Part shown: positions 1 to 64,000 of the stretch, piece after piece
Numbering within the stretch: the first letter of the stretch is position 1
Layout of the letters: every line of letters starts with the position of its first letter
Source: Deltaproteobacteria bacterium RIFCSPHIGHO2_02_FULL_44_16
GTDB taxonomy: Bacteria > UBA10199 > 2-02-FULL-44-16
Length of the DNA: 64,000 bases
Assembly (NCBI GenBank): GCA_001798185.1
Contig: MGRM01000006.1
Coordinates: 28,976-92,975, forward strand
Reading direction: 5' to 3'
Notes under the pieces: generated by a model
Seen by the model: the letters and a program-made list of their open reading frames with translations, nothing else
Databases searched by the model: none
Told to the model about the DNA's origin: nothing
Made by a program: the position numbers and the translations under genes

Positions 1-89
1 TAATTCAGCTCTCGTCTATGAACACGCTGTGCTCAAACCCTTCTCGGAACGTTTTTTGATGGAAGTTCCTCGCAATCATCCTTCGTTTA

Positions 90-683
90 TTGAAGCGATG
101 CGTCTTGCTCGTTTTTTCAATCTTTTCATTCCCATCCTTCCGATCGAAGTCCCGCGAACATCGATCATACGTGAGTTTATTGGCGATAGCGCTTTTCGAT
201 ACGGATAAAAAATTTCTCAAAAAAATAGCACGAGAAGAAACTTCAGCTCCTTTCTCAACCGATAATAACAGTGAGAGTGAAGTTCACATACACTGCTTGG
301 GGAGAGATAAAGGAGCTCCTATGAGCAGAACAAGGATTCTCACCACCACGCTTCAAAAAGAGAAGATTCAAATCGAAGTCACGGAAATTCCTCGAAATAA
401 AATCGAAACAACAAGTGAAGCAAATGTCTGGAACGGCGCTTATGACCTCTATTTATGCGCTGAAGAGAGTTGTTATCACGCAACTGTACCCAAAGGATCA
501 CTTTCTATGGCCAAACTCTTTCAAGCTTTTAGCGCTCAAGTAGAACAACGGCGTTCAGAAAAAATTACTTTCTATGATGAAGAGGGGAAAGCGTACCGAC
601 TTCTTCAAATGGATAATGGCGCAGAACTTTCGACCGAGAAAAAGCGCCAGCTTGAAGAACTTGAAGCCATGATGAAACGATAA
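90..683 (+). CDS. hypothetical protein (197 aa; start may be internal)
   Basis: Long ORF with no recognisable motifs; immediately precedes the GH3-like gene on the same strand. Confidence 0.3.
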   Translation: MKRCVLLVFSIFSFPSFRSKSREHRSYVSLLAIALFDTDKKFLKKIAREETSAPFSTDNNSESEVHIHCLGRDKGAPMSRTRILTTTLQKEKIQIEVTEIPRNKIETTSEANVWNGAYDLYLCAEESCYHATVPKGSLSMAKLFQAFSAQVEQRRSEKITFYDEEGKAYRLLQMDNGAELSTEKKRQLEELEAMMKR

Positions 684-692
684 AGGAATCTT

Positions 693-2141
693 ATGTCAGT
701 GCCCAAGCCAGGACCCATCAACAGCTTGGGGGGAGAAGCCACATCGGTTTCGGTAGAGAGTGACGCTCTTTTGATAAAAGAAAGAGCTTCGAAGGAAGAA
801 GAGAGTTTTCCACCGACTGTGCAAGGAACGCTCACCTCTTCACTTTCAGCACGTGTCAGACGCTTTCGTGCTGAAGCAGCCTGGATGCTCCAACCTCTCC
901 TTCGACTCGCAGAAACTTATTACGCACAAGCCACAAGTTATCGCGCCATGCTCGATCAAGGATATAACATGATCTATGGTCCCTCTGTCGATGTCGCTTC
1001 AGGAAGCAAAGAAAAACGAGAACAGTCCACACTCTGGAAACAAAATCGCATTCATACATGGCGCCCCGATATCGCCACTCTTTTCGGAAGTCTCACGGTT
1101 GCATCGACGCAGAACACCAAGAATCCCGGATTTTTCATTCTCAAACATGCTCCAGGATATGGAACACTAACAGGAAGCCTGGAATCGTGCATGAACTTTG
1201 CCGTCGATGCTCGAAGCAGCGATGAAATCCTACGTGACGTGACACCCTTTCGAGAGATGGTCGAGCGCTTTGGACCACGACACGTGGGGGTCATGGTTTC
1301 AGGTGTGGTCGTTCCCGAACTTCATCTCGAAGAGAGTTCAGGAGGACCGACTCCATTCGCTCTCTCCTCCCGTGGCATCGCATGGCTCCGAAAAGAACTT
1401 GGAGCGTACGGGAAAGAGGTCGTGGTGATTACGGATGACATGGGCGCTCCCGTATTTTTTCCTTATTATAAAAAGATGCTCGGGAAAAAATCGAATGAGT
1501 TTGTGTTTCAACAAGAGCGATGGCGCTATCTTCTCAAACAACTCACGAACGCGGATGTGGATATGATGGTGTATTTCGATGCGCCTCCCACGCAGCGCTT
1601 GCAAACCTACCTTGATATCGGACGTGAGCTGCTTGCTTCTGGTGAGATTACTCGAGAACAATTGGAAAAATCGGTCTTTCGCATTCTTGCGGTCAAACGA
1701 CGCATGTATCCCTCTCATTCGCGATTACAAGACCTCCATCAAACGGTCAAAGCCATGAGGGTCGAAGAACTCTTAGCGCAAAAACTTGTTCTTGCGGGAG
1801 CTTGGGAGGGGAGTTCAACGCCCGAACGTCTTCGAGAAATCAAAGAGGCAACAGTCATGGGCCTTGGGGGGCTCAGTTTTGAAGGAACACAGGCCCTGAT
1901 TCATCTGGTTCAGCCGATGATACTCAAGATGAGTGAAGAGGGAGTCATCCCCCCTTTTCTTGCAAACAATGCCTCACGAGAGCTCGAAGATCATCTTCAT
2001 GGGGATGAACCGGGATACGTTTCAGAAAGTGTGGTCATCCGTGAATTCACCGCCATCATGGATCGTTATTTTCCAAATGCTTCACCCTCTTCTCTTCTTC
2101 ACGAGATCTTTCTCGATATTGCCTCGTCACCTCCAAAATGA
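693..2141 (+). CDS. glycoside hydrolase family 3-like protein (NagZ-like beta-N-acetylhexosaminidase fold); catalytic motif altered
   Basis: KHAPGYG resembles the GH3 KHFPGHG motif. VMVSGVVVPEL and VVVITDDMGA match GH3 N-domain blocks (AVMTAHVVYP / VVISDDLEM). A long C-terminal extension is present. Confidence 0.5.
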   Translation: MSVPKPGPINSLGGEATSVSVESDALLIKERASKEEESFPPTVQGTLTSSLSARVRRFRAEAAWMLQPLLRLAETYYAQATSYRAMLDQGYNMIYGPSVDVASGSKEKREQSTLWKQNRIHTWRPDIATLFGSLTVASTQNTKNPGFFILKHAPGYGTLTGSLESCMNFAVDARSSDEILRDVTPFREMVERFGPRHVGVMVSGVVVPELHLEESSGGPTPFALSSRGIAWLRKELGAYGKEVVVITDDMGAPVFFPYYKKMLGKKSNEFVFQQERWRYLLKQLTNADVDMMVYFDAPPTQRLQTYLDIGRELLASGEITREQLEKSVFRILAVKRRMYPSHSRLQDLHQTVKAMRVEELLAQKLVLAGAWEGSSTPERLREIKEATVMGLGGLSFEGTQALIHLVQPMILKMSEEGVIPPFLANNASRELEDHLHGDEPGYVSESVVIREFTAIMDRYFPNASPSSLLHEIFLDIASSPPK

Positions 2142-2213
2142 ATTTCGGATTCTCCTTGCAGGACCAGAAGCATTCTCCTAAAGATCAGCTTCATCCATCT
2201 TCAAGGAGGAATT

Positions 2214-3029
2214 ATGATGCCAGCAGGAATCAATCTTACACGGAAGCAAATTGGCTTTATCTCCATCGCGATCGCTCTTTTTATTCTCTTCACCAAAGCA
2301 GTGGTGGTCATTCCTGCAGGACATGTCGGTGTCATGACACTTTTCGGAAAAGTCTACGAACAGAGTCTGCGGGAAGGTATTAATGTCATTAACCCTCTCG
2401 TCAAAGTGCATAAAATGAGTATCCGCACAGAACAAATTACTGAGGATGCTACAGTCCCCTCGAAAGAAGGCTTAACGGTTGGTGTTGATTTCTCGGTTCT
2501 CTTTTCTCTCGATCCGGTCAAAGCGCCGGAAGTCTATCGTACCGTGGGACCAAACTACGTGAGCATCATTGTCACACCACAAATTCGTTCCGTCATTCGT
2601 GGGGTGACCGCAGAGTATGAAGCAAAAGCGCTCTATACTGCTGAGCGAGAAATCGTCACCGAAAAAATGTTCACGCAACTTCAACCGATGATTGAACAAC
2701 GTGGTATCCGAATTGAAAAGGTTCTTATTCGTGCTGTGAAGCTCCCACCAATTCTTTCCACTGCAATTGAAAAAAAATTAGAAGCAGAACAGCAAGCGCA
2801 GCAGATGCAGTTTGTTTTGCAACGCGAAAGCCAAGAAGCAGAACGAAAACGAATTGAAGCCAAGGGTATCTCTGATTTCAATAGTATTGCATCACAAGGA
2901 CTTTCAGAATCCATTTTAAAACTCCGCGGTATTGAAGCAACCCAAGCGCTTTCGAAAAGCGACAATACAAAGGTTGTTATTATTGGATCCGGGAAAGAAG
3001 GTCTGCCGATCATTTTAGGACAACAATAA
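2214..3029 (+). CDS. SPFH/band-7 (prohibitin/HflC-like) membrane protein
   Basis: N-terminal TM helix, then the typical SPFH start (VVIPAGHVGVMTLFGKV...). Coiled-coil Ala/Glu/Gln-rich C-terminus. Confidence 0.8.
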   Translation: MMPAGINLTRKQIGFISIAIALFILFTKAVVVIPAGHVGVMTLFGKVYEQSLREGINVINPLVKVHKMSIRTEQITEDATVPSKEGLTVGVDFSVLFSLDPVKAPEVYRTVGPNYVSIIVTPQIRSVIRGVTAEYEAKALYTAEREIVTEKMFTQLQPMIEQRGIRIEKVLIRAVKLPPILSTAIEKKLEAEQQAQQMQFVLQRESQEAERKRIEAKGISDFNSIASQGLSESILKLRGIEATQALSKSDNTKVVIIGSGKEGLPIILGQQ

Positions 3030-3045
3030 AGAGAAAAATCTCTCC

Positions 3046-3073
3046 TTGACGATATGCATAAAATATGCATAAT
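3046..3073 (+). promoter_or_regulatory. sigma70-like promoter (TTGACG-N16-CATAAT) overlapping ATGCAT palindromic repeats; putative vapBC promoter/operator
   Basis: TTGACG at 3046 and CATAAT at 3068, with three ATGCAT/CTGCAT palindromes directly upstream of the vapB ATG at 3081. Confidence 0.45.
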
Positions 3074-3080
3074 GATCTGC

Positions 3081-3290
3081 ATGAGAACAACCCTCAATCT
3101 CGATCCGGAACTCATCGAAAAAGCCAAATCTTTAACAAGAATCCGCGAAAAAACAGCGCTTATCCACGCTGGCCTTGAAGCGCTTATCGCGAAACATGTG
3201 CGGGAACGTCTTATCTCTCTTGGTGGTAGCGAACCATTGCTTCGGCCTGTCAAACGTCGCCGACGTTCAAAACATCAAAGGACATCATGA
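3081..3290 (+). CDS. vapB: type II antitoxin, VapB family
   Basis: MRTTLNLDPELIEKAKSLTRIREKTALIHAGLEAL is a VapB-type N-terminus. It overlaps the PIN gene by 4 nt (ATGA). The ATG at 3054 in the ORF track lies inside the promoter, so the later start is preferred. Confidence 0.7.
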   Translation: MRTTLNLDPELIEKAKSLTRIREKTALIHAGLEALIAKHVRERLISLGGSEPLLRPVKRRRRSKHQRTS

Positions 3291-3640
3291 TCCTGGTTGA
3301 TACGTCGGTGTGGATCAATCATTTTCGGCGTACCGACTCAAAACTAGTTTTTTTGCTTCAGAATGATGGAGTGCTCATTCATCCGTTGATCATTGGAGAA
3401 ATTGCGTGTGGTCATCTCAAAAACCGTTCTGAAATTCTTGACCTTTTAATGCGACTTCCAAAAACCCTGATAGCCACTGATGAAGAAGTCTTAGCCTTTA
3501 TTGAACATCAAAAACTTTTTGGAAAAGGACTTGGATTTATTGACATTCATCTCCTTGCTTCAGCCAAGATGACCAAAGTGAAACTTTGGACGTTCGATCA
3601 GCTCCTTCATAAATACGCGGAAGAATTTGCATCGATCTAA
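3287..3640 (+). CDS. vapC: type II toxin VapC (PIN-domain ribonuclease)
   Basis: MILVDTSVWI...D...IGEIA...D is the PIN acidic-residue pattern. 117 aa. Translationally coupled to vapB. Confidence 0.85.
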   Translation: MILVDTSVWINHFRRTDSKLVFLLQNDGVLIHPLIIGEIACGHLKNRSEILDLLMRLPKTLIATDEEVLAFIEHQKLFGKGLGFIDIHLLASAKMTKVKLWTFDQLLHKYAEEFASI

Positions 3641-4104
3641 TTTGATTTTACTAACCGTATCCTTTGACGAAGGCCGTAATCAAAGGGACGTAAAATCGGA
3701 ATGTCGATCATGAGAAGACGCTGCATCACTGGATCTCCGCGAAACTCCGACTTGATCTCCTGAGCGTATTCAAAACTCATGAGCACTTCTTCGATGCAGT
3801 AATCAATATATTCATGTTCATCTTCATCGCTCTGTCCACACTTCTCAGCTCGTTCAAGAAGAAGGGTTGCAAGGGTGGCACAAAAATGCGCTTCGCGTTC
3901 GCGTTGAAGTTTTAAAAAATGATCGGTTAAAAGCCGGCCAATAATGGTTCGGAGATCACCGATAATGTCACGAAGCACAACGATCGATTTTCCAAAACCT
4001 CTTTCCACTAAATAAAATTCAAACATCTCGAGAAGATTTTTGACTTCGTCTTCGGTCGAGAGAAGAGAGCTATCGAGAACCACTTTTTGGAGTTTCCCTG
4101 ACAC
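3637..4104 (-). CDS. hypothetical protein
   Basis: 155-aa ORF with no recognised motif. Confidence 0.3.
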   Translation of the reverse strand: MSGKLQKVVLDSSLLSTEDEVKNLLEMFEFYLVERGFGKSIVVLRDIIGDLRTIIGRLLTDHFLKLQREREAHFCATLATLLLERAEKCGQSDEDEHEYIDYCIEEVLMSFEYAQEIKSEFRGDPVMQRLLMIDIPILRPFDYGLRQRIRLVKSN

Positions 4105-4155
4105 GGCGCCAGTATAACACGAAGTGCTTTCCGTATGAGAAACATTTTTACCAGT

Positions 4156-5298
4156 TTATTTTCGTTTGTCGATGGAGACATACGGCTGAAGTTCAGGACC
4201 TTCATAGATCGATTTTGGTCGAATGAGCCGATTCTTATCGAGCTGCTCAATAATATGAGCGGTCCAACCGCTCATACGCGCAATGGCAAAAATCGGAGTA
4301 TACAAAGGAATCGGAATTTCCATTTGATAGTAAATCCAAGCCGATGGCAAATCGACATTCGGATAAATTTTCTTTTCACGCACCATGACCTCTTCCATGG
4401 TTTGCGCCATGTCATACCATTTCATTTCTTTCTTTGACGTCGCATAAATCTTTCCGAGTTCTTTTAATGTGGGAACGCGGCTATCCCCTGTTTTATAAAC
4501 GCGATGTCCAAATCCCATGAGCTTTTCTTTTTTTACAATCGCCTCCAAAATATATTTTTCCGCTTTTTTGGGATCGCCAATTTTCAACATCACTTCCATC
4601 GCTTTTTCATTGGCTCCGCCATGCAGCGAACCTTTGAGCGTTCCAATGCCTGCCACAACCGCACAATACATATCTGCAAGCGTTGATGCTGTCACACGAC
4701 ACGCAAACGTCGAAGCATTAAAACCGTGTTCTGCATAGAGAATGAGAGAAGCATTAAAAACTTTTTCTGTTTCAGGTGTTGGAATTTCGCCATGTAACAT
4801 CCAAAGAAAATTTGCGGCATAGGAAAGATTTGGATCGGAAGAAATGGGTTCTTTTCCATTTTGAATTCTCCATCCTGCTGCAACGATTGCTGGCGTAAAT
4901 CCCATAAGTCGTGTTGCTTTTCGGATATTCGCATCGTGTGAAAGATCATCGAGATCCGGATCACTTCCTGATAAAAATGAAATGCCCGTGCGAAGTCCAT
5001 CCATGGGATGTTTTGTTTTGGGAAGTAAACCGAGCATATCAATCAGTTCACGATGAAGATGCATGTGTACTTTGATTCGCGCTTTAAAATCATTCAGTTC
5101 TTTTTTTTTGGGAAGATGACCGACAATTAAAAGATATGCCACTTCTTCAAAAGAAGCTTTCTTCGCGAGCTCTGTCGCATCATAACCACGCAGTGTTAAG
5201 ACCTGTTTTTCAGGATCAACGCGTGAAATGCTGCTCACGCCTGCAATGACTCCCTCGAGTCCGGGACTATAGTTAGGATATTCTTTCTTTTCTGGCAT
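4156..5298 (-). CDS. prpC: 2-methylcitrate synthase / citrate synthase family
   Basis: Citrate-synthase-family sequence (GFGHRVYK, HGGANE-type blocks), 380 aa. Lies directly downstream of methylisocitrate lyase, which supports a PrpC assignment. Confidence 0.75.
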   Translation of the reverse strand: MPEKKEYPNYSPGLEGVIAGVSSISRVDPEKQVLTLRGYDATELAKKASFEEVAYLLIVGHLPKKKELNDFKARIKVHMHLHRELIDMLGLLPKTKHPMDGLRTGISFLSGSDPDLDDLSHDANIRKATRLMGFTPAIVAAGWRIQNGKEPISSDPNLSYAANFLWMLHGEIPTPETEKVFNASLILYAEHGFNASTFACRVTASTLADMYCAVVAGIGTLKGSLHGGANEKAMEVMLKIGDPKKAEKYILEAIVKKEKLMGFGHRVYKTGDSRVPTLKELGKIYATSKKEMKWYDMAQTMEEVMVREKKIYPNVDLPSAWIYYQMEIPIPLYTPIFAIARMSGWTAHIIEQLDKNRLIRPKSIYEGPELQPYVSIDKRK

Positions 5299-5477
5299 TT
5301 CTTACTCCTTTTCAAAACCGCGCGAGGGTAAGGCTTTCGCAGGGTATCTCGAGGCAAATTTTATCAGCCGGGATATCATAAATAAAATTTCCGAGAGCTA
5401 AGCAAACGCTGTGGGACGACCCACAGCGGAGCGGCCCGAGAAAGCTTACCCGAAGCAGGTTTTGAACATGTAATACC

Positions 5478-6302
5478 TTATGGATTATATTTCAAGAGTT
5501 TATACAGCTCTTGTCGTGTCTGCATCTTTTCTAATATCCCTTTTTGCGTCCCTTTTTGCTTCAGCTCGACAAGAGCCTGCTGCATGGACTTGGCAGCGAC
5601 CCGAAAAAGGGTCATGGGGAAAATAACCATGTTCATACCAAGCGCTTCAAATTTTTTAATCGACAGATACGGGGTTTTTCCAAACTCAGTCATATTTGCC
5701 AGGAGAGGAATTTTTATGGCTTGGCGAAATGCAGCAAATTCTTTTTCACTCGTCAGAGCTTCCGTAAAAATCGCATCTGCTCCTGCATCTTCATAGAGTT
5801 TCGCTCTTTTGAGAGCCGCATCAAAGCCTTCAACAGCCGCGGCATCAGTCCTTGCGATCACCAGAAAATTTTTATCTTTTTTCGTTGTGATCGCTTTCTC
5901 AATTTTTTTCCCCATCTCTTTCGCAGAAATAAGCTTTTTTCCTTCAAGATGACCACAACGTTTGTCGGTTTGCTGATCTTCAAGATGAATACCGGCAACA
6001 CCACTTGCCTCAAATGTTTTGATCGTTGCTGAAATATTTTCAAATCCTGTATCCGCATCGGAAATGCCGGGGATGGAAACAGTCTGATCAATACGGCGTG
6101 CATGCTCGGCCGCTTCTGGAAGCGTCGGAATGCCGATGTCCGGGACACCGAACACAGCGTTCGCAAGGCCCGCACCTGAAATGTAATAGGCCGAAAATCC
6201 TGCTTGTTCGATGAGTAAAGCGGAGTAAGCGTTAAAGGCCCCGGGCATGATCACGAGACCTTTGTGAAGCAACTTTCGAAATTGAGACGTTTTAGTGTTC
6301 AT
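5478..6302 (-). CDS. prpB: methylisocitrate lyase
   Basis: ICL/PEP-mutase family with the catalytic motif KRCGH (DKRCGHLEGK), TDAAA and EAL blocks. Probable start at MNTKTSQF. Confidence 0.85.
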   Translation of the reverse strand: MNTKTSQFRKLLHKGLVIMPGAFNAYSALLIEQAGFSAYYISGAGLANAVFGVPDIGIPTLPEAAEHARRIDQTVSIPGISDADTGFENISATIKTFEASGVAGIHLEDQQTDKRCGHLEGKKLISAKEMGKKIEKAITTKKDKNFLVIARTDAAAVEGFDAALKRAKLYEDAGADAIFTEALTSEKEFAAFRQAIKIPLLANMTEFGKTPYLSIKKFEALGMNMVIFPMTLFRVAAKSMQQALVELKQKGTQKGILEKMQTRQELYKLLKYNP

Positions 6303-6597
6303 TTTTCTTCTTTTAGCGTGACAGGATCTGAACGCAAGCAAAAGTAACCGATGGGGGTAGTCAGGGGGAGAGCTAGGATCTCCCCCTGACTTTAGCGAGT
6401 CGCGGATTCACTCCGCGCGAGCGAAAAGTGGAGCGAATATGTACAGAATGTTAAAAAACGCTCCACTTTTGAAACAGCGGTTCGCACTCCTCTTCAAATA
6501 ACTTACCGAAAAATCAGGCTCTTGCACATTTGGCATGTTGGCACGCGATTTGCTTTTCTCCATTTCACAAGAAGCATCACACAGAAAGGAGTTTGAG

Positions 6598-6792
6598 ATG
6601 TCAGAACAAAACATGAAAGACGTTTTTCAAGTTTTAGATGGTCAAGGAAAAGAGGGAAAAGCAAAATGGATTCGTATTGGAGCAGCATTTGTCAATCGCG
6701 ATGGCTCGCTCAATGCCTTTCTCGATGCATTTCCCCGAGACGGAAAAATTCACATTCGTGATCGCAAACCAACTCAAAAGGAGGAGTCATGA
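6598..6792 (+). CDS. small hypothetical protein translationally coupled to comEA
   Basis: AAGGAG Shine-Dalgarno before the ATG at 6598. The stop overlaps the comEA start (ATGA). Confidence 0.35.
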   Translation: MSEQNMKDVFQVLDGQGKEGKAKWIRIGAAFVNRDGSLNAFLDAFPRDGKIHIRDRKPTQKEES

Positions 6793-7109
6793 GGTACAAC
6801 GTAAAACGATGTTTCATTATCAGTACAGTTTTTCTGTTTGTCGGAATTGCAACATTTGCACAGGGAGCACAAAACAAAAGTCTTACAGGGCAAATTAATG
6901 TGAATACTGCATCTCTCGAGCAACTGATGCAACTCCCCGGCATCGGTCAAGCAAAGGCTGAAGCCATTACAAAAGGAAGACCCTACAGCCAGGCTTCTGA
7001 TCTTCTCAATGTCAAAGGCATTGGAGAAAAACTTTTAAGCCAACTCAAACCGTTTGTAGTTGTGACCGGAAATACAACGCTCGCAACATCTTCCACTCCT
7101 ACTCCGTAA
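6789..7109 (+). CDS. comEA: ComEA-family helix-hairpin-helix DNA-binding protein (secreted)
   Basis: Signal peptide, then INVNTASLEQLMQLPGIGQAKAEAI...VKGIGEKLL, the paired HhH motifs typical of ComEA. Confidence 0.8.
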   Translation: MRYNVKRCFIISTVFLFVGIATFAQGAQNKSLTGQINVNTASLEQLMQLPGIGQAKAEAITKGRPYSQASDLLNVKGIGEKLLSQLKPFVVVTGNTTLATSSTPTP

Positions 7110-7165
7110 ACCCTGGCGCAGCAAGGACGGGGGAATGCATCCTCCTCCTTGTAAGAGCATTTCAC

Positions 7166-7205
7166 GGTGACGAGCAAAAGCTCGTCACCTGATGCTCGTT
7201 TTCTT
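7166..7205 (+). terminator. rho-independent terminator after comEA
   Basis: GGTGACGAGC-aaaa-GCTCGTCACC forms a 10-bp perfect stem, followed by a T-rich tract. Confidence 0.55.
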
Positions 7206-7217
7206 TCTCCTTACTTG

Positions 7218-7254
7218 TGAGGAAAAAGAAGAACTGGTCACAAATTGTGACCGG
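7218..7254 (-). terminator. rho-independent terminator after the polyprenyl synthetase gene
   Basis: CCGGTCACA-att-TGTGACCAG hairpin on the minus strand, followed by TTCTTCTTTTTCC. Confidence 0.5.
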
Positions 7255-7267
7255 TTCAACGTGTTGA

Positions 7268-8239
7268 TTAATCCGATCGGTTCACAGCATAATCAGCAAC
7301 AGCAACAAGAGCTTCGCGCTCAATGGAGGGTTTAAAAAGAGCCAAATGGGATTTGGCTTTTTCGGCATATTGTCTGGCAAGATCAAAAGTAGCTTCGAGT
7401 GCATTATATTTTTTGAGAATAGAAAGGACGAGCGCGAATTGAGTATCAGAGAGATGATCCGAAATGAGGGCTTCTCGAATAATATTGGATTCCGTAGCAT
7501 CGGTCTGTGTGAGCGCAACGATCAACGGATACGTGAGTTTTCCTTCACGCAAATCTCCACCAGCTTTTTTGCCAAACGTTCCTTCATCAGAATCATAATC
7601 AAGAGCATCATCCGCAAGCTGAAATGCGATGCCCAAATCCACACCGTAACCTCGAAGAGCAGACGAAAATTGTTCGGAGACATCAGCCGCGATCGCTGCT
7701 CCTTCAGAACAACTCGCAAAAAGAGCGGCTGTTTTATGGCGTACGATTTTTAAATATTCTTCATGGCTCATCGTCAGATCGTGATGACGACCGATCTCTA
7801 ACAGTTCACCTTCCGTAAGCGCGGAAATAGAACGAACCACAAGTTCTAAAAGTTTTTGATGTCCATAAAAAACCAGAAGCGATGTTGCTTTCGTCCAGAG
7901 AAAATCTCCCACCAACACGCTGACTTGGTTTCCCCACTTCGCTTTCGTGGAAGGTTTTCCACGACGAAGAAGAGCGTCATCGACCACATCATCATGAAGA
8001 AGACTTGCGGTATGCAAAATTTCAAATGAAGCTGCGAGTCGGGGTCTCGCTTCATCATTAAAACCGACGAGTCGCGAACAGAGTAAAAAGAGCGCTGGGC
8101 GAAGACGTTTGCCACCGTTTTGAATCACATACTGTGACACATCCGTGATGATCGGAAGTTCAGAGCGAAGATGAGTTTTTAAGACCTCTTCCACCGCCAC
8201 AAGTTCATTCTTAATCGAAATGTAGAGCGTTTCAAGCAT
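7268..8239 (-). CDS. trans-polyprenyl diphosphate synthase (IspB/HepT-like)
   Basis: LLHDDVVDD (first DDxxD) and GIAFQLADDALDY (second DDxxD), about 320 aa. Confidence 0.85.
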   Translation of the reverse strand: MLETLYISIKNELVAVEEVLKTHLRSELPIITDVSQYVIQNGGKRLRPALFLLCSRLVGFNDEARPRLAASFEILHTASLLHDDVVDDALLRRGKPSTKAKWGNQVSVLVGDFLWTKATSLLVFYGHQKLLELVVRSISALTEGELLEIGRHHDLTMSHEEYLKIVRHKTAALFASCSEGAAIAADVSEQFSSALRGYGVDLGIAFQLADDALDYDSDEGTFGKKAGGDLREGKLTYPLIVALTQTDATESNIIREALISDHLSDTQFALVLSILKKYNALEATFDLARQYAEKAKSHLALFKPSIEREALVAVADYAVNRSD

Positions 8240-8304
8240 GGGGGGTTTCGTGCCGCACCATCGTCTCCTTGTCAATCAGCAAAAGGAATGTTATTTCAAA
8301 CACA

Positions 8305-9057
8305 ATGAAAGCATGTCTTGTGGTCCACGGCCTCACCGGAACACCAGCAACTGTTGCGAGTCTCTCTGTAAAACTTGCTGCACATGGTTTTAACGTGGTG
8401 ACGCCGCGGCTTGCTGGACATGACACTCTTAAAAACCTCGAAAGAGTTACGTGGCAAGAATGGTATCAATCTGTTCTCGATGCCTATCAGAGCCTTCGAC
8501 AAGAAACCGATCAGATCTCTTATGCAGGTATTTCTCTTGGTGCGCTTCTTGGTCTTCATCTTGCCGCAAACGAAGGGAAAGAACTCCGAGCTTTAGCTTT
8601 ACTCTCAACCCCTTTCCATCTCAATTTTTTGAACACATTTCTTATTTATTTGGTCCGTTATACACCTTTGAGATTTTTGATCACATCAGTGGCAAAGGAT
8701 CCCCTACGAAGTGTTGCAGATCCTGAAGGACGAAAGTTTTATATGGAACATTCACTGAAACGTATACCTGCTCATGCAACCTATGAACTTATCGATCTTC
8801 AACGAAAAATACGGGAAGAACTTCCACATATTAAAAATCCTCTCCTTCTGGTGCATGCTGATCATGACCAAGTCTCTCCTTCTTCAAATGTTCGCATCAT
8901 CAAAAAATTATGTGGTTCACAGCATATTGAAATCGCTCGTTTCCCACGATCACACCACGTCATGACACTCGACTTTGAAAAAGAATTGGCGGCAAATGCT
9001 ACTTTAGAATTTTTTAACCGATTTACTTCGGCAATCCATGTCCCCACAACGCGATAA
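8305..9057 (+). CDS. alpha/beta-hydrolase fold esterase/carboxylesterase
   Basis: CLVVHGLTG oxyanion region, GISLGA nucleophile elbow (GxSxG), and a C-terminal HADHD... block. Confidence 0.7.
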   Translation: MKACLVVHGLTGTPATVASLSVKLAAHGFNVVTPRLAGHDTLKNLERVTWQEWYQSVLDAYQSLRQETDQISYAGISLGALLGLHLAANEGKELRALALLSTPFHLNFLNTFLIYLVRYTPLRFLITSVAKDPLRSVADPEGRKFYMEHSLKRIPAHATYELIDLQRKIREELPHIKNPLLLVHADHDQVSPSSNVRIIKKLCGSQHIEIARFPRSHHVMTLDFEKELAANATLEFFNRFTSAIHVPTTR

Positions 9058-9958
9058 GCGGCGAAAGATCTGCTGTCATCTGAAATGTCGTCCCTTCTGA
9101 AAAAAGAACAGTAGAATTGAGCACAGAAGTAATGGATGGATTGTCTTGATGTTGAAGAAGAAGGAGTGATTTAAAACCGGAAAGGAAAAGTTTTAACGCC
9201 TCTACTTCTTCGAAGCTGCTACAAGGAACTTCGGCTTGCAATTGTTTTCCATCATTGGAAAAAAATCGTGCTTCATGCAGCGAAGCAAATTGATGAGGAA
9301 GAATTTTTTGGAGTCGCGGCACAAAAAGAATGCGACCAAAAAGAAACGCATTTCCTTTTTGTTGAAAAAGAGACTTCTTCGGGATATCAGAAAAAAGTTT
9401 TAAGATAACATCGTGCGATCCAATAGCCCAGTGGGCTCGATCCAGAAAAGCAAATGCGAGAGGCGCTTCAGATTCCTTTTCAAAATAAATTTCTGCTTTT
9501 CCGACGTCATGTTTTTCAAGAGTAATTCCTTCGGCAGTTGCTGCTTCTTCAATCATTTTTTTCAACTGATCCGGATCAAAAGCTCCTTGCATGACGACCG
9601 CTGCTTGCGGTTTATCCGCTTCATCATAATGCGCAATGACTGCAAGCATGCCAATATCCGTCGATTCCAAAAAAGGTTGAACAACACCGTTTGCAAAACT
9701 ATCTCGACGCATCACATCGCTCAGAAGCGCAGAAAGAAAGGTGTCTGCTCGAATGAGATTTAAATCTAAGACCGTAACCAGAGCAGTATGATCTGGAATC
9801 CAGCGATGTAAACGCTTCAGTTTTTTTTCAGTCGACTGATGAACCAGCTCAGAACCATCTTTGAGATAATCACGGGCATTACGAAACACGAGCAGCGTCG
9901 CACCAAGCAGAAAAATGGCGAGAAGAATTCGGACAAAAATCTTACGTTGGTTTTGCAT
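9023..9958 (-). CDS. membrane-anchored hypothetical protein
   Basis: N-terminal TM helix (ILLAIFLLGATLLVF). No other motif recognised. Confidence 0.35.
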   Translation of the reverse strand: MQNQRKIFVRILLAIFLLGATLLVFRNARDYLKDGSELVHQSTEKKLKRLHRWIPDHTALVTVLDLNLIRADTFLSALLSDVMRRDSFANGVVQPFLESTDIGMLAVIAHYDEADKPQAAVVMQGAFDPDQLKKMIEEAATAEGITLEKHDVGKAEIYFEKESEAPLAFAFLDRAHWAIGSHDVILKLFSDIPKKSLFQQKGNAFLFGRILFVPRLQKILPHQFASLHEARFFSNDGKQLQAEVPCSSFEEVEALKLFLSGFKSLLLLQHQDNPSITSVLNSTVLFSEGTTFQMTADLSPLIALWGHGLPK

Positions 9959-10691
9959 AAATCCATGCCTCCACAAAATGAGTCAGAACTTCTCGCGCTT
10001 TTTTGGCACTATACATGAGTTCGGGAAGTTTGAAGATCTGTTTTGGATCTGCAGCTAAAAACTTCAGAAATGGGAGTGGTTTTGGTCGGCCCGCACTGTC
10101 AAGCGTCCCCTCAACTGCAGGCAATTCACATTCAAGAGGATCAAAAACAGAACGGACAACACAGGCAGGAATGTCATATTGAAGCGTTAACTGGAGAAGA
10201 GAAAAACTTTCCATATCGACCGCAATGGCGCTCTCCGAAGTTCCAAGAAAAGCTTTTTCGTGTTGACGGCGAACCACGTGAGGACTGGTCACAATTTTTC
10301 CTTGTCGATAGCGAAAACGATGTTCTTCACAAAGCGACACAGCTTTTTTTACCTGCAACGCATCGAGAACGATCTCTTCTCCTTTTGGAAGAACACTGAT
10401 GGTGTCAGCAATCACCAAATCCCCAACATTCAGTTCTGGATCGGTTGCCCCGCAAAAGCCGATTCCAAGAAGAAATCCGGGATGATAACGTTCAAAAAAC
10501 ATCGGAAGCGCTTTTTCGACTCGATGAGATCCCACACCACTTCGCACTAAAACCACATCATGTTCACCCATCCGTCCTTCAATGAATTGGCACGACTCGT
10601 CATCGTGAGAAATTTCAATTTGCATCTTCTCCCGAAGCGATCGAATCTCCTCTTCAAGTGCGCCCACAATGGCAAAGGCAACTTTCTGCAT
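9942..10691 (-). CDS. purine nucleosidase family protein (MTA/SAH nucleosidase Pfs/MtnN-like or futalosine hydrolase-like)
   Basis: IVGALEEEI, SGVG, VGDLVIAD and VDMES blocks match the MTA/SAH nucleosidase family layout. Confidence 0.65.
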   Translation of the reverse strand: MQKVAFAIVGALEEEIRSLREKMQIEISHDDESCQFIEGRMGEHDVVLVRSGVGSHRVEKALPMFFERYHPGFLLGIGFCGATDPELNVGDLVIADTISVLPKGEEIVLDALQVKKAVSLCEEHRFRYRQGKIVTSPHVVRRQHEKAFLGTSESAIAVDMESFSLLQLTLQYDIPACVVRSVFDPLECELPAVEGTLDSAGRPKPLPFLKFLAADPKQIFKLPELMYSAKKAREVLTHFVEAWIYAKPT

Positions 10692-10771
10692 GCAGTCCTT
10701 GTAGAGGTCTCCGGCTGAAGAGTCAATGAGGCTTGCAAACTCTTATGGGCTATGAACGTATCTTCACTATT

Positions 10772-12061
10772 ATGCAGCACACAAAATCAAAACAAGCCTA
10801 TGAACATGCGAAGCGTTTTTTCCCAGGTGGCGTGAACTCTCCTGTTCGCGCTTTTGGATCTGTCGGTGGCACGCCCCCTTTTATTCTCAAAGCACAAGGT
10901 TCGCATCTTTGGGATATCGATGGAAATGAATATATCGATTACGTGGGATCGTGGGGTCCTGCGATTTTAGGACACGCGCATCCCAATGTCAGCGCCGTGC
11001 TCACGCATGCAGTGACAACAGGAACGAGTTTCGGTGCGCCAACGCTTCTGGAAACAGAACTTGCCGAACTGATCACACAAGCGCTCCCTTCGATGGAGAT
11101 GCTTCGTTTTGTCAACTCTGGAACCGAAGCGACGATGAGCGCCCTTCGACTTGCGCGCGGTGTCACAAAACGAAAGAAGATTTTGAAATTCGAAGGATGC
11201 TATCACGGTCACGCGGATAGTTTGCTCGTGAAAGCGGGCTCTGGAGCTGCAACTTATGGTGAGTCGACATCCGCTGGTGTGCCGGATATGCTCGCTCATG
11301 AAACGATTGTCTGCAGTTATAATGATCTCGAACGCGTCACAACCATCATGACGGAGATGGGAAATGAAATTGCCGCGATCATTGTTGAACCTGTGGTCGG
11401 AAATATGGGCTGCGTTCTTCCAGCATCGGGATTTCTAAAAGGGCTGCGCGATCTCACGACGAAACACGGCACGCTTCTTATCTTCGATGAAGTCATGACC
11501 GGTTTTCGTGTGGGGTTCACGGGAGCGCAAGGAAAATATGGGATCACTCCTGATCTGACGTGCCTTGGCAAAATTATCGGAGGCGGACTTCCTGTGGGTG
11601 CTTATGGGGGGAAGCGTCAATTCATGGAACAGATAGCCCCGCTAGGGGCTGTCTATCAAGCAGGGACACTTTCGGGAAATCCACTTGCCATGAGTGCTGG
11701 CATTGAAACGTTAAAACTTTTGTCGCATCCAGAAACCTATACAACACTTGAAGAGAAAACAGTGAAGCTGACTTCTGAAATCAGCCGTGTCCTGACACAA
11801 GCTGACATTGCACATCAGATCAGTCAGTGTGGATCGATGTGGACCCTCTTTTTTACAAAAAATCCTGTGATTGATTTTGATTCCGCATCAAAGGGAAACA
11901 ATGATCGCTTCAAACGTTTTTTTCATGCCATGCTTGATGAAGGCATTTATCTTCCTCCTTCACCTTATGAAGCAGCGTTTATGTCGCTTGCTCATACGCA
12001 AAGTGATATTGAGAAAACATTAGAAGCTGTACAAAAGTGGATTTCGCATGAATCAAAATAG
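10772..12061 (+). CDS. hemL: glutamate-1-semialdehyde 2,1-aminomutase
   Basis: FPGGVNSPVRAF N-terminal motif; class-III aminotransferase PLP lysine context (CLGKIIGGG). Confidence 0.9.
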   Translation: MQHTKSKQAYEHAKRFFPGGVNSPVRAFGSVGGTPPFILKAQGSHLWDIDGNEYIDYVGSWGPAILGHAHPNVSAVLTHAVTTGTSFGAPTLLETELAELITQALPSMEMLRFVNSGTEATMSALRLARGVTKRKKILKFEGCYHGHADSLLVKAGSGAATYGESTSAGVPDMLAHETIVCSYNDLERVTTIMTEMGNEIAAIIVEPVVGNMGCVLPASGFLKGLRDLTTKHGTLLIFDEVMTGFRVGFTGAQGKYGITPDLTCLGKIIGGGLPVGAYGGKRQFMEQIAPLGAVYQAGTLSGNPLAMSAGIETLKLLSHPETYTTLEEKTVKLTSEISRVLTQADIAHQISQCGSMWTLFFTKNPVIDFDSASKGNNDRFKRFFHAMLDEGIYLPPSPYEAAFMSLAHTQSDIEKTLEAVQKWISHESK

Positions 12062-12296
12062 AAATTCGACTTATGTCGCCTTTGGCATTTACGGAGCTGT
12101 CGGTTTTCAGCTTGCAGCTTCTGTGATTGTTGGACTTCTGGGTGGAGCATGGATCGATAAAAAAATCGGCTCCTCTCCATGGCTCGCCGTCCTCGGACTC
12201 ACTCTCGGTTTTGTCGGAGGGCTTTGGAATATGATCCGCATTCTTAATTGGCATAAGCAAAAGAAGGATTCAGATGACAGTTCTCAAACCTCTTGA
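12048..12296 (+). CDS. AtpZ/AtpI-family small membrane protein (putative ATP-synthase-associated)
   Basis: Two TM helices, positioned at the head of the Fo operon. Confidence 0.45.
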   Translation: MNQNRNSTYVAFGIYGAVGFQLAASVIVGLLGGAWIDKKIGSSPWLAVLGLTLGFVGGLWNMIRILNWHKQKKDSDDSSQTS

Positions 12297-12633
12297 ACAA
12301 AGATCCCTCCTCTTTGCCCTGATCGCTATCATTATATGTGCTCTCAGCGGTGGAACGCCTTCGGCGCTTTCAGCTTTAGCTGGCAGTAGTCTCATGTTGA
12401 TGAGCCTCCTTTTCTGGCGCTATGCGATTACGCAGTTTTTATCTGGCCAAAACTCCTCAAAAATCCTCGTTTTTTTCCTTTCTCTCTTAAAAATGGCCGG
12501 AATGACATGGGCTATCTGGTATCTCATCATAAAAATCTCGATTGAACCCCTTGCTTTTTTAATTGGCTTATCCTCTATAGTGGCCTCCCTTTTCTTCAGC
12601 ATGTTCCAATCACAAGGAACAAAGGAGTCGTAA
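12274..12633 (+). CDS. ATP synthase protein I-like membrane protein
   Basis: 119-aa multi-TM ORF immediately before atpB. Confidence 0.4.
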   Translation: MTVLKPLEQRSLLFALIAIIICALSGGTPSALSALAGSSLMLMSLLFWRYAITQFLSGQNSSKILVFFLSLLKMAGMTWAIWYLIIKISIEPLAFLIGLSSIVASLFFSMFQSQGTKES

Positions 12634-12636
12634 ACC

Positions 12637-13350
12637 GTGTTTAATTTGTTTCTTTGGCTCGGCACCCATCTCGGAATTTCTCACACCTGGATGGAACATC
12701 ATCTCCATCAAGTGACGGCTACATTTGTCACGAGCGTCATCGCTCTTTTGAGTTTCATTGCCTGGCAACGTCTGCGGCATCCTGAAAAGTGTCTCGTTCC
12801 TCAAAAGAAACTGACTCTTTCAGGACTTTTTGAGTTTATGGTTGCATCACTCCTGAAACTGATGCGCGATGTGATGGGAGAGCGAGCTGATCGCTATTTC
12901 CCACTGATCGGATCTCTCTTTATCTATCTCCTTTTCTCAAATCTTTTGGGACTTATTCCGGGATTTTTGCCACCAACGGAAAATGTAAATACCAATCTCG
13001 CATGTGCCTTGGTAGTTTTTGTTTATTACAATGTGGTTGGCATTAAAGAGCAGGGAATTAAAAATTACATTAAGCATATGGCTGGCCCGATCATCTGGTT
13101 AGCGCCTTTGATGCTGGCGATTGAAATTATTAGCCATCTCGTACGACCGGCGTCACTTTCAATTCGTCTGTTTGGAAATATTACTGGAGATCATCTCGTT
13201 TTAGAAATCTTTAGTAATCTCGTGCCGCTGGTTGTCCCCATCATTTTTATGCTGCTTGGAATTTTTGTCTCGTTTATTCAGGCCTTTGTCTTTACGCTTT
13301 TGTCGATGGTCTATATTGCACTGGCAACTGAGCATGAGGCACATCATTAA
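12637..13350 (+). CDS. atpB: F0F1 ATP synthase subunit a
   Basis: SIRLFGNITGDHL carries the conserved Arg of subunit a. 5-6 TM helices. Confidence 0.9.
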   Translation: MFNLFLWLGTHLGISHTWMEHHLHQVTATFVTSVIALLSFIAWQRLRHPEKCLVPQKKLTLSGLFEFMVASLLKLMRDVMGERADRYFPLIGSLFIYLLFSNLLGLIPGFLPPTENVNTNLACALVVFVYYNVVGIKEQGIKNYIKHMAGPIIWLAPLMLAIEIISHLVRPASLSIRLFGNITGDHLVLEIFSNLVPLVVPIIFMLLGIFVSFIQAFVFTLLSMVYIALATEHEAHH

Positions 13351-13361
13351 TAAGAGGATTA

Positions 13362-13507
13362 CCAAAACTGATTCACATTTTCTCTCGGGGTACAGACGCT
13401 GCGGTTACGCTCCTCGCGTCTTCTGTTTCCATCGGCGCGATCTTTTAAATTTGCATCGACGCGCCTCAGTCAAAGGCCCCCTGCGAAAAAATCTTCACCA
13501 GTTTTGG
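13362..13507 (+). repeat. intergenic repeat element, family 1, copy A (~146 nt; closing stem CCAAAACTG...CAGTTTTGG)
   Basis: About 90% identical to 35378-35496. Internal ACAGA(C/A)GC...GTCTTCTGT hairpin. Copy A has an internal insertion of about 27 nt. Confidence 0.6.
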
Positions 13508-13547
13508 TAAAGATAACAATTAAAACTTACTTACAAGGAGGAGAAGG

Positions 13548-13874
13548 ATGAAACGAATGTTCACGTGGTTAGGGGGAGTTGTGGTATCGATGTTTGCATC
13601 AAGTGCAGCTTTTGCTGAAGAAGCAGCAGCTCAAGCAAGCAGCGGAAACATGGGATCAGCATTGGCAATTGCTGCTGGATTTGGCATCGGCATTGCTGCT
13701 TTCGGTGGCGCGCTGGGACAAGGCAAAGCAGCAGCAAGCGCCCTTGAAGGCATTGCTCGTAATCCAGATGCTGCTGGAAAAATCCAGACACCGATGATTA
13801 TCGCATTGGCACTGATCGAATCACTCGTCATCTACGCTCTCGTCATTGCATTCTTATTGATGAACAAAATTTAG
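13548..13874 (+). CDS. atpE: F0F1 ATP synthase subunit c with an N-terminal presequence-like extension
   Basis: [16 protein letters not shown]...ARNPDA...IESLVIYAL is the c-subunit hairpin. Strong AAGGAGG Shine-Dalgarno before the 13548 ATG; the core c subunit would begin at about 13652. Confidence 0.85.
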
Positions 13875-13880
13875 TTCAGT

Positions 13881-13954
13881 GCGCTCGTAGCTCAGTGGAT
13901 GAGAGCATCTGACTACGGATCAGAAGGTCGCAGGTTCGAATCCTGCCGAGCGCG
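13881..13954 (+). tRNA. tRNA-Arg (anticodon ACG)
   Basis: Cloverleaf: acceptor GCGCTCG/CGAGCGC, anticodon loop CTACGGA, T-arm GCAGG-TTCGAAT-CCTGC. CCA is not encoded. Confidence 0.85.
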
Positions 13955-14068
13955 CAGAAAATTTGGCGCAGACAAATTTTCCCCGACGAACGAAGAACGT
14001 CAACGAATAACGGCGCCAAATTTCGTTTTTCGCTCACGTAATTCGTTCTTCAAGAAGAGAAAGTTCCT

Positions 14069-14527
14069 TTGTTATACAAAGCAACACTCATTGAGTTTAC
14101 TCAGGCCTTCAAGGGCAGAAGAACATGGCTGCACGCAGATGTGGATGAGTCGGTTTCCCACTATCCCGGTGATCATGATTCAGATGCCATACACGTGGGA
14201 GTTTTTTTCAAACAAACCCTGTTCGTAGGAATCGGCTCATTATTGCCGGATTCCAATCATAAGCTCGTACGTCCAGGTGCTTGGCGTGTGCGTGGCATGG
14301 CGATAGCGCCGGAACATAGGGGGCACGGAGCTGGCGCTGTTTTGATGCAGCATCTGCTTGCCATAGCGAAGCAGAAAGGTAGGAGCGGATTGTGGCTAAC
14401 CGGTCGCGAAGATTCCACCGGGTTTTACAAAAAATTTGGTTTTGAGACACAAGGCAAACCGGTTTCGCATGTTGTTGGCAAACTTTTTTTTATGCAAATG
14501 TCTTTATCGACAAAAACGTCCGAATGA
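14069..14527 (+). CDS. GNAT family N-acetyltransferase
   Basis: VRGMAIAPEHRGHGAGAVLMQHLLAIAKQKG is acetyl-CoA binding motif A. Confidence 0.75.
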   Translation: MLYKATLIEFTQAFKGRRTWLHADVDESVSHYPGDHDSDAIHVGVFFKQTLFVGIGSLLPDSNHKLVRPGAWRVRGMAIAPEHRGHGAGAVLMQHLLAIAKQKGRSGLWLTGREDSTGFYKKFGFETQGKPVSHVVGKLFFMQMSLSTKTSE

Positions 14528-14722
14528 TCATAAAAAATCAGGCCGCCAGCTTGGCCATTTCAGCACACACCGCTCTAAAATCGTCGCCGAGCACGCAATC
14601 TTTATATCGAAATCCCAAAGCTCACCTTAAATTTCTCTTGCGACTTCCAATAAAATATGAGTAAATTTCGCTCTATCACAAAAAACTCATGTGTTTTTTA
14701 CGATAAGGATTAAAAAATACAT

Positions 14723-15859
14723 ATGGAAAGATATATTAAACAAGGTGTTTTCAAGGATTTAAACAGAAAAATGGTTTTTGTCGGTGGTCCACGGCAAGTG
14801 GGAAAAACAACCTTTGCAAAGAACCTCTTAGAAACCTGGCCAGATCAACTCTCTTCAACCGTGCAACGTTATTATAGTTGGGATGATGATCGTGATCGCG
14901 AATTTTTGCTCGCTAAACAGCTCCCTTTTTCTCCTGGTCCAGTCATCCTCGATGAACTGCACAAATATCAAAGATGGCGTTGGCTTCTCAAAGCACTGTA
15001 TGACAAGCGGGGAAATGAGTTGCAGATTTTAGTGACGGGGAGTGCAAAGCTTGATTATTACCGACGAGGGGGCGATTCTCTTCAGGGACGATATCATTAT
15101 TACCGCCTCCATCCCCTTTCGCTCAAAGAACTCTCTTCGCAAACAACATCATCGCTTCGCGATCTGTTGATGTATGGCGGATTTCCCGAACCTTTCTTTT
15201 CAGCTTCAGAAACAGAAACGAGACGTTGGAGCCGAGAATACCGGTCTCGTGTCCTGCGCGAAGAGCTTCGAGACCTTGAAAAAGTGAATGATATTTCGCT
15301 GATCGAACGGATGGCGATACGCTTGCCGACGCTTGTTGGAAATCCTCTTTCACTCAATGCTCTGAGAGAGGATTTGCAAGTGTCGCATCAAACCGTCGTA
15401 CGCTGGATGAATATGCTCGAACGACTCTACAGTATTTTTCGCATTTATCCCTTCGGAGCTCCCCATATTCGCGCCGTAAAAAAAGAAGCAAAACACTACC
15501 ACTTTGATTGGGCACAAATTCCGGAAACAGGATTTCGTTTTGAAAATATGATCGCCTGTCACCTTTTGAAATGGTGCCATTTTTTTGAAGATACCGAAGG
15601 ATGGGACATGGATCTTCGATATTTTCGAGATACGGATAAACGAGAAGTCGATTTTGTAGTGCTCAAAGAACGAACACCGATCCTTTTTGTGGAGTGTAAA
15701 ATATCTTTTCAGGAAGCAAGCGGTCATTTGAAGTATCTCTCCAGAAAGTTTCCCGGTGTCGAGGCTGTGCAGATTCACTTCGACGGGGACGAAGATATCA
15801 AAACGGATGAGGGTATTCGACTTTGTCCAGCAGCAACATTTTTGAAGCGCTTTGTTTGA
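14723..15859 (+). CDS. ATPase, AAA+ superfamily (AAA_14/DUF4143-type)
   Basis: Walker A GGPRQVGKTT and Walker B ILDELH. Paralogue of 37072-38238. Confidence 0.75.
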   Translation: MERYIKQGVFKDLNRKMVFVGGPRQVGKTTFAKNLLETWPDQLSSTVQRYYSWDDDRDREFLLAKQLPFSPGPVILDELHKYQRWRWLLKALYDKRGNELQILVTGSAKLDYYRRGGDSLQGRYHYYRLHPLSLKELSSQTTSSLRDLLMYGGFPEPFFSASETETRRWSREYRSRVLREELRDLEKVNDISLIERMAIRLPTLVGNPLSLNALREDLQVSHQTVVRWMNMLERLYSIFRIYPFGAPHIRAVKKEAKHYHFDWAQIPETGFRFENMIACHLLKWCHFFEDTEGWDMDLRYFRDTDKREVDFVVLKERTPILFVECKISFQEASGHLKYLSRKFPGVEAVQIHFDGDEDIKTDEGIRLCPAATFLKRFV

Positions 15860-15878
15860 TCCTGCTTGAAGCAAATAT

Positions 15879-15900
15879 GGCGTGGCAATCCTGCCGTGCG
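15879..15900 (+). repeat. degenerate copy of the tRNA-Arg 3' end (putative att remnant)
   Basis: AATCCTGCCGTGCGCGCAAAGAAATTT versus the tRNA 3' end AATCCTGCCGAGCGCGCAGAAAATTT. Confidence 0.5.
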
Positions 15901-15926
15901 CGCAAAGAAATTTTAAGTATTAAAAC

Positions 15927-16640
15927 TCATCTGTCTTGTTGCGTTTTTTTCAAACACCTTTTTCGCCAACCATCCCCGTGAGAAAAACCAAAAACTTCTG
16001 CTCCAAGACAGAGGTCGCGTTGCATGCGGGTGTCATAGGTGTCGGAAGAATCAAGAAACAATCGAATTTCGTCTGCAGTGACTTTTCCGTCATTCTTGCC
16101 TTTTTGCGCTTCAGCATTTGCGTCGTTTGGTCGCTTTGCCTTGTCAATTCTTGTGAGGTAATCAACTTTTATAGGGAGTTTGGAACGATATGATACGAGG
16201 CCGTTAAGGGCAGCAATGATGTCGTCTCTTATATCAAATTTGTTTTGGGCAGTGATACCTCTGGAAAGCCTGTCCACTTCACGAACTTTACCGATCATGT
16301 GGAGAACGATTTTTAGAGGAGGAGAAAATTCATCGTTGAATTGAAATGCTTCATCGAGCGAAAGCTTTCGATCTCCATCTCCAAAGAATGATTCATACGT
16401 ACGAAGCGCTGAAAAAGTTCCCGCTGGTGCGGAGGGAAATTTTTGTTGAAATGTTTCAGCATTTTTCAGGCTTATCCCCTCAACGCCTGTGTACTGCGTA
16501 AGGTCACTTCTAGAAAGATAGCCATCTGATTGGCCGGGACGTCTTTTCCCATTTACTCCATCAGGTGCTTTATCAAGCACATCAAGCATCGATGCAAACT
16601 GTCGGATAACGATATCAACCATTGGGTTTCCTCCATGCAT
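15927..16640 (-). CDS. hypothetical protein
   Basis: 237-aa ORF. No recombinase or other motif found. Confidence 0.3.
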   Translation of the reverse strand: MHGGNPMVDIVIRQFASMLDVLDKAPDGVNGKRRPGQSDGYLSRSDLTQYTGVEGISLKNAETFQQKFPSAPAGTFSALRTYESFFGDGDRKLSLDEAFQFNDEFSPPLKIVLHMIGKVREVDRLSRGITAQNKFDIRDDIIAALNGLVSYRSKLPIKVDYLTRIDKAKRPNDANAEAQKGKNDGKVTADEIRLFLDSSDTYDTRMQRDLCLGAEVFGFSHGDGWRKRCLKKTQQDR

Positions 16641-16821
16641 TCTCGAATCATAATCGACCCTCTCTTAAAATAGTTGCTCCTTTTATCTTCTCGAGAAGAC
16701 TGATTTCAAAAAGATTCCAACAAGTTAGATGAAAAAAAGATTTTTAAAATGATTCTTGAAGAGAGAACGAATCTGCATCATATTCTGCGCAACTTCTTGG
16801 ACGCAATCACGATAAACGGAT

Positions 16822-17283
16822 ATGGCTGATAAAGTTCAAAATACAGTCATCATCGCAACAACCCTTCCTCCTCGTCAGGAACCAATATCAATCGAGGTTC
16901 CCAATGCCTTTACAGGAGAGCTCCAACAACAACCAACTCCTGAACAATGTCTTCAAATTTGTCAAAATGCTCTGGCGCAAATAAAAAAATTACGACTTCC
17001 AAATACTCCACCAGGGAAACTTCTCTCGCTTCCAGCTTTTGAAGCTTTGAGTTTTCCCGAGATACCAGTCGTACTAACGCCAGAGGATTTTTATGAATGC
17101 TTGCGCGGTCACCCCCAATTTACTCAGATCAATACATCTACTCAGGCCAATGTAGCAGATACTTCAGCACAGATTTGCTTTGGAATCAGTAAGGTACCCG
17201 AACCTCGGGAACCTGATCTCTTCCCTTTGAAAGATTTGCCCATAAGAGAAGTGCATCCGGAAAGAAAAAAAGAGGGAAAATGA
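16822..17283 (+). CDS. hypothetical Pro/Gln-rich protein, overlaps the subtilase start by 4 nt
   Basis: ATGA overlap with 17280. Confidence 0.3.
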   Translation: MADKVQNTVIIATTLPPRQEPISIEVPNAFTGELQQQPTPEQCLQICQNALAQIKKLRLPNTPPGKLLSLPAFEALSFPEIPVVLTPEDFYECLRGHPQFTQINTSTQANVADTSAQICFGISKVPEPREPDLFPLKDLPIREVHPERKKEGK

Positions 17284-20200
17284 TTTCACACTTGTTTCAA
17301 AAACTGAGTCTTTATTTTTTCCTCCTCTTCTCCATCTCATGCGGATCAGGATTGATGTTTGACGAGGAACAAAATCCTGAAGTAGTTGAAGATATCTCTT
17401 CTGCAGCTGACGAACCTGTCTCCATGACGGCAAAAGACATGATTCCCTCAACGGAGGCAGATTTCTCCCTCAACACGGTCATCGGCATTGAAACCTCCAA
17501 TCGTTTTTTGGCGGTTGCCCTCAAGCTTGAGGCAACGGATCAAGATTTTAGAGAAATCCAGACAAGCGTCCCTGAGTGTCGTGTGGGAGGCATGGTTCCT
17601 CTGGCAAAAATATTTCAGCTCGATTGCCAGTCGATCGTAGGCAACTTTGAGCAACTGAAAACAATACGCGATCGACTTGCGTCTCATCCAAAAATTTTAG
17701 CTGCAGCATTTGATTCAAGGGTTCATGGGAACTCTCTTCCTCCACATCCTCCAACGGTCTACCGAAACTGGAAAGATCCAAGTGGCCCAACATGGGGGCT
17801 TCGGGCCATCGGTGCTCCGCAAGCTTGGAGTCTCAATAATCAACTCAAAAAATTGAACCGCCCTCTGACGGAAGTCATGGTCATCGATATCGGCTTTTAT
17901 CCTCATCCCGATCTTCTTCATCTTACTTCCATCGGAACTTCTGTTACGGAAACGTGTCCCCATCCTGCCGGCGCATCAGGTCTCGATAGGTGCGAGCATG
18001 GAACACTTGTCAGTGGGATCATTGGAGCGAATTGGGAGAACAAAAAAGATGTGGTGGGAGTCAGTCCTTTTGTCAACGTGCAGGCAGCGGACATAAGTTT
18101 GTTTGATGATCCAAATGCTTCAATAGGAGATTTTAGTGCTCCAAGCTTTCTTGACGTGGCCTCTGCAATTTCTGTTATTCATATCCTTCCATCCCGCCCT
18201 CGGATTGTAAATATGTCCATCAGCGATTTTCCCGATTGGAATACTTCCTGTTTTACCGTTCCAGGTTCTTCTCGCAAAGCTCGCTGTGACCCGCGCTTCA
18301 TCAATCGCGTTCAGGATGGTGATGCCTGTGATCCGCATCTGGTGGAACAGGAGATACAAAGTAAGGCAAACATATTTGCACAAGTTATTGATCAATTGAA
18401 CTTTAACTCTCCCAAAACTTTTTTTGTGGTTTCAGCTGGAAACGAATCGGGAATCGACTTTGCGCCAACCGAAATTTACTGTTCCGCTCAATGCGTCTCG
18501 GGAGGATCATGCCTCAAAAAAGGACTTGGCAATTTTCCTGCGGATTTGAATTCCTCCTTTACGAATGCCTTAATTCATCTTCCTGCAGGACAACATGGAA
18601 TCGTGGTGGAGGCGCTTCAACCACTACGAAATCGATCTGCCTACAGTAATGTTGATAGCGGCGGTGTCTTTGCTCCAGCTGATGAAATCGCAAGCCTTGG
18701 GAAGAGTGGCAATACTTTCACTACTGTCATTCGTCCCTATGGCGGAACGTCGAGCGCCGCTCCTCACGTCAGTGGAGCAGCTGCCTTTTTGCTCGCAATT
18801 GAACCTGAGTTAAAGAATCAGGATATCAAGATTCTTTTAAAACAAAATATTGGAGGATTTTCCTGCGCCACAGCTCTTTCTCAAGCTGGAACATCGACCG
18901 CCACCATGGTCAATCTCTTCAAAGCTTCGCACTGCATTGATCTTCTTCTTCGTTTTCAAAATCCTACCGGCCGTCTCAGTGTTGGAGAGATGTATGCAGA
19001 TGTCAGCGATGGAAGTGCTGATGGAAATGAAATCATTCCTCTTGATGACAACAGCTCTCCCATTTCCAACCGTTATCATGTTCCGACCTGGGGTGATGAT
19101 GTCATTTCCATTCGCGACTTTCGTGTCTTGCGTGATCATCTTCTGCTTCATGAAGATGTTTCTTATCAATCTTCTGCGCAGGTTGTTGCCGCTCTTGCCG
19201 CCCAGAGCGATCGCCTTGATCTGAATGAAGATCTTGAAATCATCGATCTCACTTTTAATCCCGATGGAGAAAACTACTCACGCGCTGATTTTAATGGAGA
19301 CGGGAAAATCAGCAGTTCAGCAACAACCTCTTTTGCGGGAAATCAACTCACTGATCTCGATGTTTTTCTTTTAAGTTACCGAAAAAATAGGGGCTATCAA
19401 AACGATCTTCCGTCATGGCCACCTGATGCTCTTGCGGGACTTTTGAAATCAGCAGATATCTGGATACGTCCGGATAGAGGTGTTGGAGATCTTGAAATCG
19501 AAATACAAGGAGATAGGGGAGTGATAGAGCCTGCTGATGTAAGTCCGCTCCGAGGAATTCGCATTCCATCGGGAACAACTGAGGCTGTTCTCACCACTCC
19601 AAGGCTTCTGAATCCAAAACTGCTTGTCACACAAGATTGTGATGATGTCCCGCGTCAAACAACGTATGAAATAGCACTGAATGATCTTGCACCTGGAGAA
19701 GACAGAGTCGTTCCGATTCCCACAAAAAACTGCAGCCGCTGGACGAGAAGGCGTGATGCCCCGAGCGGTAATCCGCGGTCTGTGGCCGTCGATTACAACG
19801 GCGGTGCTCAGACCATCAACATGGAAGAGCATCAATTCTTCCCCCCTTCCGGTTCATTTCCTGCCTTTGATGTTCTTTGGGACACCGACATCGATTGCGC
19901 TGCCAATACCTATACGAAAGTTGAATATGTCAATGGTCGGCCGAATAATCGACACTTTTTTTCGAACTACAGTCCCGGATGTCCCGTGCCTGATCTCCCC
20001 GGACTTCAGAGGGCCAATACCTTTAACGTTCACATAAGCTGCGACGGAGGATTTCAGAATAATCTCACTTTCACTCAGGATGACGGACAAAGCTATTCGT
20101 ATACTTTGCCCAATGGGGTAAGCGAAACCTATCAGTGCATCGGGTGCCAACAACCCGACCTCTCACAAGCCTGTCACTGCGATCCCTCGCTTGCTGTGGG

Positions 20201-20366
20201 AAGTCTTGATCCATCCTTTATTAGCTGTCCCACATGCACGAACTGCATCCCGGAATTTCCTCGGCACCGGTGCACCTTCCAGAAGACCGTCGGTATACGA
20301 GCACTCGAACCGATCTGGTCCTTTTATAAGGAATTGTGGGCAGTCAGCTGTACTCCGCTTCCTTAA
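17280..20366 (+). CDS. subtilisin-like serine peptidase (S8 family) lipoprotein with a C-terminal Cys-rich extension of about 600 aa
   Basis: Lipobox FSISCGSG. Catalytic triad contexts VIDIGF (Asp), HGTLVSGIIGA (His) and GTSSAAPHVSGAAA (Ser). Confidence 0.85.
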   Translation: MISHLFQKLSLYFFLLFSISCGSGLMFDEEQNPEVVEDISSAADEPVSMTAKDMIPSTEADFSLNTVIGIETSNRFLAVALKLEATDQDFREIQTSVPECRVGGMVPLAKIFQLDCQSIVGNFEQLKTIRDRLASHPKILAAAFDSRVHGNSLPPHPPTVYRNWKDPSGPTWGLRAIGAPQAWSLNNQLKKLNRPLTEVMVIDIGFYPHPDLLHLTSIGTSVTETCPHPAGASGLDRCEHGTLVSGIIGANWENKKDVVGVSPFVNVQAADISLFDDPNASIGDFSAPSFLDVASAISVIHILPSRPRIVNMSISDFPDWNTSCFTVPGSSRKARCDPRFINRVQDGDACDPHLVEQEIQSKANIFAQVIDQLNFNSPKTFFVVSAGNESGIDFAPTEIYCSAQCVSGGSCLKKGLGNFPADLNSSFTNALIHLPAGQHGIVVEALQPLRNRSAYSNVDSGGVFAPADEIASLGKSGNTFTTVIRPYGGTSSAAPHVSGAAAFLLAIEPELKNQDIKILLKQNIGGFSCATALSQAGTSTATMVNLFKASHCIDLLLRFQNPTGRLSVGEMYADVSDGSADGNEIIPLDDNSSPISNRYHVPTWGDDVISIRDFRVLRDHLLLHEDVSYQSSAQVVAALAAQSDRLDLNEDLEIIDLTFNPDGENYSRADFNGDGKISSSATTSFAGNQLTDLDVFLLSYRKNRGYQNDLPSWPPDALAGLLKSADIWIRPDRGVGDLEIEIQGDRGVIEPADVSPLRGIRIPSGTTEAVLTTPRLLNPKLLVTQDCDDVPRQTTYEIALNDLAPGEDRVVPIPTKNCSRWTRRRDAPSGNPRSVAVDYNGGAQTINMEEHQFFPPSGSFPAFDVLWDTDIDCAANTYTKVEYVNGRPNNRHFFSNYSPGCPVPDLPGLQRANTFNVHISCDGGFQNNLTFTQDDGQSYSYTLPNGVSETYQCIGCQQPDLSQACHCDPSLAVGSLDPSFISCPTCTNCIPEFPRHRCTFQKTVGIRALEPIWSFYKELWAVSCTPLP

Positions 20367-20413
20367 AGAATCATTGTTCTTTCCCATGTGCTGTCCGAAG
20401 GAAACGATTTCCT

Positions 20414-20495
20414 ACAGACATTTTGTCTGCGATTACTCTTAATTTTACAGACATGTCGTCTGTATTTTTATGTTATTTACAGACACTTTGTCCGT
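20414..20495 (+). promoter_or_regulatory. array of three palindromic operator-like sites (ACAGACA-N2-4-GTCTG) at 32-33 bp spacing
   Basis: acagacattttgtctg at 20414, acagacatgtcgtctgt at 20447, acagacactttgtccgt at 20479; upstream of the TIGR02147-like gene. Confidence 0.5.
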
Positions 20496-20537
20496 AAAAT
20501 ACTTGCGCTTGTTTTCAAAGAGCGTAGAGAAATAGTC

Positions 20538-21386
20538 ATGATTCCAGGAACACTTTTTCAATATACCGATCCTCGAGAAATTCTCGTTCAGATTTTTCAG
20601 GATAAAAAAGAGCGAAACCCAGCTTACTCGATTCGCGCATGGGCTCGTCAGCTCGGATTCAAAACGCCTTCCTATCTTTCTGATGTTCTACGAGGTAAAA
20701 CTCCACTCAAACCGGAACTTGCCCTCAAAATTGCACGAATACTTGATGTCCCTGAAGACGAACGCCGCTATTTTGAAACACTTGTCTTTCATGCAAGTGC
20801 TTCAAGTGATGGTGAACGTGAATTCTACGAAGCGACACTGAAAAAATATCGACCAGATGAACAAATTAAAGAATTCAGCAATGACTTTTTCGATCGCGCA
20901 AAAAGTTGGGTTTATTGGCTTACCGATGAAATGATCTTTCTTAAAGATTTTCGAGAAAACTACGCATATCTTGCAAAGCGCATCGGCGATGATGTGACAC
21001 CCCAGATGGTGGAAATTGCCATGAAGGAAGAAGAAGAAATTGGACTTCTTCAACGCAACAACAAAGGGGAAATCATTCGTAAGGAACGTTATTGGGTTCC
21101 CCTTCGAGATACCGTACGCAAACAAAATATCTATCACGAAAAAGTAAGACGAAAATTTGCTGAGCGCGCAGTAGATGCTTGTACATCGCAGCCTCCTGAA
21201 GAAACTTTTTTTCTTTCGAGTGCGCGACCGATTCGAAAAAAAGATATCCCAAAAATAAAAGAATTTTTGATGCAGATGATTCGTGATTTGACACAAGAAT
21301 TTCAGCCAAAACAGGGAGATGCAGATGAAGTCTTTGCCGTAGATGTTTCATTCTTTCGTTTAACGCTTGGCGAACCAGAAAAATAA
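20538..21386 (+). CDS. TIGR02147-family protein (HTH-containing, function unknown)
   Basis: N-terminus ...FQDKKERNPAYSIRAWARQLGFKTPSYLSDVLRGK...ERRYFETLV matches the characteristic TIGR02147 N-terminal pattern. Confidence 0.55.
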   Translation: MIPGTLFQYTDPREILVQIFQDKKERNPAYSIRAWARQLGFKTPSYLSDVLRGKTPLKPELALKIARILDVPEDERRYFETLVFHASASSDGEREFYEATLKKYRPDEQIKEFSNDFFDRAKSWVYWLTDEMIFLKDFRENYAYLAKRIGDDVTPQMVEIAMKEEEEIGLLQRNNKGEIIRKERYWVPLRDTVRKQNIYHEKVRRKFAERAVDACTSQPPEETFFLSSARPIRKKDIPKIKEFLMQMIRDLTQEFQPKQGDADEVFAVDVSFFRLTLGEPEK

Positions 21387-21396
21387 AAAGGGAGGA

Positions 21397-22686
21397 ATGA
21401 TGAAACGACATATAACTCTTCCAAACGCAATCGCACTGGCGGTGAGCCTCGTCGTGGGGACCGGTATTGTGAGTCTCATGGGACTCGCGCTTGAAGTAGG
21501 TGGACCACACGGTTCCATCTTTGGATGGCTCGTTGCTGCCCTTGTGATTACCCCTTTTCTTGTCATCTTCAGCCATTTAAGCGGGCGTTCCCAAAATAAA
21601 AATGGGCTCTCCGATTGTGCTGCTGAAGCACTCGGTGAAAAAGTTGGTCGAGGTTTTCACCTTCTTCTTCTCGTTCTCATCTTCATTCTTCTTCCTGTTA
21701 TTGCGTTGATCGGTGCAACATATCTTCAGGAAGCTCTTGGGCTCACTGAAACGTGGCGTTCATTTCTTGCGATCGCGCTTCTCTTTGCTGCCACACTGAT
21801 CAATCTTTTAGGAGCGTGCAAAGCGAGTCTTCTCAATAAACTTTCGGTTACCATTCTCCTTCTCATGCTCCTTTCATTGATCCTCTATTACCACAACTAT
21901 GCCGTTCTTGGGATTCAGGCGCTCATTTATCCAGAAGAAAACAGTGTGCCCATTGATTTGAGTCATGTCTGGAAAGTAGCAGCCCTTGTGATCTTTGCCT
22001 TTTTGGGTTGGGAAAATGTCATGCTTGCCGCACCGGAAATGAAGAATCCACAGAGAACGATACCACTCACCTTTGCAGGGAGTTTTGTCATCGTCGCTCT
22101 CCTCTATCTTCTTCTTGCACTTATCATGCTCGGAGCATCGATTGCAGGTCTGAAGACAACAGGACTGGCTGGTATGGCGATCCTTTTCAAAGGAATGCCA
22201 GGAGGGTTCATTCTTTCAGCAAGCATTGGGTTCATCAGTCTCGCGAATGCTTCATCATGGATGTATGGCTTAAGCCGCACAATACAAACGTCGAGCCAAA
22301 AAGGAGAACTTCCTGTTGCGCTAAGCGAAGTTTCACGAACAGGGGTTCCGTGCTTTGCGCTTCTCACGATTTACTTCATCTGTTCTTTGATGCTCTTCGC
22401 TTGTTATTCCGCAAAATGTTCAATCTCAAATCTTTTTCTCATCGTTGTTCAGTTTGAACTCGTCATTTATGGAATCAGTATTTTGACCTTTGTAAAACTT
22501 TTCAAAGGATGGAAGGTTTGGGTGACATCAGCGTTTGCAAGCATTGCGATGATCTTCCTCGTCTCAGGATTCAGTCTTGCCATGATTGCACCGATAAGTG
22601 TTGTTCTGCTTGGTGCATTTCAGCCCTGGAGAAAAGGAGAAAGAGCAACAAAACTCACTCGTCATGTCAAAGAATGTTCTTCATGA
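21397..22686 (+). CDS. amino acid permease (APC superfamily)
   Basis: About 12 predicted TM helices and an APC-type N-terminal region (AIALAVSLVVGTGIV). Confidence 0.75.
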   Translation: MMKRHITLPNAIALAVSLVVGTGIVSLMGLALEVGGPHGSIFGWLVAALVITPFLVIFSHLSGRSQNKNGLSDCAAEALGEKVGRGFHLLLLVLIFILLPVIALIGATYLQEALGLTETWRSFLAIALLFAATLINLLGACKASLLNKLSVTILLLMLLSLILYYHNYAVLGIQALIYPEENSVPIDLSHVWKVAALVIFAFLGWENVMLAAPEMKNPQRTIPLTFAGSFVIVALLYLLLALIMLGASIAGLKTTGLAGMAILFKGMPGGFILSASIGFISLANASSWMYGLSRTIQTSSQKGELPVALSEVSRTGVPCFALLTIYFICSLMLFACYSAKCSISNLFLIVVQFELVIYGISILTFVKLFKGWKVWVTSAFASIAMIFLVSGFSLAMIAPISVVLLGAFQPWRKGERATKLTRHVKECSS

Positions 22687-22692
22687 TGTTCT

Positions 22693-23013
22693 TCATGATT
22701 CCGAAGGTTGGCGCTGATACAATATCTGTCCAACTTCTTCTATATGTTTGCGAAACTCGGGACGTTCGATGGTGACAGCATCGACAACATCAAAGTGATA
22801 AGGAAGAGGCAACTCCTGATTCAAAATCGTGCTGACGCGGGTCGTGCATACAAGCGAACCATCTCCATAAAGAGCAAGATCAACATCCGATCCGGGCTTA
22901 AAATTGCCAATCGCCCGGGAACCAAAAATACGTACCTCACGGACTTCAGGAAACTCTGCAAACGTCTTTCGCAACATTTCCAGATGCGACGGTTTAAGCC
23001 CCCATGGCGTCAT
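22693..23013 (-). CDS. minimal nucleotidyltransferase (MNT), toxin-antitoxin type
   Basis: IFGSRAIGNFKPGSDVDLAL is the GS...DxD Pol-beta NTase motif. 106 aa. Confidence 0.75.
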   Translation of the reverse strand: MTPWGLKPSHLEMLRKTFAEFPEVREVRIFGSRAIGNFKPGSDVDLALYGDGSLVCTTRVSTILNQELPLPYHFDVVDAVTIERPEFRKHIEEVGQILYQRQPSES

Positions 23014-23423
23014 GACGTCATCTTCTGCCGAAAGTAGCCCACCAGTTGCGATAACGCTGGCGCATAGCCCTTTCGAATAATGGTTAACGCCCGCTCTGCA
23101 GCAGCTTCATCATAGGTATGAGCCATCTGATTTCGCTTTTCGAGCATATCCATCCAGATATCGCCATCAACAATGAGTTGATAGTGAAACGCCTCTTTCA
23201 TAACCTCGCGAGGAAACTGGACGGTAACATTTTGACTCTCCAGATAGTCCTTGAGAGTCTTCCATGCCAGTTCAAAGGTAAACTCAAAACTCTGAATGAT
23301 CCCCTGTTTCTCGACGTCATTGGGAGTGATGATTGCAAGCCCTTTTTCAAGCTGAGCAAATGCATGTTGCAAATTGGTAAAGCGTTGTTGCCAGCGTATT
23401 TTTTTATTCATCGTTTCTTTCAC
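23010..23423 (-). CDS. HEPN-domain protein (nucleotidyltransferase substrate-binding protein, HI0074 family)
   Basis: 137 aa. R-x4-6-H-like motif (EKRNQMAHTYDE). Overlaps the MNT gene by 4 nt. Confidence 0.7.
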   Translation of the reverse strand: MKETMNKKIRWQQRFTNLQHAFAQLEKGLAIITPNDVEKQGIIQSFEFTFELAWKTLKDYLESQNVTVQFPREVMKEAFHYQLIVDGDIWMDMLEKRNQMAHTYDEAAAERALTIIRKGYAPALSQLVGYFRQKMTS

Positions 23424-23467
23424 TTTTCATATTCTATCTCTTTATTCAACGATTCTTTATTGAGCCC

Positions 23468-24043
23468 TCAATTGCTGATCTTGCCATGATTGCTTCTGCC
23501 TTCAAGTATCTCCTCTAATGCATACAATGTTTTCTGAGGAATACGGTCGAGGGGGTAATAGTGCTGAATGACGTCGAGCGCTTGCTGATAAGAATCGATA
23601 TTCAGATATCGTAATAAAAAACGGACATCCTCGATATCGTAAAACTCTTCTCCAATACGCATCGCTAAACATTTCATGGCGAGAAGATATTCTGGCTTTG
23701 CTGTATAAACCCGAAGATGACTGAGCTCAAGATAAGGGGCATATTTTCCTTTATCAGATAAGTATCCTTTTACGGCATCGTTCAACCAGTTCCCATCAAG
23801 ATTCATCTGATGTGCGACACGGAGAGCAGCTTGACGCATTTTTGCTGCAGGTTCAAAAAAACCATCAATGTCTTTTGTGGACGAACGAACTTTAAACACG
23901 AGACACATCACAGCGCCACCTACAAGATAAAGCTCACCTTGTTGATCGTCGCGTTTGAGTTCTTCATTTAAACGCTCAAATAATTTTTCTATGTCGTGTG
24001 AAGAGAGCGCCATCTCTAGATCCTCCCAAAAATCAGATGTCAT
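23468..24043 (-). CDS. nucleotidyltransferase-fold protein (second, larger NTase)
   Basis: LVGGAVMCLVFKVRSSTKDIDGFF is a GG-x13-DID NTase signature. Confidence 0.5.
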   Translation of the reverse strand: MTSDFWEDLEMALSSHDIEKLFERLNEELKRDDQQGELYLVGGAVMCLVFKVRSSTKDIDGFFEPAAKMRQAALRVAHQMNLDGNWLNDAVKGYLSDKGKYAPYLELSHLRVYTAKPEYLLAMKCLAMRIGEEFYDIEDVRFLLRYLNIDSYQQALDVIQHYYPLDRIPQKTLYALEEILEGRSNHGKISN

Positions 24044-24114
24044 TCCCGCGAAGGCGGGAATCTACTTGTTTATCAGCTTTTCTGGATCCCCGCTTTCGCG
24101 AGGATGACATTCAT

Positions 24115-24615
24115 CTAGATCCTTTCTCCAATCGTGGCATCTATAAAAATATTTCGTCGTCGAAAAGGCACAGGACTATGTGCGAGAAGATAGAGCTGTA
24201 AATTTTTGAATGAACTTCCAAAATAAGGTTGTGGAAGTGGTGCAATTTCTTGAGTCCATGTTGGGACTTGAATTCCCTTCTGATGTGCGGCCACTTCGAC
24301 CATTGCCACAACATAGTTTTGTTCAAGTTCTGACAATGAAGATAATTTCGGTTTGAAAAAAACTGCTTGCTCGAACTCCATCGCAGAAAGATTCTTTAAA
24401 AAATCGTGCAGTTCAGCATATGCCATTTTCTGCTCTGACAACTTCGCAAGTTGCTCCACAAGATGTTCAAATTTTTCTTGAAGTGGAGGAAAGAGACGAA
24501 GAAAAATCCACTCCGACATTCCAAGGCCTGCCTTTTGCGCTGCTGTCTGAATTTTTTTCTTGATCGATAATGAAATACGGATTTGAAGATATTCCGATTT
24601 TGCGTTCTTTTTCAT
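24115..24615 (-). CDS. hypothetical protein with an N-terminal ribbon-helix-helix-like segment
   Basis: YLQIRISLSIKKKIQTAAQKAGLGMSEWIFLRL resembles RHH/MobC-type antitoxin N-termini. Confidence 0.35.
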   Translation of the reverse strand: MKKNAKSEYLQIRISLSIKKKIQTAAQKAGLGMSEWIFLRLFPPLQEKFEHLVEQLAKLSEQKMAYAELHDFLKNLSAMEFEQAVFFKPKLSSLSELEQNYVVAMVEVAAHQKGIQVPTWTQEIAPLPQPYFGSSFKNLQLYLLAHSPVPFRRRNIFIDATIGERI

Positions 24616-24696
24616 GAGGTTACACTAACACCAATATCCATTGGTGTCAATACACATGTAGTGACAATAACAATCTCTCAAACAACTCCAAGTTCA

Positions 24697-24722
24697 AATC
24701 CTGCCAAGCGCGCAAAAAGAGA
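24697..24722 (+). repeat. second degenerate copy of the tRNA-Arg 3' end (putative att remnant)
   Basis: GTTCAAATCCTGCCAAGCGCGCA versus the tRNA GTTCGAATCCTGCCGAGCGCGCA (21 of 23 positions). Confidence 0.5.
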
Positions 24723-24790
24723 AGGAGAAAGTTCTTCCAAGCTGGTTCCCAAGTTGCGCTGTATGGCGCGGCGGCATGTTACATGCATCA

Positions 24791-25414
24791 TTATTTTGGT
24801 GATGGTTCAACAGTTGTCGTTGTTGGGCTTCTCTCTACAGTATTTGTTGAGGGACCTCGTGCTGCTCTAAAACAACAGTGAGCTTCTGTTCCGTAAGCTA
24901 AAGGAGGTCGAGAGGTATATTCACCCTTCGTAATCACAACACTTTTTTGATGCTCTGAATAATCAAGACTACACGGACCTTGAACCGTCGGAGCAAAAGC
25001 AGCATTTCCCTTTTTTGCCCATACACAGCTATAGGCAACATCTGGTGCGGAGGCATTTCCTTGACAAACATTTTTCTTGTCATTGCCAACATACGCTTTG
25101 AAACCGGTGACACAAAGAGAATCGGACATCTTTTTTAACGCATCAGCATCTAACACTTTTCTGAGATCCCCCTCTTTGGTGGTCGAGGTTGTTGTATTTG
25201 ATGTTGTCGTGGTCACTGGTATCTCTTTTTTCGCGGGACGAACAGCCGGCGCTGTTGACCTGGTTTGAGTGGTCGTCTGCTCAATCGTTGTTGTTTTCTT
25301 ATTATTGTAAGTATCGGCCGCATGTGAAAGAGGACCACTGAACAAAACCCCTAAAGATAGGCCCACAACAACAAGTTGCACTTTATTCCACCTGAATATA
25401 TTTTTTTGTGTCAT
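24791..25414 (-). CDS. secreted Thr-rich hypothetical protein with a Cys-containing C-terminal domain
   Basis: Signal peptide (LVVVGLSLGVLFSGPLSHA), a poly-Thr linker, and six or more Cys residues in the C-terminal half. Confidence 0.4.
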   Translation of the reverse strand: MTQKNIFRWNKVQLVVVGLSLGVLFSGPLSHAADTYNNKKTTTIEQTTTQTRSTAPAVRPAKKEIPVTTTTSNTTTSTTKEGDLRKVLDADALKKMSDSLCVTGFKAYVGNDKKNVCQGNASAPDVAYSCVWAKKGNAAFAPTVQGPCSLDYSEHQKSVVITKGEYTSRPPLAYGTEAHCCFRAARGPSTNTVERSPTTTTVEPSPK

Positions 25415-25539
25415 TTTATTTCTCCCTTTTTGTTGACGTTTATCTCTCTTCGTCTCGAAGACCAGTGTAGAAGAATGACCTCTCATAACCAGCGGGGGAG
25501 ATGGGATTTATAAATGGGGAATTTCCCTAAGATTATTTC

Positions 25540-26189
25540 CTATTTTTCCGACAGGCACCATTTCACGGCATGTCGAATAAGATCATGAGAATTTTTTAAA
25601 TCGAGTTTATTTTTAATATTGGCATAATGAGATTCGATCGTTTTCACGCTTACATGAAGATGCTCTGCAATTTGGCGAGTAGAATAAGCCTGGCCGGTAA
25701 ATTGGAGTACCTCCAGTTCACGGTCGCTCAAGCTGACCGCATAAGAATCATTTGTTGCCGGCGCTTTACCCACAAACTTATACATGAGTTTCTCTTTCCA
25801 ATTGTCGCTCACATAAATACCGCCCTTAAGCACCTTACGAATAGCCAAAATGATCTGATCGCTTGCCTCTCGTTTTGTTAAATATCCTTTCGCTCCGGCT
25901 CGTAAGACGCGCTCTACGTAGACAGACTCGTCATACATCGAAACAATCAGCACTAACATGTGGGTTGTTTGGCTAAAAGAGTCTTGGTTAATTCAAGCCC
26001 GCTTGTTCCTTCTAAAGAAATATCCACGATCACGACATCAGGTTTTTTCTTCTCAATGCCGATGAGGGCTTCTGTTGCATCTCCCGCCTCTCCCACAAAG
26101 AACATATCCTCTTCATGATTGACAAGCTGGGCGATACCTTGCCTGAGCACGGGATGATCATCGACGATAAATATCCTCGCTTTGTTCAC
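25540..26189 (-). pseudogene. NarL/FixJ-family response regulator (REC + LuxR HTH) interrupted by a -1 frameshift at a C-run (~25955-25962)
   Basis: The receiver domain is split between ORF 25953-26228 (IFIVDDHP...DISLEGTSG) and ORF 25540-25959 (MLVLIVSMYDE... + LuxR HTH). Adding one C restores ...LLAKQPHMLVLIVSMYDE. GTG start overlaps the kinase stop (GTGA). Confidence 0.7.
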
Positions 26190-27064
26190 ACAACACTCCT
26201 TTGGTTTGCAGGTCTTTTTAAATGACATTCTAAAAGAGACCCTTGAGGCAAATTGGGTTTAATGTGAAAAGAGGCGTTCATCATATGAGCTCGATATTTC
26301 ATGATCTTCAAACCGATTCCCTTTGAATCTTTGAGATCATCCATCATTCCTATTCCATCATCTTTTATGGAGAGCGTTATGATTTCTTTATTTCGAGTAA
26401 GGCTCACTTCAATATTTTTGGCTTTTCCATGCTTGATGGCATTACTTATTCCCTCTTGTACGATTCGGTAAAGATGGGTGGCAATATTATTATCATCGAT
26501 AAGGATCGGTTCCGGGCAATGAAACACACACAAAGCGCCTGTCGTTCGAGAAACCAATTCTTCCAGAGAATACATGAGAGACTCTCCTTCCAGCTCTCCG
26601 GGATATAACCCTCGCGCTGTATCTCTCGCCTGATCAACTGCGTACAGAAGCATATTTGAAATTTTCTTTAATTCGGCAAGTTCGAGTGTGTTATTCTTTT
26701 CCATCTTTTCGGCGAGAGCTTTAGAAAAAACCAAAATCGCGGTCAGTTCTTGACAAAGCCCGTCGTGAAGTTGTGATCCAAATCGTCGTTGTTCGGCGAG
26801 GGTAACCTCTAATATTTCTGCTTCTACTCGTTTACGTTCGGCAACTTCCGCCTTGAGCAGTTTGTTACTTTGAATGAGATCAAGCGACAACTGACGTAAC
26901 TCCGCTTCAGTTTTCATTTTTTCTTTTGTTTCGCTTGTTGTGAGAGGCATAAAATACCTTCCTGTGTATACTGCTACTGGAGCCCAAGGGGAAGAACTAT
27001 CAGGGAATATCGCATTCTTGACCGTTGGATTTCCCTCGTTCCACTTTACGTTTGTACCTTTCAT
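26186..27064 (-). CDS. cytoplasmic sensor histidine kinase (HisKA_3 + HATPase_c; NarX/DegS-like)
   Basis: H-box RRFGSQLHDGLCQEL; ATPase blocks DDGIGM and GIGLKIM. No TM helix. Confidence 0.8.
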   Translation of the reverse strand: MKGTNVKWNEGNPTVKNAIFPDSSSPWAPVAVYTGRYFMPLTTSETKEKMKTEAELRQLSLDLIQSNKLLKAEVAERKRVEAEILEVTLAEQRRFGSQLHDGLCQELTAILVFSKALAEKMEKNNTLELAELKKISNMLLYAVDQARDTARGLYPGELEGESLMYSLEELVSRTTGALCVFHCPEPILIDDNNIATHLYRIVQEGISNAIKHGKAKNIEVSLTRNKEIITLSIKDDGIGMMDDLKDSKGIGLKIMKYRAHMMNASFHIKPNLPQGSLLECHLKRPANQRSVV

Positions 27065-27166
27065 CTTGTAAGCTGTTGAAAACTCTGTGAAAAGAAGAAA
27101 TCGAAGAAGAAAAAAACCGCGGGGGTTTATTCCCGCGGTTTCTCTTTTCTCCTACCGTTGACTCTC

Positions 27167-30100
27167 CTATGGAAGGACAGTCGTTGGTTCAGACGCACTC
27201 GCCTGGTATGTATTCATTGGATCTACTAACCCCACAGAATCCCAGATATAGCTCGTGGTGTAGAGCCTGTTGGTTGTCGTCCCACTTGGGATTAAAGTCT
27301 CGTGCACCACATAAAGTGCTGTGTTTGGTTGCAGAACAACACTTGAGGTCATGTCAATCAACTGCAATCCAGCAGTACTATCATTGACCGTGTAATCACT
27401 CCCCGCTGTAAGAAGCACTGCTGTTGGGCTTGATGCATCCGATACAATGGAACCCGTGGCTGGATCTCTCACAGGAGCTGTGTCGAGATAAATTCTCGTC
27501 GAGACTGCTTGGAAGAGACCAGGAATTCCTAAAACAGTCGGACTCACAAGACCGAAACTATACTTCAGTCTATTCGAATTCACTCCCTCGTTGGAGAGTG
27601 ATTCAACATAAAGTACCGAGAAATACGTAACGTTACTGTTCACCGCAATCGGATCACTGAGATCAACAAGTTGGGTTTGAAGTGCCGAGAAGGCCGGGAC
27701 ATTGACACAATCCGAAGCCTGCACGCTCGCAGCATTGCTGCTCGTAACCGTTGCTGTATCGCAGTAAATTCCACTTGCTGCGCCAAACGGGATGCGGCTT
27801 ACCACAATAAAGGTCAAACTCTCTCCTGCGAGAACATTCATAGTGCTAGGAGACGTAACAACATTTCCGGAAAGCGCGCCGACCGCACCGTTCAAATTCG
27901 AACTCACGTAAATAACCTGCACATTGGCAGCAGAATTCAAACCGAGAACATCGCTGATGACAACGTTTTGAGCAGGAGCACTGCCGCTATTTTGCACGAC
28001 GATCGTTGATGTATAGCTGGCACTTGGGATCACACTTTCTGGAGCGTTGACTTTTGTAATCTCAAGATTTGGCGTCGCTACGGTCAAACACGCGATATCG
28101 CTGCCAATCCCGATGGTCCCGGAAGTAGCCGAAAGGCTCGCAGTGTCACAATATATCCCATCAACTGATGCTTGAACTGTAAAGAGCATGGTCGATGTGG
28201 ATCCTGCAGCAAGATCGCCGATGTTGTTGTCAAAACCATCGCTGCTATTGAGCGTTCCGCTTGAAATACTGTTTATCTGGAATGGGGCCATGTCGCCGCT
28301 TGTAAGTTCATCGTGAACCATGACACCTGTCGCAGAGCCTGTACCACTGTTGATCACTCGCACGCGGAGTCTTGCAGGCATATTGGCTGATACAGTCATC
28401 GACTCGCCAAGACTCGTCACATCATCAGCAGCAACAAAGTCTTTGATGATCGATACATTTGATTCGAGAGCAGTAAAGCATGCCTCTGCACTCAGATCGA
28501 CTGGAGCCCACGAATTGTCACTATCACGATACAAAAGAATCTGCGATTTGTTGCAGTAAGTTCCGGGCGCTGTGACCGTGGCGGTGAAGGTGAGAATCTG
28601 CGTATTGTCCCCAGCAGGGGCAAGTTGAGATGGAAGCGCAAAGGAATATGTGAAACCATCACCGACTGCAGTACTCCCTGCAGGACGTGAGTTAAGCGAG
28701 TAACTTGCTTCTGCGCCTGATGACAAGATGTCACTCAGATCGATGTTGGTGGCGTCACCATTGCCAACGTTCTGAATTGTAACCGTCCAGGTGGCTGAAG
28801 CCACACCTCCAACGAGGTGCACGATATCCGAGTTAACGGTCTTCGTAATCTCGAGTTCCGGTGCTGGTGCAAATTTCTTGTAGAAGATCTGTTTTCCAAT
28901 CTCTTCTCCGTTGATAGTCGCTACAGCTGTAATGCGAGCTTCTGATCTTGCATCCGGTGAAAAGAGAGTCACCCAAGTGAAGCCATCGACAAATGGAGTA
29001 CCAATGCCGCTCTGGTTGTAGAGTGGGTATTCAGTTCCGATAAGAGGGAATCGTTCTGCGGTCAGTCGAGCATTATTCGTGCGCGTATCGGCCTGGTCAT
29101 CGAAAATTCCGTACCCAAGCGCGACTCTGTTATCATCAGATGTACCAAACTGCATGCTGTTGACTCTTCCAAACCACCACTGATCGATCTCCCAGCGGAC
29201 ATCGGCACCAATCACTGGACGAACAACCCCTGTGGAATCTGTGAAACCAACCCATGCGACAGCAAGATTCTGGGTAAAACTCGGAGCAGTTTCCATCTGC
29301 TCGATGGCCAAAGGTCTTCCGGGGTCACTCACCATGGAGGAAGTCAAATTGGCGGGAACAATCCCGTTTGGTTTATCTTGCTCCCAAGCGTAAAATACAA
29401 ATCGACCAGACTGGAGCGTGCTCGAGTCGATCGGAATAAGATTTCCCTGATCGTTGCGGTAGACTGCGCGCGGCGCCTCGGAGATAATTGGCGTTGCGAT
29501 GAGGACTAACGAAAGACTCGATGTATTGCCGGCAACAACATTGATTTGACCAACCGCATCGCCGAAAGCAGGCGCGGTTGCTGTCGCAACATACTGACCC
29601 GGCGCTAAATCGATGAGAAGCTGGTTACCGGTAAAAGTCTGTGTGAAACCATCTGGTCCTGTCACAACCACCGTAGCCGATGATGGATAGACGTTGATAT
29701 TGAGAGAACCGACTGTAGATTCCGAAACTCCCGCACTCATAGCAAGAGAGGTCGACGCAAGGATTAATGAAATACTCGAGATCTGACCAGCAGCGACATT
29801 GATTTGACCAACTGCATCACTGAAAGCAGGCGCGGTTGCTGTCACTCCATACAGGCCTGGAACTAAATTGGTGAAAAGCTGGTTCCCGGTAAAAGTCTGT
29901 GTGAAACTCTCTGGCCCTGTCATCACCACCGTGGCTGATGTCGGATGAACATTGACTTGAAGAGAACCAACTGCAGTGGCCGTTCCGAGAGAACCGACCG
30001 CCGAAGTTGTCGTTCCGAGAGGATCGCCCGGAGTTGTCGTTGCTCCTCCGCACCCCAAAAACGTCATGGCGCATATGAGCCCCACGATGAACCCTCTCAT
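27167..30100 (-). CDS. large surface lipoprotein with tandem Ig-like repeats and DUF11/CARDB-like domains
   Basis: Lipobox FLGCGG. Two 86-aa tandem repeats (SLQVNVHPTSATVV... and SLNINVYPSSATVV...). DUF11-like segments (TWTVTIQNVGNGDATN). Confidence 0.7.
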   Translation of the reverse strand: MRGFIVGLICAMTFLGCGGATTTPGDPLGTTTSAVGSLGTATAVGSLQVNVHPTSATVVMTGPESFTQTFTGNQLFTNLVPGLYGVTATAPAFSDAVGQINVAAGQISSISLILASTSLAMSAGVSESTVGSLNINVYPSSATVVVTGPDGFTQTFTGNQLLIDLAPGQYVATATAPAFGDAVGQINVVAGNTSSLSLVLIATPIISEAPRAVYRNDQGNLIPIDSSTLQSGRFVFYAWEQDKPNGIVPANLTSSMVSDPGRPLAIEQMETAPSFTQNLAVAWVGFTDSTGVVRPVIGADVRWEIDQWWFGRVNSMQFGTSDDNRVALGYGIFDDQADTRTNNARLTAERFPLIGTEYPLYNQSGIGTPFVDGFTWVTLFSPDARSEARITAVATINGEEIGKQIFYKKFAPAPELEITKTVNSDIVHLVGGVASATWTVTIQNVGNGDATNIDLSDILSSGAEASYSLNSRPAGSTAVGDGFTYSFALPSQLAPAGDNTQILTFTATVTAPGTYCNKSQILLYRDSDNSWAPVDLSAEACFTALESNVSIIKDFVAADDVTSLGESMTVSANMPARLRVRVINSGTGSATGVMVHDELTSGDMAPFQINSISSGTLNSSDGFDNNIGDLAAGSTSTMLFTVQASVDGIYCDTASLSATSGTIGIGSDIACLTVATPNLEITKVNAPESVIPSASYTSTIVVQNSGSAPAQNVVISDVLGLNSAANVQVIYVSSNLNGAVGALSGNVVTSPSTMNVLAGESLTFIVVSRIPFGAASGIYCDTATVTSSNAASVQASDCVNVPAFSALQTQLVDLSDPIAVNSNVTYFSVLYVESLSNEGVNSNRLKYSFGLVSPTVLGIPGLFQAVSTRIYLDTAPVRDPATGSIVSDASSPTAVLLTAGSDYTVNDSTAGLQLIDMTSSVVLQPNTALYVVHETLIPSGTTTNRLYTTSYIWDSVGLVDPMNTYQASASEPTTVLP
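29480..29995 (-). repeat. intragenic tandem repeat, 2 x 258 nt (~85% identity)
   Basis: cattgatttgacca... begins at 29539 and again at 29797; it encodes the duplicated Ig-like module. Confidence 0.6.
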
Positions 30101-30300
30101 AGTTCGCCCTCTATCTCTTCTCCATCTTCGTGATCTACTTTCATATTGCAACTGCGTATGTGTGTGGTTCTTCATTTTTGTTCTCCTTAGTTTCTGGTTG
30201 CTTTCATGGAGGGAGATTATGAAAGCATTGAAGGATGAACAATCGGGAGGAACTACATTTTTTACTGGGGAATTTCTCTACCAGAAAAGATGGAGGACAA

Positions 30301-30648
30301 TTATGGGAGTTTGCGAAGGGTGAGAATATGGTGATTTTCTTTTTTTTCTTCAGACTCAAACGAAAACCGACCTTCAGCAGCACTCATCACTTCGCTTCGA
30401 AGGGAACCGGTTGCTCCTTGTTTTAACGTTCCAGATAATTCGATGACATCTCTCACTTCTCGCACGATCGTCATATTTTCAATCAAGGATGAACGACGCA
30501 GCGCTCGCATCAGCGCGTCGACATCAGAAAAGTGATGTGACTCAAGAAGCAAAAGTGTAAACGAATTTTTTGTTTCGCCATAAACGTGGAGCGAAAGCAG
30601 CGACAAGAAAAACAAGAGAACAAAAGAAATGAAGCGCAGCTTCTTCAT
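30301..30648 (-). CDS. small secreted hypothetical protein
   Basis: Signal peptide (FISFVLLFFLSLLSLHVYG). Confidence 0.3.
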   Translation of the reverse strand: MKKLRFISFVLLFFLSLLSLHVYGETKNSFTLLLLESHHFSDVDALMRALRRSSLIENMTIVREVRDVIELSGTLKQGATGSLRSEVMSAAEGRFSFESEEKKENHHILTLRKLP

Positions 30649-30899
30649 GAGGAGATAAGCGAGAGTGAGGTGATACGTTCAAGTTCGATCATCGCGCGAT
30701 CTTCATCGTCGACAATCACCGCAAGCCCATTATCAATATCGACGGATTCAAGTTTTCCAATATAGCTCACTCCAAATGCAAGGATTTCTACTTTTCGACC
30801 AAGGGCTTCGATGAGTCCCCGAAGAAGTGGATCCTCGGCAACAGCGGCATCCATATCACTTTTCTTCTTCATGGTTCTCTCCTTCTTGCAAAATTCCAC
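30645..30899 (-). CDS. hypothetical small protein
   Basis: 84-aa ORF linked to its neighbours by 4-nt overlaps. Confidence 0.25.
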   Translation of the reverse strand: MEFCKKERTMKKKSDMDAAVAEDPLLRGLIEALGRKVEILAFGVSYIGKLESVDIDNGLAVIVDDEDRAMIELERITSLSLISS

Positions 30900-31896
30900 T
30901 CAGTTCATCGCCAAGCGGCAGTGATGTAATTTCTTTGACTGCTCGGTCTGGTTTTAATTCTCCTGAAAGAATGCGATGAATCGCATTACAAATCGGAAGC
31001 GTTAAATGATGTTTCACTCGCACGTCGTCAACTGCTTTTGCGGTGACGACACCTTCGGCAACCATATGTTCTCCTAAAACCTCTTTGGCGCTTTTCCCTT
31101 CTCCGAGAGCTCGTCCCACGGAATAGTTGCGTGAAAGAGGTCCCGTGCAGGTAAGCACAAGATCACCAAGACCCGACAGCCCTGCCATGGTCAGTCGCTT
31201 TGCTCCAAGGGCAATCCCTACTTTCATGGTTTCATACACGCCCCGAGTTACAATGGCAGCACGGGCATTTGCGCCAAGTCCCAAACCATCACTCATTCCA
31301 GCGGCAATGGCGATGACATTTTTTACCGCTCCACCGACTTGCACTCCAATCACATCATCACTGGTAAAAGGGAGAAAAGATTGTGTGCGAAAGAGATGTT
31401 GAATTTTTTCAGTCACACTTCGATCCTCACCCGCAATGACGACAGAGGTCGGAAGCCCTGCAGCCACTTCCTTTGCAAAACTCGGCCCAGAAAGAACAAC
31501 GCGCAACGATGAAGGATGATGAGGCAGAACATCATCCAGCACTTGACTCATCAGCTTCTGCGTTTTTGGTTCAATGCCTTTGGTACAACTGACAAACAAT
31601 ATATTCGGCAAAAGCAAGGGACTCGCTTTTTTCCACAATGCACGAAGAACATGGGAAGGGATCACAGAAACCACACACGAAACCTGACTGAGAGCCTCCT
31701 GAAGATCGGAAGTGACCTGAAGCGATGATGGTAAAAGAATGTCAGAAAGAAAAAGAGGATTTTTGCGATGACGTCGTACACCTTCGACGACCTCTGTTTC
31801 ATACGCCCAAAGGAGAACAGAGTGACCGGCATCAGCCAGATGTTTGGCAAGCGCCGTCCCCCAACTTCCAGCTCCAATAACCGCTATCTTTTTCAT
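30856..31896 (-). CDS. gpsA: NAD(P)H-dependent glycerol-3-phosphate dehydrogenase
   Basis: MKKIAVIGAGSWGTALA Rossmann N-terminus and GpsA-type C-terminal blocks. Confidence 0.85.
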   Translation of the reverse strand: MKKIAVIGAGSWGTALAKHLADAGHSVLLWAYETEVVEGVRRHRKNPLFLSDILLPSSLQVTSDLQEALSQVSCVVSVIPSHVLRALWKKASPLLLPNILFVSCTKGIEPKTQKLMSQVLDDVLPHHPSSLRVVLSGPSFAKEVAAGLPTSVVIAGEDRSVTEKIQHLFRTQSFLPFTSDDVIGVQVGGAVKNVIAIAAGMSDGLGLGANARAAIVTRGVYETMKVGIALGAKRLTMAGLSGLGDLVLTCTGPLSRNYSVGRALGEGKSAKEVLGEHMVAEGVVTAKAVDDVRVKHHLTLPICNAIHRILSGELKPDRAVKEITSLPLGDELSGILQEGENHEEEK

Positions 31897-32009
31897 CGCC
31901 ATGTATTCATTCACCAGAGAGAATTTTTTCATCCTAAATCACCGATGGGGATAGTCAACAATTCTTTCTCCTTGAGAACTTCATATCAGAATGATACTGA
32001 ACTACGTTT

Positions 32010-33011
32010 GTGAAACCGAAAAAATCCACACCTCGTTCCCTTCCTCTCACCGCATCTGAAGCTTTAGCAATGCTCTCCAGTATGTGGAAAGGAACCAAAA
32101 ATAATTCGATTCGATATGCTTTTTCACTTCTCAAAGAGACGCTCAAAGTCCAAGTCGAGCCCAAAGAAATTTCGGAAATCTCTGACGAAATTTCACAGCC
32201 TTCTTCCTTTCATATGGTTCGACTTCTCAATGAAGTGCTTTCCGAACATGATCATAAATTTTTAAAACGACAACTCACGTATCAAATATCAGCAGATGCT
32301 TCGCTTCCCGAACTTTCGATTGATATGGAGATGATCCGTTTTATTCTCGATCATCTTCTTTCCTTTATTGCCGCGAGATCTCCTCATCGGGGAAACATTA
32401 TGATTCGCGCCAATGAACGAACATTTAAAAATGAAGCGGGTATCGAAATTCTTCTCTCCGCTCCGGACGAACATCTTCATAAAAGTGATGGAACCGCTTC
32501 GCTTCGCGATCTTTACATTGCCCGCACATCCAACAGCAATACGAGTGTGCTGACGCTCTGTCGGCAATTCATGGTCAGTCAACGAGGGCATCTCTGGTGC
32601 GAGATTACCAAGAATCGTCGTGTCGATTATCATCTTTTTCTTCCCGTTGGCGCTTTTTTGCATAAAGGGACCAGCACCGCAGCGCAGACTTTTCAATATG
32701 ACATTCACATTAAAAACTTCATGCGGTTGAGAAAACATTTTGGCATTAAAAAAAGCGCTGCTTTTGTTCAACAAGTAGAACGAATGATTCAAGGAATGAT
32801 ACGTCATCCTGTCGACGTGGTCCTCTCTTCGTGCGAAGAAGGCATTATCACCGTAATTTATGAATCTGGCGCAAGCGGCGCAGAATCTCTGGCAAGCCGC
32901 ATTTCCAAACGTCTTTCGAATGAAACATTTCGTATCGGGAAAAAACTTATTAACGCGAATGTTCAATATTCATTGACTCCAATAGCTCCGCCCCAAAACA
33001 AAAAAACTTGA
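32010..33011 (+). CDS. hypothetical protein (possible degenerate HATPase-like region)
   Basis: Weak N-box-like LDHLLSFIAARSPHRGNIMIRA. Not confidently assigned. Confidence 0.3.
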   Translation: MKPKKSTPRSLPLTASEALAMLSSMWKGTKNNSIRYAFSLLKETLKVQVEPKEISEISDEISQPSSFHMVRLLNEVLSEHDHKFLKRQLTYQISADASLPELSIDMEMIRFILDHLLSFIAARSPHRGNIMIRANERTFKNEAGIEILLSAPDEHLHKSDGTASLRDLYIARTSNSNTSVLTLCRQFMVSQRGHLWCEITKNRRVDYHLFLPVGAFLHKGTSTAAQTFQYDIHIKNFMRLRKHFGIKKSAAFVQQVERMIQGMIRHPVDVVLSSCEEGIITVIYESGASGAESLASRISKRLSNETFRIGKKLINANVQYSLTPIAPPQNKKT

Positions 33012-33018
33012 GGTTGCG

Positions 33019-34749
33019 ATGAACATTCTTCTCTCTTTCCATGCTTTCTTCGAACCGTTCTGGAAAGAAACTGAGCTTCTCTTCTGCTTGATCTTTTTAT
33101 ATGCTTTGCCGCTTCTCAGACTCATCACTGCTCCTGTTTCATTTCGTGGAAGATTGTTTTTACCGATTGCTCGTATTTTAGGAACATGGGAGCGATTGAT
33201 TTCTCCTTTGCGTAAAACTTTTGGCATTATTTTTCTTGCGACAGCGCTTCTTTGGTTTAGCATCGACGGGTTTTCGTTCTCCAATACTTTTTCTCTCACC
33301 ATGCTTCCGATCATCCTCTTTCTCTTTGCCCTCACCTGGTACGCCCATGAAGAGCGAAGGCGATCTGTGTTCCATTTTCTTGAATTCGTCAGCTCTCATC
33401 CTCCCATGCATCCACGAGAATTTTTCGCTCTCCTTGCGTCTCTTTCAAGTCCTCTGCGATACCAGTTTCAAAAACCGGTGACGGTGGTCGTTCCACATTC
33501 CGTTGACTTTCGAAAAAAGGGAGGAACTTTTTTTCACTTTCCTCTTCTTTCAGGACTTTTTTCGACAATGACCCTTGCACGCATGCTCATGCTTTCCTCT
33601 CGCGTGAAAGGGAAAACATTTCTCCATAAAGTTGCTCCTGCCACCGTGATGATGTGGGGATTACGCATTTTGTACCTAACACGTTCGGCTCTCACGGTCG
33701 AAGGAGTCGATCGCCTTCAACAAAAACCGCGTTATGCTCTCTATCTTTTTAATCATGAAAGTTTTCTTGAATTTGCCATTGCTCCTCTTGTCCTCGGAAC
33801 TCGTCTTCCACGTTTTCTGCTCGCAAAAGATCATTTTCGAGACAATCCCCTTCTTTATCGCTTCTTGGGAATTGGGAAAGTCGCTGAAGCCCTCGATATG
33901 GTTTTTGTCGATCGTTCGAAAGTAAAAACGAAAGAAGAAAAAATTCTTCGCGCCCGAAAAATAAGCAAAGAAACGGTAAAAAAACTCCTCGATGATCACA
34001 TTCCCTTAGCTCTGTTTCCCCAAGGAACGCGTGCACGAAGCACCGTCACCGTGGATGGAAAAAGACTGGGTGCTGGATATTACACTGCCGGGAAACATGA
34101 CCGCTTAAGCATTGAAGGGGGACACATCAAAAAAGGAGTAGCATATATTGCTATCAATGCTGCGATTGAACTGCAAAAAAGAAAAAGCACAGAACCGGTG
34201 ACGTTTATTCCCATTGGCGTTACGGGAGCAGCTGTTGTTTGCCCGCGAAAAAGTTTTCGTGTGCACTATGGTGTCACCATTCATCTTCGTGTTGAACAAC
34301 CGCTACTCATTACGCCAGATATGGTTCGGAAACTCAAACTTCCTGAACGAGATGATCTCCCTTCGCATGAATATCAAGAAGAGATCAACGATCTGTTAAA
34401 ACGCATTGATCGCAGCCTCGTCCTCGCACTGAAACTTCACGGTGAATTGGAAGGACGATTTTTGGAGCTGGTACGCGAACGACGTGACCCGAACATGTTT
34501 GAAGAAATTTTTGTGGCGCTTCGTGAATGGCAGGGGAAAGAAGACAATCTTCTCTACGTCATTCTCGATTATATTTTCGCCACTCATCCCTCGAAGTGGC
34601 GTCCCTTCACAAATCAGTTAATGTATCTTCTTCTGAGTCAAGCACCGCGAGAACAGTTTGTGGAGTTGAAGCAGGCTGTGGCAGATGATCTCTGTCAGAT
34701 CAAAAAAAAAGAGACTTATCGCCGTCTTAATTTTCGTACGGTGTCGTGA
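33019..34749 (+). CDS. membrane-bound lysophospholipid acyltransferase-family protein (PlsC-like)
   Basis: N-terminal TM region; motif I variant LFNHESFLEF (H-x4-E); motif III FPQGTR. Confidence 0.55.
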   Translation: MNILLSFHAFFEPFWKETELLFCLIFLYALPLLRLITAPVSFRGRLFLPIARILGTWERLISPLRKTFGIIFLATALLWFSIDGFSFSNTFSLTMLPIILFLFALTWYAHEERRRSVFHFLEFVSSHPPMHPREFFALLASLSSPLRYQFQKPVTVVVPHSVDFRKKGGTFFHFPLLSGLFSTMTLARMLMLSSRVKGKTFLHKVAPATVMMWGLRILYLTRSALTVEGVDRLQQKPRYALYLFNHESFLEFAIAPLVLGTRLPRFLLAKDHFRDNPLLYRFLGIGKVAEALDMVFVDRSKVKTKEEKILRARKISKETVKKLLDDHIPLALFPQGTRARSTVTVDGKRLGAGYYTAGKHDRLSIEGGHIKKGVAYIAINAAIELQKRKSTEPVTFIPIGVTGAAVVCPRKSFRVHYGVTIHLRVEQPLLITPDMVRKLKLPERDDLPSHEYQEEINDLLKRIDRSLVLALKLHGELEGRFLELVRERRDPNMFEEIFVALREWQGKEDNLLYVILDYIFATHPSKWRPFTNQLMYLLLSQAPREQFVELKQAVADDLCQIKKKETYRRLNFRTVS

Positions 34750-35363
34750 TAATTATTGGTTTTAAAAAGCCCTGACCCAACCACGACCATATCAGCGCCA
34801 ACTTCATGCACTTCAGAAATATTTTCGAGATTTATTCCCCCATCCACTTCAATCAAAAAGGGGAGCTTGCGCTCCTTTCTATATTTCACCAGTAATTTTA
34901 CTTTTTCTAATGCTTCGGAGATAAGTCGCTGACCTGCAAATCCGGGGTTCACCGTCATCACGAGAATAAAATCAGCTTCAGGGACAAAGGGAAGAATTTT
35001 TTGAATAGGGGTTTCAGGGTTGATCACAGCCCCTGCTTTGCAGCCGAGTTTTTTGATTTTCGGAAGCACTTCCAAAAGATCACAGACTTCCAGATGGACA
35101 GACATCCAATCCGCACCTGCTTTTGCAAATGACTCAATAAATTTTTCTGGATGTTCGACCATCAAATGCACATCAAAAGGGAGTTTTGTAAGAGGTCGAA
35201 TGGATCTGACAAGATCTGGTCCCATGGTCAAGTTCGGCACAAAGTGCCCGTCCATGATGTCGATATGGAGAATATCTGCGCCAGCTTTTTCAACAGCGCG
35301 AATCTCTTCGCCAAGCTTCGAAAAATCAGCTACTAAAATGGAGGGTGCGATAAGTGGTCCCAT
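34716..35363 (-). CDS. rpe: ribulose-phosphate 3-epimerase
   Basis: MGPLIAPSILVADF...HIDIMDGHFVPNLT...VDGG blocks. Confidence 0.85.
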   Translation of the reverse strand: MGPLIAPSILVADFSKLGEEIRAVEKAGADILHIDIMDGHFVPNLTMGPDLVRSIRPLTKLPFDVHLMVEHPEKFIESFAKAGADWMSVHLEVCDLLEVLPKIKKLGCKAGAVINPETPIQKILPFVPEADFILVMTVNPGFAGQRLISEALEKVKLLVKYRKERKLPFLIEVDGGINLENISEVHEVGADMVVVGSGLFKTNNYHDTVRKLRRR

Positions 35364-35377
35364 TAATATCTCTCTTC

Positions 35378-35496
35378 CAAACTGGTTCACATTTTCTCTC
35401 GGGGTACAGAAGCTGCGGTTATGCTCCTCGCGTCTTCTGTTTCCATCGACGCGCCTCAGTCAAAGGCCCCCTGCGAGAAAAACTTCACCAGTTTGG
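35378..35496 (+). repeat. intergenic repeat element, family 1, copy B (~119 nt; closing stem CAAACTGG...CCAGTTTG)
   Basis: About 90% identical to 13362-13507. Lies between rpe and fmt, antisense to both. Confidence 0.6.
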
Positions 35497-35502
35497 TCAT
35501 AG

Positions 35503-36429
35503 TTATCCTAATTTTGTCCCCGATTTTATCTCATGCCCACGTAAAAACTCGATGGTCGACATTCTCTTTTTTCCTTCGAGCTGCACTTCAAGCAGATACA
35601 GATCCCCTGCTCCCGTTGCAACTGCAAGTTCATTCCCAACATGAAGCACCGTTCCTGGCTCCATCTCCAACTGGCTCTCAACAACTGCAACTTCATGAAG
35701 TTGTAATCGCTTTCCTCCCCAAAAGGTAAAGGCCCCTGGCCACGGCGTAAATGCGCGAACTCGATTGTAAATTTCTTCTGCGGAAAGCGTCCAATCGATC
35801 TTCCCATCTTCTTTGTTGAGGATCGGCGCAGAGGTTGCTTCGCTATGATGCTGCGGTTTCCTTGGAGCTGCGCCCTTTTCTATGGCCTCGACTGTTTTCT
35901 GGAGAAGTTCAGCGCCGAAGATCGCCAGTCGATCGTGCAAGTCTGACGCTTTTTCACACGCATCAATTTCCGTACGGCTGGAATAAATAATATCGCCCGC
36001 ATCCATCTCTTCGCTTAAATACATTGTCGTCACGCCTGTCTCTGTCTCCCCATTCGCAATCGCCCAATGAATCGGAGCTGCCCCGCGATATTTGGGCAGA
36101 AGCGATGCGTGTACATTAATGCACCCTTTTGGAGGAATGGCTAAAATCTCTTTGGGAAGAATTTTTCCGTACGCCACAACGACAAAAAGATCAGCATGCA
36201 AACTTTTGAAATGTTCCTCTACTTTTTTTGACCGAAGCGTCTTTGGCTTCAGGGGTTGGCGTCCCTTTTCTTGGATAAGGACGGCAACAGGGCATGGAGT
36301 CAATTCATAGCCTCTTCCTGCCGGTTTATCCGGTTGCGTGACGATTCCGACAACATCATGCGATGACTCGAGAAGCGCTACAAGAGAAGGGACGGCAAAA
36401 ACTGAGGAACCCATAAAGAGGATTTTCAT
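35503..36429 (-). CDS. fmt: methionyl-tRNA formyltransferase
   Basis: MKILFMGSSVFAVPSL...VVTQPDKPAGRG N-terminus; 4-nt overlap with def. Confidence 0.9.
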   Translation of the reverse strand: MKILFMGSSVFAVPSLVALLESSHDVVGIVTQPDKPAGRGYELTPCPVAVLIQEKGRQPLKPKTLRSKKVEEHFKSLHADLFVVVAYGKILPKEILAIPPKGCINVHASLLPKYRGAAPIHWAIANGETETGVTTMYLSEEMDAGDIIYSSRTEIDACEKASDLHDRLAIFGAELLQKTVEAIEKGAAPRKPQHHSEATSAPILNKEDGKIDWTLSAEEIYNRVRAFTPWPGAFTFWGGKRLQLHEVAVVESQLEMEPGTVLHVGNELAVATGAGDLYLLEVQLEGKKRMSTIEFLRGHEIKSGTKLG

Positions 36430-36926
36430 TCTAATTTCCCCTTCTTGAGTTTGTTCGCATAGAGTTCTTGTTTTAAAGTGCTTACGGAATCGAGGATTAA
36501 TTTTCCATCAAGGTGATCGATTTCGTGCTGAATGATGATCGCCAAAAGACCTTCAGCCTGGAGCTTGTGCTCCTTTCCTTGAGGATCGAGATAGATGCAC
36601 GTTACACGTTCACTCCGCTTCATCATCGTCAAAAATCCCGGAAGAGAAAGACATCCCTCTTCCCATTCAATCTCACCTTTGCGTTCGATAATTTCGGGAT
36701 TAATCATCTGATAGAGTTCATTTTGCTCTTCACGATTCGGATCGCAGACAATGACGCGATGACTGATCCCAACCTGGGGTGCTGCTAAACCGACGCCTGG
36801 AGCCGCATACATTGTCTCTGCCATGTCATCGAGAAGTAAGCGGATCTCCTCGGTCACTTCCTTCACCTTCGCCGCTTTTTTGCGAAGCACGGGGGCAGGA
36901 TAAACTTCGATGTTTAAGACCGTCAT
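36426..36926 (-). CDS. def: peptide deformylase
   Basis: GVGLAAPQ, EGCLSLPG and QHEIDHLDG motifs. Confidence 0.9.
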   Translation of the reverse strand: MTVLNIEVYPAPVLRKKAAKVKEVTEEIRLLLDDMAETMYAAPGVGLAAPQVGISHRVIVCDPNREEQNELYQMINPEIIERKGEIEWEEGCLSLPGFLTMMKRSERVTCIYLDPQGKEHKLQAEGLLAIIIQHEIDHLDGKLILDSVSTLKQELYANKLKKGKLE

Positions 36927-37071
36927 GTGCTGCTGCTATCAATGCTAAAGGAATGCGTCAATTGTGTTGTCGTTTCGATGATTTTCAAAAGAGGAAACAA
37001 AACTTCTCGTCATGCAAAAATGATTTGACATAACTCCTTTTAAATCGGATTATAACGGAGTTAATTCCATT

Positions 37072-38238
37072 ATGTTCAAACGCAAACTCCACATCGAACT
37101 GCCTCCTCACCAGTCCACTTTTTTGTGGGGAGCTCGTCAAACCGGAAAATCAACCTATCTGACTAAACATTTTCCTCATTCACTTCGATATGATTTTCTT
37201 CAATCAGATCTCTATTTGACGTTCCTCAAAGAACCTCATCGGTTACGGGAAGAACTGATTGAAAAACCGGCTTCGCTTTTACGATATCCAATTATTCTGG
37301 ATGAAGTCCAAAAAATTCCTCTTCTTCTTGATGAGGTCCACTGGCTCATTGAAAACAAAAAATTGAGTTTCATTTTGTGTGGATCAAGCGCTCGAAAATT
37401 GAAACGAGAAAAAGCGAACCTCTTGGGAGGGCGCGCCTGGCGCTTTGAAATGCACCCTCTTGTCTTTCCCGAAATCCCAAACCTTGATCTTCTGCGAGCC
37501 TTGAACCAAGGCCTTTTACCAACTCACTATACAACAGATTACCCTGAAAGATCGCTCAAAGCCTATGTCACAGATTATTTGACAGAAGAAATCAAGGCCG
37601 AGGGACTTAGCCGCAATCTTGCAGCCTTTGCCAAATTTTTGGAGGCGGCTGCTTTCTCTCACGGTCAATTGGTTGAATATAAAAATATTGCGAGCGACTG
37701 TGGCGTCGATGCCAAAACCGTGAAAGAATATTTTGAAATTTTAAAAGATACCTATATTGCCTCTTTTCTCGCACCGCTTCCAAAGAAGAAGGATCGAAAA
37801 ACTATCACGGCAACTCCAAAATTTTATTTTTTTGATCCTGGTATTGCAAATTTTTTAACAAAAACGCCGTTGCTTCAACTCAAAGGAACTCAGGCGGGGA
37901 CAAGTTTTGAGAGTTATCTCTTCCATGAAATTCAGACATATCGTGCCTACTCCGAAAAAAATTTCGAACTCCACTATTGGCGTACAACAGCAGGCCACGA
38001 AGTGGATTTTGTGATCAACGAAGATGAAATTTATATCGAAGCAAAAATTTCAGAAAACATAAAACTTGCAGACCTTGTTGGATTAAGAAATCTGATGCAT
38101 CAAACTCCCGCAAAAAAAGCGTATGTCGTCTCACAAGAAAAAAGACCGCGCCTCCTCACAACTCCTGAAGGGGCAAAAATTCATATTCTTCCCTGGAAAC
38201 ACTTTCTCGAAGCTCTCTGGAACGAAGATATTGTTTAA
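37072..38238 (+). CDS. ATPase, AAA+ superfamily (AAA_14/DUF4143-type), paralogue
   Basis: Walker A GARQTGKST and Walker B ILDEVQ. Same architecture as 14723-15859. Confidence 0.75.
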   Translation: MFKRKLHIELPPHQSTFLWGARQTGKSTYLTKHFPHSLRYDFLQSDLYLTFLKEPHRLREELIEKPASLLRYPIILDEVQKIPLLLDEVHWLIENKKLSFILCGSSARKLKREKANLLGGRAWRFEMHPLVFPEIPNLDLLRALNQGLLPTHYTTDYPERSLKAYVTDYLTEEIKAEGLSRNLAAFAKFLEAAAFSHGQLVEYKNIASDCGVDAKTVKEYFEILKDTYIASFLAPLPKKKDRKTITATPKFYFFDPGIANFLTKTPLLQLKGTQAGTSFESYLFHEIQTYRAYSEKNFELHYWRTTAGHEVDFVINEDEIYIEAKISENIKLADLVGLRNLMHQTPAKKAYVVSQEKRPRLLTTPEGAKIHILPWKHFLEALWNEDIV

Positions 38239-38242
38239 ATAT

Positions 38243-40303
38243 TTATTCACTCCCTGAAGAAATAAATTCCATCCTTACTGCAGCAACACCTGAAGGAAGA
38301 GAGAGCTCAGGAAAATACTTTTGTTGCAGTTCGAAGAAAGCATTCCAGTCACTTCTCTCCATTTCAGAGGCAACCAGCTGAGCGACTTTTTCTGAATGAT
38401 GGAGTGCCACAAAAAGACGATAGGCTGCTTCACTGTCTCCCATGTAGGACATCCATCCTTTGCCTCCAAGCTCCTGCAATATTTTGATGCGAATCGGTCC
38501 CATTGCCTCCGAACGCCAGAGTTCACTCTGAAAGAGACTCGTGGGAAGAATATGTTCTTCGAAGAGATCGACAATCGCATCATCATCGAGTTCATGGCGC
38601 TCATCTTCTGCAAAATATTGAAGACGTTGACGATCCTGTTGTTCCATTGCCTTAAATAAATTTTCAGCAACTCGATTTTCTTCTGCTTCTGCGTGTGTCC
38701 CTTGAGCAGTGAACCCTACTACAATACCTCCAATGACGAGAACAACGGCTGCAGTTCCTCCTGTCCCGATAAAGAGCAGTATGCCTCCAGCAAGTCCAGC
38801 TCCTCCGGCTAACATCTCGCTGACCGATGAAGCTTTTTCTACCCCGCTTGTGATTTCAAAGTCGCGCATGTCATCATAGGTATGTTTGATGCCATAAGCG
38901 AATTGTGTCGCACTTCCAAGAACCGCGGAACCGGAAGTCGCAACCCGCGCAACCCCAAGCACTTCAGCTCCTTGCGGAATTCCAGGCAAAAGAAATCCTG
39001 TAACATACAATGTGGAAGATCCGATGGCTGCGGTTGCTGCAGTCATATTCAGCGTCACATCAAGACGATCTTCAACAGGATCATCGATTGAGTTCGCTGC
39101 ACTGATGACATCAAAAACAGCAAAACTGCTTGCGGTAAGTCCAAGGGCATGACTTGAAGCAAGAAAGGTTCGATTATTCATGAACGTGTAGGAAGGAGTC
39201 CTATGAAGTCTCTCTACATCCAAATCCAGTGATGACGGACGGGCTGTTTTGATACTTGGCATCATTGTATTTTCGCCCGTGACAGAATATTGGTTATATT
39301 GTGGAGAACGAACCGCGAGGGCAGCGGCAAGTTCGGCACGGTTGATTCTCTCAAGCTCGAGAATAACAAATGGTCTTCCAAACCGCTCAAATGTCTCTTC
39401 CGAAAAACGAAACAAGGCGGCTGTCTGGGCAAATCTCCGGAATAAAGCTTCTTGCAAAAAGATGAAATGTGCCTGTTGATCCCGCGCTCCAGAACCAAAG
39501 CGGGCGAAAGGATTCCAAAAATAATCACGTCTCATCTGTGCATAAGCTGCAACGAAAGTTTCTCGTTGCGAAGGTGTAAGACGCTCAAAAAAAGGCTGAC
39601 CACGCAAATGTCGATAAAAGGCAGCTTCAGCGTTTGTGGTTTGAGAATTGGCAATACTTAAACTTTCGCCTAATTCTCTTCTTACAATGACAGCTAATAG
39701 ATCTTCAACCGATTCAACCGAATCACGAGAAATTGAATCCACACCCAAAAAAGATCGAAAATTCTGAGGAGAAGAAAAACCACGCTCAAAAAATACTTTT
39801 ACACTAGCGTGTTGCATCTCTGAAAGAGCACGTTCAAATTCTCCAACATATACTCGAAGAACTCGCTCTCGTTCAAAAAAATGAAAAGGAACCGCACTGT
39901 CTCGATGTGATGATATTCGTAGATTTTGTGGAGGACTTACATCGATAAACTGTACGGTAACGGTATGTAACCCTAGTCGTTCAAGAACGCTCGCAAGATA
40001 TGGTCCAAGAATTGTTTTCCATCGTTCATTCGTTATTGGTCCTTCTCCAAAAGAGAGGGGAGTGTTTCTGACAATAGCAGCAATCTCTTCGAGTCTTACC
40101 ATATTGACACCACGAAAGAGCATACTCGTCATGAACCCGTGAGCATAAAGAACTGGTACTCTCCCACCTATCCACGCATCTTCGGATGGATCTACCTGCC
40201 GCCTTGCCTCTTCAAGCATTGCAGCTCCCCAAGGTTCATTATCTGTAACATTCTGTACAGCTTTCGCTGAAGAAGATGTGACTGTTATGCCATCGCCTGC
40301 CAT
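38243..40303 (-). CDS. large hypothetical protein with a Gly-zipper hydrophobic segment
   Basis: About 690 aa. GGAGLAGGILLFIGTGGTAAVVLVIGGIVVGF is a bilobed hydrophobic segment. No catalytic motif recognised. Confidence 0.35.
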   Translation of the reverse strand: MAGDGITVTSSSAKAVQNVTDNEPWGAAMLEEARRQVDPSEDAWIGGRVPVLYAHGFMTSMLFRGVNMVRLEEIAAIVRNTPLSFGEGPITNERWKTILGPYLASVLERLGLHTVTVQFIDVSPPQNLRISSHRDSAVPFHFFERERVLRVYVGEFERALSEMQHASVKVFFERGFSSPQNFRSFLGVDSISRDSVESVEDLLAVIVRRELGESLSIANSQTTNAEAAFYRHLRGQPFFERLTPSQRETFVAAYAQMRRDYFWNPFARFGSGARDQQAHFIFLQEALFRRFAQTAALFRFSEETFERFGRPFVILELERINRAELAAALAVRSPQYNQYSVTGENTMMPSIKTARPSSLDLDVERLHRTPSYTFMNNRTFLASSHALGLTASSFAVFDVISAANSIDDPVEDRLDVTLNMTAATAAIGSSTLYVTGFLLPGIPQGAEVLGVARVATSGSAVLGSATQFAYGIKHTYDDMRDFEITSGVEKASSVSEMLAGGAGLAGGILLFIGTGGTAAVVLVIGGIVVGFTAQGTHAEAEENRVAENLFKAMEQQDRQRLQYFAEDERHELDDDAIVDLFEEHILPTSLFQSELWRSEAMGPIRIKILQELGGKGWMSYMGDSEAAYRLFVALHHSEKVAQLVASEMERSDWNAFFELQQKYFPELSLPSGVAAVRMEFISSGSE

Positions 40304-40429
40304 AAAGCTCCTTTTGCAGATTCTTCGTCGTAGAAAAAAGAAAGTTGCTAGAAGGAAAGGCGCAACTTTTTTGGGAAAGAGGCGAAAAAAAGGTGAAGTT
40401 TTCAATTACCAATAACTGACAGTCAGTTA

Positions 40430-40819
40430 TTGGCAAAGAGCTCTCGACATTTTGATGACCCGAGGTATAAAAGTATCATGCTGGCACACGACGAACGACG
40501 ACAAGATCCACGAGTGATGATCAATAAACCCGTTATCTTAAGACATGCCGGAAGACTTCTTCCCGCAACTGTTCTGAATGTGAGCCGTAGTGGAATGCGC
40601 CTTACCTCCTCTGAGAAAAATTTTATTCGTAATACTTCTGTAGAAGTTATCTTTGATCTCGACAGTGAACGTCGGGATCTCTCCTTGCGTGGACGAATTA
40701 TTCGTGTAGAAATACCGAGCGGGGGAGATATCGGGATTCAATTTTCAAATGCGTTTTCCACGAGCAATCAACAACTCGAATCCTATCTCGACGAACACCT
40801 CCCCTTAAAAGTGGCTTAA
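40430..40819 (+). CDS. PilZ-domain protein (putative c-di-GMP receptor)
   Basis: RRQDPR...(N27)...NVSRSGMRL matches the PilZ RxxxR / DxSxxG motifs. Confidence 0.6.
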   Translation: MAKSSRHFDDPRYKSIMLAHDERRQDPRVMINKPVILRHAGRLLPATVLNVSRSGMRLTSSEKNFIRNTSVEVIFDLDSERRDLSLRGRIIRVEIPSGGDIGIQFSNAFSTSNQQLESYLDEHLPLKVA

Positions 40820-40826
40820 ACAAATT

Positions 40827-41756
40827 ATGGCAAGCATTGGATCGGTCGGTTTGTGGATTTGGTTTACTGTTTTTATTCTCATTCTTTTAGCGCTCGACCT
40901 CGGTTTTTTTCACCGCGAAGCCAAAGAAGTTCGCGTTCGCGAAGCGCTTCTCTGGAGTCTGATCTGGATTTCGCTCGCTCTTCTTTTTAATGCCTTTATT
41001 TATTTCTGGTTTGGACCGCGACCTGCTCTTGAATTTTTGACAGGCTACATCATTGAAAAATCTCTTTCCGTCGATAACCTTTTTGTTTTTATCGTTCTCT
41101 TTTCTTATTTTTGCGTTCCCAAAAATCTTCATCATCGCGTTCTTTTCTGGGGAATTCTCGCAGCACTTGTCATGCGTGCTGGGTTTATTGCGATGGGAGC
41201 AGCGTTGGTTCATTCGTTCGGATGGATGCTCTATCTCTTCGGTGCGTTTCTTGTTTTCACCGGCATCAAACTCTTCTTTCAAGATGAGATCGAAGTCCAC
41301 CCTGAGCGAAACTGGATCGTCAAACTCTATCAACGCTTTGTTCCTGCGGTCAGCTCTTATCATGAACATCACTTTATGATTTTGAAAGATGGAAAATGGT
41401 TTGCAACTCCTCTTCTGTTAGTGCTTGTCGTCATCAATATTACCGATATCATTTTTGCCGTTGATTCCATTCCGGCTATTTTCGCCATCACCACCGATCC
41501 TTTTATTGTTTATACCTCGAATATTTTTGCAATCTTAGGGCTTCGTGCCCTCTACTTTTTACTGGCGGGCATGATTGGGAAATTTCATTATCTGAAAATT
41601 GGTCTCGCGATTGTCCTCATTTTTATCGGAACCAAAATGTTGATCGTTAAATGGTTCCCCATTCCAATTGTCTATTCTCTTCTTTTTGTCGTCTCAGTCA
41701 TTGCTCTTTCCATTCTGGTTTCTCTGTTAAAACCGAAAAAAGAATTGAATCTTTAA
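40827..41756 (+). CDS. TerC-family integral membrane protein
   Basis: EKSLSVDNLFVF and later DSIPAIFAIT blocks; about 8 TM helices. Confidence 0.8.
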   Translation: MASIGSVGLWIWFTVFILILLALDLGFFHREAKEVRVREALLWSLIWISLALLFNAFIYFWFGPRPALEFLTGYIIEKSLSVDNLFVFIVLFSYFCVPKNLHHRVLFWGILAALVMRAGFIAMGAALVHSFGWMLYLFGAFLVFTGIKLFFQDEIEVHPERNWIVKLYQRFVPAVSSYHEHHFMILKDGKWFATPLLLVLVVINITDIIFAVDSIPAIFAITTDPFIVYTSNIFAILGLRALYFLLAGMIGKFHYLKIGLAIVLIFIGTKMLIVKWFPIPIVYSLLFVVSVIALSILVSLLKPKKELNL

Positions 41757-41767
41757 AAGAAACTATC

Positions 41768-41892
41768 TTCAAAACTGACAAATAATTCGGGTGGCTCCGA
41801 CGCCGGATCCCAGGGGCGCCCCACCCACGATTTATGGGTGGGGAGGTGGAACGGCGGAGGTGACAGGACCCGTGCCAGCGAACGTTTTGAAA
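41768..41892 (+). ncRNA. candidate structured RNA or 5' leader element, family 2, copy A (~125 nt)
   Basis: TTCAAAAC...GTTTTGAA closing stem; conserved core ATTCGGGTGGCTCCGACGCCGGATCCCAGGGG...GAGGTGGAACGGCGGAGG(T/C)GACAGGACCCGT; variable hairpin CCCCACCCA-cgatttat-GGGTGGGG. Upstream of gdhA. Confidence 0.45.
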
Positions 41893-41943
41893 TAGTTTCT
41901 TAAACGCCTCCGAGAAACTTTTTAGCTTTTCTCTTGAAGAATC

Positions 41944-43314
41944 GTGCAAGACGACATACACCCGCCGCATCAATATAGAGGAGAGAGATCCATGGGTTCC
42001 CCAAAACCACCATCACTGAAAAAAGCCTTAAAAAAACGAAACCTCGACATGGGACTTCAATCAACCACCGCATTTGAAAATGCGATGACCCAGTTTGACG
42101 ATGCTGCCGGTATTTTAAAATTGAGTAAGGACCAAATCGCACTGATTAAACAACCGCGTCGCATTGTGGAAACGAAACTGACCGTCCGCATGGACGATGG
42201 TCATATCGAAGTCTTCACTGCCTACCGTGTTCAACACAATATTGCGCGCGGCCCTGCAAAAGGTGGCGTTCGATTTCATCCCGATGTCTCACTTGACGAA
42301 GTCAAAGCCCTCGCTTTCTGGATGACGGTCAAATGCGCTGTGGTGAATATTCCCATGGGTGGTGCAAAAGGAGGCGTCATCGTCGATCCGACCAAACTCT
42401 CTTACGGCGAACGCGAACGTCTCTCTCGACTTTACTTTACAGAAATGATCGACATGTTTGGTCCTGATCGCGACATTCCTGCTCCTGATGTGGGGACAGA
42501 CGCGCAAGTGATGGCGTGGTTTTTGGATGCTTATTCTCATCATCATGGAAATTATGTTCCTGCCGTGGTCACCGGAAAGCCCATTGAACTTGGTGGATCA
42601 CATGGCCGGGTTCAGGCAACAGCTCAGGGGATGATTTACTGTTTGCACGAGGCAGCTGAGATCCTCAATTTCTCGATACCCGGCACAACCGTTGCCATTC
42701 AAGGATTTGGCAATGCTGGCTCAAATGCGGCAATCCTTCTTCATGCAGCCGGCGCAAAAGTGGTCGCTATCTCCGATATGTCTGGAGCTTTTTATAATCC
42801 TGACGGCCTCGACATTCCTGCAGCGCTTGCCCATGTCAAAGAGAAACACAAACTGAAAGGCATTGAGAAGACCATGAAGTGTACGTTGATGGATGATCCC
42901 ATGGAGCTTCTCTTTCTCCCTGTCGATATTTTGATTCCCGCAGCCCTCGAAAATCAGATCGTCTCGAGAAATGCGGATAAGGTACAGGCAAAAATTGTGG
43001 CCGAATGCGCGAATGGACCCGTTTCTCAGAAGGCCACCAAAATTCTGGAAGAAAAAGGAATTTTCATCATTCCTGATATTCTCTGTAATGCCGGAGGAGT
43101 CACCGTTTCCTATCTGGAGTGGGTGCAAAACAGACTCGGATATTATTGGACCAAAGATCGTATTCAAAAAGAACTGCGTCGCTATATGGTCGATGCGTTT
43201 ACTACGATTCACAAAGCGTCTCAGGAATATAAAGTCGGTATGCGACTCGCTGCTTACATCGTCGCTCTCGATCGTGTCTTGACAGCTTCAGAGCTGCGTG
43301 GGTTGTACGGATAA
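41944..43314 (+). CDS. gdhA: NAD(P)-specific glutamate dehydrogenase
   Basis: GGAKGGV catalytic Lys region and GFGNAG dinucleotide-binding motif. True start may be the ATG at about 41992. Confidence 0.9.
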   Translation: MQDDIHPPHQYRGERSMGSPKPPSLKKALKKRNLDMGLQSTTAFENAMTQFDDAAGILKLSKDQIALIKQPRRIVETKLTVRMDDGHIEVFTAYRVQHNIARGPAKGGVRFHPDVSLDEVKALAFWMTVKCAVVNIPMGGAKGGVIVDPTKLSYGERERLSRLYFTEMIDMFGPDRDIPAPDVGTDAQVMAWFLDAYSHHHGNYVPAVVTGKPIELGGSHGRVQATAQGMIYCLHEAAEILNFSIPGTTVAIQGFGNAGSNAAILLHAAGAKVVAISDMSGAFYNPDGLDIPAALAHVKEKHKLKGIEKTMKCTLMDDPMELLFLPVDILIPAALENQIVSRNADKVQAKIVAECANGPVSQKATKILEEKGIFIIPDILCNAGGVTVSYLEWVQNRLGYYWTKDRIQKELRRYMVDAFTTIHKASQEYKVGMRLAAYIVALDRVLTASELRGLYG

Positions 43315-44033
43315 TGCCTATTGAGAAAATAAACACCCAGCTTCTTGGTCTTCCGCCTGCGTGGATGAGCCGTGCGGTCCAGCGCGGCGGAGAGATGGGG
43401 AACTCCGAGGCTATCAAGAAACTCCTCGGTGAACCAATTCCCCAACTGGTGGATCCGAAAAATCTGACTCCACACATCGCTCAATTTTTCCGACGCAATG
43501 GGACCCTTGAAAGAATCCGAAAAAAACTAGCGCTTATCTCCAGAAAAAAGGGGGGCGCCTTTATTCCAGCTCGTGGCACGATTGCGTCTGTCGATGAAGA
43601 CGACAATATTTATGTCGGCGTCGATTTTCTCGAACAGTTTGGCGATGACGAAAATCTCCTCGCTGCAATTCTTGCTCATGAATGGGGTCACATGATGAGC
43701 GATCGGCGCAAAGTCGACTGGTCCCATGTCACGATTGACGAACTCTTCGCCATTCGTCGCGACGAAGAGGCCGAAGCTGACGCTTTTTCCGGGCGCGCAC
43801 TTTTTCTTCTCGGATATTCTCCTGATTCGATGATTCATCTTTTGGAAACACTTCGAAATCAAAAGAAAAAACGAAAATTTGAATCACGGAAATATCATAA
43901 CACCGCAACACGCATCGAAATTTTTCGACAATCTTATAATGCCGTCAAACGAGCACTCGAAGTCGCTCGCCGCCTCTTCTTTAGTTCAGGACACACAGCG
44001 CCAAAGATGGGTCAAATTATTGGGGAAGGTTAA
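43314..44033 (+). CDS. putative zinc metallopeptidase (HEXXH motif), coupled to gdhA
   Basis: AAILAHEWGHMM followed by EAEAD. TAATG overlap with the gdhA stop. Confidence 0.45.
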   Translation: MPIEKINTQLLGLPPAWMSRAVQRGGEMGNSEAIKKLLGEPIPQLVDPKNLTPHIAQFFRRNGTLERIRKKLALISRKKGGAFIPARGTIASVDEDDNIYVGVDFLEQFGDDENLLAAILAHEWGHMMSDRRKVDWSHVTIDELFAIRRDEEAEADAFSGRALFLLGYSPDSMIHLLETLRNQKKKRKFESRKYHNTATRIEIFRQSYNAVKRALEVARRLFFSSGHTAPKMGQIIGEG

Positions 44034-44049
44034 CACTTGGAAAATGCAT

Positions 44050-44165
44050 TTCAAAACTGACAAATGATTCGGGTGGCTCCGACGCCGGATCCCAGGGGTG
44101 CCCCGCGTCAGCGGGGAGGTGGAACGGCGGAGGCGACAGGACCCGTATCAGCAAATGTTTTGAAA
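44050..44165 (+). ncRNA. candidate structured RNA or 5' leader element, family 2, copy B (~116 nt)
   Basis: Same ends and core as 41768-41892, but the variable hairpin is CCCCGC-gtca-GCGGGG (compensatory change). Upstream of the rpiB-like gene. Confidence 0.45.
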
Positions 44166-44184
44166 TGCGTTTTTCAAAAGGATA

Positions 44185-44613
44185 ATGATGAAAATCATCG
44201 TCGCAAGTGATAAAAAAACCGCCTTAACGGATATGGTGATCAAAACACTTCATCAGAAGAACCATGAGGTCATCTTGGCAGGAGATTTGGTCAAAAAAAA
44301 TGGGAAATGGGCTGAAATTGCAATCGATGCCGCTCAGCACGTTGTCAGCGGTGAAGCTGATCAGGGCATTTTTTTCTGTTGGAGTGGAACAGGGATTTGT
44401 ATTGCCGCAAATAAAGTGAAGGGTGCACGAGCAGCCCTCTGTTCAGACCCAGAAACAGCGCAGATGGCACGTAAATGGAATGACGCCAATATTCTCTGCT
44501 TAAGTCTCCGCGCAACATCAGAAGCAACAGCAATAAGCATTCTCGATGCCTGGTTTTCAACAAAATTTGATGAAGAGGGTTTAGAGCAAGCACATATGGT
44601 AGATCGTTGGTAA
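44185..44613 (+). CDS. RpiB/LacA/LacB-family sugar-phosphate isomerase
   Basis: MKIIVASD...GIFFCWSGTGICIAANK is typical of RpiB. Confidence 0.7.
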   Translation: MMKIIVASDKKTALTDMVIKTLHQKNHEVILAGDLVKKNGKWAEIAIDAAQHVVSGEADQGIFFCWSGTGICIAANKVKGARAALCSDPETAQMARKWNDANILCLSLRATSEATAISILDAWFSTKFDEEGLEQAHMVDRW

Positions 44614-45113
44614 AAGGATTTGAATTCTTCAAAAAAATCTATTATCGAAAACCAGTGTGGTCAAAAAACCAAAAAGAAACGATTTATCTCAAATGGGGAA
44701 TTTCAACAGGCATAGGAGTTGCCCTTCTCGCGTATCTTGTTGAGTGGGTCTTTGTTTTGCTCGATGTGTCTCTTCTTCTTCCCTCAGACACAGAACTCAA
44801 TATTACTTTTGGCATTATAAGGGTATGGATCTTGTCTCGTTTTACTTTTTTGGTTTTTTATCCAATCATTTTATTGGTCATTTTAAAAAAAATTGACCGC
44901 ATTGCCCCCCACATGAACAAATATTCCGTTGCTCTGTATTCCTTATTCGGAATCTGGGTTACAGATATGGTGATTAATTCCATTGTTCTTGAAAAATTCT
45001 CTTTTTCCACACCTGGACTTCTGACTTTTGTTGTCGGGTTGCTTGTTGCTGTTTGTTATAAAATATCCAACAAACCTGCCTTAAAGGAGAAAAATGAAGA
45101 AAACACTTTGTAA
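44607..45113 (+). CDS. hypothetical membrane protein (4 TM helices)
   Basis: Overlaps the end of the rpiB-like gene; hydrophobic helices. Confidence 0.35.
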   Translation: MVKGFEFFKKIYYRKPVWSKNQKETIYLKWGISTGIGVALLAYLVEWVFVLLDVSLLLPSDTELNITFGIIRVWILSRFTFLVFYPIILLVILKKIDRIAPHMNKYSVALYSLFGIWVTDMVINSIVLEKFSFSTPGLLTFVVGLLVAVCYKISNKPALKEKNEENTL

Positions 45114-45738
45114 CATTCTGCTGATGCTTTTCTTGTTCGGCTGCACGGACGATGCCACACAAAGTATTCCTCCCACACAACAGAACCAAAATAACCCTGT
45201 TGCTCAAGCGAATACAAAAAACACGAAATTGGATTGTCAAGCACTGCTTTCTATAGATGAATATGTCAATGATTGTAATCGAGCCGTATTGGATCATAAA
45301 TACAAATACTATGTCGGCGAATATGAAATTTCACAGCAGGTTGGTTGCGATTTAGTACAGTTATACCAAGGTCATGATGGGCAGGAAAAAGAGCAGGGCA
45401 TGTATAGTTTTAGTTTACATTCGTACAATGATGGAGATGGAATTGATTTTGATACTGTAGTGGAGAAAATTATCAAGGGAAATGAGCTTATTGGTGGATT
45501 GAAAAATGAGCTTAAAGGGAGCGCCGGCATTGGGAACAAATCAGCTCTCATTATAAATTGGCGTGAACCTCCACACGGCGATTATATTATAGTTGAAAAC
45601 AAGAAAGGTGATGGATTCATACGTTTCACGTTCTCAGCATGCGGAAAGTTATCAGAAAAGTTGGAAAATATGAAAAAACCGGCGCAGCGTATATATGACA
45701 GGTTGGAGTTACTTCAGCCAGTTTATCCAAGGGAATAA
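45094..45738 (+). CDS. hypothetical lipoprotein
   Basis: Lipobox LFLFGCTDD. Confidence 0.4.
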   Translation: MKKTLCNILLMLFLFGCTDDATQSIPPTQQNQNNPVAQANTKNTKLDCQALLSIDEYVNDCNRAVLDHKYKYYVGEYEISQQVGCDLVQLYQGHDGQEKEQGMYSFSLHSYNDGDGIDFDTVVEKIIKGNELIGGLKNELKGSAGIGNKSALIINWREPPHGDYIIVENKKGDGFIRFTFSACGKLSEKLENMKKPAQRIYDRLELLQPVYPRE

Positions 45739-45740
45739 GG

Positions 45741-46304
45741 TTGAAAGAAGCTTCTGGCATTATACTGACAATTCTTATTCTTATTTGGTCTGTTTCTGCT
45801 TACTCATACCATCTTTCCGGATTTATTCTTCTTCGAACTCTCTCCAAGGAAATACAAGCGCAAAGGATTTCACCATCAAGACTCATCAGCAAATATCAAT
45901 TCAGCACAAATTTTATTTTATTTGGTGCTGTCATCGGTTTTTTTGGTGGTTGGATTGGCGCCCATTTCTGTCTTTTCCTGTTTTTCATATTTCCAAAAAT
46001 GGGAAGCGGTCCTCTTTTTTTCAAAATGAACCATATGGCGATTGCAATCCTGTGGATTCATACTGTCATTATTGCCTTTCTGGCAGCGAGTATACGACCT
46101 GAGAGCGTAAAACGAATGGTGCTAGACACCCCCAATCGATTGCTTGGTTTGAAGAGCTATGAAGTGACTTGTCATCCAAAATGGAAACAGATCGTTCTTT
46201 TTACATTTCCTGTTTGGGCAGTGGGTGTTTCCGTAACATTTTTGTTGATTATTTTTATCATTTGGAAGATTTATGAATTCATTTGCCATCATTCATTATT
46301 TTAA
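45741..46304 (+). CDS. hypothetical membrane protein
   Basis: Multiple TM helices. Confidence 0.35.
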   Translation: MKEASGIILTILILIWSVSAYSYHLSGFILLRTLSKEIQAQRISPSRLISKYQFSTNFILFGAVIGFFGGWIGAHFCLFLFFIFPKMGSGPLFFKMNHMAIAILWIHTVIIAFLAASIRPESVKRMVLDTPNRLLGLKSYEVTCHPKWKQIVLFTFPVWAVGVSVTFLLIIFIIWKIYEFICHHSLF

Positions 46305-46317
46305 TGAGGAGATATTT

Positions 46318-46935
46318 ATGAAATCAACATCGCTCTTGAGTATTTTTTTCTCTCTTGTCGTCTTTGCATTGAGCAGTACTGGCCAGGCACAAACCGTTGC
46401 TGTTTATCCTGTCAAAACAGAAGGATTTAAACTGAATGAAAGTGAAGTGATTGAAATGCATCGTATTGCCATGCAATCGTGTTTTGATGCAGGACTTACG
46501 TGCAGTGGCCGTGGTGGCACAACAGGAAATGTTCAGCGTGAACAGGGATTTTCAGGTGGAGGCGGTGCCATAGCAGCAGCACAGTATGTTGCTGAATGTT
46601 CACTCGTTGGAAAAACCGAAGATCGTTATAATGTCGGCACCAAAAAAGGAGGATTACCAATTATAGGCGGCGCTGCCGGAAAAATTGGCGACACTCGTGT
46701 TTTTGGTGGAACAAGAGTCAATCTGAGCGGTATCCGTATCGGTGGCAGTGGAATGAACCTCGCGTGCCAATTCTCACGAACAACAGATGGTGTGCTTGTT
46801 TTTTCTGAATCCAATGAAAAAATGGGACTTTCAGGAGAACTCGTTGTCTTTGAAGCGCGTTCTTCAAATGTCAAAAAACTTCAAGGCGCATTTACCAAAA
46901 TGTTTCAAAAAGCAAAGCCGCGCCTCGCAATATAA
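46318..46935 (+). CDS. hypothetical secreted Gly-rich protein
   Basis: Signal peptide (LLSIFFSLVVFALSSTGQA), then Gly-rich beta-type sequence. Confidence 0.35.
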   Translation: MKSTSLLSIFFSLVVFALSSTGQAQTVAVYPVKTEGFKLNESEVIEMHRIAMQSCFDAGLTCSGRGGTTGNVQREQGFSGGGGAIAAAQYVAECSLVGKTEDRYNVGTKKGGLPIIGGAAGKIGDTRVFGGTRVNLSGIRIGGSGMNLACQFSRTTDGVLVFSESNEKMGLSGELVVFEARSSNVKKLQGAFTKMFQKAKPRLAI

Positions 46936-46939
46936 AAAA

Positions 46940-47512
46940 TTATTTATCACTCATATTTTTAGCGTCAAAAATGATGCCCAATTCCATCTCCACGGCACGA
47001 GCAAGAAGAAAACAATAGTCAGAGAGTCGATTGAAATAAATCAGCCCTTGTGTGTTGTCATAACCACCACTTTTAGAAAGCGCGATAGCGCACCGCTCAA
47101 AGCGTCTGGCAATAGTACGTGCAACATCGAGGTGAGCTGAAACCGGATGCGCACCCGGTACAAGAAATGATTTTGGAAGTTTCAATTGCGATTCAATGTT
47201 TTTCATCCGCGCTTCGATCCATGCCACATGTTTTTCTGTGGTCGGTTCAATCCATGAATGTTTTTTTGGATCGATACACGCAAGTTCTCCTCCAATGCGA
47301 AAAAGATCGACTTGAAGTTCACGAATTTCGTCGGCTCGTTTACTTTTCGAAAGCAAACTTCGTGCAACCCCGAGCTGAGACACAAGCTCATCAAGCGTTC
47401 CATAGGTTTCAAGTCGCAAGTCATCTTTCGAGATTTCTTCGCCTGAGAAAAGTCGCGTCGTCTGACGATCGCCAACTTTAGTAGTAATGCTCATCTGCTC
47501 CACTTTCATCAG
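46940..47512 (-). CDS. ATP:cob(I)alamin adenosyltransferase, PduO-type
   Basis: TKVGDRQTTRL...YGTLDEL...FLVPGAHPVSAHLDVARTIARRFER blocks. The upstream ORF extension overlaps the TPR gene and is not counted. Confidence 0.75.
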   Translation of the reverse strand: MMKVEQMSITTKVGDRQTTRLFSGEEISKDDLRLETYGTLDELVSQLGVARSLLSKSKRADEIRELQVDLFRIGGELACIDPKKHSWIEPTTEKHVAWIEARMKNIESQLKLPKSFLVPGAHPVSAHLDVARTIARRFERCAIALSKSGGYDNTQGLIYFNRLSDYCFLLARAVEMELGIIFDAKNMSDK

Positions 47513-47981
47513 AAATTGTTTTTCCGGTGATTTTATTTTGCAAAAGTTCAATCTGTTCGTGCCAATAGTCATCGTCTTCTTCCACAAGTGACTGAGCTTT
47601 GTCGAGAAATCCAAGGGCTTCATCAGGACGATCATTTTCAAAAAGAACCTTTGCAAGATAGAAATACGCAATGCCGTTTGTTGTGTCGACATTGATCGCT
47701 TCATGAAAATATCGTTCAGCCTTCTCAAGATTTTCTGCATTCATAGCTGCGATGCCCTTTTCCACAAGTTGTGCTGATGCTTTTCGTTTGGGAATATTTA
47801 CTTCCCGTTTTTCAGGAGGTTTTTTCATATCAGGGACAGGATAGGCTCGCTCTTCAGGAGAACGTTTGGATTGTTTGGTCGTTGCGCAATGAACGCAAAA
47901 GAAAAGGACAAAAATACTCAGTAAGATTCGTTTTGCGATTCTTTTGGTGGAAGTTCGTGTGAAATGTCGATGTCGTTGCAT
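47478..47981 (-). CDS. tetratricopeptide-repeat lipoprotein
   Basis: Signal peptide/lipobox (FFCVHCATT); TPR-like AERYFHEAI...AYFYLAKVL. Confidence 0.5.
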   Translation of the reverse strand: MQRHRHFTRTSTKRIAKRILLSIFVLFFCVHCATTKQSKRSPEERAYPVPDMKKPPEKREVNIPKRKASAQLVEKGIAAMNAENLEKAERYFHEAINVDTTNGIAYFYLAKVLFENDRPDEALGFLDKAQSLVEEDDDYWHEQIELLQNKITGKTISDESGADEHYY

Positions 47982-50251
47982 GACTCAGTCGGCTCAGTTC
48001 CTTCAATAAAGGCTTCATACAAATAATCTGGACATCGGGAGGTTGCAAGCCCTCCTGTATCGTGATCCACCTTTATCAAAACCACATCGTTCGGACGAGT
48101 GAAATCTTGTGAGCCTGGACGAATGACTTTTTTCATAAATGCTGTCCACATGGGAAGTGCAGCGCGCGCGCCGCTCATTTTTTTCATCTCGGCATTATCA
48201 TCAAAACCAACCCATGTAAGTGCCAGCAGATCAGGAGTAAAACCGACAAACCAGGCATCGCGATAGTCTGAAGTGGTTCCGGTTTTTCCCGCAACAACTC
48301 CCGAAAGACCAAGTGCACGCGCGCCGACACCCGTCCCCCGATCCATCACCCCTCTCAGCACATGTGTTGTGACATAGACGGGACGAGGATCAAAACGGCG
48401 CTGCATTTTGACGCGTCTTCGCTCAAGAACTTCACCTTCTTTTGTGACTACATGCAAAAGAGAAATCGGTTCTGCTCGAATTCCGCTATTCGGAAAAAGT
48501 GTATACGCAGACGCAAGTTCCAAAGGAGTTACTTCAAACGCACCAAGCGCAAGAGAAGGGACAGCCAAGAGATTACCGTGAATGCCTGCTTCGCGTGCTG
48601 TTTGCACCACATTCTCAAGTCCTGTTTGAATGGCGAGTTTTGCGGTTGCGATATTGTAACTATTTTCAAGAGCTGTGCGTACGGTGATGGTTCCATGTTC
48701 CTCTTCATCATAATTTCTTGGGCTCCACGGTTCACCGCCAGCTTCTACCGTAAAAGAACGATCTTCAATCAGCGTTGAGGGCGTCACTGGGACCTGACTT
48801 CGCTCCTGATCAAACGCTGTTAAATAAACAAAGGGCTTAAAGGTTGAACCTGGCTGACGATGGGCTTGCGCACATCGATTAAATTGACTCCGCTCATAAT
48901 CACGTCCTCCCACCATCGTCCGAATATATCCATTGGAGGGTTGAATTGAAATCAAACAGGTTTCCAATGGATCAGGATGATTTTTTGGAAGAAGAGAAGC
49001 ATAAGCTGTTTCAAGTTTTTTAAGTTCTGTATCAATCACTTCTTCGGCGACAACCTGGGCGTGCATATCAAGCGTTGTAAAAATGCGTAATCCCTCGCTT
49101 TCAAGGAGCTCCTCAGAAAAATTTGCTGCGAGTTCCTGTTTCACAAAATCGATAAAAAAAGGAGCTGTCGCCCGTTTCATTTTCTGTTTGGGTGAAACAA
49201 CGACTTCATTTATTGCCATGTGATATTCTTTTTCGCTTAAAAGTTCTGCTTTGAGCATTTTCATGAGGATTTGATTTCGGCGGGAAATACCTTTTTCAAG
49301 ATTGGTAAAAGGACTATAACGTCCTGGAGATTGAATCATCCCTGCAAGATAGGCTGATTCTGCAACTGTGAGTTGCTTCACATTTTTTCCGAAATAATAT
49401 TTTGCTGCTTCAGCAACACCAGAAACAGAAGATGCGCCGCGTTGGCCGAGATAAATTTCATTAATATAGGCCTGAAGAATTTCTGATTTTGAATGATGGC
49501 GTTCAAGTTCAAGCGCCATAAGTTGTTCGTTGATTTTTCGTAAAAAAGATTTTCGTGGATGAAGAAAGAAATTTTTAATGAGCTGCTGTGTCAGTGTTGA
49601 TCCTCCCTGAACAATGCCCACTGCTTTGATGTTTGCAACCAGAGCACGAGCAATGCCGACAGGATCAATACCATGATGTTTAAAAAAACGTTCGTCTTCA
49701 ATGAGAATAATTGCTTCAAGAAGTGAAGGAGGAACTTCTTCAAGTGTCACAACTGTTCGATCTTCCATGCGCTCATCAAAAATAGAAGCAACGACCTCCG
49801 GTTCCAGACGAGCAAGTTCCAGCTCTTTTTTTTCTTCGCGGTGAAGGAGCTTTACAATGACCGTACGATCAAGTTCAATTCTTAAAGGAAAACCGCGAAA
49901 GCGGTCGCCAGGGTAATCAAAATCGTGAAGATAAATATCAAGATGCTGACGAGCCTTCGCATAATCGCCAGGGCCTTCAATGCGACTTCCGGTATTGCGA
50001 TATCCAAGGCGATCGAGTTTTTCAAGGAGCTTGCGAGTATTGATATCGATACCGGGATAGAGATATTCGGCATCAGAAAAAACACGTGACGGGAGATTCC
50101 ACTTTCGCGCGCGATCAAATTTTTCTTCAATTTGATACGCAAGATATTTGGAATAAAGAAAAAGTCCCACTCCTCCACAAAGAATCAGGAGTAAAAACCG
50201 CTTCACCCATTTTCGCTTTCGCTTCGGTTGTTGTTGATAACGTCGTCGCAT
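47918..50251 (-). CDS. mrcA: penicillin-binding protein 1A (bifunctional glycosyltransferase/transpeptidase)
   Basis: GT51 motif GGSTLTQQLIKN; transpeptidase STFKPF (SxxK), SYN and KTGTT. Confidence 0.9.
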   Translation of the reverse strand: MRRRYQQQPKRKRKWVKRFLLLILCGGVGLFLYSKYLAYQIEEKFDRARKWNLPSRVFSDAEYLYPGIDINTRKLLEKLDRLGYRNTGSRIEGPGDYAKARQHLDIYLHDFDYPGDRFRGFPLRIELDRTVIVKLLHREEKKELELARLEPEVVASIFDERMEDRTVVTLEEVPPSLLEAIILIEDERFFKHHGIDPVGIARALVANIKAVGIVQGGSTLTQQLIKNFFLHPRKSFLRKINEQLMALELERHHSKSEILQAYINEIYLGQRGASSVSGVAEAAKYYFGKNVKQLTVAESAYLAGMIQSPGRYSPFTNLEKGISRRNQILMKMLKAELLSEKEYHMAINEVVVSPKQKMKRATAPFFIDFVKQELAANFSEELLESEGLRIFTTLDMHAQVVAEEVIDTELKKLETAYASLLPKNHPDPLETCLISIQPSNGYIRTMVGGRDYERSQFNRCAQAHRQPGSTFKPFVYLTAFDQERSQVPVTPSTLIEDRSFTVEAGGEPWSPRNYDEEEHGTITVRTALENSYNIATAKLAIQTGLENVVQTAREAGIHGNLLAVPSLALGAFEVTPLELASAYTLFPNSGIRAEPISLLHVVTKEGEVLERRRVKMQRRFDPRPVYVTTHVLRGVMDRGTGVGARALGLSGVVAGKTGTTSDYRDAWFVGFTPDLLALTWVGFDDNAEMKKMSGARAALPMWTAFMKKVIRPGSQDFTRPNDVVLIKVDHDTGGLATSRCPDYLYEAFIEGTEPTESCNDIDISHELPPKESQNESY

Positions 50252-50261
50252 AAAGATTGTC

Positions 50262-51578
50262 TTAATCGAGTACCAGCAGATACACTTCGCGTTGTTTCTC
50301 CAGAGTTTTTGCTATTTTCCTGGCGCGCCCTTCAGTGTCGCCGCTTTTCTTGAGATCTTCTAAAGCTTGTTCTATGACCTCTTTTGCTTCCTTATATTTT
50401 TTTTGCGCCGCATAACTTTCAGCCCACACAAGCGCCGCGCGCGGTTTTGCCACAGCTTCTGAACGTTCATAGCCGCGTTTTGCCATCTCTGCAGCGCGCG
50501 TTAACTCTCCGGCATCAAGAAGCGCCTGAGCATACATGCGATCCAGAGGCCAGTAATCGGGGAGCTCTTTCATCGCGCGCTCCAGAAACGCCATCGCCCG
50601 TTTTGCTTTTCCTCCCTTACGATAAAAATAGGCAACATTCCCGATCATATGACGATTTTTTGAAAGCCCCCCTTGTCGATCGATCAGTTTTTCTCCAAGA
50701 CGCGCTCCTTCTAAAGAAAGAGCCGGAATGCGGTCATACATTTCAAGTTCTTTCACGATATCGATGAGTTGAAAGAGATGATCATCAACAAGAACCCATG
50801 CCACTTTTGGCGAAAGATCCTCGAAATGATCGATACGACTTTCGATCACCTCTTTTGCCTGTTGCAAATAAAATTGCTTGATGACGGCAGAATCAAAAAG
50901 CATTCCTAAACGATGATAAAAATCAGGAAGCGAAACAGAAGAGGGAAAGAGATCAATCGCCTCTCGCAGAAGAAGGAGCTTTTCTTTTCTCTCGAGTGAT
51001 TCAAACTGAGTGAGTGCATACAGCACATCTTCGAGGAACGGATCTTTTCTCTCTTTGAAGATCGTGTAGGCTTCCTGATATTTTGCGAGTGCCTCTTTTT
51101 CTTTTCCTTCGTCTTCAAAGGCTTTCGCTTCAGCAAATTCTAGATAACCAGGCGTTTCCGATTTTGCCTTTGTGACACGTGAGAGAAACTCTTCTGGCGT
51201 TGCAATCGTATTCAATCGTGTCAGTTCTTTGAGATCAGAAGAAAAAAGAATGTAGGTCGGAAAACCAACGGCATGAAATTTTTCAATGAACGACTGCGTT
51301 TCCGGAAGATCACCATCAAGATGAAGAAGCACAAATGAAGCTAAGGTTTCTTGCACTTTTGGATCCGGAAAAATCCGCTCTTCGACATATTTACAATACT
51401 GGCACCACTGCGTCGACACTTCCACAAACAAGAGGCTGCGCCTCTTTTCTGTTTCGCTTACAGCTTCGTCCCAATTTTGATGCCACGAAAGGGTTTCGCC
51501 CTTTTCTGAAATTTTTCGACTACATGCTGTACAAAGAGAGAGACAGAACACGATCAGAAAAATTTTTTTGAAATTCAT
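50262..51578 (-). CDS. thioredoxin-fold (CxxC) plus TPR lipoprotein
   Basis: Lipobox LSLCTAC; WCQYC thioredoxin motif; TPR repeats in the C-terminal region. Confidence 0.55.
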   Translation of the reverse strand: MNFKKIFLIVFCLSLCTACSRKISEKGETLSWHQNWDEAVSETEKRRSLLFVEVSTQWCQYCKYVEERIFPDPKVQETLASFVLLHLDGDLPETQSFIEKFHAVGFPTYILFSSDLKELTRLNTIATPEEFLSRVTKAKSETPGYLEFAEAKAFEDEGKEKEALAKYQEAYTIFKERKDPFLEDVLYALTQFESLERKEKLLLLREAIDLFPSSVSLPDFYHRLGMLFDSAVIKQFYLQQAKEVIESRIDHFEDLSPKVAWVLVDDHLFQLIDIVKELEMYDRIPALSLEGARLGEKLIDRQGGLSKNRHMIGNVAYFYRKGGKAKRAMAFLERAMKELPDYWPLDRMYAQALLDAGELTRAAEMAKRGYERSEAVAKPRAALVWAESYAAQKKYKEAKEVIEQALEDLKKSGDTEGRARKIAKTLEKQREVYLLVLD

Positions 51579-51589
51579 GGTCAATCTCC

Positions 51590-52777
51590 TCACGTGTGGA
51601 GCACAGCACATTTTAAATATCTGGTTTCAGGAATTGCAAGATGAACAGGATGATCAGACGCTTGTCCGCCACGCCAAAGGAGCTGCGCTGTATTCCCACT
51701 TTCATCACTTGCCTGAAAGAGCATGTTCATAAAATCATCGTCGGAAAGATGCATGGAACAAGAAGCACTCATGAGCAAACCATCAGCAGGAAGAAGAGAA
51801 AGTGCCAACTGATTAAGGCGTTGATAAGCTTTAAACCCAGCGCTCATGTCTTTTTGACGTTTGATAAAGGCGGGAGGATCAACAACAACGACATCAAACA
51901 TTTTCTTTTGTGCAACCAAAGCACGCAGCACATCAAAAGCATCATCGCAAATAATTTTTACTCGATCTGTAACCTGATTTCGCTCAGCATTTTGTGTAAG
52001 CCAGTGTAAAGCGGTTTGAGAACTATCAACACAGACGACCTCTTTCGCACCATGAACTGCCGCTTCAACACCCCACGCTCCGATATAACTAAAAACATCG
52101 AGAATGCGTTTGCCTCGAACATGTTTTAAAAACCAAGCGCGGTTCTCGTGCTGATCAAAAAACCATCCTGTTTTCTGACCTTCCCAAATGGGAATGTGAA
52201 ACGTTGTTTCATGTTCCGTGAGGAAAACTTCTTTCGGTGGATCACCATAGGCAGCAGCCACTTCGAAAGAAAGTCCTTCGAGTTCACGAAGTGACACATC
52301 GTTTCGCCACAAAATACTCTTCGGCTTGAGGACCGCACAAAGAGCTTCGACAATCATGGTTTTGCAGCGCTCCATGCCAGCGGTGGAAATTTGAGCTACA
52401 AGCACATCACCATAGCGATCTACAATTAATCCCGGGACACAGTCCCCTTCTGCAAAGAGAAGACGATAAAAGGGTTTCGCATAAAAACGCTCGCGCAGAT
52501 GAAGTGCTTTTTGAAAACGTTCGATGAACCAAGCTGCTGTGAGCTCTTCAACTTTTCTGCTCATAAGCCGCGCACAAATAAGGGAATGAGGATTCACATA
52601 CGCTGTTCCAATTTTTTTCCCGTTTGCACTTTCAACGGCAACAAGCTGACCCGGCTCAAACTGCTTCAGTGGTGTTTGTTCAGTATCGATTTCATTACTG
52701 AAGATCCACAGATGGCCTGCTTCAATGCGCCGCTCTTCGCGTTTTTTAAGTTTAAGAATGGGAAATGAAGGAGTCAT
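51590..52777 (-). CDS. class I SAM-dependent rRNA methyltransferase (RlmI/RlmK-like, PUA + MTase)
   Basis: PUA-like N-terminus; ILDVFSYIGAWG SAM motif; VVVDPPAF motif IV. Confidence 0.7.
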   Translation of the reverse strand: MTPSFPILKLKKREERRIEAGHLWIFSNEIDTEQTPLKQFEPGQLVAVESANGKKIGTAYVNPHSLICARLMSRKVEELTAAWFIERFQKALHLRERFYAKPFYRLLFAEGDCVPGLIVDRYGDVLVAQISTAGMERCKTMIVEALCAVLKPKSILWRNDVSLRELEGLSFEVAAAYGDPPKEVFLTEHETTFHIPIWEGQKTGWFFDQHENRAWFLKHVRGKRILDVFSYIGAWGVEAAVHGAKEVVCVDSSQTALHWLTQNAERNQVTDRVKIICDDAFDVLRALVAQKKMFDVVVVDPPAFIKRQKDMSAGFKAYQRLNQLALSLLPADGLLMSASCSMHLSDDDFMNMLFQASDESGNTAQLLWRGGQASDHPVHLAIPETRYLKCAVLHT

Positions 52778-52888
52778 GATATCTCCCTGTCTATTCGATT
52801 TCATCGAGTGAATGCAAGATATTGAAAGTTCTCTGGTCAAGAAAAGAGAAATCCGAGGGTGTTGCAAAACCAGAGGTTGAGAGAGTTT

Positions 52889-53227
52889 TTATTTCTTTTG
52901 ATAACGATAGAGAAGCACGGTTGTTTTTTCGACGGTCACCAATCCTTCCTGAATCATCGTGTCAATCTGTTCGCAAAATTTATCAATCTTTTCTTCGGCA
53001 TCAACAATTTCAATGACGATTGGCAAATCTGCTGAAAGTCGAAGAATTTTGGCGGTGTGAATGCGACTTGACGCTCCGAATCCTTCAATACCTCTGAGCA
53101 CCGTACAACCAGCAAGCCCTTCTTTCTTGGCACGATGGACAATGGCTTCGTAAAGTGGTTTCCCTTCATAGCGGTCAGATTCACCGATAAAAATGCGAAG
53201 CAGTTTTCCATCCTCTGGAATCTTCAT
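52889..53227 (-). CDS. DUF190 (PII-like) protein, CrcB-associated
   Basis: KLLRIFIGESDRYEGKPLYEAIV... is typical of DUF190; directly downstream of crcB. Confidence 0.7.
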   Translation of the reverse strand: MKIPEDGKLLRIFIGESDRYEGKPLYEAIVHRAKKEGLAGCTVLRGIEGFGASSRIHTAKILRLSADLPIVIEIVDAEEKIDKFCEQIDTMIQEGLVTVEKTTVLLYRYQKK

Positions 53228-53239
53228 TCATCTCCCCTT

Positions 53240-53614
53240 TCAAAAAAGTCGCGCAAACAAGACACCGATCAACAATCCCGCAAAACAGAGGATAAGACTG
53301 CCAAACACATTGCATGCAGCGAAAAAAAATTCACCGGCTTTAAAAAGCATCCAGGTTTCATAGGCAAAACTGGAAAATGTCGTGAAAGCGCCAAGAAATC
53401 CGATGAAGACAGCCATACGAAAATCTGAAGCAAGAAAATATTTTTCGTCAACAAGAGTTCCGAGAAACCCGATGACAAAGCATCCAAGCACATTGACAAC
53501 AAAGGTACCGTAAGGAAACTGTGCTCCGAAAAGAGCATGAAGAGAACCGCTGAGAAGATATCGACCGAGTGTTCCGAGCGCTCCTGAAATTGCTAACAGC
53601 AAAAACCTCGACAT
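53240..53614 (-). CDS. crcB: fluoride ion channel CrcB/Fluc
   Basis: GALGTLGRY...VNVLGCFVIG...GFLGAFTTFSSF signature. Confidence 0.85.
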   Translation of the reverse strand: MSRFLLLAISGALGTLGRYLLSGSLHALFGAQFPYGTFVVNVLGCFVIGFLGTLVDEKYFLASDFRMAVFIGFLGAFTTFSSFAYETWMLFKAGEFFFAACNVFGSLILCFAGLLIGVLFARLF

Positions 53615-53667
53615 TCTTCTTCCTCTCTCCTACTTGATCTTCCTAATTGATGTTGAGAGAAAGTAAA

Positions 53668-53901
53668 ATGCAAAAATCTCTGAAAATTTCTGTCATCGTA
53701 AAACCAAATGCGAAAAAAGTGTCGGTTGAAAAAATTGATGACCAGACTTATCGTATTTCTGTAAAATCCCCGCCCACCGAAGGAAAAGCCAATGAAGCAG
53801 TGATCAAAGCCATCGCTGAACACTTCTCCGTCGCACCATCATCCGTGCAAATTGTGAGAGGTTTTAAGGGAAAACGAAAAATAGTAAAGGTTCTCCTTTG
53901 A
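53668..53901 (+). CDS. DUF167 (YggU-like) protein
   Basis: KISVIVKPNAKK...ISVKSPPTEGKANEAVIKAIAEHF pattern. Confidence 0.6.
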   Translation: MQKSLKISVIVKPNAKKVSVEKIDDQTYRISVKSPPTEGKANEAVIKAIAEHFSVAPSSVQIVRGFKGKRKIVKVLL

Positions 53902-53975
53902 ATAAAAAATCCGTATTTTTTCTGGTCAAGTGAACGCTTTGTGTGCTTAGAAGGAAGTGCGCCGAAAGGATCAAC

Positions 53976-54480
53976 TATGGCGCATTCTCTTTTTCAAACC
54001 ATTGATTACATCGATTTTGTGAATACGATCAAGTCTCGCATCAGAGACGCTCGAATTGCTGCATCTCGCAAGGTAAATAAAGAGCTGATTCATCTTTATT
54101 AGTCGATTGGAAAGACCATTGTTGAAAAGCAAGAACAACTTGGCTGGGGGAAAGCTGTTGTAGAAAAACTCTCGAAAGACCTCAGAAAAGAATTTTCGGG
54201 ATCTACTGGATTTTCAGCCAGAAATCTTTGGGACATGAGGAGATTTTATGAAGAATATCATGCTGATATAAAACTGCGACAACTTGTCGCAGAAATTCCT
54301 TGGGGCCAGAATCTCCTTATTTTGAACAAAGTAAAAGATTTGCCTGCTCGCATATATTATCTTCAAACAACTCTCGAAATGGGATGGAGTCGGAACATTC
54401 TGCTTCACCAGATCAAATCTCAAGCCTACGAACGACAGCAACTCATTCCGAAACAACATAATTTTGACGAGCACATGTTT
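53976..54480 (+). pseudogene. DUF1016 (YhcG-like, PDDEXK-nuclease family) gene remnant: in-frame TAG plus C-terminal truncation
   Basis: ...KVNKELIHLY*SIGKTIVEKQEQLGWGKAVVEKLSKDLRKEFSGSTGFSARNLWDMRRFY... TAG replaces the conserved Trp of LYWxIG. The nuclease domain is absent. Confidence 0.5.
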
Positions 54481-54500
54481 TCGGCAGCGAGAGTTGAAGT

Positions 54501-54914
54501 TCATGACGGACGCATCAGAAAAAATAATCCTGCTAAACAAAGGACAATGCCAAATATTTTCTCGAACGTGAGCCCTTGTTTAAAAAACAAAATCGCAATG
54601 GGCAAGAGGAGCAAAACAGAAATGGCATTCACGGTAATTCCAGCATAGCCAACATGCCACCCTGTGCGATATGCAAGTAAAAATCCAAGTTCAATGCCAA
54701 TGATCCCGAGTGCAATACCAAGCATACTCCATGGAGCTTGCAACTGCTTTGAGCCTGTTGGCCACAACATCATTCCTGAAAGACAAAGCGCAAATGCCAT
54801 GAAGTAAACAATGGCTAAAGAAAAAAGTGGATTGAGGCCTTGAGGCAACTTTTTCATGGAAAGATGATAAATGAAAGTGCCAGCAGCAGCGATGATGATG
54901 GCGAGATAGTACAT
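54501..54914 (-). CDS. EamA-like small membrane transporter (4 TM helices)
   Basis: Four TM helices, DMT/EamA half-size topology. Confidence 0.45.
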   Translation of the reverse strand: MYYLAIIIAAAGTFIYHLSMKKLPQGLNPLFSLAIVYFMAFALCLSGMMLWPTGSKQLQAPWSMLGIALGIIGIELGFLLAYRTGWHVGYAGITVNAISVLLLLPIAILFFKQGLTFEKIFGIVLCLAGLFFLMRPS

Positions 54915-54923
54915 ACATTTTCC

Positions 54924-55397
54924 TTATTTTGCGCTCTCTTCATCATAAATCCGTATCAACTTCTTTTCTCGTTGATAACATTCAGCAGAACCGTAGTCGA
55001 AAAATTTTTCAATGTGAGCATGTTCGTGCATCCGTTTTCGCACATGCTTGATCGGACACCAGTGTCGTTCCGTGCGACCGCCAATCTCACGCGCATACGC
55101 AACGAGACCATTGAAGTAACTGCAATAGAGACAGTTCAGTTTTTCGATCGGTGTTAAATAGGGCAATTTGTGTCGATCAAAAATAAAATATTTTCGTCTC
55201 TCGATTTTCGGAATGGCAAAAATCGTAAAACAGATGCGATGATACATTTCCAGACACAGATCAAAAATCACCATCGGGAAAAAGAGCGAATAGATAAAAG
55301 GAATGCCGATCGCGACCCGCAACTTTCCAAGCATGGCTTTCCAGAATGAATCTGAATCGAGCGGAAAGGGACCTGTTATTTTTTCTTGAGTTGGCAT
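54924..55397 (-). CDS. hypothetical protein
   Basis: 157 aa with one TM segment. Confidence 0.3.
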   Translation of the reverse strand: MPTQEKITGPFPLDSDSFWKAMLGKLRVAIGIPFIYSLFFPMVIFDLCLEMYHRICFTIFAIPKIERRKYFIFDRHKLPYLTPIEKLNCLYCSYFNGLVAYAREIGGRTERHWCPIKHVRKRMHEHAHIEKFFDYGSAECYQREKKLIRIYDEESAK

Positions 55398-55416
55398 ATT
55401 TTTTCCGCAGTATTTT

Positions 55417-55506
<90 letters not shown>

Positions 55507-55618
55507 AATTGGCAGCGCCCCGACGAACGAAGAACGAAAAACGTAAACGGTTCCTACCATGCTGATCTGATTTGTCTAGAGTGGATACGTACTGAGCGAG
55601 CATCTGCGAGTCGGAGCA

Positions 55619-57271
55619 CTATTGTTGATCGTGAGGACAGAAGCCAGCTTCGCAGACGTAGAAGTTCATGCCAAAGGCGGTATTTTCCGGGTAAGGAAAC
55701 TGGCCAAAGGGACCAGTTTGATTGGGCGATGCCAAGCCAAATTCCATATGTGCCATGTCATTGGGAGTCATGCGAACTTGTACAGGATTTCCTCCGCTTT
55801 CACAGTTGACGGGTTGGCCGCCTGATTTCAGCAGCACATATTTTCCTTCCTGCACCGAATCAGGACGACAATTTGTTCCACCCACGGTTTGAATCCAGAA
55901 CTCGGTCGGCCGGACCGGTCCATCACATGTTGCATTCAGAGCACTAATGGCACCGTTAAAAATACAGAACTCGACTTGATAGACATACTGAGGAGTCGGT
56001 TTTTTGGTTTGGGGATCTATCCCTGTACGCCACCACTCAAAAGTCTGTCCGATACGGACATCCCCCGCTTGGAGCACTTCTGCTCCCACGAGATCCGGAT
56101 TGTCAGCAGAAGTGACCTTATCATCTGCAATAACATGCTGCATTGCGACATCGGAATGCTTCCAACTCAGTCCCTTTTGAGAATGAATGAGATCTCCTTC
56201 CTGAAGGCGATGGGGAGCACGAGTATAGACAATCTTCGCATACCAAAGATCGGTCCTTGTCAAATACTGCGGATTGTCAGGTCCTCTACTTTCCTCTGTA
56301 TTAAAAACGAGTGGCCGCGTATAGACACGTCGTCCCCGCCCCAAACCTTCATCGGTTTCGCCAAAAGCATCGATGGTACCAAGAGAATAATCTCCTGGAG
56401 TTGCCTTTGGTCCCATAAGTCGAAAATACAGTGTTCCTGACAGTTTGTTCCCAGAAGTGGCATTTCCTAAATTACATGCCATGGATTGCTGCGATCGCGG
56501 ATCATTCGAAAGACCTAAAAGTACTCGAAGTCCTTCTTGGACCTCTCCTCCTGTAAAGGGGATCGGAAGCTGAAATGGATTTTCCTGATCACGATTGGTG
56601 AAACGGACAAGCACCACATTATATTGCTCGAGTTTCAAATCTTGATTGATCTGCGAATAGTCCGTCACCACATTCCCTTGTTCATCGAAAGCAACAAGCG
56701 CTTTTCCTGTCTGAGGATCGACCATAAAGCTGCAGCCACGCACCATATCACTGCTGAGCCGACGCATCTCACCGCCGACAATCTGATGGATCTCCACTCC
56801 CAAAAGAAGTTCATGCTCAACCGCGATTTGCATTTTCTTCAAAGCATCAGCACCGATATGCGTATAAAGAGTGCGAGGTTCTTTATTTCTTTCTGGAAGA
56901 GGAACAGGATAGAGATCACTTCTTGGTGCAGCAGGGTCATTCCCGTCATTTTCCAACTGCGCTGAAGGAATGACAGGACTTCCAGGTCCCATATTTCCTC
57001 GCCGTAAAGGATTGATGTTCGCGGATGTAATGCCGAGAGGGTATGCGGTATCTGGATCATCACCACCACATCCGGAACCAAGTGAATGAAGTCGAGGAGT
57101 AAAAAGAACTGAACGTTGGAAATGAAGAGAATGATGTACAAAAAGGGTGCGTATATTTTCCATACTCTTTGGCGCTTTCGAACTTAGAGCTGCTGATTGA
57201 TCAACCTCATACTGCGCCACCGCCGAAGAGGCTCGCTTGACTGGACCTGTTGGATTACCGCCACTGATCAT
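55619..57271 (-). CDS. large hypothetical protein with a Cys-rich C-terminus
   Basis: 550-aa ORF with no recognised domain. Confidence 0.3.
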   Translation of the reverse strand: MISGGNPTGPVKRASSAVAQYEVDQSAALSSKAPKSMENIRTLFVHHSLHFQRSVLFTPRLHSLGSGCGGDDPDTAYPLGITSANINPLRRGNMGPGSPVIPSAQLENDGNDPAAPRSDLYPVPLPERNKEPRTLYTHIGADALKKMQIAVEHELLLGVEIHQIVGGEMRRLSSDMVRGCSFMVDPQTGKALVAFDEQGNVVTDYSQINQDLKLEQYNVVLVRFTNRDQENPFQLPIPFTGGEVQEGLRVLLGLSNDPRSQQSMACNLGNATSGNKLSGTLYFRLMGPKATPGDYSLGTIDAFGETDEGLGRGRRVYTRPLVFNTEESRGPDNPQYLTRTDLWYAKIVYTRAPHRLQEGDLIHSQKGLSWKHSDVAMQHVIADDKVTSADNPDLVGAEVLQAGDVRIGQTFEWWRTGIDPQTKKPTPQYVYQVEFCIFNGAISALNATCDGPVRPTEFWIQTVGGTNCRPDSVQEGKYVLLKSGGQPVNCESGGNPVQVRMTPNDMAHMEFGLASPNQTGPFGQFPYPENTAFGMNFYVCEAGFCPHDQQ

Positions 57272-57401
57272 GATTTATCCTTGGTAAAAGAATCTTTCGC
57301 CCTTCTCTATTTTCGACCACAATGGCAGGAAGTTGCTCCTAAAGGCAACTTTTTTCAAAATTGGTCGATATTTGAGGAGAAAGAGGGAATAGACCCATTT
57401 T

Positions 57402-58691
57402 ATGACTGATCTCGAAAAAATACTGCGCATCCCTGCGTGTGAAGGGTCAGATGCCCTTCAGGGAGTATATGTTCTTGATGCGCCTCCTAGGGACAATCAG
57501 GCACACATACAATCTTCCGATCGTCTTCTGGAAATCGATGGCAAACCGATTCCAAGTGATTCACGTCAAGCTCTCGCTACTCTTGTTGAAATTGTAGAGG
57601 GTATTTATCAACAAAAACGCGTCACAGAACAACTCGATCCACTGGATCCAAAAACAAAACAACCTCCCAATGATCCTGCCACAGGAGTTCCTCGGCGCCT
57701 CCTCAATCCTACTGACGTTGTGGTTTTAAGAGAGGGGAAAAAATTAGAATTGCGAATTGAAATTCCTTTTCCACTATCTTCATATAAGAAACAGCCCGCT
57801 CAACTCCGGCTCAAATGGCCATCTCTTGTCGTTGAGAGCGTGCTTCCGGGTTCAGCCGCAGAGCTGACCGGTCTGAAGCCAGGGACGAACATCACACACA
57901 TTGATGGAACCGAACTCAAAACACTCCCTTACCGCACAAACATAAGCACTTCGGTGCGAAATGATAATCCCGAAATGATTCATAATTTCTTTGAAGAAAA
58001 AATCGGAAAACCTGTTGAAATCATTTTTGAGGATCACACCGGCAAACAACATACTTCCACGATAAATCTTGATCCTCAAGTTTTGGGGGCTACTCTCCTT
58101 TGGACAGATCATCTCAACCATTGCGGTGTAAGCCCATTACCAGAAGATATACAGATTGGTTTCTTTTTTACAGCGGGGGGTGTTCTCTCTGTTGATGGCA
58201 ATGGATATTTCGCTCATCCTACTTCTGGCGTCACGATTGGAACTGGTATCTTTATTGAAAATCCAGAAGATTGGATAGCGCGCATCGGGATTCACACTCA
58301 ACTTAGTCAACATGATCCTGGACCAAACTTAACACTTTTTGCAGAATGGCTCTCAAACTTTTCTTATCCTTTTCATCACATTGCTTTTGGTGGAAGAGTG
58401 GAAGGAACCGGTGCAATTTTCCTCTACGATCCCGATGGTCAACGATCTCCGCGTGGCTACGGGGCATACGCTTTTGTGGGACCTATTGCGACCTATCAAA
58501 CACAACTCTTTGGAGAGGAACCATCAACATTTTTTATCTCTCCGATGTTTGGATTTGTCCATCTCCACGATCTTGCGAAGTGTGGTTACACGGTGACAGA
58601 TCCAAGTATTGTTCTTCCTGGTTGCGAAAATGGACCGAGAGGGTCAACAAATATGATGGGTCTTTTTCAGATCGGTTTTACAACTCGCTAA
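57402..58691 (+). CDS. hypothetical protein with a PDZ-like segment
   Basis: LVVESVLPGSAAELTGLKPGTNITHIDGTEL resembles a PDZ core. Confidence 0.4.
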   Translation: MTDLEKILRIPACEGSDALQGVYVLDAPPRDNQAHIQSSDRLLEIDGKPIPSDSRQALATLVEIVEGIYQQKRVTEQLDPLDPKTKQPPNDPATGVPRRLLNPTDVVVLREGKKLELRIEIPFPLSSYKKQPAQLRLKWPSLVVESVLPGSAAELTGLKPGTNITHIDGTELKTLPYRTNISTSVRNDNPEMIHNFFEEKIGKPVEIIFEDHTGKQHTSTINLDPQVLGATLLWTDHLNHCGVSPLPEDIQIGFFFTAGGVLSVDGNGYFAHPTSGVTIGTGIFIENPEDWIARIGIHTQLSQHDPGPNLTLFAEWLSNFSYPFHHIAFGGRVEGTGAIFLYDPDGQRSPRGYGAYAFVGPIATYQTQLFGEEPSTFFISPMFGFVHLHDLAKCGYTVTDPSIVLPGCENGPRGSTNMMGLFQIGFTTR

Positions 58692-59507
58692 TCATTCCCA
58701 ACGACGTTTGCGGTCTTTCTTTTTTCCCTTTTTCTCTTCCTTTTTTACTTCTTCTTTTGCGGGAGGATTTTGAACTGCGGGGACTTGTGGCGCCGCTACC
58801 GGTTTCCCACCAACTGCTTCAAGAGGGACAGCCCCTTCTGGAACTTTCACCTCTTCTTCCCAACCTTCAGGAAGATCGCTTTTCCATTTTGGCGATGCCG
58901 GAGGTAACACCGGCGCTGGAATGACTGGGGGAATTGAAACAACTGGTGCTGCAATTTCTTCAAGAGGTTTTTCTTCCACAACCGGTGCTGCCACTTTTGA
59001 TTTCTTTTTCTTTTGTTTCCCCTGCGGGGCTGGCTGAGGTGAAACAGGTTGTAGTGGCTGCGGTTGTTTTGTCGTCGTTAACGATTCAAGCGTCACATAG
59101 CCTGGAGGAACATTCGGCGCTTCATCCCACCCTTCAGGTAAATCACTTTTAAATGTGGGAGCAGCGGGCACAACGGGAGCTGGTGCAGATGCTGGCATCA
59201 CAGGCTTTGATACAAAGCTTTCTTCTTTTGACGTGGGCTCAGGTAATACCGGCACTGACACGATCGGTTGTGGTTCAACAGCAGGGGGTGAAGAAATAAC
59301 AGGAGCGGTTTGCGGCGCGTGGAGAAGACGAAGTTTTTGTTCGAGAAGTGCCTGTTTCTTTTTGGTGAGCTGATACAGTTGTTCCGTCAGCACACGTTCT
59401 TCGGTCTCCAGTCGCCGCTGCTCTTCATTGATCTTTTCAAGGTCGTCGGCAAAGGCATTCACTGCACACATCAAAAGAAAAAGAAAGAAAAGGAAAAAAT
59501 GTTTCAT
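58692..59507 (-). CDS. secreted proline-rich coiled-coil protein with internal repeats
   Basis: Signal peptide; coiled-coil heptads; the KSDLPEGW(D/E)E...VP.G module occurs twice. Confidence 0.35.
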   Translation of the reverse strand: MKHFFLFFLFLLMCAVNAFADDLEKINEEQRRLETEERVLTEQLYQLTKKKQALLEQKLRLLHAPQTAPVISSPPAVEPQPIVSVPVLPEPTSKEESFVSKPVMPASAPAPVVPAAPTFKSDLPEGWDEAPNVPPGYVTLESLTTTKQPQPLQPVSPQPAPQGKQKKKKSKVAAPVVEEKPLEEIAAPVVSIPPVIPAPVLPPASPKWKSDLPEGWEEEVKVPEGAVPLEAVGGKPVAAPQVPAVQNPPAKEEVKKEEKKGKKKDRKRRWE

Positions 59508-59628
59508 AAGATCCTCACGATGTACATATCAACGGCTGCTTCGGCCAAATTTTCTCGGGCCGCTCCACTGTGGGACAACCCACAGTGTTCGCTTAACTCT
59601 CGGCAATTTTATTGTCAAACCCCGGTTG

Positions 59629-60426
59629 TTAAAATTGCCTCGAGATACCCTGCGAAACTTTATCCTCGCGCGCCGTTGATAAAGAACGAAGTTTTTTTAG
59701 AGATAAGCGCACTTTCAAAATCGCCAAAGAACCTATCAGCATTTCACGCAAAGACATTTTTGATCTTCCTTGTTGTCGATCAGGAAACACGACCGGAAGT
59801 TCTCGTATACGATATCCTTCTCGGGAAAAAAGGTAGATCAATAACGTGTGACCCACAAATCCAGGTCCCATACGGAGCATGATCTCCTCAAGAGGAAATC
59901 GCCGCAAGTCGTCAACGCGATACATTTTAAAATTATTTGTAAAATCTGACGTGAAACGACCAAAAAGGAGCGTCACGTACATGCGCGAAAGGAAATGAAG
60001 AAAGTGTCGCTGCCAGTTCCAACCTCTCACACCTCCTCCACGAAGATGCCTGGAACCGATAATCACATCGACCTTTTCCTCTGAAGCCAGTTTTAGAAAA
60101 CGTGGGATATCATGCGGATCATGTGAAAAATCGGCGTCCATGGTGAGCACCCATTCATAACCATGTGAGAACGCATAATGAAAACCGGCAAGGATCGCAC
60201 CTGCAAGTCCCCCATCGCGTTTTCGAAAAAAGGGTTTCAGATGAGAGTATTGTTTCGTAAGTTCAATAATTTTTTCCCGCGTTCCATCAGTGGAACCATC
60301 ATCGACCACCAGAATATCAATATCCGGGAGCAAGTGATAAATCTTCTCCACCAGAGGAACGATGTTGTCGCTCTCATTAAAAGTGGGAATGCAAATGAGC
60401 ACTTTCCTCTGTTCAGTTTGTCTCAT
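59629..60426 (-). CDS. GT2-family glycosyltransferase (polyprenyl-phosphate sugar synthase, DPM1/ArnC-like)
   Basis: VLICIPTFNESDNI...VVDDGSTDGT...MDADFSHDP motifs. Confidence 0.8.
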   Translation of the reverse strand: MRQTEQRKVLICIPTFNESDNIVPLVEKIYHLLPDIDILVVDDGSTDGTREKIIELTKQYSHLKPFFRKRDGGLAGAILAGFHYAFSHGYEWVLTMDADFSHDPHDIPRFLKLASEEKVDVIIGSRHLRGGGVRGWNWQRHFLHFLSRMYVTLLFGRFTSDFTNNFKMYRVDDLRRFPLEEIMLRMGPGFVGHTLLIYLFSREGYRIRELPVVFPDRQQGRSKMSLREMLIGSLAILKVRLSLKKLRSLSTAREDKVSQGISRQF

Positions 60427-61942
60427 GATCATCTCGCAAGAGATAAATATCAAAACCGCGAAGCTGTGCGAACAAGACATAATGAGTTTGGACAATATTC
60501 TGCAAGTAAGGATATCGACTCATGGGATAACGTCCATAACGTCGATAGTTGGATGGCGCTGTATCGACAATATAGTTTGGAAGTTTTTTTTCAAAATGTT
60601 CGCGCAAAATGTCCCAAGCAGGAGGAAAAATATTGTCGGAAGTATCATATTCAACCACTCCCTGGGGATCGCGAAAATCGTTAAGAAATTTTTTCCATCC
60701 CGACGGAGGGTTGGGCATCTGAGGGTCATATTCAAGTCCAGCCGATTTTGGAGAACGACCAGTTAAATAATCTGCCGTCGTAAAGGGAGTGGCTGTGTCC
60801 ATACCGGACAGAAAATAAAGTTGAGGACAATAACCCCAGACAAAAAGGGTGTCCCCTTTTTTCGCATGAAGTCGTAAAAACTCTTTCGGCGCAATCCAGT
60901 TGTCTTTTTCATTTCCCCGTAAGTGCGAATGACTCCAAGCATAAAAGAAAAAAACGAGAACCGACACTGATGTCATGATCACAAAAAAACTCTTCCATTT
61001 TCTCCACCACGCTTCACTTCGTTCACACAGCCATGCTGTCCCCAAAAGCACGAGTGGAGGATAAGCAACTACATAATAATGATAGTACATCCGTCCCCCC
61101 GCAATAATGGCGACAAAGGAACTCAAAAACCAGATCACAATGAGCAACTCCCCATTGCTCTCTCTGTGCCGGAGATCATCGATGGTACGCGCAAAAGCGC
61201 CGATCCATAAGAAAAGTCCGCACCAAGCGATGAGGGTGGTGTAACTTGTAAATTTTAAAAATAAATAAAGCGGATCATTCTGCGAAGGTCCTTGCGCATA
61301 TTTGAGAATGTAGAGAAAACAATTGATAGCATCATCGAGCGCGCCTCTCCATGAAAGCCATCCAATGACAAGCAATGAAGGGAGAAAGGTCGCCAAGGTC
61401 ACGACCATGCTTGCAAACACACTTTCTCGTAACGATCGTCTTTTACGTACCACATCGAGGAGCAAAAGCAGGAGAATGGTAAGCCACAGAAGTCCTGCAA
61501 AATATTTCGCAAGAATGGCCCATCCAATTGAAAGACCACTTAAAAAATAAAAGAAAAAGGAAGAGCGTTTGCGCGCTTCTAAAATCAACAAAATCGCAAG
61601 GCTTGCAGGAAGCGCCATCAAAATTTCGCCGTTCACTCCCAACATATCCTGCGGAAGAAACGTGGTGGAAAAAACAATAAAACTTGCTGCTGTCCACCAT
61701 TCGATATTCGCAAAAGGGTAAAGACGTTTCGCAATCTGACCCAAAATAACTGCCGTGAGAAAAACCCACAGCATCAAAAAAAGATGCGGCCCAAAAAGTG
61801 TGGAGGAACCGAAAAGTTCCAGTCCGCTTGCATAAAAATAAAAAGGAAAGGGAGGTTGATAGATAAAAATATCTTGGTACGGAATCGCATCCGAGAGAAT
61901 TTTTTTGCCGGCAATGGCAAATTCATTCTCATCGATATTCAT
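60413..61942 (-). CDS. GT-C fold membrane glycosyltransferase (ArnT/PMT-like, GT39/83)
   Basis: About 12 TM helices; pairs with the polyprenyl-phosphate sugar synthase gene. Confidence 0.6.
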   Translation of the reverse strand: MNIDENEFAIAGKKILSDAIPYQDIFIYQPPFPFYFYASGLELFGSSTLFGPHLFLMLWVFLTAVILGQIAKRLYPFANIEWWTAASFIVFSTTFLPQDMLGVNGEILMALPASLAILLILEARKRSSFFFYFLSGLSIGWAILAKYFAGLLWLTILLLLLLDVVRKRRSLRESVFASMVVTLATFLPSLLVIGWLSWRGALDDAINCFLYILKYAQGPSQNDPLYLFLKFTSYTTLIAWCGLFLWIGAFARTIDDLRHRESNGELLIVIWFLSSFVAIIAGGRMYYHYYVVAYPPLVLLGTAWLCERSEAWWRKWKSFFVIMTSVSVLVFFFYAWSHSHLRGNEKDNWIAPKEFLRLHAKKGDTLFVWGYCPQLYFLSGMDTATPFTTADYLTGRSPKSAGLEYDPQMPNPPSGWKKFLNDFRDPQGVVEYDTSDNIFPPAWDILREHFEKKLPNYIVDTAPSNYRRYGRYPMSRYPYLQNIVQTHYVLFAQLRGFDIYLLRDDHETN

Positions 61943-62161
61943 GTAATCATTAAAAAAGGTCGAAAGGCGCAGAAGAAAGTTCAGTCCAAAAAGAAAAACC
62001 CAACGAAACCATGAATGACTCGCTGCAATGGGGGGAAAGATCTTTATGGTTCACTCCTCAAAAGAGGAGACATATAAAAGAGAGGATCTTCACGTGTCAA
62101 GGTTCCTTAGAAATGTGAGGAATAACTTGCATCTTCCTCCAAACCGCGATTTTCTGAAAAA

Positions 62162-64000
62162 ATGTTTTCTTCCACCAATCTCTTCCGTCTTCTCCAACAG
62201 AAAAAATATCACTCCTATGAGGAACTCTATCAGTGGTCGATCACTGAGCGCGGTTCATTTTGGGAAACGATGATCCAGCTCTTGGGAATTCGATTCCAAA
62301 AAAAATATACAAGCATTCTCGATCTCTCGGACGGCATTGAATCTCCGCACTGGCTTGTCGGTGCGAAACTCAATATTGCCGAAAGTTGTTTTCAAGCAGA
62401 TCCACAAAGCACGGCAATTCTTTTTCAAAAAGAAAATACTCCTCTTCAAACCATAACGTATGCAGAGCTGAATGAACGGAGTGATGGTATTGCTTTTGGC
62501 CTCACTTCGTTAGGATTTCTAAAAGGAGATCGCATTGCAATCGACATGCCGATGACGGCTGACGCTGTTTCGATTTATCTTGGAATCATCAAAGCAGGAA
62601 TGTGTGTGGTCTCGATTGCTGATAGTTTTGCTTCACACGAAATCAAAACACGTTTACAGATTGCAGAAGCCAAAGCCATTTTCACGCAAGATGTCATCGA
62701 GCGCAGCGGAAAAGAATTTCCTCTTTATCAAAAAGTCATTGATGCCGATGCTCCGATGGCCATTGTAATTCCGTGCTCAGAAAAACTTTCGACTTCTCTT
62801 CGCAAACAAGATGTTTCATGGCTTGATTTCAAAAGTAGATGTAGCATGCCGTTGCGATCTGATTTCAAAACCAGATTTAGTGCGTCGCTGTGCAGCCCAT
62901 TGTCAGCACCAACCGGAGCGCGCAATGGGCAAGCAGACAGACGCACGAAGTCAGGTTTTGAAGTAGTGAGATGTAATCCTGAGGACGAAACAAACATCCT
63001 CTTCTCATCTGGCACCACCGGAGAACCGAAAGCCATCCCTTGGACGCACACCACTCCGATCAAATGCGCAAGCGACGGCTATCTCCACCACGACATTCAA
63101 CCAGACGATGTTGTCGCATGGCCGACCAACTTAGGGTGGATGATGGGTCCGTGGCTCATCTATGCAACGCTCATCAACAAAGGGGCTATCGCCCTTTTCG
63201 ATGGTTCGCCAACATCCCGAGAGTTTTGTCATTTTGTGGAGAAAACAAAAGTAACGATGCTTGGAGTTGTTCCCAGCATTGTCAAAGCTTGGAGAGAAAA
63301 TGGAAGTGCCGCAGGCATCGATTGGAGTTCCATCAAATGTTTCAGTTCTACCGGGGAATGCTCCAATGCCGATGATTATGCATGGCTCATGGCTCAAGCG
63401 GGCAATCGTCCCATCATTGAATACTGTGGAGGGACAGAAATTGGAGGTGGCTATTTGACGGGAACACTGCTGCAACCAGCCATCCCTGCAACCTTTACAA
63501 CGCCAGCGCTCGGCATCGATTTTGTGATCTTAGATGAAGAGGGAAAACCGACAAACAACGGTGAAGTTTTTTTGATTCCTCCATCGATCGGCCTCTCGAC
63601 AAAACTTCTGAATCAGGATCATCACAAAGTATATTTTGCAGATACCCCGCAAGGGGCGCAGGGGCGGCGGCATGGTGATCAGATCGAAAAACTTCCGAAC
63701 GGTTATTATCGTGCGCACGGACGCGCTGATGACACGATGAACCTCGGAGGGATCAAAGTCAGCTCTGCTGAGATCGAACGAGTCCTCAATCGGGTTGATG
63801 GTATTCAAGAAACTGCGGCGATCGCCGTTTCCCCTAAGGATGGAGGTCCAAGTCTTTTGGTGATTTATGTTGTTATAAAGGCTTCATTCCCGCAAAAACG
63901 AGAATCTCACGTAAATACGGGAGATCCCCGCATGCGCGAGGGTGACATTCCGTTTCTTAAAGAGTGCATGCAACGTGCCATCAAAGAAAACTTAAATCCA
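62162..64000 (+). CDS. AMP-dependent synthetase/ligase (acetyl-CoA-synthetase-like), 3' end outside the window
   Basis: Manual translation gives MFSSTNLF...YEELYQWSITERGSFWE (ACAS_N-like) and the LFSSGTTGEPK AMP-binding motif near 63000. No stop codon before the window end. Confidence 0.75.
   Translation, partial: MFSSTNLFRLLQQKKYHSYEELYQWSITERGSFWETMIQLLGIRFQKKYTSILDLSDGIESPHWLVGAKLNIAESCFQADPQSTAILFQKENTPLQTITYAELNERSDGIAFGLTSLGFLKGDRIAIDMPMTADAVSIYLGIIKAGMCVVSIADSFASHEIKTRLQIAEAKAIFTQDVIERSGKEFPLYQKVIDADAPMAIVIPCSEKLSTSLRKQDVSWLDFKSRCSMPLRSDFKTRFSASLCSPLSAPTGARNGQADRRTKSGFEVVRCNPEDETNILFSSGTTGEPKAIPWTHTTPIKCASDGYLHHDIQPDDVVAWPTNLGWMMGPWLIYATLINKGAIALFDGSPTSREFCHFVEKTKVTMLGVVPSIVKAWRENGSAAGIDWSSIKCFSSTGECSNADDYAWLMAQAGNRPIIEYCGGTEIGGGYLTGTLLQPAIPATFTTPALGIDFVILDEEGKPTNNGEVFLIPPSIGLSTKLLNQDHHKVYFADTPQGAQGRRHGDQIEKLPNGYYRAHGRADDTMNLGGIKVSSAEIERVLNRVDGIQETAAIAVSPKDGGPSLLVIYVVIKASFPQKRESHVNTGDPRMREGDIPFLKECMQRAIKENLNP

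Follow-up and report, generated by a model that had tools for sequence, protein, structure and literature searches.

The stretch of DNA analysed here, hereafter the window, spans 64 kb from an uncultured bacterium labelled 'Deltaproteobacteria', whose nearest named groups are Bacteriovoracia, Bdellovibrionota and Myxococcota. It carries two copies of a non-coding repeat, copy A in the atp operon and copy B in the def-fmt-rpe operon (Table 1). The two copies have the same orientation and share 94% of 120 aligned positions, compared with the approximately 90% reported by a first-pass annotation; its limits for copy A were retained, while those for copy B were corrected from 35378-35496 to 35377-35496. 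As that annotation had also described, an inverted terminal pair (TIR) closes each copy, and each contains an internal hairpin, Hc, formed by ACAGA[C/A]GC...GCGTCTTCTGT in both (13392-13427 and 35406-35440). However, the 27-nt insertion assigned to copy A proved to be a 24-nt deletion in copy B, because the nine other copies described below are all 142-146 nt long. The segment missing from copy B is bracketed in copy A by 10-nt direct repeats, only one of which remains in copy B. Copy B may thus be a slipped-strand deletion derivative that has lost one hairpin, Hb.

Copy A was correctly placed in the sense direction upstream of atpE: the atp mRNA contains its + strand form, and the atpE SD AAGGAGGAG and start occur 41 nt past it. 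Copy B had been placed between convergent genes and antisense to both. In fact, fmt and rpe are minus-strand members of a def-fmt-rpe tandem and so are not convergent. The + form of copy B is indeed antisense, but to this one minus-strand operon, and the mRNA therefore carries the reverse complement. Along the direction of transcription, copy B begins 6 nt past the fmt stop and finishes 13 nt ahead of the rpe ATG.

Table 1. Features of the two repeat copies, their neighbouring genes and a sister family in the window
Feature	Coordinates	Strand	Description
atpB (ATP synthase subunit a)	12637..13350	+	PF00119; upstream of copy A
Copy A	13362..13507	+	Canonical long form, 146 nt, atpB/atpE spacer; covariance model R1 score 165.6 bits
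Copy A TIR, left arm	13359..13390		Makes stalk helices P1, P2 and P3; 32 nt, 78% complementary
Copy A TIR, right arm	13479..13510		Partner of the 13359..13390 arm; 32 nt
Internal hairpin Hc, copy A	13392..13427		ACAGACGC...GCGTCTTCTGT
10-nt direct repeats, copy A	13430..13463		CATCGGCGCG (13430-13439) and CATCGACGCG (13454-13463), 24 nt apart; bracket the segment missing from copy B
Internal hairpin Hb, copy A	13434..13465		GGCGCGAT...ATCGACGCGCC; hypervariable loop; absent from copy B
atpE (ATP synthase subunit c)	13548..13874	+	PF00137; downstream of copy A
rpe	34716..35363	-	PF00834; 215 aa, called ATG at 35363; downstream of copy B
Copy B	35377..35496	+	120 nt, 24-nt deletion derivative; R1 score 130.1 bits
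Copy B deletion junction	35444..35453		One CATCGACGCG remaining; 24 gap columns in alignments
fmt	35503..36429	-	PF00551 and PF02911; upstream of copy B along transcription
Sister family fam3, copy a	5311..5466	+	Stalk core C[GCA]GGG...CCC[GA]GAAA common to the studied family
Sister family fam3, copy b	59528..59680	-	Termini unlike copy a, yet mutually complementary

Eleven distinct copies were found in the window and in JGI contigs, with identities of 82.5-98.3% (median 91%) and sharp ends, ACCAAACTG...CAGTTTGGT. The nine copies beyond A and B are full length, the element being roughly 144 nt. To assign these copies to the same genome, tetranucleotide signatures were compared. The JGI carrier contigs correlated with the window at r = 0.985, a value within the range of window quarters against the whole window (0.96-0.99) and above that of relatives at 60% identity (0.57-0.87). 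The carrier contigs and the window contig also have further repeat families in common. In three other assemblies, contigs (L005, L006 and L099) terminate at or within the repeat. Taken by itself, the window would suit an isolated or accidental segmental duplication that belongs to no family, as the 64 kb hold just two copies and approximately 17 kb of extensions hold none. Nine more distinct copies on contigs with the same genomic signature refute this explanation, and the sharp, identical boundaries and the three assembly breaks also argue against it, leaving it a negligible probability. The first-pass annotation had named two lone copies with no conserved structure as the outcome that would count against its reading; instead, at least 11 copies exist, and compensatory changes occur in their stems.

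Housekeeping genes of the same direction flank 10 of the 11 copies, which occupy tiny spacers inside operons. The sites include atpB-atpE, fmt-rpe, hemE-hemN, upstream of hemE, queD-like-queE, nadE-rsmI, rlmH-polX and lysS-lolE, among others. Because such copies follow the stop codon of one operon gene and precede the SD or start of the next, they must be co-transcribed. The atpB-atpE spacer, annotated as lengthened to about 200 nt, measures 197 nt (13351-13547), compared with a range of 20-43 nt for the five nearest relatives whose AtpE aligns from Met1, to which the comparison was restricted; at locus L103 it is 125 nt of AT-rich, unrelated DNA. Similarly, the hemE-hemN spacer at locus L109 is 26 nt and has no element, and model R1 found no match in 29 loci from relatives. 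Syntenic relatives thus lack the element at the corresponding sites, although the flanking proteins of the relatives with empty sites are only 53-62% identical. Neither presence/absence polymorphism nor an excision junction was seen among same-species assemblies, so mobility is inferred from distribution only.

The consensus fold is a 23-bp stalk consisting of P1 (10 bp), an internal loop, P2 (9 bp), a 5'-GCA/GA-3' loop and P3 (4 bp), and it bears three hairpins. Of its 46 pairs, 98.6% of cells were paired in the reverse-complement form and 91.1% in the + form, versus 42-49% when the consensus structure was slid along as a control. Double-sided changes were found in 8 of the 46 pairs, a number reached by none of 500 shuffles. 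Hairpin Hc alone has compensatory changes across copies in three of its six pairs (ACGC/GCGT to CGGC/GCCG in L016; A-U to G-C in L008). Stalk helices 1-3 are kept in all 11 copies, and 9 of 15 columns vary in the Hb loop. Pairing has been maintained through compensatory substitutions. Folding energies surpassed those of shuffled sequences (z = -3.2 to -6.1). No conserved ORF was present: the only ATG inside the element is missing from 3 of the 11 copies, and a six-frame peptide search gave no match. No Rfam 15 family matched the element, whether at the gathering threshold or with E values up to 5, and searches of it for promoters and terminators were negative. The best reading of this roughly 144-nt non-coding dispersed repeat is therefore a new family of the MITE, ERIC or REPIN kind, and not a gene-specific control element. 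The first-pass annotation had likewise preferred a MITE- or REP-like repeat to a gene-specific leader, a preference now backed by 11 copies, a covarying structure, empty sites and assembly breaks.

The two strands of the element differ in folding. The reverse-complement strand was the more stable in RNA folds and, with DNA parameters, in 5 of 5 copies. Approximately nine one-sided changes are wobble compatible on the reverse-complement strand versus two on the other, although a leading-strand bias toward C-to-T and A-to-G mutations would likewise yield wobble pairs on the former. Of the loci examined, 9 of 11 have negative GC skew on the strand with the + form, a measure confounded with gene orientation; these include both exceptions to the transcription rule given below, and the + strand of the window is C-rich in seven of eight bins regardless of gene direction. 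The reverse-complement strand usually lies on the G-rich strand, the lagging-strand template. The two copies of a sister family in the window, fam3, have opposite orientations, which counts against the reading proposed below. With respect to transcription, the mRNA contains the reverse-complement form in 8 of 10 cases, the exceptions being copy A and L008; this 8:2 is a small count, as are the 9:2 and 9/11 above.

Given that 10 of the 11 copies sit inside operons, from stop codon to next SD, all transcribed, and that the better-folding form is the one in most mRNAs, we considered a host-selected cis-acting RNA module, that is, a structure that acts between cistrons of the polycistronic mRNA in processing, stabilisation or insulation and for which spread is secondary. 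RNA folds reaching z = -5 to -6 and the invariant G-U pairs and wobble-type changes on the reverse-complement strand are in its favor. The approximately 23-bp stalk also resembles the paired Correia TIRs of Neisseria, a stalk cut by RNase III, and the effects of ERIC and YPAL on mRNA decay vary with orientation (PMC10969869, PMC3184786). Nevertheless, transcription reads copy A and L008 in the opposite orientation, and the stem changes private to these copies (CTGGT to CTGAT; CGGGG to CAGGG) pair as wobbles on the strand that is not transcribed, whereas in the mRNA of each copy they give A-C mismatches. Furthermore, the host operons are functionally unrelated, the short spacers of 20-43 nt suffice in relatives, the 8:2 bias falls short of significance (two-sided binomial p about 0.11), and copy B persists despite the loss of an entire hairpin. 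We therefore hold this explanation to be quite improbable. The stalk in mRNA might still be a target of a double-strand RNase or a stabiliser, as in Correia and ERIC elements, plausibly as a side effect and not as the element's raison d'etre.

In our judgment, the repeat is rather likely a non-autonomous mobile palindromic element of the MITE/REPIN kind that is probably acted on in the form of a folded single strand and is co-transcribed with its operons. Direct flank duplications of any length were absent at 8 of 11 copies, the exceptions being copy A and L007, both with TA/TA, and L008, with TTAA/TTAA; the target-site duplication implied by the earlier suggestion of a classical MITE thus did not appear consistently at the flanks of the 11 copies. 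The flanks share no motif, with no conserved 4-5-nt target of the IS200/IS605 type, and no hairpin foot carries the REP-type GT[AG]G. No transposase, integrase or Y1/HUH Pfam domain was detected in approximately 81 kb of the window contig or in approximately 40 ORFs near the JGI copies, and no full-length IS sharing the element's ends was found in the about 133 kb searched for a partner enzyme or cognate IS, a small part of a genome. Spread may be put down to a trans-acting enzyme that would be encoded elsewhere in the genome. Such an enzyme more likely recognises a folded single strand (HUH/Y1-type, cf. REPINs and IS200/IS605 ends) than acts as a DDE enzyme on double-stranded TIRs, because target duplication is lacking and the reverse-complement strand folds better, tolerates one-sided changes as wobble pairs and is usually on the G-rich strand.

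Two features, the 32-nt TIRs and the TA/TA flanks at 2-3 copies, run against this single-strand reading and are like those of a classical MITE, i.e., an internally deleted IS whose DDE transposase binds double-stranded TIRs and works by cut-and-paste or copy-and-paste. By the published definition, a MITE has TIRs and target duplications, lacks a transposase and forms a long stem-loop at the RNA level (PMC3184786). The element indeed has imperfect TIRs with a nearly invariant outermost 8 bp (CAAACTG/CAGTTTG), a size of 120-146 nt (under about 400 bp), no conserved ORF and 11 dispersed, mostly intergenic copies, together with the TA/TA and TTAA/TTAA flanks. What it does not have is the flanking duplication at the eight copies mentioned above. 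Moreover, arm positions 12-13 and 16 covary instead of staying fixed, as do the interior hairpins; folding and wobble tolerance differ between strands; and neither a transposase nor an IS with these ends was found in the about 133 kb searched. A classical MITE is thus unlikely.

The stalk core is common to the sister family fam3. The pattern CGCAGG-N70-100-CCGAGA occurs three times in the window, where chance would give 0.16, including both copies of a second family, and the CCGA within CCGAGA is kept in all four stalk families. This bears on another candidate, integron-type attC sites or a CALIN-like array separating gene cassettes. The attC box consensus is RYYYAAC for R'' and GTTRRRY for R'. 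The element termini ACCAAAC and GTTTGGT each match these boxes at 6 of 7 positions, and the stalk is made up of two paired boxes, the second with extra-helical bases, that are separated by an unpaired spacer and followed by a variable top. Strand-specific folding and the order element-gene-element-gene-element on L009 agree with such sites too. However, what is shared across families is the inner core and not the AAC/GTT boxes; the neighbours are core housekeeping operons (atpB/atpE, fmt/rpe, hemE-hemN-hemY, queC-queE, nadE, lysS); and the copies are single and dispersed over at least seven contigs with no integrase nearby, not an array between promoterless cassettes with intI/attI or a CALIN cluster. 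An attC identity is therefore disfavoured and very improbable.

Among known systems, REPINs and BIMEs, hairpin-forming REP doublets that RAYT proteins (TnpA-REP, Y1 HUH enzymes) mobilise, resemble the element in being non-coding, about 100-150 nt, multi-copy and extragenic, with a long hairpin predicted in ssDNA or mRNA, compensatory changes, no target duplication and several families per genome (PMC3116915, PMC6006769). REPINs form hairpins in which compensatory changes are common and are tied to Y1 transposases (PMC3116915). The element similarly keeps its hairpins by compensatory change without target duplication; unlike REPINs, it is not made of two short REP hairpins (21-65 nt) with the GT[AG]G foot tetranucleotide but has three different internal hairpins on a 23-bp stalk, and no RAYT gene was seen in about 133 kb. 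With IS200/IS605 ends and PATEs, the miniature elements derived from IS200/IS605, it shares the lack of target duplication, strand-specific folding and lagging-strand-template orientation, IS200/IS605 using single-stranded DNA on the lagging-strand template (PMC6006769). Those systems, however, have no TIR, separate subterminal LE/RE hairpins and insertion 3' of a fixed tetra- or pentanucleotide, whereas the element has TIRs and no conserved flanking target.

The 'atypical secondary structures' that flank Class 3 HuH-Y1 genes are structured, high-copy DNA repeats with a conserved CnGA tetranucleotide. They are known from Proteobacteria, Planctomycetes and Acidobacteria; Solibacter usitatus, for example, has about 600 copies (PMC6006769). 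The CCGA conserved in the four stalk families fits CnGA, which might serve as a lead only: CnGA is 5' of the hairpin foot in Class 3 structures, whereas CCGA is 3' of the hairpin cluster in the element. We know of no Class 3 HuH-Y1 gene from the host organism.

ERIC/IRU (127-bp) and YPAL sequences are likewise imperfect palindromes, about 127-170 nt, that are transcribed, intergenic, often in operons and found in either orientation (PMC3184786, PMC10969869). ERIC-type repeats have TIRs, target duplications and 5'-TA-3' flanks on both sides (PMC3184786); the element is without ERIC's consistent duplication and TA flank, has no sequence similarity seen to ERIC and belongs to an unrelated lineage. 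Correia elements (CREE) duplicate a TA target and contain IHF sites and promoter elements (PMC3184786), whereas the element has TA/TA at 2-3 of 11 copies, no promoter matches and no sequence similarity. Nevertheless, Correia elements are also about 104-157 nt with TIRs, are co-transcribed with their neighbours so that paired ends form a double-stranded RNA stalk, and exist in long and internally deleted short forms (PMC10969869, PMC3184786), the latter being paralleled by the deletion variant copy B.

The two copies in the window, copy A in the atpB-atpE spacer and copy B in the fmt-rpe spacer, lie in the same orientation and are 94% identical across 120 alignable positions. Both are closed by inverted ends (element end sequence, ACCAAACTGGTGAAGATTTTCTCGCAGGGG), which in copy A were found by repeat search as 32-nt arms with 78% complementarity. 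Both carry the hairpin ACAGA[C/A]GC...GCGTCTTCTGT, and each folds well above dinucleotide shuffles (z = -3.2 to -6.1). Thus, the related copies, inverted closing ends, and internal hairpin reported in the first-pass annotation were all recovered. Three of its details (indel size, indel direction, and gene arrangement at copy B) had to be revised. The 27-nt insertion assigned to copy A corresponds to 24 gap columns in the alignments, and because the nine other copies of the family are all 142–146 nt long, it is instead a 24-nt deletion in copy B. In copy A, the segment missing from copy B is bracketed by 10-nt direct repeats (CATCGGCGCG and CATCGACGCG), one of which is kept in copy B; judged from the alignment, the indel appears to be the signature of a slipped-strand deletion, and it takes away one internal hairpin. 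Furthermore, the genes around copy B, which had been described as convergent, are both on the minus strand after def, so that copy B lies inside a co-directional def-fmt-rpe operon, 6 nt past the fmt stop and 13 nt ahead of the rpe ATG.

Coordinates of the repeat copies, related families, and neighbouring features
Feature	Sequence	Coordinates	Strand	Remark
Copy A	window	13362-13507	+	shared sequence with copy B
Copy A arms	window	13359-13390; 13479-13510		closing inverted ends
Copy A direct repeats	window	13430-13439; 13454-13463		CATCGGCGCG; CATCGACGCG
Copy B	window	35377-35496	+	shared sequence with copy A
Copy B direct repeat	window	35444-35453		kept unit
rpe	window	34716-35363	-	downstream of def
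fmt	window	35503-36429	-	downstream of def
def	window	36426-36926	-	upstream of fmt, rpe
tRNA gene	window	13881-13954		past atpE
CLIPPER-domain ORF	window	27167-30175	-	1002 aa
217-nt tandem units	window	29502-29976		two units
fam1	window	41768-41891; 44050-44164		stalk-closed, ~120 nt, TTCAAAACTGA...GTTTTGAA
fam3	window	5311-5466	+	stalk-closed, ~155 nt
fam3	window	59528-59680	-	82-84% alike
Fourth stalk family	L009	8130-8277		148 nt
Fourth stalk family	L112	3056-3205		~3 kb past window end; 94% identical
TGTCAT...ATGACA families	window	24038-24109
TGTCAT...ATGACA families	L014	2536-2607
TGTCAT...ATGACA families	L008	3374-3460
TGTCAT...ATGACA families	L016	6666-6796
TGTCAT...ATGACA families	L112	7718-7850
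TGTCAT...ATGACA families	L010	6440-6511
TGTCAT...ATGACA families	L011	3556-3627
AAA_14/DUF4143 ATPase genes	window	14723-15859; 37072-38238
AAA_14/DUF4143 ATPase gene	L110	4348-5616
AAA_14/DUF4143 ATPase gene	L009	507-1853
Integrase island	L103	6600-11683		after atpE

The window holds these two copies and no more, and no further copy was found in approximately 17 kb of the contig past the window ends. An exact 21-mer from the element core had no match among GTDB species representatives or viral contigs, and blastn in distant mode found nothing similar to the element in plasmid and phage collections. In JGI metagenome contigs, the 21-mer gave 13 matches in 10 loci. After duplicate loci were taken out, the window and JGI contigs together yielded 11 distinct copies, 82.5–98.3% identical (median 91%), with common sharp boundaries, ACCAAACTG...CAGTTTGGT. 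The JGI carrier contigs have no genes in common with the window. For AtpB and HemE from the two data sources, the nearest homologues reach only 60–73% identity, which prompted the idea of horizontal transfer between distant hosts. This idea was rejected because several other short repeat families are common to the JGI contigs and the window's contig and because the tetranucleotide signatures are indistinguishable: the pooled JGI contigs correlate with the window at r = 0.985, compared with 0.96–0.99 for window quarters against the whole window and 0.57–0.87 for relatives at ~60% protein identity. On the same two grounds, the JGI contigs belong to the window's genome, or to one very closely related to it, and represent other regions of it. 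Assemblers typically break at multi-copy repeats, and three independent assemblies of the window's species stop at or inside the repeat, two at copy A (L005 and L006) and one at copy B (L099). Two copies in ~81 kb of unbiased sequence suggest, very roughly, a copy number per genome between the tens and the low hundreds. The window itself comes from an ENA metagenome contig of 245 kb. A strain of this species that diverges slightly (L111 and L113; ENA ERZ28563641, ANAN16-1), with several gene calls of other lengths, could serve for a presence/absence comparison of all repeat families.

RNAalifold on the 11 copies predicted a conserved fold of 46 pairs. From the outside in, its stalk comprises P1 (10 bp), a small internal loop, P2 (9 bp), an asymmetric loop of 5'-GCA / 5'-GA that is invariant across copies, and P3 (4 G-C pairs); it is topped by three hairpins, Ha, Hb with a hypervariable loop, and Hc. 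Standard pairs fill 98.6% of all cells of the consensus, and this value falls to 42–49% when partners are slid by 1–3 columns. Eight pairs show both-sided changes, and none of 500 column shuffles reached the observed values. The compensatory changes are of several independent kinds, such as the P1 variants CTGGT/ACCAG, CTGAC/GTCAG, and CTGTC/GACAG, and, in Hc, ACGC/GCGT to CGGC/GCCG (JGI copy L016) and A-U to G-C (JGI copy L008). Conservation is highest in the stalk core and the Ha and Hb stems, and variation is highest in the Hb loop and the P1/P2 junction. On inspection, the GCA/GA loop was rejected as a kink-turn, as the bulge-free strand has CA, not GA, beside the G-C helix. Neither Rfam, at gathering or permissive thresholds, nor 5.8 billion proteins, searched by six-frame translation for spurious ORFs over other copies, gave a match to the element. 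A conserved small ORF (METEDARSV...) was likewise rejected, its ATG being ACG in 3 of the 11 copies and its frame stopping inside the element. The first-pass annotation had set against its reading the case of only two copies without conserved structure; we found 11 copies and a 46-pair consensus with compensatory changes.

Ten of the 11 copies occupy housekeeping-operon spacers between co-directional genes, and one lies between convergent genes. Besides the two window sites, copies occur upstream of hemE, between hemE and hemN, a queD-like gene and queE, nadE and rsmI, rlmH and polX, and a class II aminoacyl-tRNA synthetase gene and lolE, and after a polyprenyl synthase gene. Typically, the element starts 3–20 nt past the upstream stop and ends 12–57 nt ahead of the downstream start, just before the SD. 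Neither a sigma-70-like promoter nor an intrinsic terminator was found in it (zero promoter matches, and a single terminator-like match at background level), and a promoter or terminator role was rejected. Lacking both signals, the element must be within the polycistronic transcript. The atpB-atpE spacer, said to be lengthened to about 200 nt, indeed measures 197 nt, versus 20–43 nt in the five closest relatives in which AtpE aligns from the first residue. In L103, a syntenic relative (62% AtpB identity), this spacer is 125 nt of unrelated AT-rich sequence; in L109 (53% HemE identity), the hemE-hemN spacer is 26 nt and a plain terminator hairpin stands upstream of hemE. The covariance model of the family matched no copy at the relatives' loci. 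The closest AtpB outside the species is ~70% identical, and no AtpB of 73–100% identity was found in the collection searched, which left no close relative for a true empty-site comparison; the best GTDB matches (~60%) are MAGs of uncultured organisms that bear the label 'Deltaproteobacteria/Pseudomonadota bacterium', and next come Bacteriovoracia, Bdellovibrionota, and Myxococcota.

That the element is primarily a dedicated regulatory RNA is unlikely, given that the host operons are unrelated, relatives lack it, both orientations occur, and copy B persists minus one hairpin. RNA-level side effects are plausible by analogy, because paired Correia ends undergo RNase III cleavage and ERIC effects are orientation-dependent (PMC10969869, PMC3184786). 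Around the atp locus, a tRNA gene begins 7 nt past atpE, and the site downstream of atpE may be a recurrent integration hotspot, as suggested by an island of phage-type integrase, primase, and resolvase directly after atpE in L103. The genome has several paralogous AAA_14/DUF4143 ATPase genes at scattered positions, and two of these are <2 kb from the studied copies of the element.

A consistent target-site duplication was looked for at the flanks of the 11 copies and not found. Copy A and the JGI copy L007 have direct TA/TA flanks and L008 has TTAA/TTAA, while the other eight copies have no direct duplication and no target motif is common to the flanks. Transposase, integrase, and Y1/HUH domains were absent from the window-contig gene lists and from ~40 ORFs around the JGI copies. 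A classical DDE-type MITE, which would account for the inverted repeats and occasional TA flanks, is a serious rival. Several strand-specific signals point elsewhere. The same consensus pairs form in 98.6% of cells on the reverse complement versus 91.1% on the + form (the window + strand version). RNA folds of the reverse complement are more stable (-56 vs -43 and -52 vs -45 kcal/mol), and DNA-parameter folds prefer it in 5/5 copies, by 2.6–7.8 kcal/mol. In well-supported helices, wobble-compatible one-sided changes number ~9 on the reverse-complement strand versus 2 on the + form, although mutation bias on the leading strand (C-to-T and A-to-G) would likewise make wobbles there. The mRNA has the reverse-complement form in 8 of the 10 operon contexts, a small count, with copy A and L008 as exceptions; the stem changes private to these two copies give mismatches in the mRNA that carries them and wobble pairs on the other strand, which argues against selection on the local transcript. 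The + form strand is C-rich in 9 of the 11 loci, again a small count, both exceptions included (one locus is neutral and one opposite); therefore, the better-folding strand tends to be the G-rich strand, exposed as lagging-strand template. GC skew, which is confounded with gene direction, predicts orientation at least as well as transcription direction does, and within the window 7 of 8 bins have a C-rich + strand whatever the gene direction.

The window's genome is repeat-rich, with at least six short families and ~9 elements in ~81 kb. The fam1 copies, presumably the 'first' dispersed family of the first-pass annotation, bracket gdh and a 239-aa ORF, and their apical hairpins are unlike between copies, still paired. 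The fam3 copies have opposite orientations, each between minus-strand genes, and termini that differ yet are complementary (TTCAAAACC/GGTTTTGAA versus ATCAACGGC/GCCGTTGAT); with the studied family they have the common core C[GCA]GGG...CCC[GA]GAAA. A fourth stalk family, spanning a JGI contig (L009) and the window's contig (L112), folds very stably (-68 kcal/mol, z = -5.6) and has the core CGCAGG...CCGAGAG. Across the studied family, fam3, and the fourth family, the core reads C[GCA]GG...CC[GA or GAGA]G with CCGA conserved, and the flanking helices are different between families and complementary within each. The window has three matches to the strict pattern CGCAGG-N70-100-CCGAGA, one in copy A and one in each copy of fam3, versus 0.16 expected by chance. 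At least three sequence-unrelated families are thus predicted to have one architecture, a terminal helix, an invariant asymmetric loop, and a G-C helix with variable hairpins, and their common core between differing complementary helices hints at one trans-acting partner that would read structure plus loop motif. Another 2–3 short palindromic families have TGTCAT...ATGACA ends and GC-rich hairpin arms (e.g., GTCATCCCCGCGAAGGCGGGGATC); the window/L014 pair gave a sub-threshold Rfam match to WsnRNA46 (38 bits vs a gathering score of 65). The two tandem 217-nt units (80% alike) in the CLIPPER-domain ORF are a protein-domain repeat, not a non-coding element.

Small palindromic repeats fragment metagenome assemblies, as at three independent contigs here, and inflate intergenic spacers, and they can be misannotated as leaders or small RNAs; this family accounts for the odd 197-nt atpB-atpE spacer. 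Its covariance model is usable for masking and strain typing. Should the strand-specific signals hold genome-wide, the element would add a deep, uncultured lineage to the hosts of single-strand (HUH-type) miniature elements, and its architecture of several hairpins would be an unusual one among them; should they fail, it is one more ordinary MITE-like repeat.

Taken together, the element is a structured and dispersed repeat, probably a mobile one, rather than a gene-specific leader, so that the MITE- or REP-like interpretation first proposed was right in the main. The kind of element is well known, and the family is new. Its unusual features are that target duplications are absent, that folding and orientation are strand-specific, and that several families of one genome have a core loop motif in common; these are suggestive only. 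Integron attC-like sites fail on context. The attC box consensus is RYYYAAC / GTTRRRY, which the termini fit at 6/7 positions, and L009 resembles an element-gene-element-gene-element array; however, the copies are dispersed, with core operon genes as neighbours, and no integrase was found in the window-contig gene lists or ORFs around the JGI copies, and attC arrays were rejected on gene content. Together, no duplication, compensated hairpins, strand-specific folding, and lagging-strand coupling form the pattern described for single-strand HUH/Y1 systems, a likeness that is suggestive only: REPINs form hairpins in which compensatory changes are common (PMC3116915), and IS200/IS605 elements rely on the lagging-strand template as a source of single-stranded DNA (PMC6006769). 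Unlike the REP/IS200-IS605-type signature, the element has no fixed flanking target and no GT[AG]G foot, and it has genuine terminal inverted repeats. It is an improbable, speculative reading that these families are traces of a mobilisation system, specific for single strands and hitherto undescribed, that an uncultured lineage close to Bdellovibrionota would possess, with one protein co-mobilising several of them; its candidate enzyme would be a Class-3-like HuH-Y1 or another structure-reader recognising the loop motif rather than the sequence end. The rare 'Class 3' HuH-Y1 group has atypical structures in high copy number on its flanks, with CnGA at their foot (PMC6006769), and the CCGA that lies 3' of the hairpins in the families studied here makes that group a lead rather than a match.

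What the first reader, a model, noticed from the sequence alone, without database searches (positions are those of the whole stretch)
13881..24722. tRNA-Arg followed by two degenerate copies of its 3' end: tandem, integrase-less island remnants
An intact tRNA-Arg(ACG) at 13881-13954 is followed by two partial copies of its 3' end. The first, at 15879-15900, matches 17 nt plus similar downstream flank. The second, at 24697-24722, matches 21 of 23 nt. This is the signature of sequential integrations at a tRNA attB site. Segment 1 (~1.9 kb) carries a GNAT and a DUF4143 ATPase. Segment 2 (~8.8 kb) carries the S8 subtilase lipoprotein, a TIGR02147 protein, an APC permease, a HEPN/MNT pair and an NTase/RHH pair. 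I found no integrase, so the islands look old and decayed.
Basis: partly seen in the sequence, partly recalled or inferred. Interest (0 to 1): 0.65.

Follow-up and report, generated by a model that had tools for sequence, protein, structure and literature searches.

The report
Decayed gene-island array at tRNA-Arg
A tRNA-Arg gene in an uncultured groundwater bacterium is followed by about 16 kb of accessory genes split up by two leftover copies of the tRNA's 3' end, the usual scar of mobile elements that inserted one after another and later lost their integrase; this is an ordinary kind of genomic island.

Summary
tRNA-Arg(ACG) lies at 13881-13955. Its last 18 nt recur twice on the same strand, at 15887-15904 and 24697-14 (1 mismatch each). 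Chance predicts 0.06 copies per window. Both copies begin in the T-loop, where many tyrosine integrases cross over.

The integration reading is largely supported.
- The closest available relative (L180, AtpB about 70-73% identical) has atpB-atpE-tRNA-Arg followed directly by three genes that sit at 30301-31932 here.
- The same tRNA in another relative (L101) carries an integrase-plus-primase element.
- A third relative (L010) has its own 1.7-kb, integrase-less unit bounded by a repeat.

Three corrections are needed.
- The extra DNA runs to about 30300, not 24722. This third segment has no distal repeat.
- Segments 1 and 2 show no deviation in tetranucleotide or codon usage.
- All sampled contigs of this population are near-identical, so no polymorphic empty site was found.

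No integrase or resolvase remnant was detected. The "DUF4143 ATPase" is the widespread, horizontally transferred defence candidate PDC-S01.

Verdict: a CIME-like decayed island array, a new member of a known kind, of low to moderate interest.

The parts
13881..13955 (+). Intact tRNA-Arg(ACG), 6 nt downstream of atpE. Its 3' portion 13934-13956 is the left (attL-like) copy of the repeat.
   Evidence: ARAGORN; Rfam tRNA, 73.1 bits; sequence.
13957..15886 (+). Segment 1 (1.93 kb): GNAT acetyltransferase 14069-14527 and AAA_14/DUF4143 ATPase 14723-15859 (PADLOC candidate defence gene PDC-S01). The ATPase has a conserved palindromic upstream region of about 65 nt at roughly 14650-14720.
   Evidence: Pfam; PADLOC PDC-S01, E=1.8e-44; upstream alignment; absent from L180.
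15887..15904 (+). DR2: a 17/18 copy of the tRNA 3' end that starts in the T-loop (AATCC). Gapped flank similarity continues to about 15912.
15905..24691 (.). Segment 2 (8.8 kb): ORFan 15927-16640 (-); ORF 16822-17283 overlapping the start of S8 subtilase 17280-20366; TIGR02147/DUF4423 regulator 20388-21386; amino-acid permease 21367-22686; MNT/HEPN pair 22693-23423 (-); DUF6036 NTase 23468-24043 (-); RHH-like 24115-24615 (-).
   Evidence: Pfam, NCBIfam, PHROGs and PADLOC; ORFan status; none of these genes occurs in any related locus.
24692..24714 (+). DR3: a 21/23 copy of the tRNA 3' end, reaching the start of the T-loop. At both positions where it differs from the resident tRNA it carries the base found in L180's tRNA-Arg.
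24715..30300 (-). Segment 3 (5.6 kb), also absent from L180 but with no distal repeat: secreted Thr-rich protein 24791-25414/25486; LuxR-type response regulator split into 25540-25959 and 25953-26228; histidine kinase 26186-27064; DUF11-repeat protein 27167-30100/30175. The DUF11 region is compositionally deviant.
   Evidence: Pfam; gene calls; no tRNA fragment near 30.1-30.3 kb; tetranucleotide z up to 3.85; DUF11 RSCU distance 0.47.
30301..31932 (-). Conserved right flank: 115-aa ORF, 75-aa ORF and gpsA. In L180 the homologues of these genes directly abut tRNA-Arg.
   Evidence: tblastn L180 against the window: o121 35% (E=1.5e-11), o77 59% (6e-23), gpsA 64% (7e-121). The same triad occurs in L190 and L191.
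12637..13874 (+). Conserved left flank: atpB and atpE.
   Evidence: Pfam. The atpB-atpE-tRNA-Arg(ACG) linkage is shared with L010, L014, L015, L022, L100/L101, L108/L110 and L180.

Best explanation
The stretch 13957-30300 is an accretion of horizontally acquired DNA at the 3' end of tRNA-Arg(ACG). At least two elements integrated one after the other by tyrosine-integrase site-specific recombination, with the crossover in the T-loop to 3'-end part of the tRNA gene. Each integration rebuilt the tRNA from element-borne sequence and pushed the previous 3' end outward. That leaves DR3 (older, outer) and DR2 (younger, inner) as attR-type scars. On this model segment 1 arrived last and segment 2 before it. 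Segment 3 is either the oldest insertion, with its distal scar eroded, or arrived by another route.

The integrase and any transfer or replication modules were later deleted. What remains are att-flanked cargo blocks, that is CIME-like remnants. The cargo is a candidate defence ATPase (PDC-S01), a GNAT, two nucleotidyltransferase-type toxin-antitoxin-like pairs, and a secreted protease, regulator and permease block. The array is now fixed in the sampled population and matches the host in composition.

What is shown: the repeats, their register, the absence of an integrase, absence of the region from L180, and use of this tRNA by an integrase-bearing element in L101. What is inferred: the order of events, the loss of the integrases, and the former mobility of each block.
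For: - The repeats are far above chance and are co-oriented (3 copies observed, 0.06 expected).
- Identity starts in the T-loop: AATCC for DR2 and GTTCAAATCC for DR3. The independent repeat in L010 starts in the same register, GAATCC.
- L180, the closest relative in 5.8 billion proteins (AtpB about 70-73%), has tRNA-Arg followed after 73 nt by homologues of 30301-31932.
- L101 has a Phage_integrase gene (E=5.7e-24) 74 nt from the same tRNA's 3' end, followed by a primase/AAA_25 helicase, a resolvase and a SocA antitoxin.
- L010 has a 1.69-kb integrase-less unit between the tRNA and a 19/20 repeat.
- Both of DR3's differences from the resident tRNA match L180's tRNA, as expected if DR3 is a displaced ancestral 3' end.
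- The cargo is typical of islands. The PDC-S01 ATPase is 60-63% identical across phyla, whereas AtpB reaches at most 73%. Two TA-like pairs sit at the distal end of segment 2.
- Decayed att-flanked elements and tandem accretion are described in PMC5704250. Partial tRNA copies left by successive integrations are described in bioRxiv 10.1101/2020.12.28.424599.
Against: - No integrase, excisionase, relaxase or replication gene is present, not even as a fragment. The recombinase step is therefore wholly inferred.
- Segments 1 and 2 cannot be told from the rest of the window by tetranucleotide usage (z from -1.3 to +0.8), GC3 or RSCU.
- All 19 contigs of the population are 99.8-100% identical and share the same layout, so no empty or partly occupied site was seen.
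- The empty-site comparison rests on one relative of roughly genus-level or greater divergence. That relative also lacks core genes found between gpsA and PilZ here and carries a 17-nt tRNA 5' fragment beside its tRNA.
- In L190 the gpsA triad is not next to tRNA-Arg.
- Segment 3 has no distal repeat.
Confidence: 0.6

Rival explanations
1. Segment 1, and the analogous L010 unit, are not decayed remnants. They are complete, small, integrase-less cassettes that carry only an att copy, and an integrase encoded elsewhere (for example on an L101-type element) inserts and excises them in trans. The locus would then be a tRNA-anchored cassette array.
For: - Two genera each have a two-gene unit of 1.7-1.9 kb bounded by repeats in the same T-loop register.
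- A matching integrase-bearing element uses this tRNA in L101.
- The PDC-S01 ATPase gene moves between genomes as a compact unit that includes its own upstream palindrome.
- In L024 it is bracketed by a 47-nt direct repeat.
Against: - No integrase was found in the 64-kb window.
- No excised or alternative junctions appear in the population contigs.
- The two small units share no genes.
- Closely related ATPase genes in L187, L188 and L189 lie next to no tRNA and have no flanking repeats.
- The repeat flanks in L199 look like copies of a dispersed small element, not att sites.
- Only 2 small units were seen in about 7 loci.
Confidence: 0.15
2. The region is essentially native. The two short copies are debris of tRNA-gene duplication or rearrangement, unrelated to how the flanking genes arrived. 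L180 reached its compact state by deletion.
For: - Segments 1 and 2 have host-like composition and codon usage.
- L180 has a tRNA 5'-end fragment immediately after its tRNA, which shows that tRNA debris arises at this locus.
- Synteny around gpsA is fluid among relatives.
- TIGR02147 and S8 families are common in this lineage (L189 and L190).
Against: - Both copies are 3'-end fragments in direct orientation that start in the T-loop. That is the geometry integration produces, and random debris would not be expected to show it.
- None of the roughly 16 genes in 13.9-30.3 kb has a homologue in any of about 190 related loci, apart from the mobile ATPase and a distant DUF4423.
- The S8 gene in L190 is not an orthologue.
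- An integrase-bearing element sits at this tRNA in L101.
Confidence: 0.15
3. The short matches are coincidental.
For: The matches are short (18-23 nt) and imperfect.
Against: 0.06 matches are expected and none of 100 shuffles reached 3. Both copies are on the tRNA strand, downstream of it, and in intergenic DNA at gene-block boundaries. L010 shows a parallel repeat.
Confidence: 0.01

Closest known systems
CIMEs (cis-mobilizable elements) and tandem accretion at tRNA or other att sites, as described for ICESt1-related elements and streptococcal IMEs (PMC5704250, citing Pavlovic et al. 2004 and Bellanger et al. 2011)
   Same: The blocks are att-flanked and have lost their integration and transfer genes. 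They lie in tandem at the 3' end of a target gene, separated by copies of that end.
   Different: No functional ICE or IME partner is present, and no relaxase or oriT is recognisable (there is only a sub-threshold NikA-like/RHH hit). Derivation from an ICE or IME, and cis-mobilisation, are untested. The host is an uncultured Deltaproteobacteria-type groundwater lineage.
tRNA-flanked genomic islands built from successive integrations with partial-tRNA scars, for example Prochlorococcus islands and tycheposons (bioRxiv 10.1101/2020.12.28.424599), and the Dehalococcoides ssrA island arrays (PMC3146451, title and abstract only)
   Same: An intact tRNA is followed by cargo blocks separated by partial tRNA copies, with newer arrivals pushing older ones outward. 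Degenerate blocks lack an integrase. The L101 element (tyrosine recombinase plus primase-helicase) resembles the tycheposon module layout.
   Different: No integrase or replication module survives in this window. Membership in the tycheposon family was not tested by phylogeny. Only three blocks are present.
T-loop sublocation class of tRNA-gene att sites used by tyrosine integrases
   Same: The repeat identity begins in the T-loop and runs to, or just past, the 3' end of the tRNA gene (18-23 nt).
   Different: The integrase is unknown, so the crossover position is inferred only from the limits of identity.
Integron cassette arrays
   Same: A linear array of small gene units separated by short recombination-site-like repeats. 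Segment 1 is of cassette-like size.
   Different: There is no IntI, attI or attC-type imperfect palindrome. The repeats are tRNA 3' ends, and segments 2 and 3 are multi-gene blocks with their own regulators.
PDC-S01 (PADLOC phage-defence candidate; AAA_14 ATPase fused to a PD-(D/E)XK-type DUF4143 domain)
   Same: The ATPase at 14723-15859 matches PDC-S01 models at E=1.8e-44. It keeps the Walker A and B motifs and a D...EVD...ECK nuclease-like motif. PMC12988326 describes the family as very common and repeatedly transferred between domains.
   Different: Defence activity has not been shown experimentally for most PDCs. Linkage to a tRNA att scar is particular to this locus.

Membership tests
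tRNA-targeted integrated genomic island (tyrosine-integrase type) | Lies immediately 3' of an intact tRNA gene | tested here: met
   The tRNA-Arg ends at 13955 and the extra DNA begins at 13957.
tRNA-targeted integrated genomic island (tyrosine-integrase type) | A direct repeat of the tRNA 3' portion at the distal boundary | tested here: met
   DR2 is 17/18 and DR3 is 21/23, against 0.06 expected. This is not met for the outer end of segment 3.
tRNA-targeted integrated genomic island (tyrosine-integrase type) | Encodes an integrase (tyrosine or serine recombinase) | tested here: not met
   No Phage_integrase or Resolvase hit in any ORF of 13.9-30.3 kb. phmmer --max with the L101 integrase and resolvase against six-frame translations of the whole window gave best E values of 0.64 and 1.9. 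Intergenic gaps are 200 nt or shorter.
tRNA-targeted integrated genomic island (tyrosine-integrase type) | Absent from related genomes at the same site (empty site) | tested here: inconclusive
   L180 has the tRNA directly followed by homologues of 30301-31932. It is the only informative relative, it is only about 70-73% identical in AtpB, and it carries a tRNA 5' fragment. All conspecific contigs are occupied.
tRNA-targeted integrated genomic island (tyrosine-integrase type) | Composition or codon usage deviating from the host | tested here: not met
   For 13.9-24.7 kb the tetranucleotide z ranges from -1.3 to +0.8, and RSCU and GC3 lie within the core range. Only the DUF11 region of segment 3 deviates (z up to 3.85).
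CIME (cis-mobilizable element) | Retains attL and attR | tested here: met
   Segment 1 is bounded by the tRNA 3' end and DR2. Segment 2 is bounded by DR2 and DR3.
CIME (cis-mobilizable element) | Lacks integration and transfer genes | tested here: met
CIME (cis-mobilizable element) | Derived from an ICE or IME by deletion, and mobilisable in cis after accretion with a functional element | not testable with these tools
   This needs closer relatives that carry the intact parent element, or excision and transfer assays.
Integron cassette array | IntI integrase, attI, and attC sites bounding promoterless cassettes | tested here: not met
   There is no integrase. The repeats are tRNA 3' ends, not attC palindromes.
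PDC-S01 candidate defence gene | Match to PADLOC PDC-S01 models with the AAA_14 + DUF4143 architecture | tested here: met
   PDLC04790 at E=1.8e-44. Pfam AAA_14 at 1.4e-23 and DUF4143 at 4.2e-20.
PDC-S01 candidate defence gene | Confers anti-phage protection | not testable with these tools
   This is stated to be unvalidated for most PDCs (PMC12988326).

The most novel reading that the evidence does not exclude
Segment 1 here and the 1.7-kb unit in L010 are intact members of an undescribed class of tiny, recombinase-less gene cassettes. They target the T-loop to 3' end of tRNA-Arg(ACG) and are shuffled in trans by integrases of L101-type elements. The locus would then act as a tRNA-anchored, integron-like cassette array that, among other things, distributes the very common PDC-S01 defence ATPase. 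A bolder variant is that the PDC-S01 ATPase-nuclease promotes its own insertion, which would explain its solitary, repeat-flanked occurrences.
Probability: 0.08. Interest if true: 0.65.

Novelty: new member of a known kind. Interest (0 to 1): 0.28.

Why it matters
The locus shows that in this poorly known groundwater lineage (Rifle-type Deltaproteobacteria MAG, GCA_001799065.1) the atpE-linked tRNA-Arg(ACG) is a recurrent entry point for accessory DNA. That DNA includes a candidate anti-phage ATPase and toxin-antitoxin-like pairs. The locus also gives exact boundaries for about 16 kb of flexible genome. This helps annotation and island-prediction benchmarks, because composition-based methods and integrase-based methods would both miss it. 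It does not change how such islands are thought to form.

Tried and rejected
- **Empty site within the species.** All contigs carrying AtpB or the MNT protein (L001-L009, L090-L099) are 99.8-100% identical to the window and have the same layout. The missing GNAT gene call in L090 and L093 is a gene-calling difference, not a sequence variant.
- **Closer relatives.** The genome and metagenome scans with AtpB gave at most 62% identity. The 5.8-billion-protein search gave at most 73%. So no close comparator exists in these collections.
- **Fourth repeat at the outer edge of segment 3.** None was found, even at 5 mismatches in 24 nt.
- **Integrase remnants.** Sequence searches with the L101 integrase and resolvase found nothing. 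The ORFan at 15927-16622 sits where L101 has its integrase, but it has no similarity to it, no homologues in 1.8 billion representatives, and only a low-confidence all-helical model (pLDDT 50.7). I did not run a fold search on that model.
- **Compositional foreignness of segments 1 and 2.** Rejected.
- **S8 protease near gpsA in L190 as an orthologue, which would make segment 2 native.** There is no similarity at E<=1e-4.
- **PDC-S01 ATPase on viral contigs.** None was found with the single protein or with the 34-sequence alignment. No solved structure exists.
- **Flanking repeats as a general property of the ATPase unit.** They are seen in L024 (47 nt) and L199 (about 240 nt at roughly 80% identity, probably a dispersed element), but not in L187, L188, L189 or L192. 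With so few loci this stays inconclusive.
- **Upstream palindrome as an RNA hairpin.** It does not fold significantly (z=-1.1).
- **Rfam.** Only the two tRNAs were found.

Full report
**Observation**

ARAGORN and Rfam both call an intact tRNA-Arg(ACG) at 13881-13955, 6 nt after atpE. Its terminal 18-mer, AATCCTGCCGAGCGCGCA (13939-13956), has exactly two other matches in the 64-kb window with up to 3 mismatches. Both are on the same strand and downstream: 15887-15904 and 24697-24714, each with 1 mismatch. Dinucleotide shuffles predict 0.06 matches, and none of 100 shuffles reached three. The outer copy extends 5' to 24692, giving 21/23 identity. The inner copy shares a gapped flank with the tRNA. 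A search with every sub-fragment of the tRNA found no other convincing piece in the window and nothing near 30.1-30.3 kb.

**Anatomy**

- Segment 1 (13957-15886) holds a GNAT and an AAA_14/DUF4143 ATPase.
- Segment 2 (15905-24691) holds an ORFan on the minus strand right after DR2, a 153-aa ORF overlapping the start of a 1003-1028-aa S8 subtilase, a TIGR02147/DUF4423 HTH protein, an amino-acid permease, an MNT/HEPN(NTase_sub_bind) pair, and a DUF6036 nucleotidyltransferase with a weakly RHH-like partner.
- Beyond DR3 lie a secreted Thr-rich protein, a LuxR-type response regulator split over two overlapping ORFs, a histidine kinase and a DUF11-repeat protein of about 980 aa. These are followed by two small ORFs and gpsA.

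No ORF has an integrase, resolvase, relaxase or replication domain, and no intergenic gap exceeds 200 nt. I also searched six-frame translations of the whole window with phmmer --max, using the tyrosine integrase and the resolvase found in a related locus (L101). The best E values were 0.64 and 1.9.

**Source and population**

The window is identical to ENA contig ERZ27254845:k141_2282630 (244.7 kb). It also matches NCBI MAG GCA_001799065.1 (MGSB01000027.1) and contigs from the ANAN16 and SRR2090155/SRR2090161 samples. All 19 retrieved conspecific contigs are 99.8-100% identical and carry the same layout as far as they reach. No empty or partly occupied site is visible in the population.

**Relatives**

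AtpB scans of the genome and metagenome collections found nothing closer than 62% identity. The 5.8-billion-protein search found one at 73% (P0010) on a 5.3-kb contig of MAG GCA_016202335.1 (L180). L180 reads atpB-atpE-tRNA-Arg(ACG) and then, 73 nt later, three minus-strand genes followed by PilZ and TerC. Those three genes are homologues of window 30301-30648 (35%, E=1.5e-11), 30645-30872 (59%, 6e-23) and gpsA 30856-31932 (64%, 7e-121).

Relative to L180, the whole of 13957-30300 (16.3 kb) is therefore extra. That prediction is wrong in detail, because those genes and the DUF11 protein are part of the variable DNA. None of the roughly 16 genes in this stretch has a homologue in about 190 related loci, apart from the ATPase and a distant DUF4423.

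Several caveats apply.
- L180 is probably a different genus.
- It also lacks core genes (rpe, fmt, def) that lie between gpsA and PilZ here.
- It has a 17-nt copy of the tRNA 5' end just after its tRNA, so its compact state may itself be a deletion scar.
- In L190 the gpsA triad is not next to tRNA-Arg.
- L013 keeps an o75 homologue about 430 nt from an inverted tRNA-Arg, which is only weak support for ancestral linkage.

**Is this tRNA an integration site?**

Several relatives keep the atpB-atpE-tRNA-Arg(ACG) linkage (L010, L014, L015/L022, L100/L101, L108/L110, L180).
- In L101 a 369-aa Phage_integrase protein (E=5.7e-24) lies 74 nt from the tRNA's 3' end on the opposite strand. It is followed by a CHC2-Toprim-AAA_25 primase-helicase, an HTH protein, a resolvase and a SocA/Panacea antitoxin. 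This is a typical integrative element.
- In L010 the tRNA is followed by a 1.69-kb unit that encodes a 23S_rRNA_IVP four-helix-bundle protein and an LCM methyltransferase. The unit ends in a 19/20 copy of the tRNA 3' end and has no integrase.
- In L015 and L110 housekeeping genes follow the tRNA directly.

The L010 repeat and DR2 begin at the same T-loop position, (G)AATCC. DR3 begins five bases earlier, at the start of the T-loop. Identity running from the T-loop to the 3' end is the geometry expected for one known class of tRNA att sites (Williams 2002, recalled from memory). DR3 differs from the resident tRNA at two positions, and at both it carries the base found in L180's tRNA (TTCAAAT T-loop; CCA rather than CCG). 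This fits a displaced, older 3' end, but the chance probability is about 0.1, so it is only suggestive.

**Composition**

Four-kb tetranucleotide windows across 13.9-24.7 kb are no more deviant than the rest of the window (z from -1.3 to +0.8). GC3 and RSCU distances of the genes in segments 1 and 2 fall within the range of core genes of similar length. Only 25-32 kb is deviant (z up to 3.85). That signal is driven by the DUF11 gene (GC 0.50, RSCU distance 0.47 over 2.9 kb), which also contains internal repeats. Segments 1 and 2 are therefore either old and ameliorated or came from compositionally similar donors. Composition gives no positive support for a foreign origin.

**The ATPase**

The "DUF4143 ATPase" matches PADLOC candidate defence family PDC-S01 (E=1.8e-44). 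More than 8000 homologues score at E<=1e-30. Many are 60-63% identical in other phyla (Acidobacteriota, Aminicenantes, Chitinispirillaceae, Thermodesulfobacteriota), whereas housekeeping AtpB falls to 60% within the lineage's own neighbourhood. The closest homologues (68-79%) are solitary genes wedged into unrelated housekeeping contexts with no tRNA nearby (L187-L189). They share a palindromic region of about 65 nt just upstream of the start codon, so the gene travels with its own control region. Homology stops at the stop codon.

The literature describes PDC-S01 as the fourth most common defence candidate, an ATPase fused to a PD-(D/E)XK domain, with repeated inter-domain transfer and no experimental validation (PMC12988326). 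DUF4143 appears in the PD-(D/E)XK survey PMC3424549 (not read in detail). The alignment keeps the Walker A and B motifs and a D...EVD...ECK motif.

In L024 the gene is bracketed by a 47-nt, 96%-identical direct repeat. In L199 it is bracketed by repeats of about 240 nt at roughly 80% identity that look like a dispersed small element. Other loci show none. A second, distant paralogue sits at 37072-38238 in this window. None occurs on IMG/VR contigs. These facts show that at least this cargo gene is horizontally mobile. They do not show how it moves.

**Interpretation**

The best-supported account is serial site-specific integration at the T-loop to 3' end of tRNA-Arg, followed by loss of the recombination modules. 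This leaves att-flanked cargo blocks. That is the CIME/accretion scenario described for streptococcal elements (PMC5704250) and the partial-tRNA scar pattern of Prochlorococcus islands (bioRxiv 10.1101/2020.12.28.424599). On this model segment 1 is the latest arrival, segment 2 is earlier, and segment 3 is earlier still or arrived by other means. I put this at about 0.6.

The rivals are as follows.
- The small units are complete cassettes moved in trans (0.15). Two independent two-gene units in the same register make this attractive, but there is no positive evidence of mobility.
- The region is native, with incidental tRNA debris, and L180 lost it by deletion (0.15). Host-like composition and the tRNA fragment in L180 favour this. 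The strict 3'-end, direct, T-loop-registered geometry and the lack of homologues in relatives argue against it.
- Chance (about 0.01).

**Novelty and interest**

This is a new instance of a well-known kind of structure, in an under-studied lineage. It is useful for annotation and as a case that integrase-based and composition-based island finders would both miss, but a specialist would not find it surprising. The only potentially novel thread is tiny recombinase-less cassettes at a tRNA, possibly tied to the spread of PDC-S01. It rests on two loci plus anecdotal flanking repeats, and I rate it at about 0.08.

Noticed in passing
window 13400-13510 and 35414-35500: A dispersed repeat of about 85-110 nt. 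The atpB-atpE intergenic region and a site between rpe and fmt share two blocks at roughly 93-97% identity, with a 24-nt insertion in the first copy. There is no Rfam match. It could be a small regulatory RNA, a REP-like element or a MITE-like element.
   Followed up: partly
window 25540-26228 (-): A LuxR/GerE-type response regulator is split into two overlapping ORFs: the REC N-part at 25953-26228, and the REC C-part plus GerE at 25540-25959. The same split occurs in all population contigs. It is either a frameshifted pseudogene or a programmed frameshift.
   Followed up: no
window 37072-38238 (+): A second, distantly related (23% identity) AAA_14/DUF4143 ATPase sits alone between def and a 720-aa unknown gene. 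This stretch is also absent from L180 between gpsA and PilZ.
   Followed up: partly
window ~14650-14722; L187 5665-5737; L188 ~500-567; L189 3120-3187: A conserved palindromic region of about 65 nt, centred on CTCATGAG, lies immediately upstream of PDC-S01-type ATPase genes in unrelated genomic contexts. It is probably an operator that travels with the gene. In L189 it is a perfect palindrome with 32-nt arms.
   Followed up: partly
L024 2628-2674 and 3976-4022: A 47-nt direct repeat (96% identical) brackets a single PDC-S01-type ATPase gene in an intergenic region of complete MAG CP064976.1. The repeat is too long for an ordinary target-site duplication.
   Followed up: partly
L199 ~3530-3780 and ~5200-5450: Repeats of about 240 nt at roughly 80% identity flank another PDC-S01 ATPase. 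Each contains a small HTH-like ORF and a GGACGTCC-containing inverted motif, so they look like a dispersed mini-element.
   Followed up: partly
L192 4001-5140 (+) and 7799-8938 (-): Two inverted 379-aa AAA_14/DUF4143 ATPase genes flank a 2.6-kb stretch containing a PemK toxin pair, a layout like a composite element.
   Followed up: no
L180 1356-1372: A 17-nt copy (16/17) of the tRNA-Arg 5' end lies 18 nt after the intact tRNA in the closest relative. The acceptor stem of that tRNA is also extended by a 10-bp flanking inverted repeat.
   Followed up: partly
L101 6600-12603: An integrative element sits at the same atpE-linked tRNA-Arg. It comprises a tyrosine integrase, a CHC2-Toprim-AAA_25 primase-helicase, an HTH protein, a resolvase and a SocA/Panacea antitoxin. 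Its distal end is beyond the contig.
   Followed up: partly
L010 6865-8553: A 1.69-kb integrase-less unit (23S_rRNA_IVP four-helix-bundle protein plus LCM methyltransferase) lies between tRNA-Arg and a 19/20 repeat of its 3' end. A Fic/DOC gene lies beyond it.
   Followed up: yes
window 15927-16622 (-): A 231-aa ORFan. Its only other hit in 1.8 billion representative proteins is a weak partial match at E=4.9e-5. It matches no family in Pfam, NCBIfam, PHROGs or PADLOC, and its structure model has low confidence.
   Followed up: yes
window 29502-29976: Two 217-nt tandem-like internal repeats (80% identity, spaced 258 nt) inside the DUF11 gene. The surrounding 25-32 kb is the only strongly deviant tetranucleotide region of the window.
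   Followed up: no
window 13958-13980: An inverted repeat, AAAATTTGGCGCAGACAAATTTT, directly follows the tRNA. A similar one follows the L010 tRNA. It may be a terminator or processing hairpin, or part of the att region.
   Followed up: no

Follow-up and report, generated by a model that had tools for sequence, protein, structure and literature searches.

A lineage-restricted family of imperfect palindromes, most likely selfish dispersed repeats, at gene junctions and in genes of an uncultured 'Deltaproteobacteria' population

Introduction

Two similar GC-rich elements with a paired centre stand upstream of gdhA and of an rpiB-family gene in a 64-kb stretch of DNA (the window, by which we mean the whole stretch analysed), and the question raised by this locus is whether they are regulatory RNAs or copies of a repeat that happens to fold. 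The initial annotation left both readings standing, an unclassified cis-regulatory RNA or riboswitch on one side and a structured repeat on the other. The evidence below favours the repeat: the two copies, A and B, belong to a family of ~140-bp imperfect palindromes, multi-copy and restricted to one lineage. This family is most likely a selfish, non-autonomous dispersed repeat akin to MITEs, Rickettsia palindromic elements (RPEs) and REPINs. A false riboswitch candidate is thus removed, and the case illustrates that covariation among paralogous copies in one genome is insufficient to call a functional RNA.

Results

Two rod-like hairpins in the window

Both elements are rod-like hairpins of ~140 nt on the plus strand (Table 1). 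Each unit is built of a ~19-bp closing stem, composed of a variable, mirrored outer arm with the consensus (T)A-R-A-A-n-y-y-A-T and of an almost invariant TTCAAAAC box; this stem encloses an internal loop rich in A and U, then the conserved GC-rich core and, at the tip, an apical hairpin, of which there are at least two types. The shared 8-bp closing stem and near-identical core that had drawn attention to the locus are in place, with the TTCAAAAC and GTTTTGAA boxes located in both copies and with core strings of 28 nt and 33 nt each occurring exactly twice in the window, where 100 shuffles give an expectation of 0. The extent of ~120 nt originally assigned to the element needs correction, however, as its end coordinates were one base too long and the pairing runs ~10 bp beyond the box, between AAGAAACTAT and ATAGTTTCTT in copy A and between GAAAATGCAT and ATGCGTTTTTC in copy B. 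The central hairpins do differ in sequence while keeping their pairing (CCCCACCCA/TGGGTGGGG in copy A versus CCCCGC/GCGGGG in copy B). The RNA folding energies are -61.3 kcal/mol (z = -4.0) for copy A and -63.5 kcal/mol (z = -5.0) for copy B, and the reverse strands of both copies fold about equally well, as RNA or as DNA.

Table 1. Positions of the two hairpins, their parts and neighbouring genes in the window, and of the copies found within coding sequences on other contigs.
Feature	Position	Strand or orientation	Remark
Copy A, whole hairpin	41757..41901	+	covariance-model match 41754/41755-41904/41905, 126.8-139.1 bits
Copy A, left outer arm, AAGAAACTAT + bulged C	41757..41767	+	partner arm 41892-41901
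Copy A, 5' terminal box TTCAAAAC	41768..41775	+	box identity 94% on average, pairwise, within subfamily 1
Copy A, GC-rich core	41788..41872	+	CGGGT to ACCCG, apical hairpin included
Copy A, apical hairpin CCCCACCCA/TGGGTGGGG	41819-41843	+	
Copy A, 3' terminal box GTTTTGAA	41884..41891	+	
Copy A, right outer arm ATAGTTTCTT	41892..41901	+	
Copy B, whole hairpin	44040..44175	+	covariance-model match 44037-44178, 148.5-161.1 bits
Copy B, left outer arm GAAAATGCAT	44040..44049	+	
Copy B, 5' terminal box TTCAAAAC	44050..44057	+	
Copy B, GC-rich core	44070..44145	+	short apical hairpin included
Copy B, apical hairpin	44101-44116	+	CCCCGC-GTCA-GCGGGG
Copy B, 3' terminal box GTTTTGAA	44157..44164	+	
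Copy B, right outer arm ATGCGTTTTTC	44165..44175	+	1 base longer than left arm
TerC-family membrane protein gene	40827..41756	+	TAA stop 41754-41756 at base of copy A
Glutamate dehydrogenase gene (gdhA)	41992..43314	+	copy A 88 nt upstream
239-aa ORF	43314..44033	+	weak M48-peptidase motif; stop 44031-44033, then copy B
RpiB/LacAB-family isomerase gene (rpiB)	44185..44613	+	directly after copy B
mnmE copy	L014 6196-6345	sense	in frame, hairpin length 150 nt
rarA copy	L015 10678-10818	sense	in frame, hairpin length 141 nt
mutY copy	L015 13401-13544	antisense	in frame, hairpin length 144 nt
Predicted element-encoded peptides			VAPTPDPRGAP...GGGTAEVTGP (MnmE and RarA); GRSTSPLARGAPGIRPRRHP (MutY)

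Both window copies are in sense orientation upstream of plus-strand metabolic genes, as had been described, but they lie equally 3' of genes. Copy A starts right at the stop codon of the TerC gene, and the 151 nt that separate the 239-aa ORF from rpiB are taken up by copy B, which starts 4 nt past the stop of the former and ends ~7 nt before the ATG of the latter. The impression that no known RNA family is involved was borne out: Rfam 15, searched with four different copies at the gathering threshold and with E-value cut-offs of 10 (window copies) and 5 (the L019/L020 copies), returned no match on either strand.

Fifteen copies in unrelated contexts

A covariance model identified 15 distinct copies of 141–155 nt, scoring 92–161 bits, in ~150 kb of contigs from the Rifle MAG population 'Deltaproteobacteria bacterium RIFCSP..._02_FULL_44_10/16'. 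The window and the other loci belong to the same genome, since the window proteins are identical to Rifle MAG proteins and the loci are 99.75–100% identical between samples. The JGI loci had been taken for those of a distant species, the nearest MnmE homologue being only ~53% identical, and this assignment was dropped when a cluster look-up placed them in the same population as the window.

One copy sits between gap and pgk and another, antisense, between oppD and oppF (E and G are the antisense copies of the opp operon), while others are found between convergent genes, in a divergent promoter region or next to bacA, an MMPL transporter gene and a DUF3187 gene. Eight copies are sense, three antisense and three between convergent genes; among co-directional intergenic copies five out of six are sense. 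In intergenic DNA the copies lie in short gaps, often reaching from one gene's stop codon to within a few bases of the start of the next; copies A, B, F, G and O fill operon junctions precisely in this way. Of the 11 gene 3' ends adjacent to a copy, 9 have their stop codon in the hairpin base or within 4 nt of it. Every copy is present in all of the near-identical strains compared, with no empty site or presence/absence polymorphism among them. SNPs between these strains cluster in the elements; this may be an artefact of repeat assembly and is not counted here as evidence.

Outside this population the family was sought in several ways. When 185,579 species-representative genomes were scanned for exact 20-mers, only two chance matches came up, in the GC-rich genomes of Streptomyces and Minicystis, so that either the MAG lies outside that genome set or the family is absent elsewhere. 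The viral contigs, plasmids and phages searched gave no match to the element. A profile of the sense-frame peptide, run against 5.8 billion proteins (1.84 billion representatives exhaustively), recovered only three ORFs of 47–48 aa, all from ENA contigs of the same sample series and one of them the ORF called on copy B (P0122). A concatenated six-frame peptide query had poor sensitivity, probably from its glycine linkers, and still found the rarA copy.

The same genome contains further families of intergenic hairpin repeats, 115–160 nt in length. A superfamily in which TTCAAAAC ends would be common to these families was considered and is weakened, as the ends of the X1 family, TCAAnnnC/GnnnTTGA, covary and the identity seen in one copy is partly coincidence.

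Copies in frame within mnmE, rarA and mutY

Three of the 15 copies are coding, and all three ORFs are read through without a stop. In either orientation they add ~40–47 residues and keep the reading frame. The insert in MnmE is missing in all 11 aligned homologues, which are only ~50–58% identical to it (the closest ~53–58%). In the AlphaFold2 model of MnmE pLDDT falls below 50 at residues 347–374, while the rest of the model is confident, and the insert is thus predicted to form a disordered loop. In RarA the insert divides the Pfam domain AAA_assoc_2 into two stretches, and in MutY it sits between the HhH-GPD and NUDIX_4 domains. With these predicted translations, RPE-like behaviour is extended beyond Rickettsia, to an uncultured groundwater/wastewater 'Deltaproteobacteria' lineage.

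Conserved core, mirrored arms

The compensatory pattern first noticed in two central hairpins holds on 14 copies, in which 92.7% of cells are paired and mirrored double changes occur at 21 of 39 pairs. Different parts of the element have changed to very different degrees: pairwise identity is 94% in the box (within subfamily 1) and 89% in the core, compared to 53% in the arms and 45% in the loops, and the arms are nevertheless still 92% paired. Dead copies in neutral decay would not show such heterogeneity of rates, which implies that selection acts on every copy individually or else among the active ones. We had also considered the outer arms to be copy-specific host sequence, brought in by insertion into palindromes or by templated duplication of the flank; this was dropped once a position-wise analysis gave an arm consensus, ARAA-nnn-AT, and showed the arms to be as diverged as the internal loops. 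On the reference strand there are 27 G-U pairs against 13 A-C mismatches, and this excess, together with the sense bias of the co-directional copies, hints mildly at a constraint specific to one strand, possibly at the level of RNA.

It had been argued from the compensatory changes that selection acts on RNA structure and that the copies are not a recent duplication. That step is unsafe. Compensatory changes are frequent in REPINs, which are mobile DNA hairpins (PMC3116915), and template switching at quasipalindromes can copy a mutation of one arm into the other without selection (PMC7202029). Since mobile hairpins show the same pattern, covariation is no proof of a functional RNA.

Discussion

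A probable selfish repeat and its known relatives

The features of the family are best accounted for, in our opinion, by a non-autonomous dispersed repeat. Like MITEs (Correia/NEMIS, ERIC, RUP), the element is small, multi-copy, of non-coding type and bounded by terminal inverted repeats, here the TTCAAAAC/GTTTTGAA box with ~10 bp of mirrored outer arm; MITEs are also transcribed as stem-loops within operons, where RNase III or RNase E can process them. Unlike in MITEs, the outer inverted repeat varies between copies while being complementary within each, no direct repeats indicative of a target-site duplication were seen outside the arms on inspection of the flanking sequences, and the 64-kb window and the gene tables of contigs L003, L015 and L022 contain no parent IS or transposase with matching ends. 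An AT dinucleotide does stand on both sides of the box in most copies; it is itself palindromic and lies inside the stem.

The likeness to RPEs is one of behaviour. RPEs are ~100–150-bp palindromic repeats, intergenic as well as inserted in frame in many unrelated housekeeping genes, where they add a peptide without destroying the protein (PMC10969869), and palindromic repeats of this size stand in frame in unrelated protein-coding genes here too. The host in our case is, however, a free-living 'Deltaproteobacteria' MAG, coding copies make up only the three of 15 described above, and the conserved part is the GC core with the 8-bp box, the outer arms being mirrored but variable. With REPINs, non-autonomous repeats for which hairpin folding is predicted in ssDNA or mRNA (PMC3116915), the family shares the hairpin, the common compensatory changes and the combination of conserved recognition segments with free but paired ones, though no REP 16-mer doublet as such was defined in it. 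REPINs are strictly extragenic, are mobilised by RAYT and have two terminal REP 16-mers as their conserved parts, whereas our element is found also in genes and is conserved centrally. Across the ~150 kb of the window and the tabulated genes of L003, L015 and L022, Pfam detects no gene for a RAYT (Y1_Tnp), another transposase or an integrase.

On this basis, the element would spread by DNA-level copying or transposition that depends on box and core as well as on a single strand able to fold, with a putative enzyme providing catalysis in trans. The mirrored changes in the arms would arise in one of two ways: selection favours those active copies whose hairpin can fold, or one arm is copied from the other by template switching. 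Once transcribed, the hairpin probably has side effects on how the mRNA is processed or how stable it is: its ~19-bp stem resembles an RNase III substrate, and RNase III cleaves Correia elements (PMC10969869). It would neither sense a ligand nor specifically regulate gdhA or rpiB. The selfish-repeat reading does not account for a core that is conserved while arms and loops have diverged, nor for the usual position of neighbouring stop codons in the hairpin base, and the lack of empty sites among the strains compared also counts against it. Constrained core and box, free but mirrored arms and stop codons in the stem form an unusual pattern, which makes the family a usable system for studying the spread of hairpin repeats and their tolerance by proteins.

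A bolder reading, which we consider doubtful though not far-fetched, is that of a new kind of hairpin element, docking on stop codons and filling operon junctions. Here the GC core may be recognised sequence-specifically by a candidate protein or ribonucleoprotein, with the closing stem constrained in its pairing only, and the family may be either an 'operon punctuation' RNA that has been domesticated or a symbiont resembling REPINs, mobilised by an enzyme other than RAYT which would rebuild one arm using the other. If this were true, the several hairpin-repeat families in the same genome would point to shared machinery.

Alternative explanations

A host-beneficial structured RNA, each copy of which is kept by selection as an operon-internal signal for processing, stability or termination, for example as an RNase III site or a block to 3'-exonucleases, is unlikely but retains a real share of probability. 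It would fit the five junctions filled exactly from stop to start, the conservation of core and box with only mirrored changes in the arms, the G-U excess and sense bias, and the RNA-level effects known for Correia and ERIC elements. It fits poorly with three copies within coding sequences, one of them antisense, and with the antisense copies E and G in the opp operon; the hairpins are not followed by a T-tract or terminator-like signal, a simple stability hairpin needs no sequence-conserved GC core, and the family is seen in one lineage only.

That the copies are paralogous genes for small RNAs, ~100–140 nt long, independently transcribed and bound by a protein via the GC core, comparably to Y RNA or 6S RNA with their long closing stem, appears improbable. 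A sequence-constrained core on a stem constrained only in pairing is indeed typical of protein-binding RNAs, but copies that abut stop and start codons leave no room for a promoter, and the promoter and terminator scan revealed no promoter-like excess nor any signal tied to the elements. Occurrence within ORFs and in both orientations, and the lack of an Rfam match, also speak against such genes.

The reading from which this analysis started, a gene-specific cis-regulatory leader or riboswitch controlling gdhA and rpiB, now has very little probability left. Like riboswitches and other leaders, the window copies are conserved, covarying structures in non-coding DNA, sense and 5' of metabolic genes, and they match no known family. 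This reading is unsupported, however, because the other copies are in unrelated places, beside or inside genes ranging from gap/pgk and opp to mnmE, rarA, mutY, bacA and those for the MMPL transporter and DUF3187, and in both orientations, so that there is no conserved gene association of the kind expected for a 5'-UTR leader (three copies are antisense, three between convergent genes and three coding). Copy A, moreover, starts on the stop codon of the upstream gene, and the element is a symmetric rod which folds equally well on the opposite strand, not an aptamer joined to an expression platform, for instance a terminator. The initial annotation had itself named random placement or orientation of homologues as what would turn the element into a simple dispersed repeat; the placement and orientation of the further copies are of this sort, and its 'structured repeat' alternative is the one that agrees with 15 dispersed copies in unrelated contexts.

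It is hardly credible that the element is an intron-like or otherwise excised segment of RNA or DNA, whose outer stem joins the flanks and whose coding copies remain untranslated: the stem does bring both flanks together in every copy, but preservation of the frame and absence of stops in all three coding copies (150, 141 and 144 nt), with a chance estimated at ~1% or less, would be needless if the segment were removed, and no ribozyme or intron family matches. The probability of integron attC-type recombination sites flanking gene cassettes is practically nil, since, although the copies are imperfect palindromes of attC-like size between co-directional genes, their TTCAAAAC/GTTTTGAA boxes misfit the R''/R' core-site pattern of attC (RYYYAAC ... 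GTTRRRY), the window has no integrase by Pfam, the genes on either side belong to the core housekeeping set and some copies are inside genes.

On the practical side, repeats such as these break metagenome assemblies and inflate gene calls. Contigs L006 and L008 both begin inside copy A, which is the behaviour expected of a repeat in assembly, and spurious ORFs of 47–48 aa have been called on some of the copies.

The hairpin repeat family

Both elements described in the initial annotation are present (copies A and B, Table), with core strings of 28 and 33 nt that each occur exactly twice in the window and in none of 100 shuffles. Neither a repeat scan nor an unfiltered covariance-model search across the entire window found a third copy there; a marginal match at 16692-16762 (16.9 bits, E = 0.47) covers only the outer stem, lies in an AT-rich intergenic stretch (27% G+C; window 44.8%) containing ATTTCAAAAAG...TTTTTAAAATGA, and could reflect chance or be a remnant. 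The further copies C, D and E came to light in one metagenome scan with a core 22-mer, a covariance model of the five copies revealed more, including a diverged subfamily, and translated-element searches in protein space added further contigs, bringing the family to 15 distinct copies (A-O; 92-161 bits with a 14-copy model), of which copy I is truncated by the contig end.

The window matches an ENA wastewater contig at 100% identity across the 21.3 kb fetched, its proteins share 90-100% identity with those of the Rifle aquifer 'Deltaproteobacteria bacterium' MAGs RIFCSPLOWO2_02_FULL_44_10 and RIFCSPHIGHO2_02_FULL_44_16, and samples differ by at most 0.25% at every fetched locus. Therefore, the copies are paralogues within one population and not orthologues across species. 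No copy was found in species-representative genomes, viral contigs, plasmids or phages. Among 1.84 billion protein representatives no further protein cluster carries the translated element, the only matches being P0122-P0124, spurious 47-48-aa ORFs called on some copies (window 44061-44207 on copy B, with equivalents in L003, L007, L019 and L020).

Fold and covariation

Copies A and B form rod-like folds (-61.3 kcal/mol, z = -4.0, and -63.5 kcal/mol, z = -5.0, respectively), capped by the apical hairpins CCCCACCCA-CGATTTA-TGGGTGGGG in A and CCCCGC-GTCA-GCGGGG in B. The element had originally been closed at the 8-bp terminal box, which was too short, as pairing runs about 10 bp beyond it (AAGAAACTAT/ATAGTTTCTT in A, GAAAATGCAT/ATGCGTTTTTC in B). 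The complementary strands fold about equally well as RNA, and both strands also fold about as well as single-stranded DNA. Rfam 15 searched with both strands yielded nothing, whether at the gathering threshold or up to E = 10, in agreement with the earlier suggestion that the element may be unclassified.

The covariation first noticed between A and B holds across 14 copies: standard pairs occupy 92.7% of pair cells, compared with 82.7% after shuffling and 38-55% with partners slid, and 21 of 39 pairs have changed on both sides (reached by none of 500 shuffles), 14 of them in the 19-pair outer helix. Mean pairwise identity in subfamily 1 is 94% in the terminal box, 89% in the GC core, 53% in the outer arms and 45% in the AU-rich internal loops. 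The arms are non-random: relative to the box, 12-13 of the 14 copies have A-R-A-A at -9 to -6, and AT stands at -2 and -1; positions -5 to -3 vary freely, yet are mirrored. Core and box are thus constrained in sequence and the closing stem in pairing only, an unusual, inverted conservation that simple decay after insertion would not produce. REPINs (hairpin REP doublets) are reported to show this pattern too, with selection acting among transposable copies (PMC3116915), and template switching at quasipalindromes can transfer a change from one arm onto the other (PMC7202029). Since both can yield this signal, covariation alone is here no sign of a functional RNA, and the original step from covariation to RNA selection was unsafe.

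Placement and coding copies

At nine of the 11 gene 3' ends adjoining intergenic copies the stop codon lies in the hairpin base, often as the TAA of the arm, or at most 4 nt away, and in copies B, F, G and O the next start codon follows 1-11 nt past the hairpin. This unusual docking could stem from insertion into the very short spacers of a compact genome, from an arm that provides stop codons, or from target preference.

Three hairpins lie within genes (150, 141 and 144 nt in mnmE, rarA and mutY), and all keep the frame and contain no stop codon, which speaks for translation of the inserts and against their removal. MnmE (492 aa) carries about 40 additional residues between its G4 (NKCD) and G5 (SAK) motifs, missing in all 11 aligned homologues; in its AlphaFold2 model (mean pLDDT 81) insert residues 347-374 fall below 50, while the remainder is folded confidently. 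The RarA insert cuts Pfam AAA_assoc_2 into two stretches, and that in MutY is placed between the HhH-GPD and NUDIX_4 domains. Such in-frame palindromic insertion into protein genes is known from Rickettsia palindromic elements (RPEs; PMC10969869), and is unusual here in a free-living uncultured lineage.

Locations and contexts of repeats and other features (L numbers, metagenome contigs or loci from the same population; rc, reverse complement)
Feature	Location	Context	Orientation
Copy A	5' box TTCAAAAC 41768-41775; 3' box GTTTTGAA 41884-41891	TerC to gdhA	sense
Copy B	5' box TTCAAAAC 44050-44057; 3' box GTTTTGAA 44157-44164	M48-like ORF to rpiB	sense
Copy F		gap to pgk	sense
Copies N, O		flanked by co-directional genes	sense
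Copy G		oppD/oppF junction	antisense
Copy E		oppA 5' end, oppA start codon within arm	antisense
Copy H		divergent region, 56 nt 5' of MMPL transporter gene	
Copies C, L, M		between convergent genes	
Copy D		in frame within mnmE	sense
Copy J		in frame within rarA/mgsA	sense
Copy K		in frame within mutY	antisense
Second family	window 13365-13515		
Second family	window 35379-35505		
Second family	L014 6666-6804	fills mnmE-mnmG gap	rc
Second family	L014 10125-10260		
X1	window 5301-5480	fills gap between PEP-mutase/ICL-family and citrate synthase genes	
X1	window 59536-59685	within 905-nt gene-free gap 59508-60412	rc
X1	L015 14589-14742		
AAA_14 + DUF4143 ATPase genes	window 14723-15859; window 37072-38238; L022 17054-18280		
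Strain differences	window 41843-41855 (copy A) vs L005; window 41845 vs L004; L015 11531 vs L017; L022 9908 vs L025		

Nature of the repeats

What are these hairpins then? The best-supported reading is that they are probably a family of non-autonomous palindromic repeats restricted to one lineage and belonging with the RPEs, REPINs and MITEs (non-autonomous DNA transposons), new as a family (no database match) but of a kind already known, with likely incidental effects on mRNA. No transposase, RAYT (REP-associated transposase) or integrase was found within the window or the fetched gene tables, no clear target-site duplication was found, and the strains compared revealed no empty site or insertion polymorphism.

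The main rival, that the hairpins were recruited or kept as RNA-level operon punctuation, appears unlikely. Five of the six copies between co-directional genes are in sense orientation and G-U pairs exceed A-C mismatches (27 vs 13), both of which hint mildly at strand specificity. Neither promoter nor terminator signals tied to the elements were found. The cis-regulatory RNA of the initial annotation fails by the refuting test named there, on the other copies, which sit in unrelated contexts, in both orientations and some within genes, so that a riboswitch is essentially excluded. At least two more families of 115-160-nt intergenic hairpin repeats, plus one singleton, fit a repeat-rich genome and not a dedicated regulator of carbon/nitrogen genes.

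Other repeats and minor observations

The second, unrelated dispersed family (~115-140 nt) ends in the inverted pair CCAAACTGR...YCAGTTTGG; in the window, one copy separates atpB from atpE, and one copy of the family is without a 24-nt central segment. The third, X1 (~150 nt, copies 78-82% identical), matches nothing in Rfam at the gathering threshold, and its terminal stem TCAAnnnC...GnnnTTGA covaries (AAAACC/GGTTTT, AACGGC/GCCGTT, AACAGC/GCTGTT). The singleton, X2, is a rod-like hairpin at window 62851-62975 (-58 kcal/mol as RNA, z = -6.3) that has another core and the closing pair TTCAAAACC...GGTTTTGAA; it sits within a 111-aa ORF without Pfam match, and elsewhere has only a weak partial match, in L011.

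The few differences among otherwise 99.9-100% identical strains, a 13-nt deletion and three SNPs, fall disproportionately within repeat copies. Either true hypermutability or an artefact of assembling repeats from metagenomes could account for this, and two contigs, L006 and L008, begin within copy A. The AAA_14 + DUF4143 ATPases form a multi-copy gene family, with three paralogues in the examined sequence. A PIN-domain ORF (3287-3640) is directly preceded by unannotated sequence that may contain a small gene, and the region 3080-3640 looks like a toxin-antitoxin pair. Two tandem 217-nt repeats (window 29502-29976; 80% identical, 258 nt apart) fall within gene 27167-30175, which encodes a 1002-aa DUF11-repeat protein.
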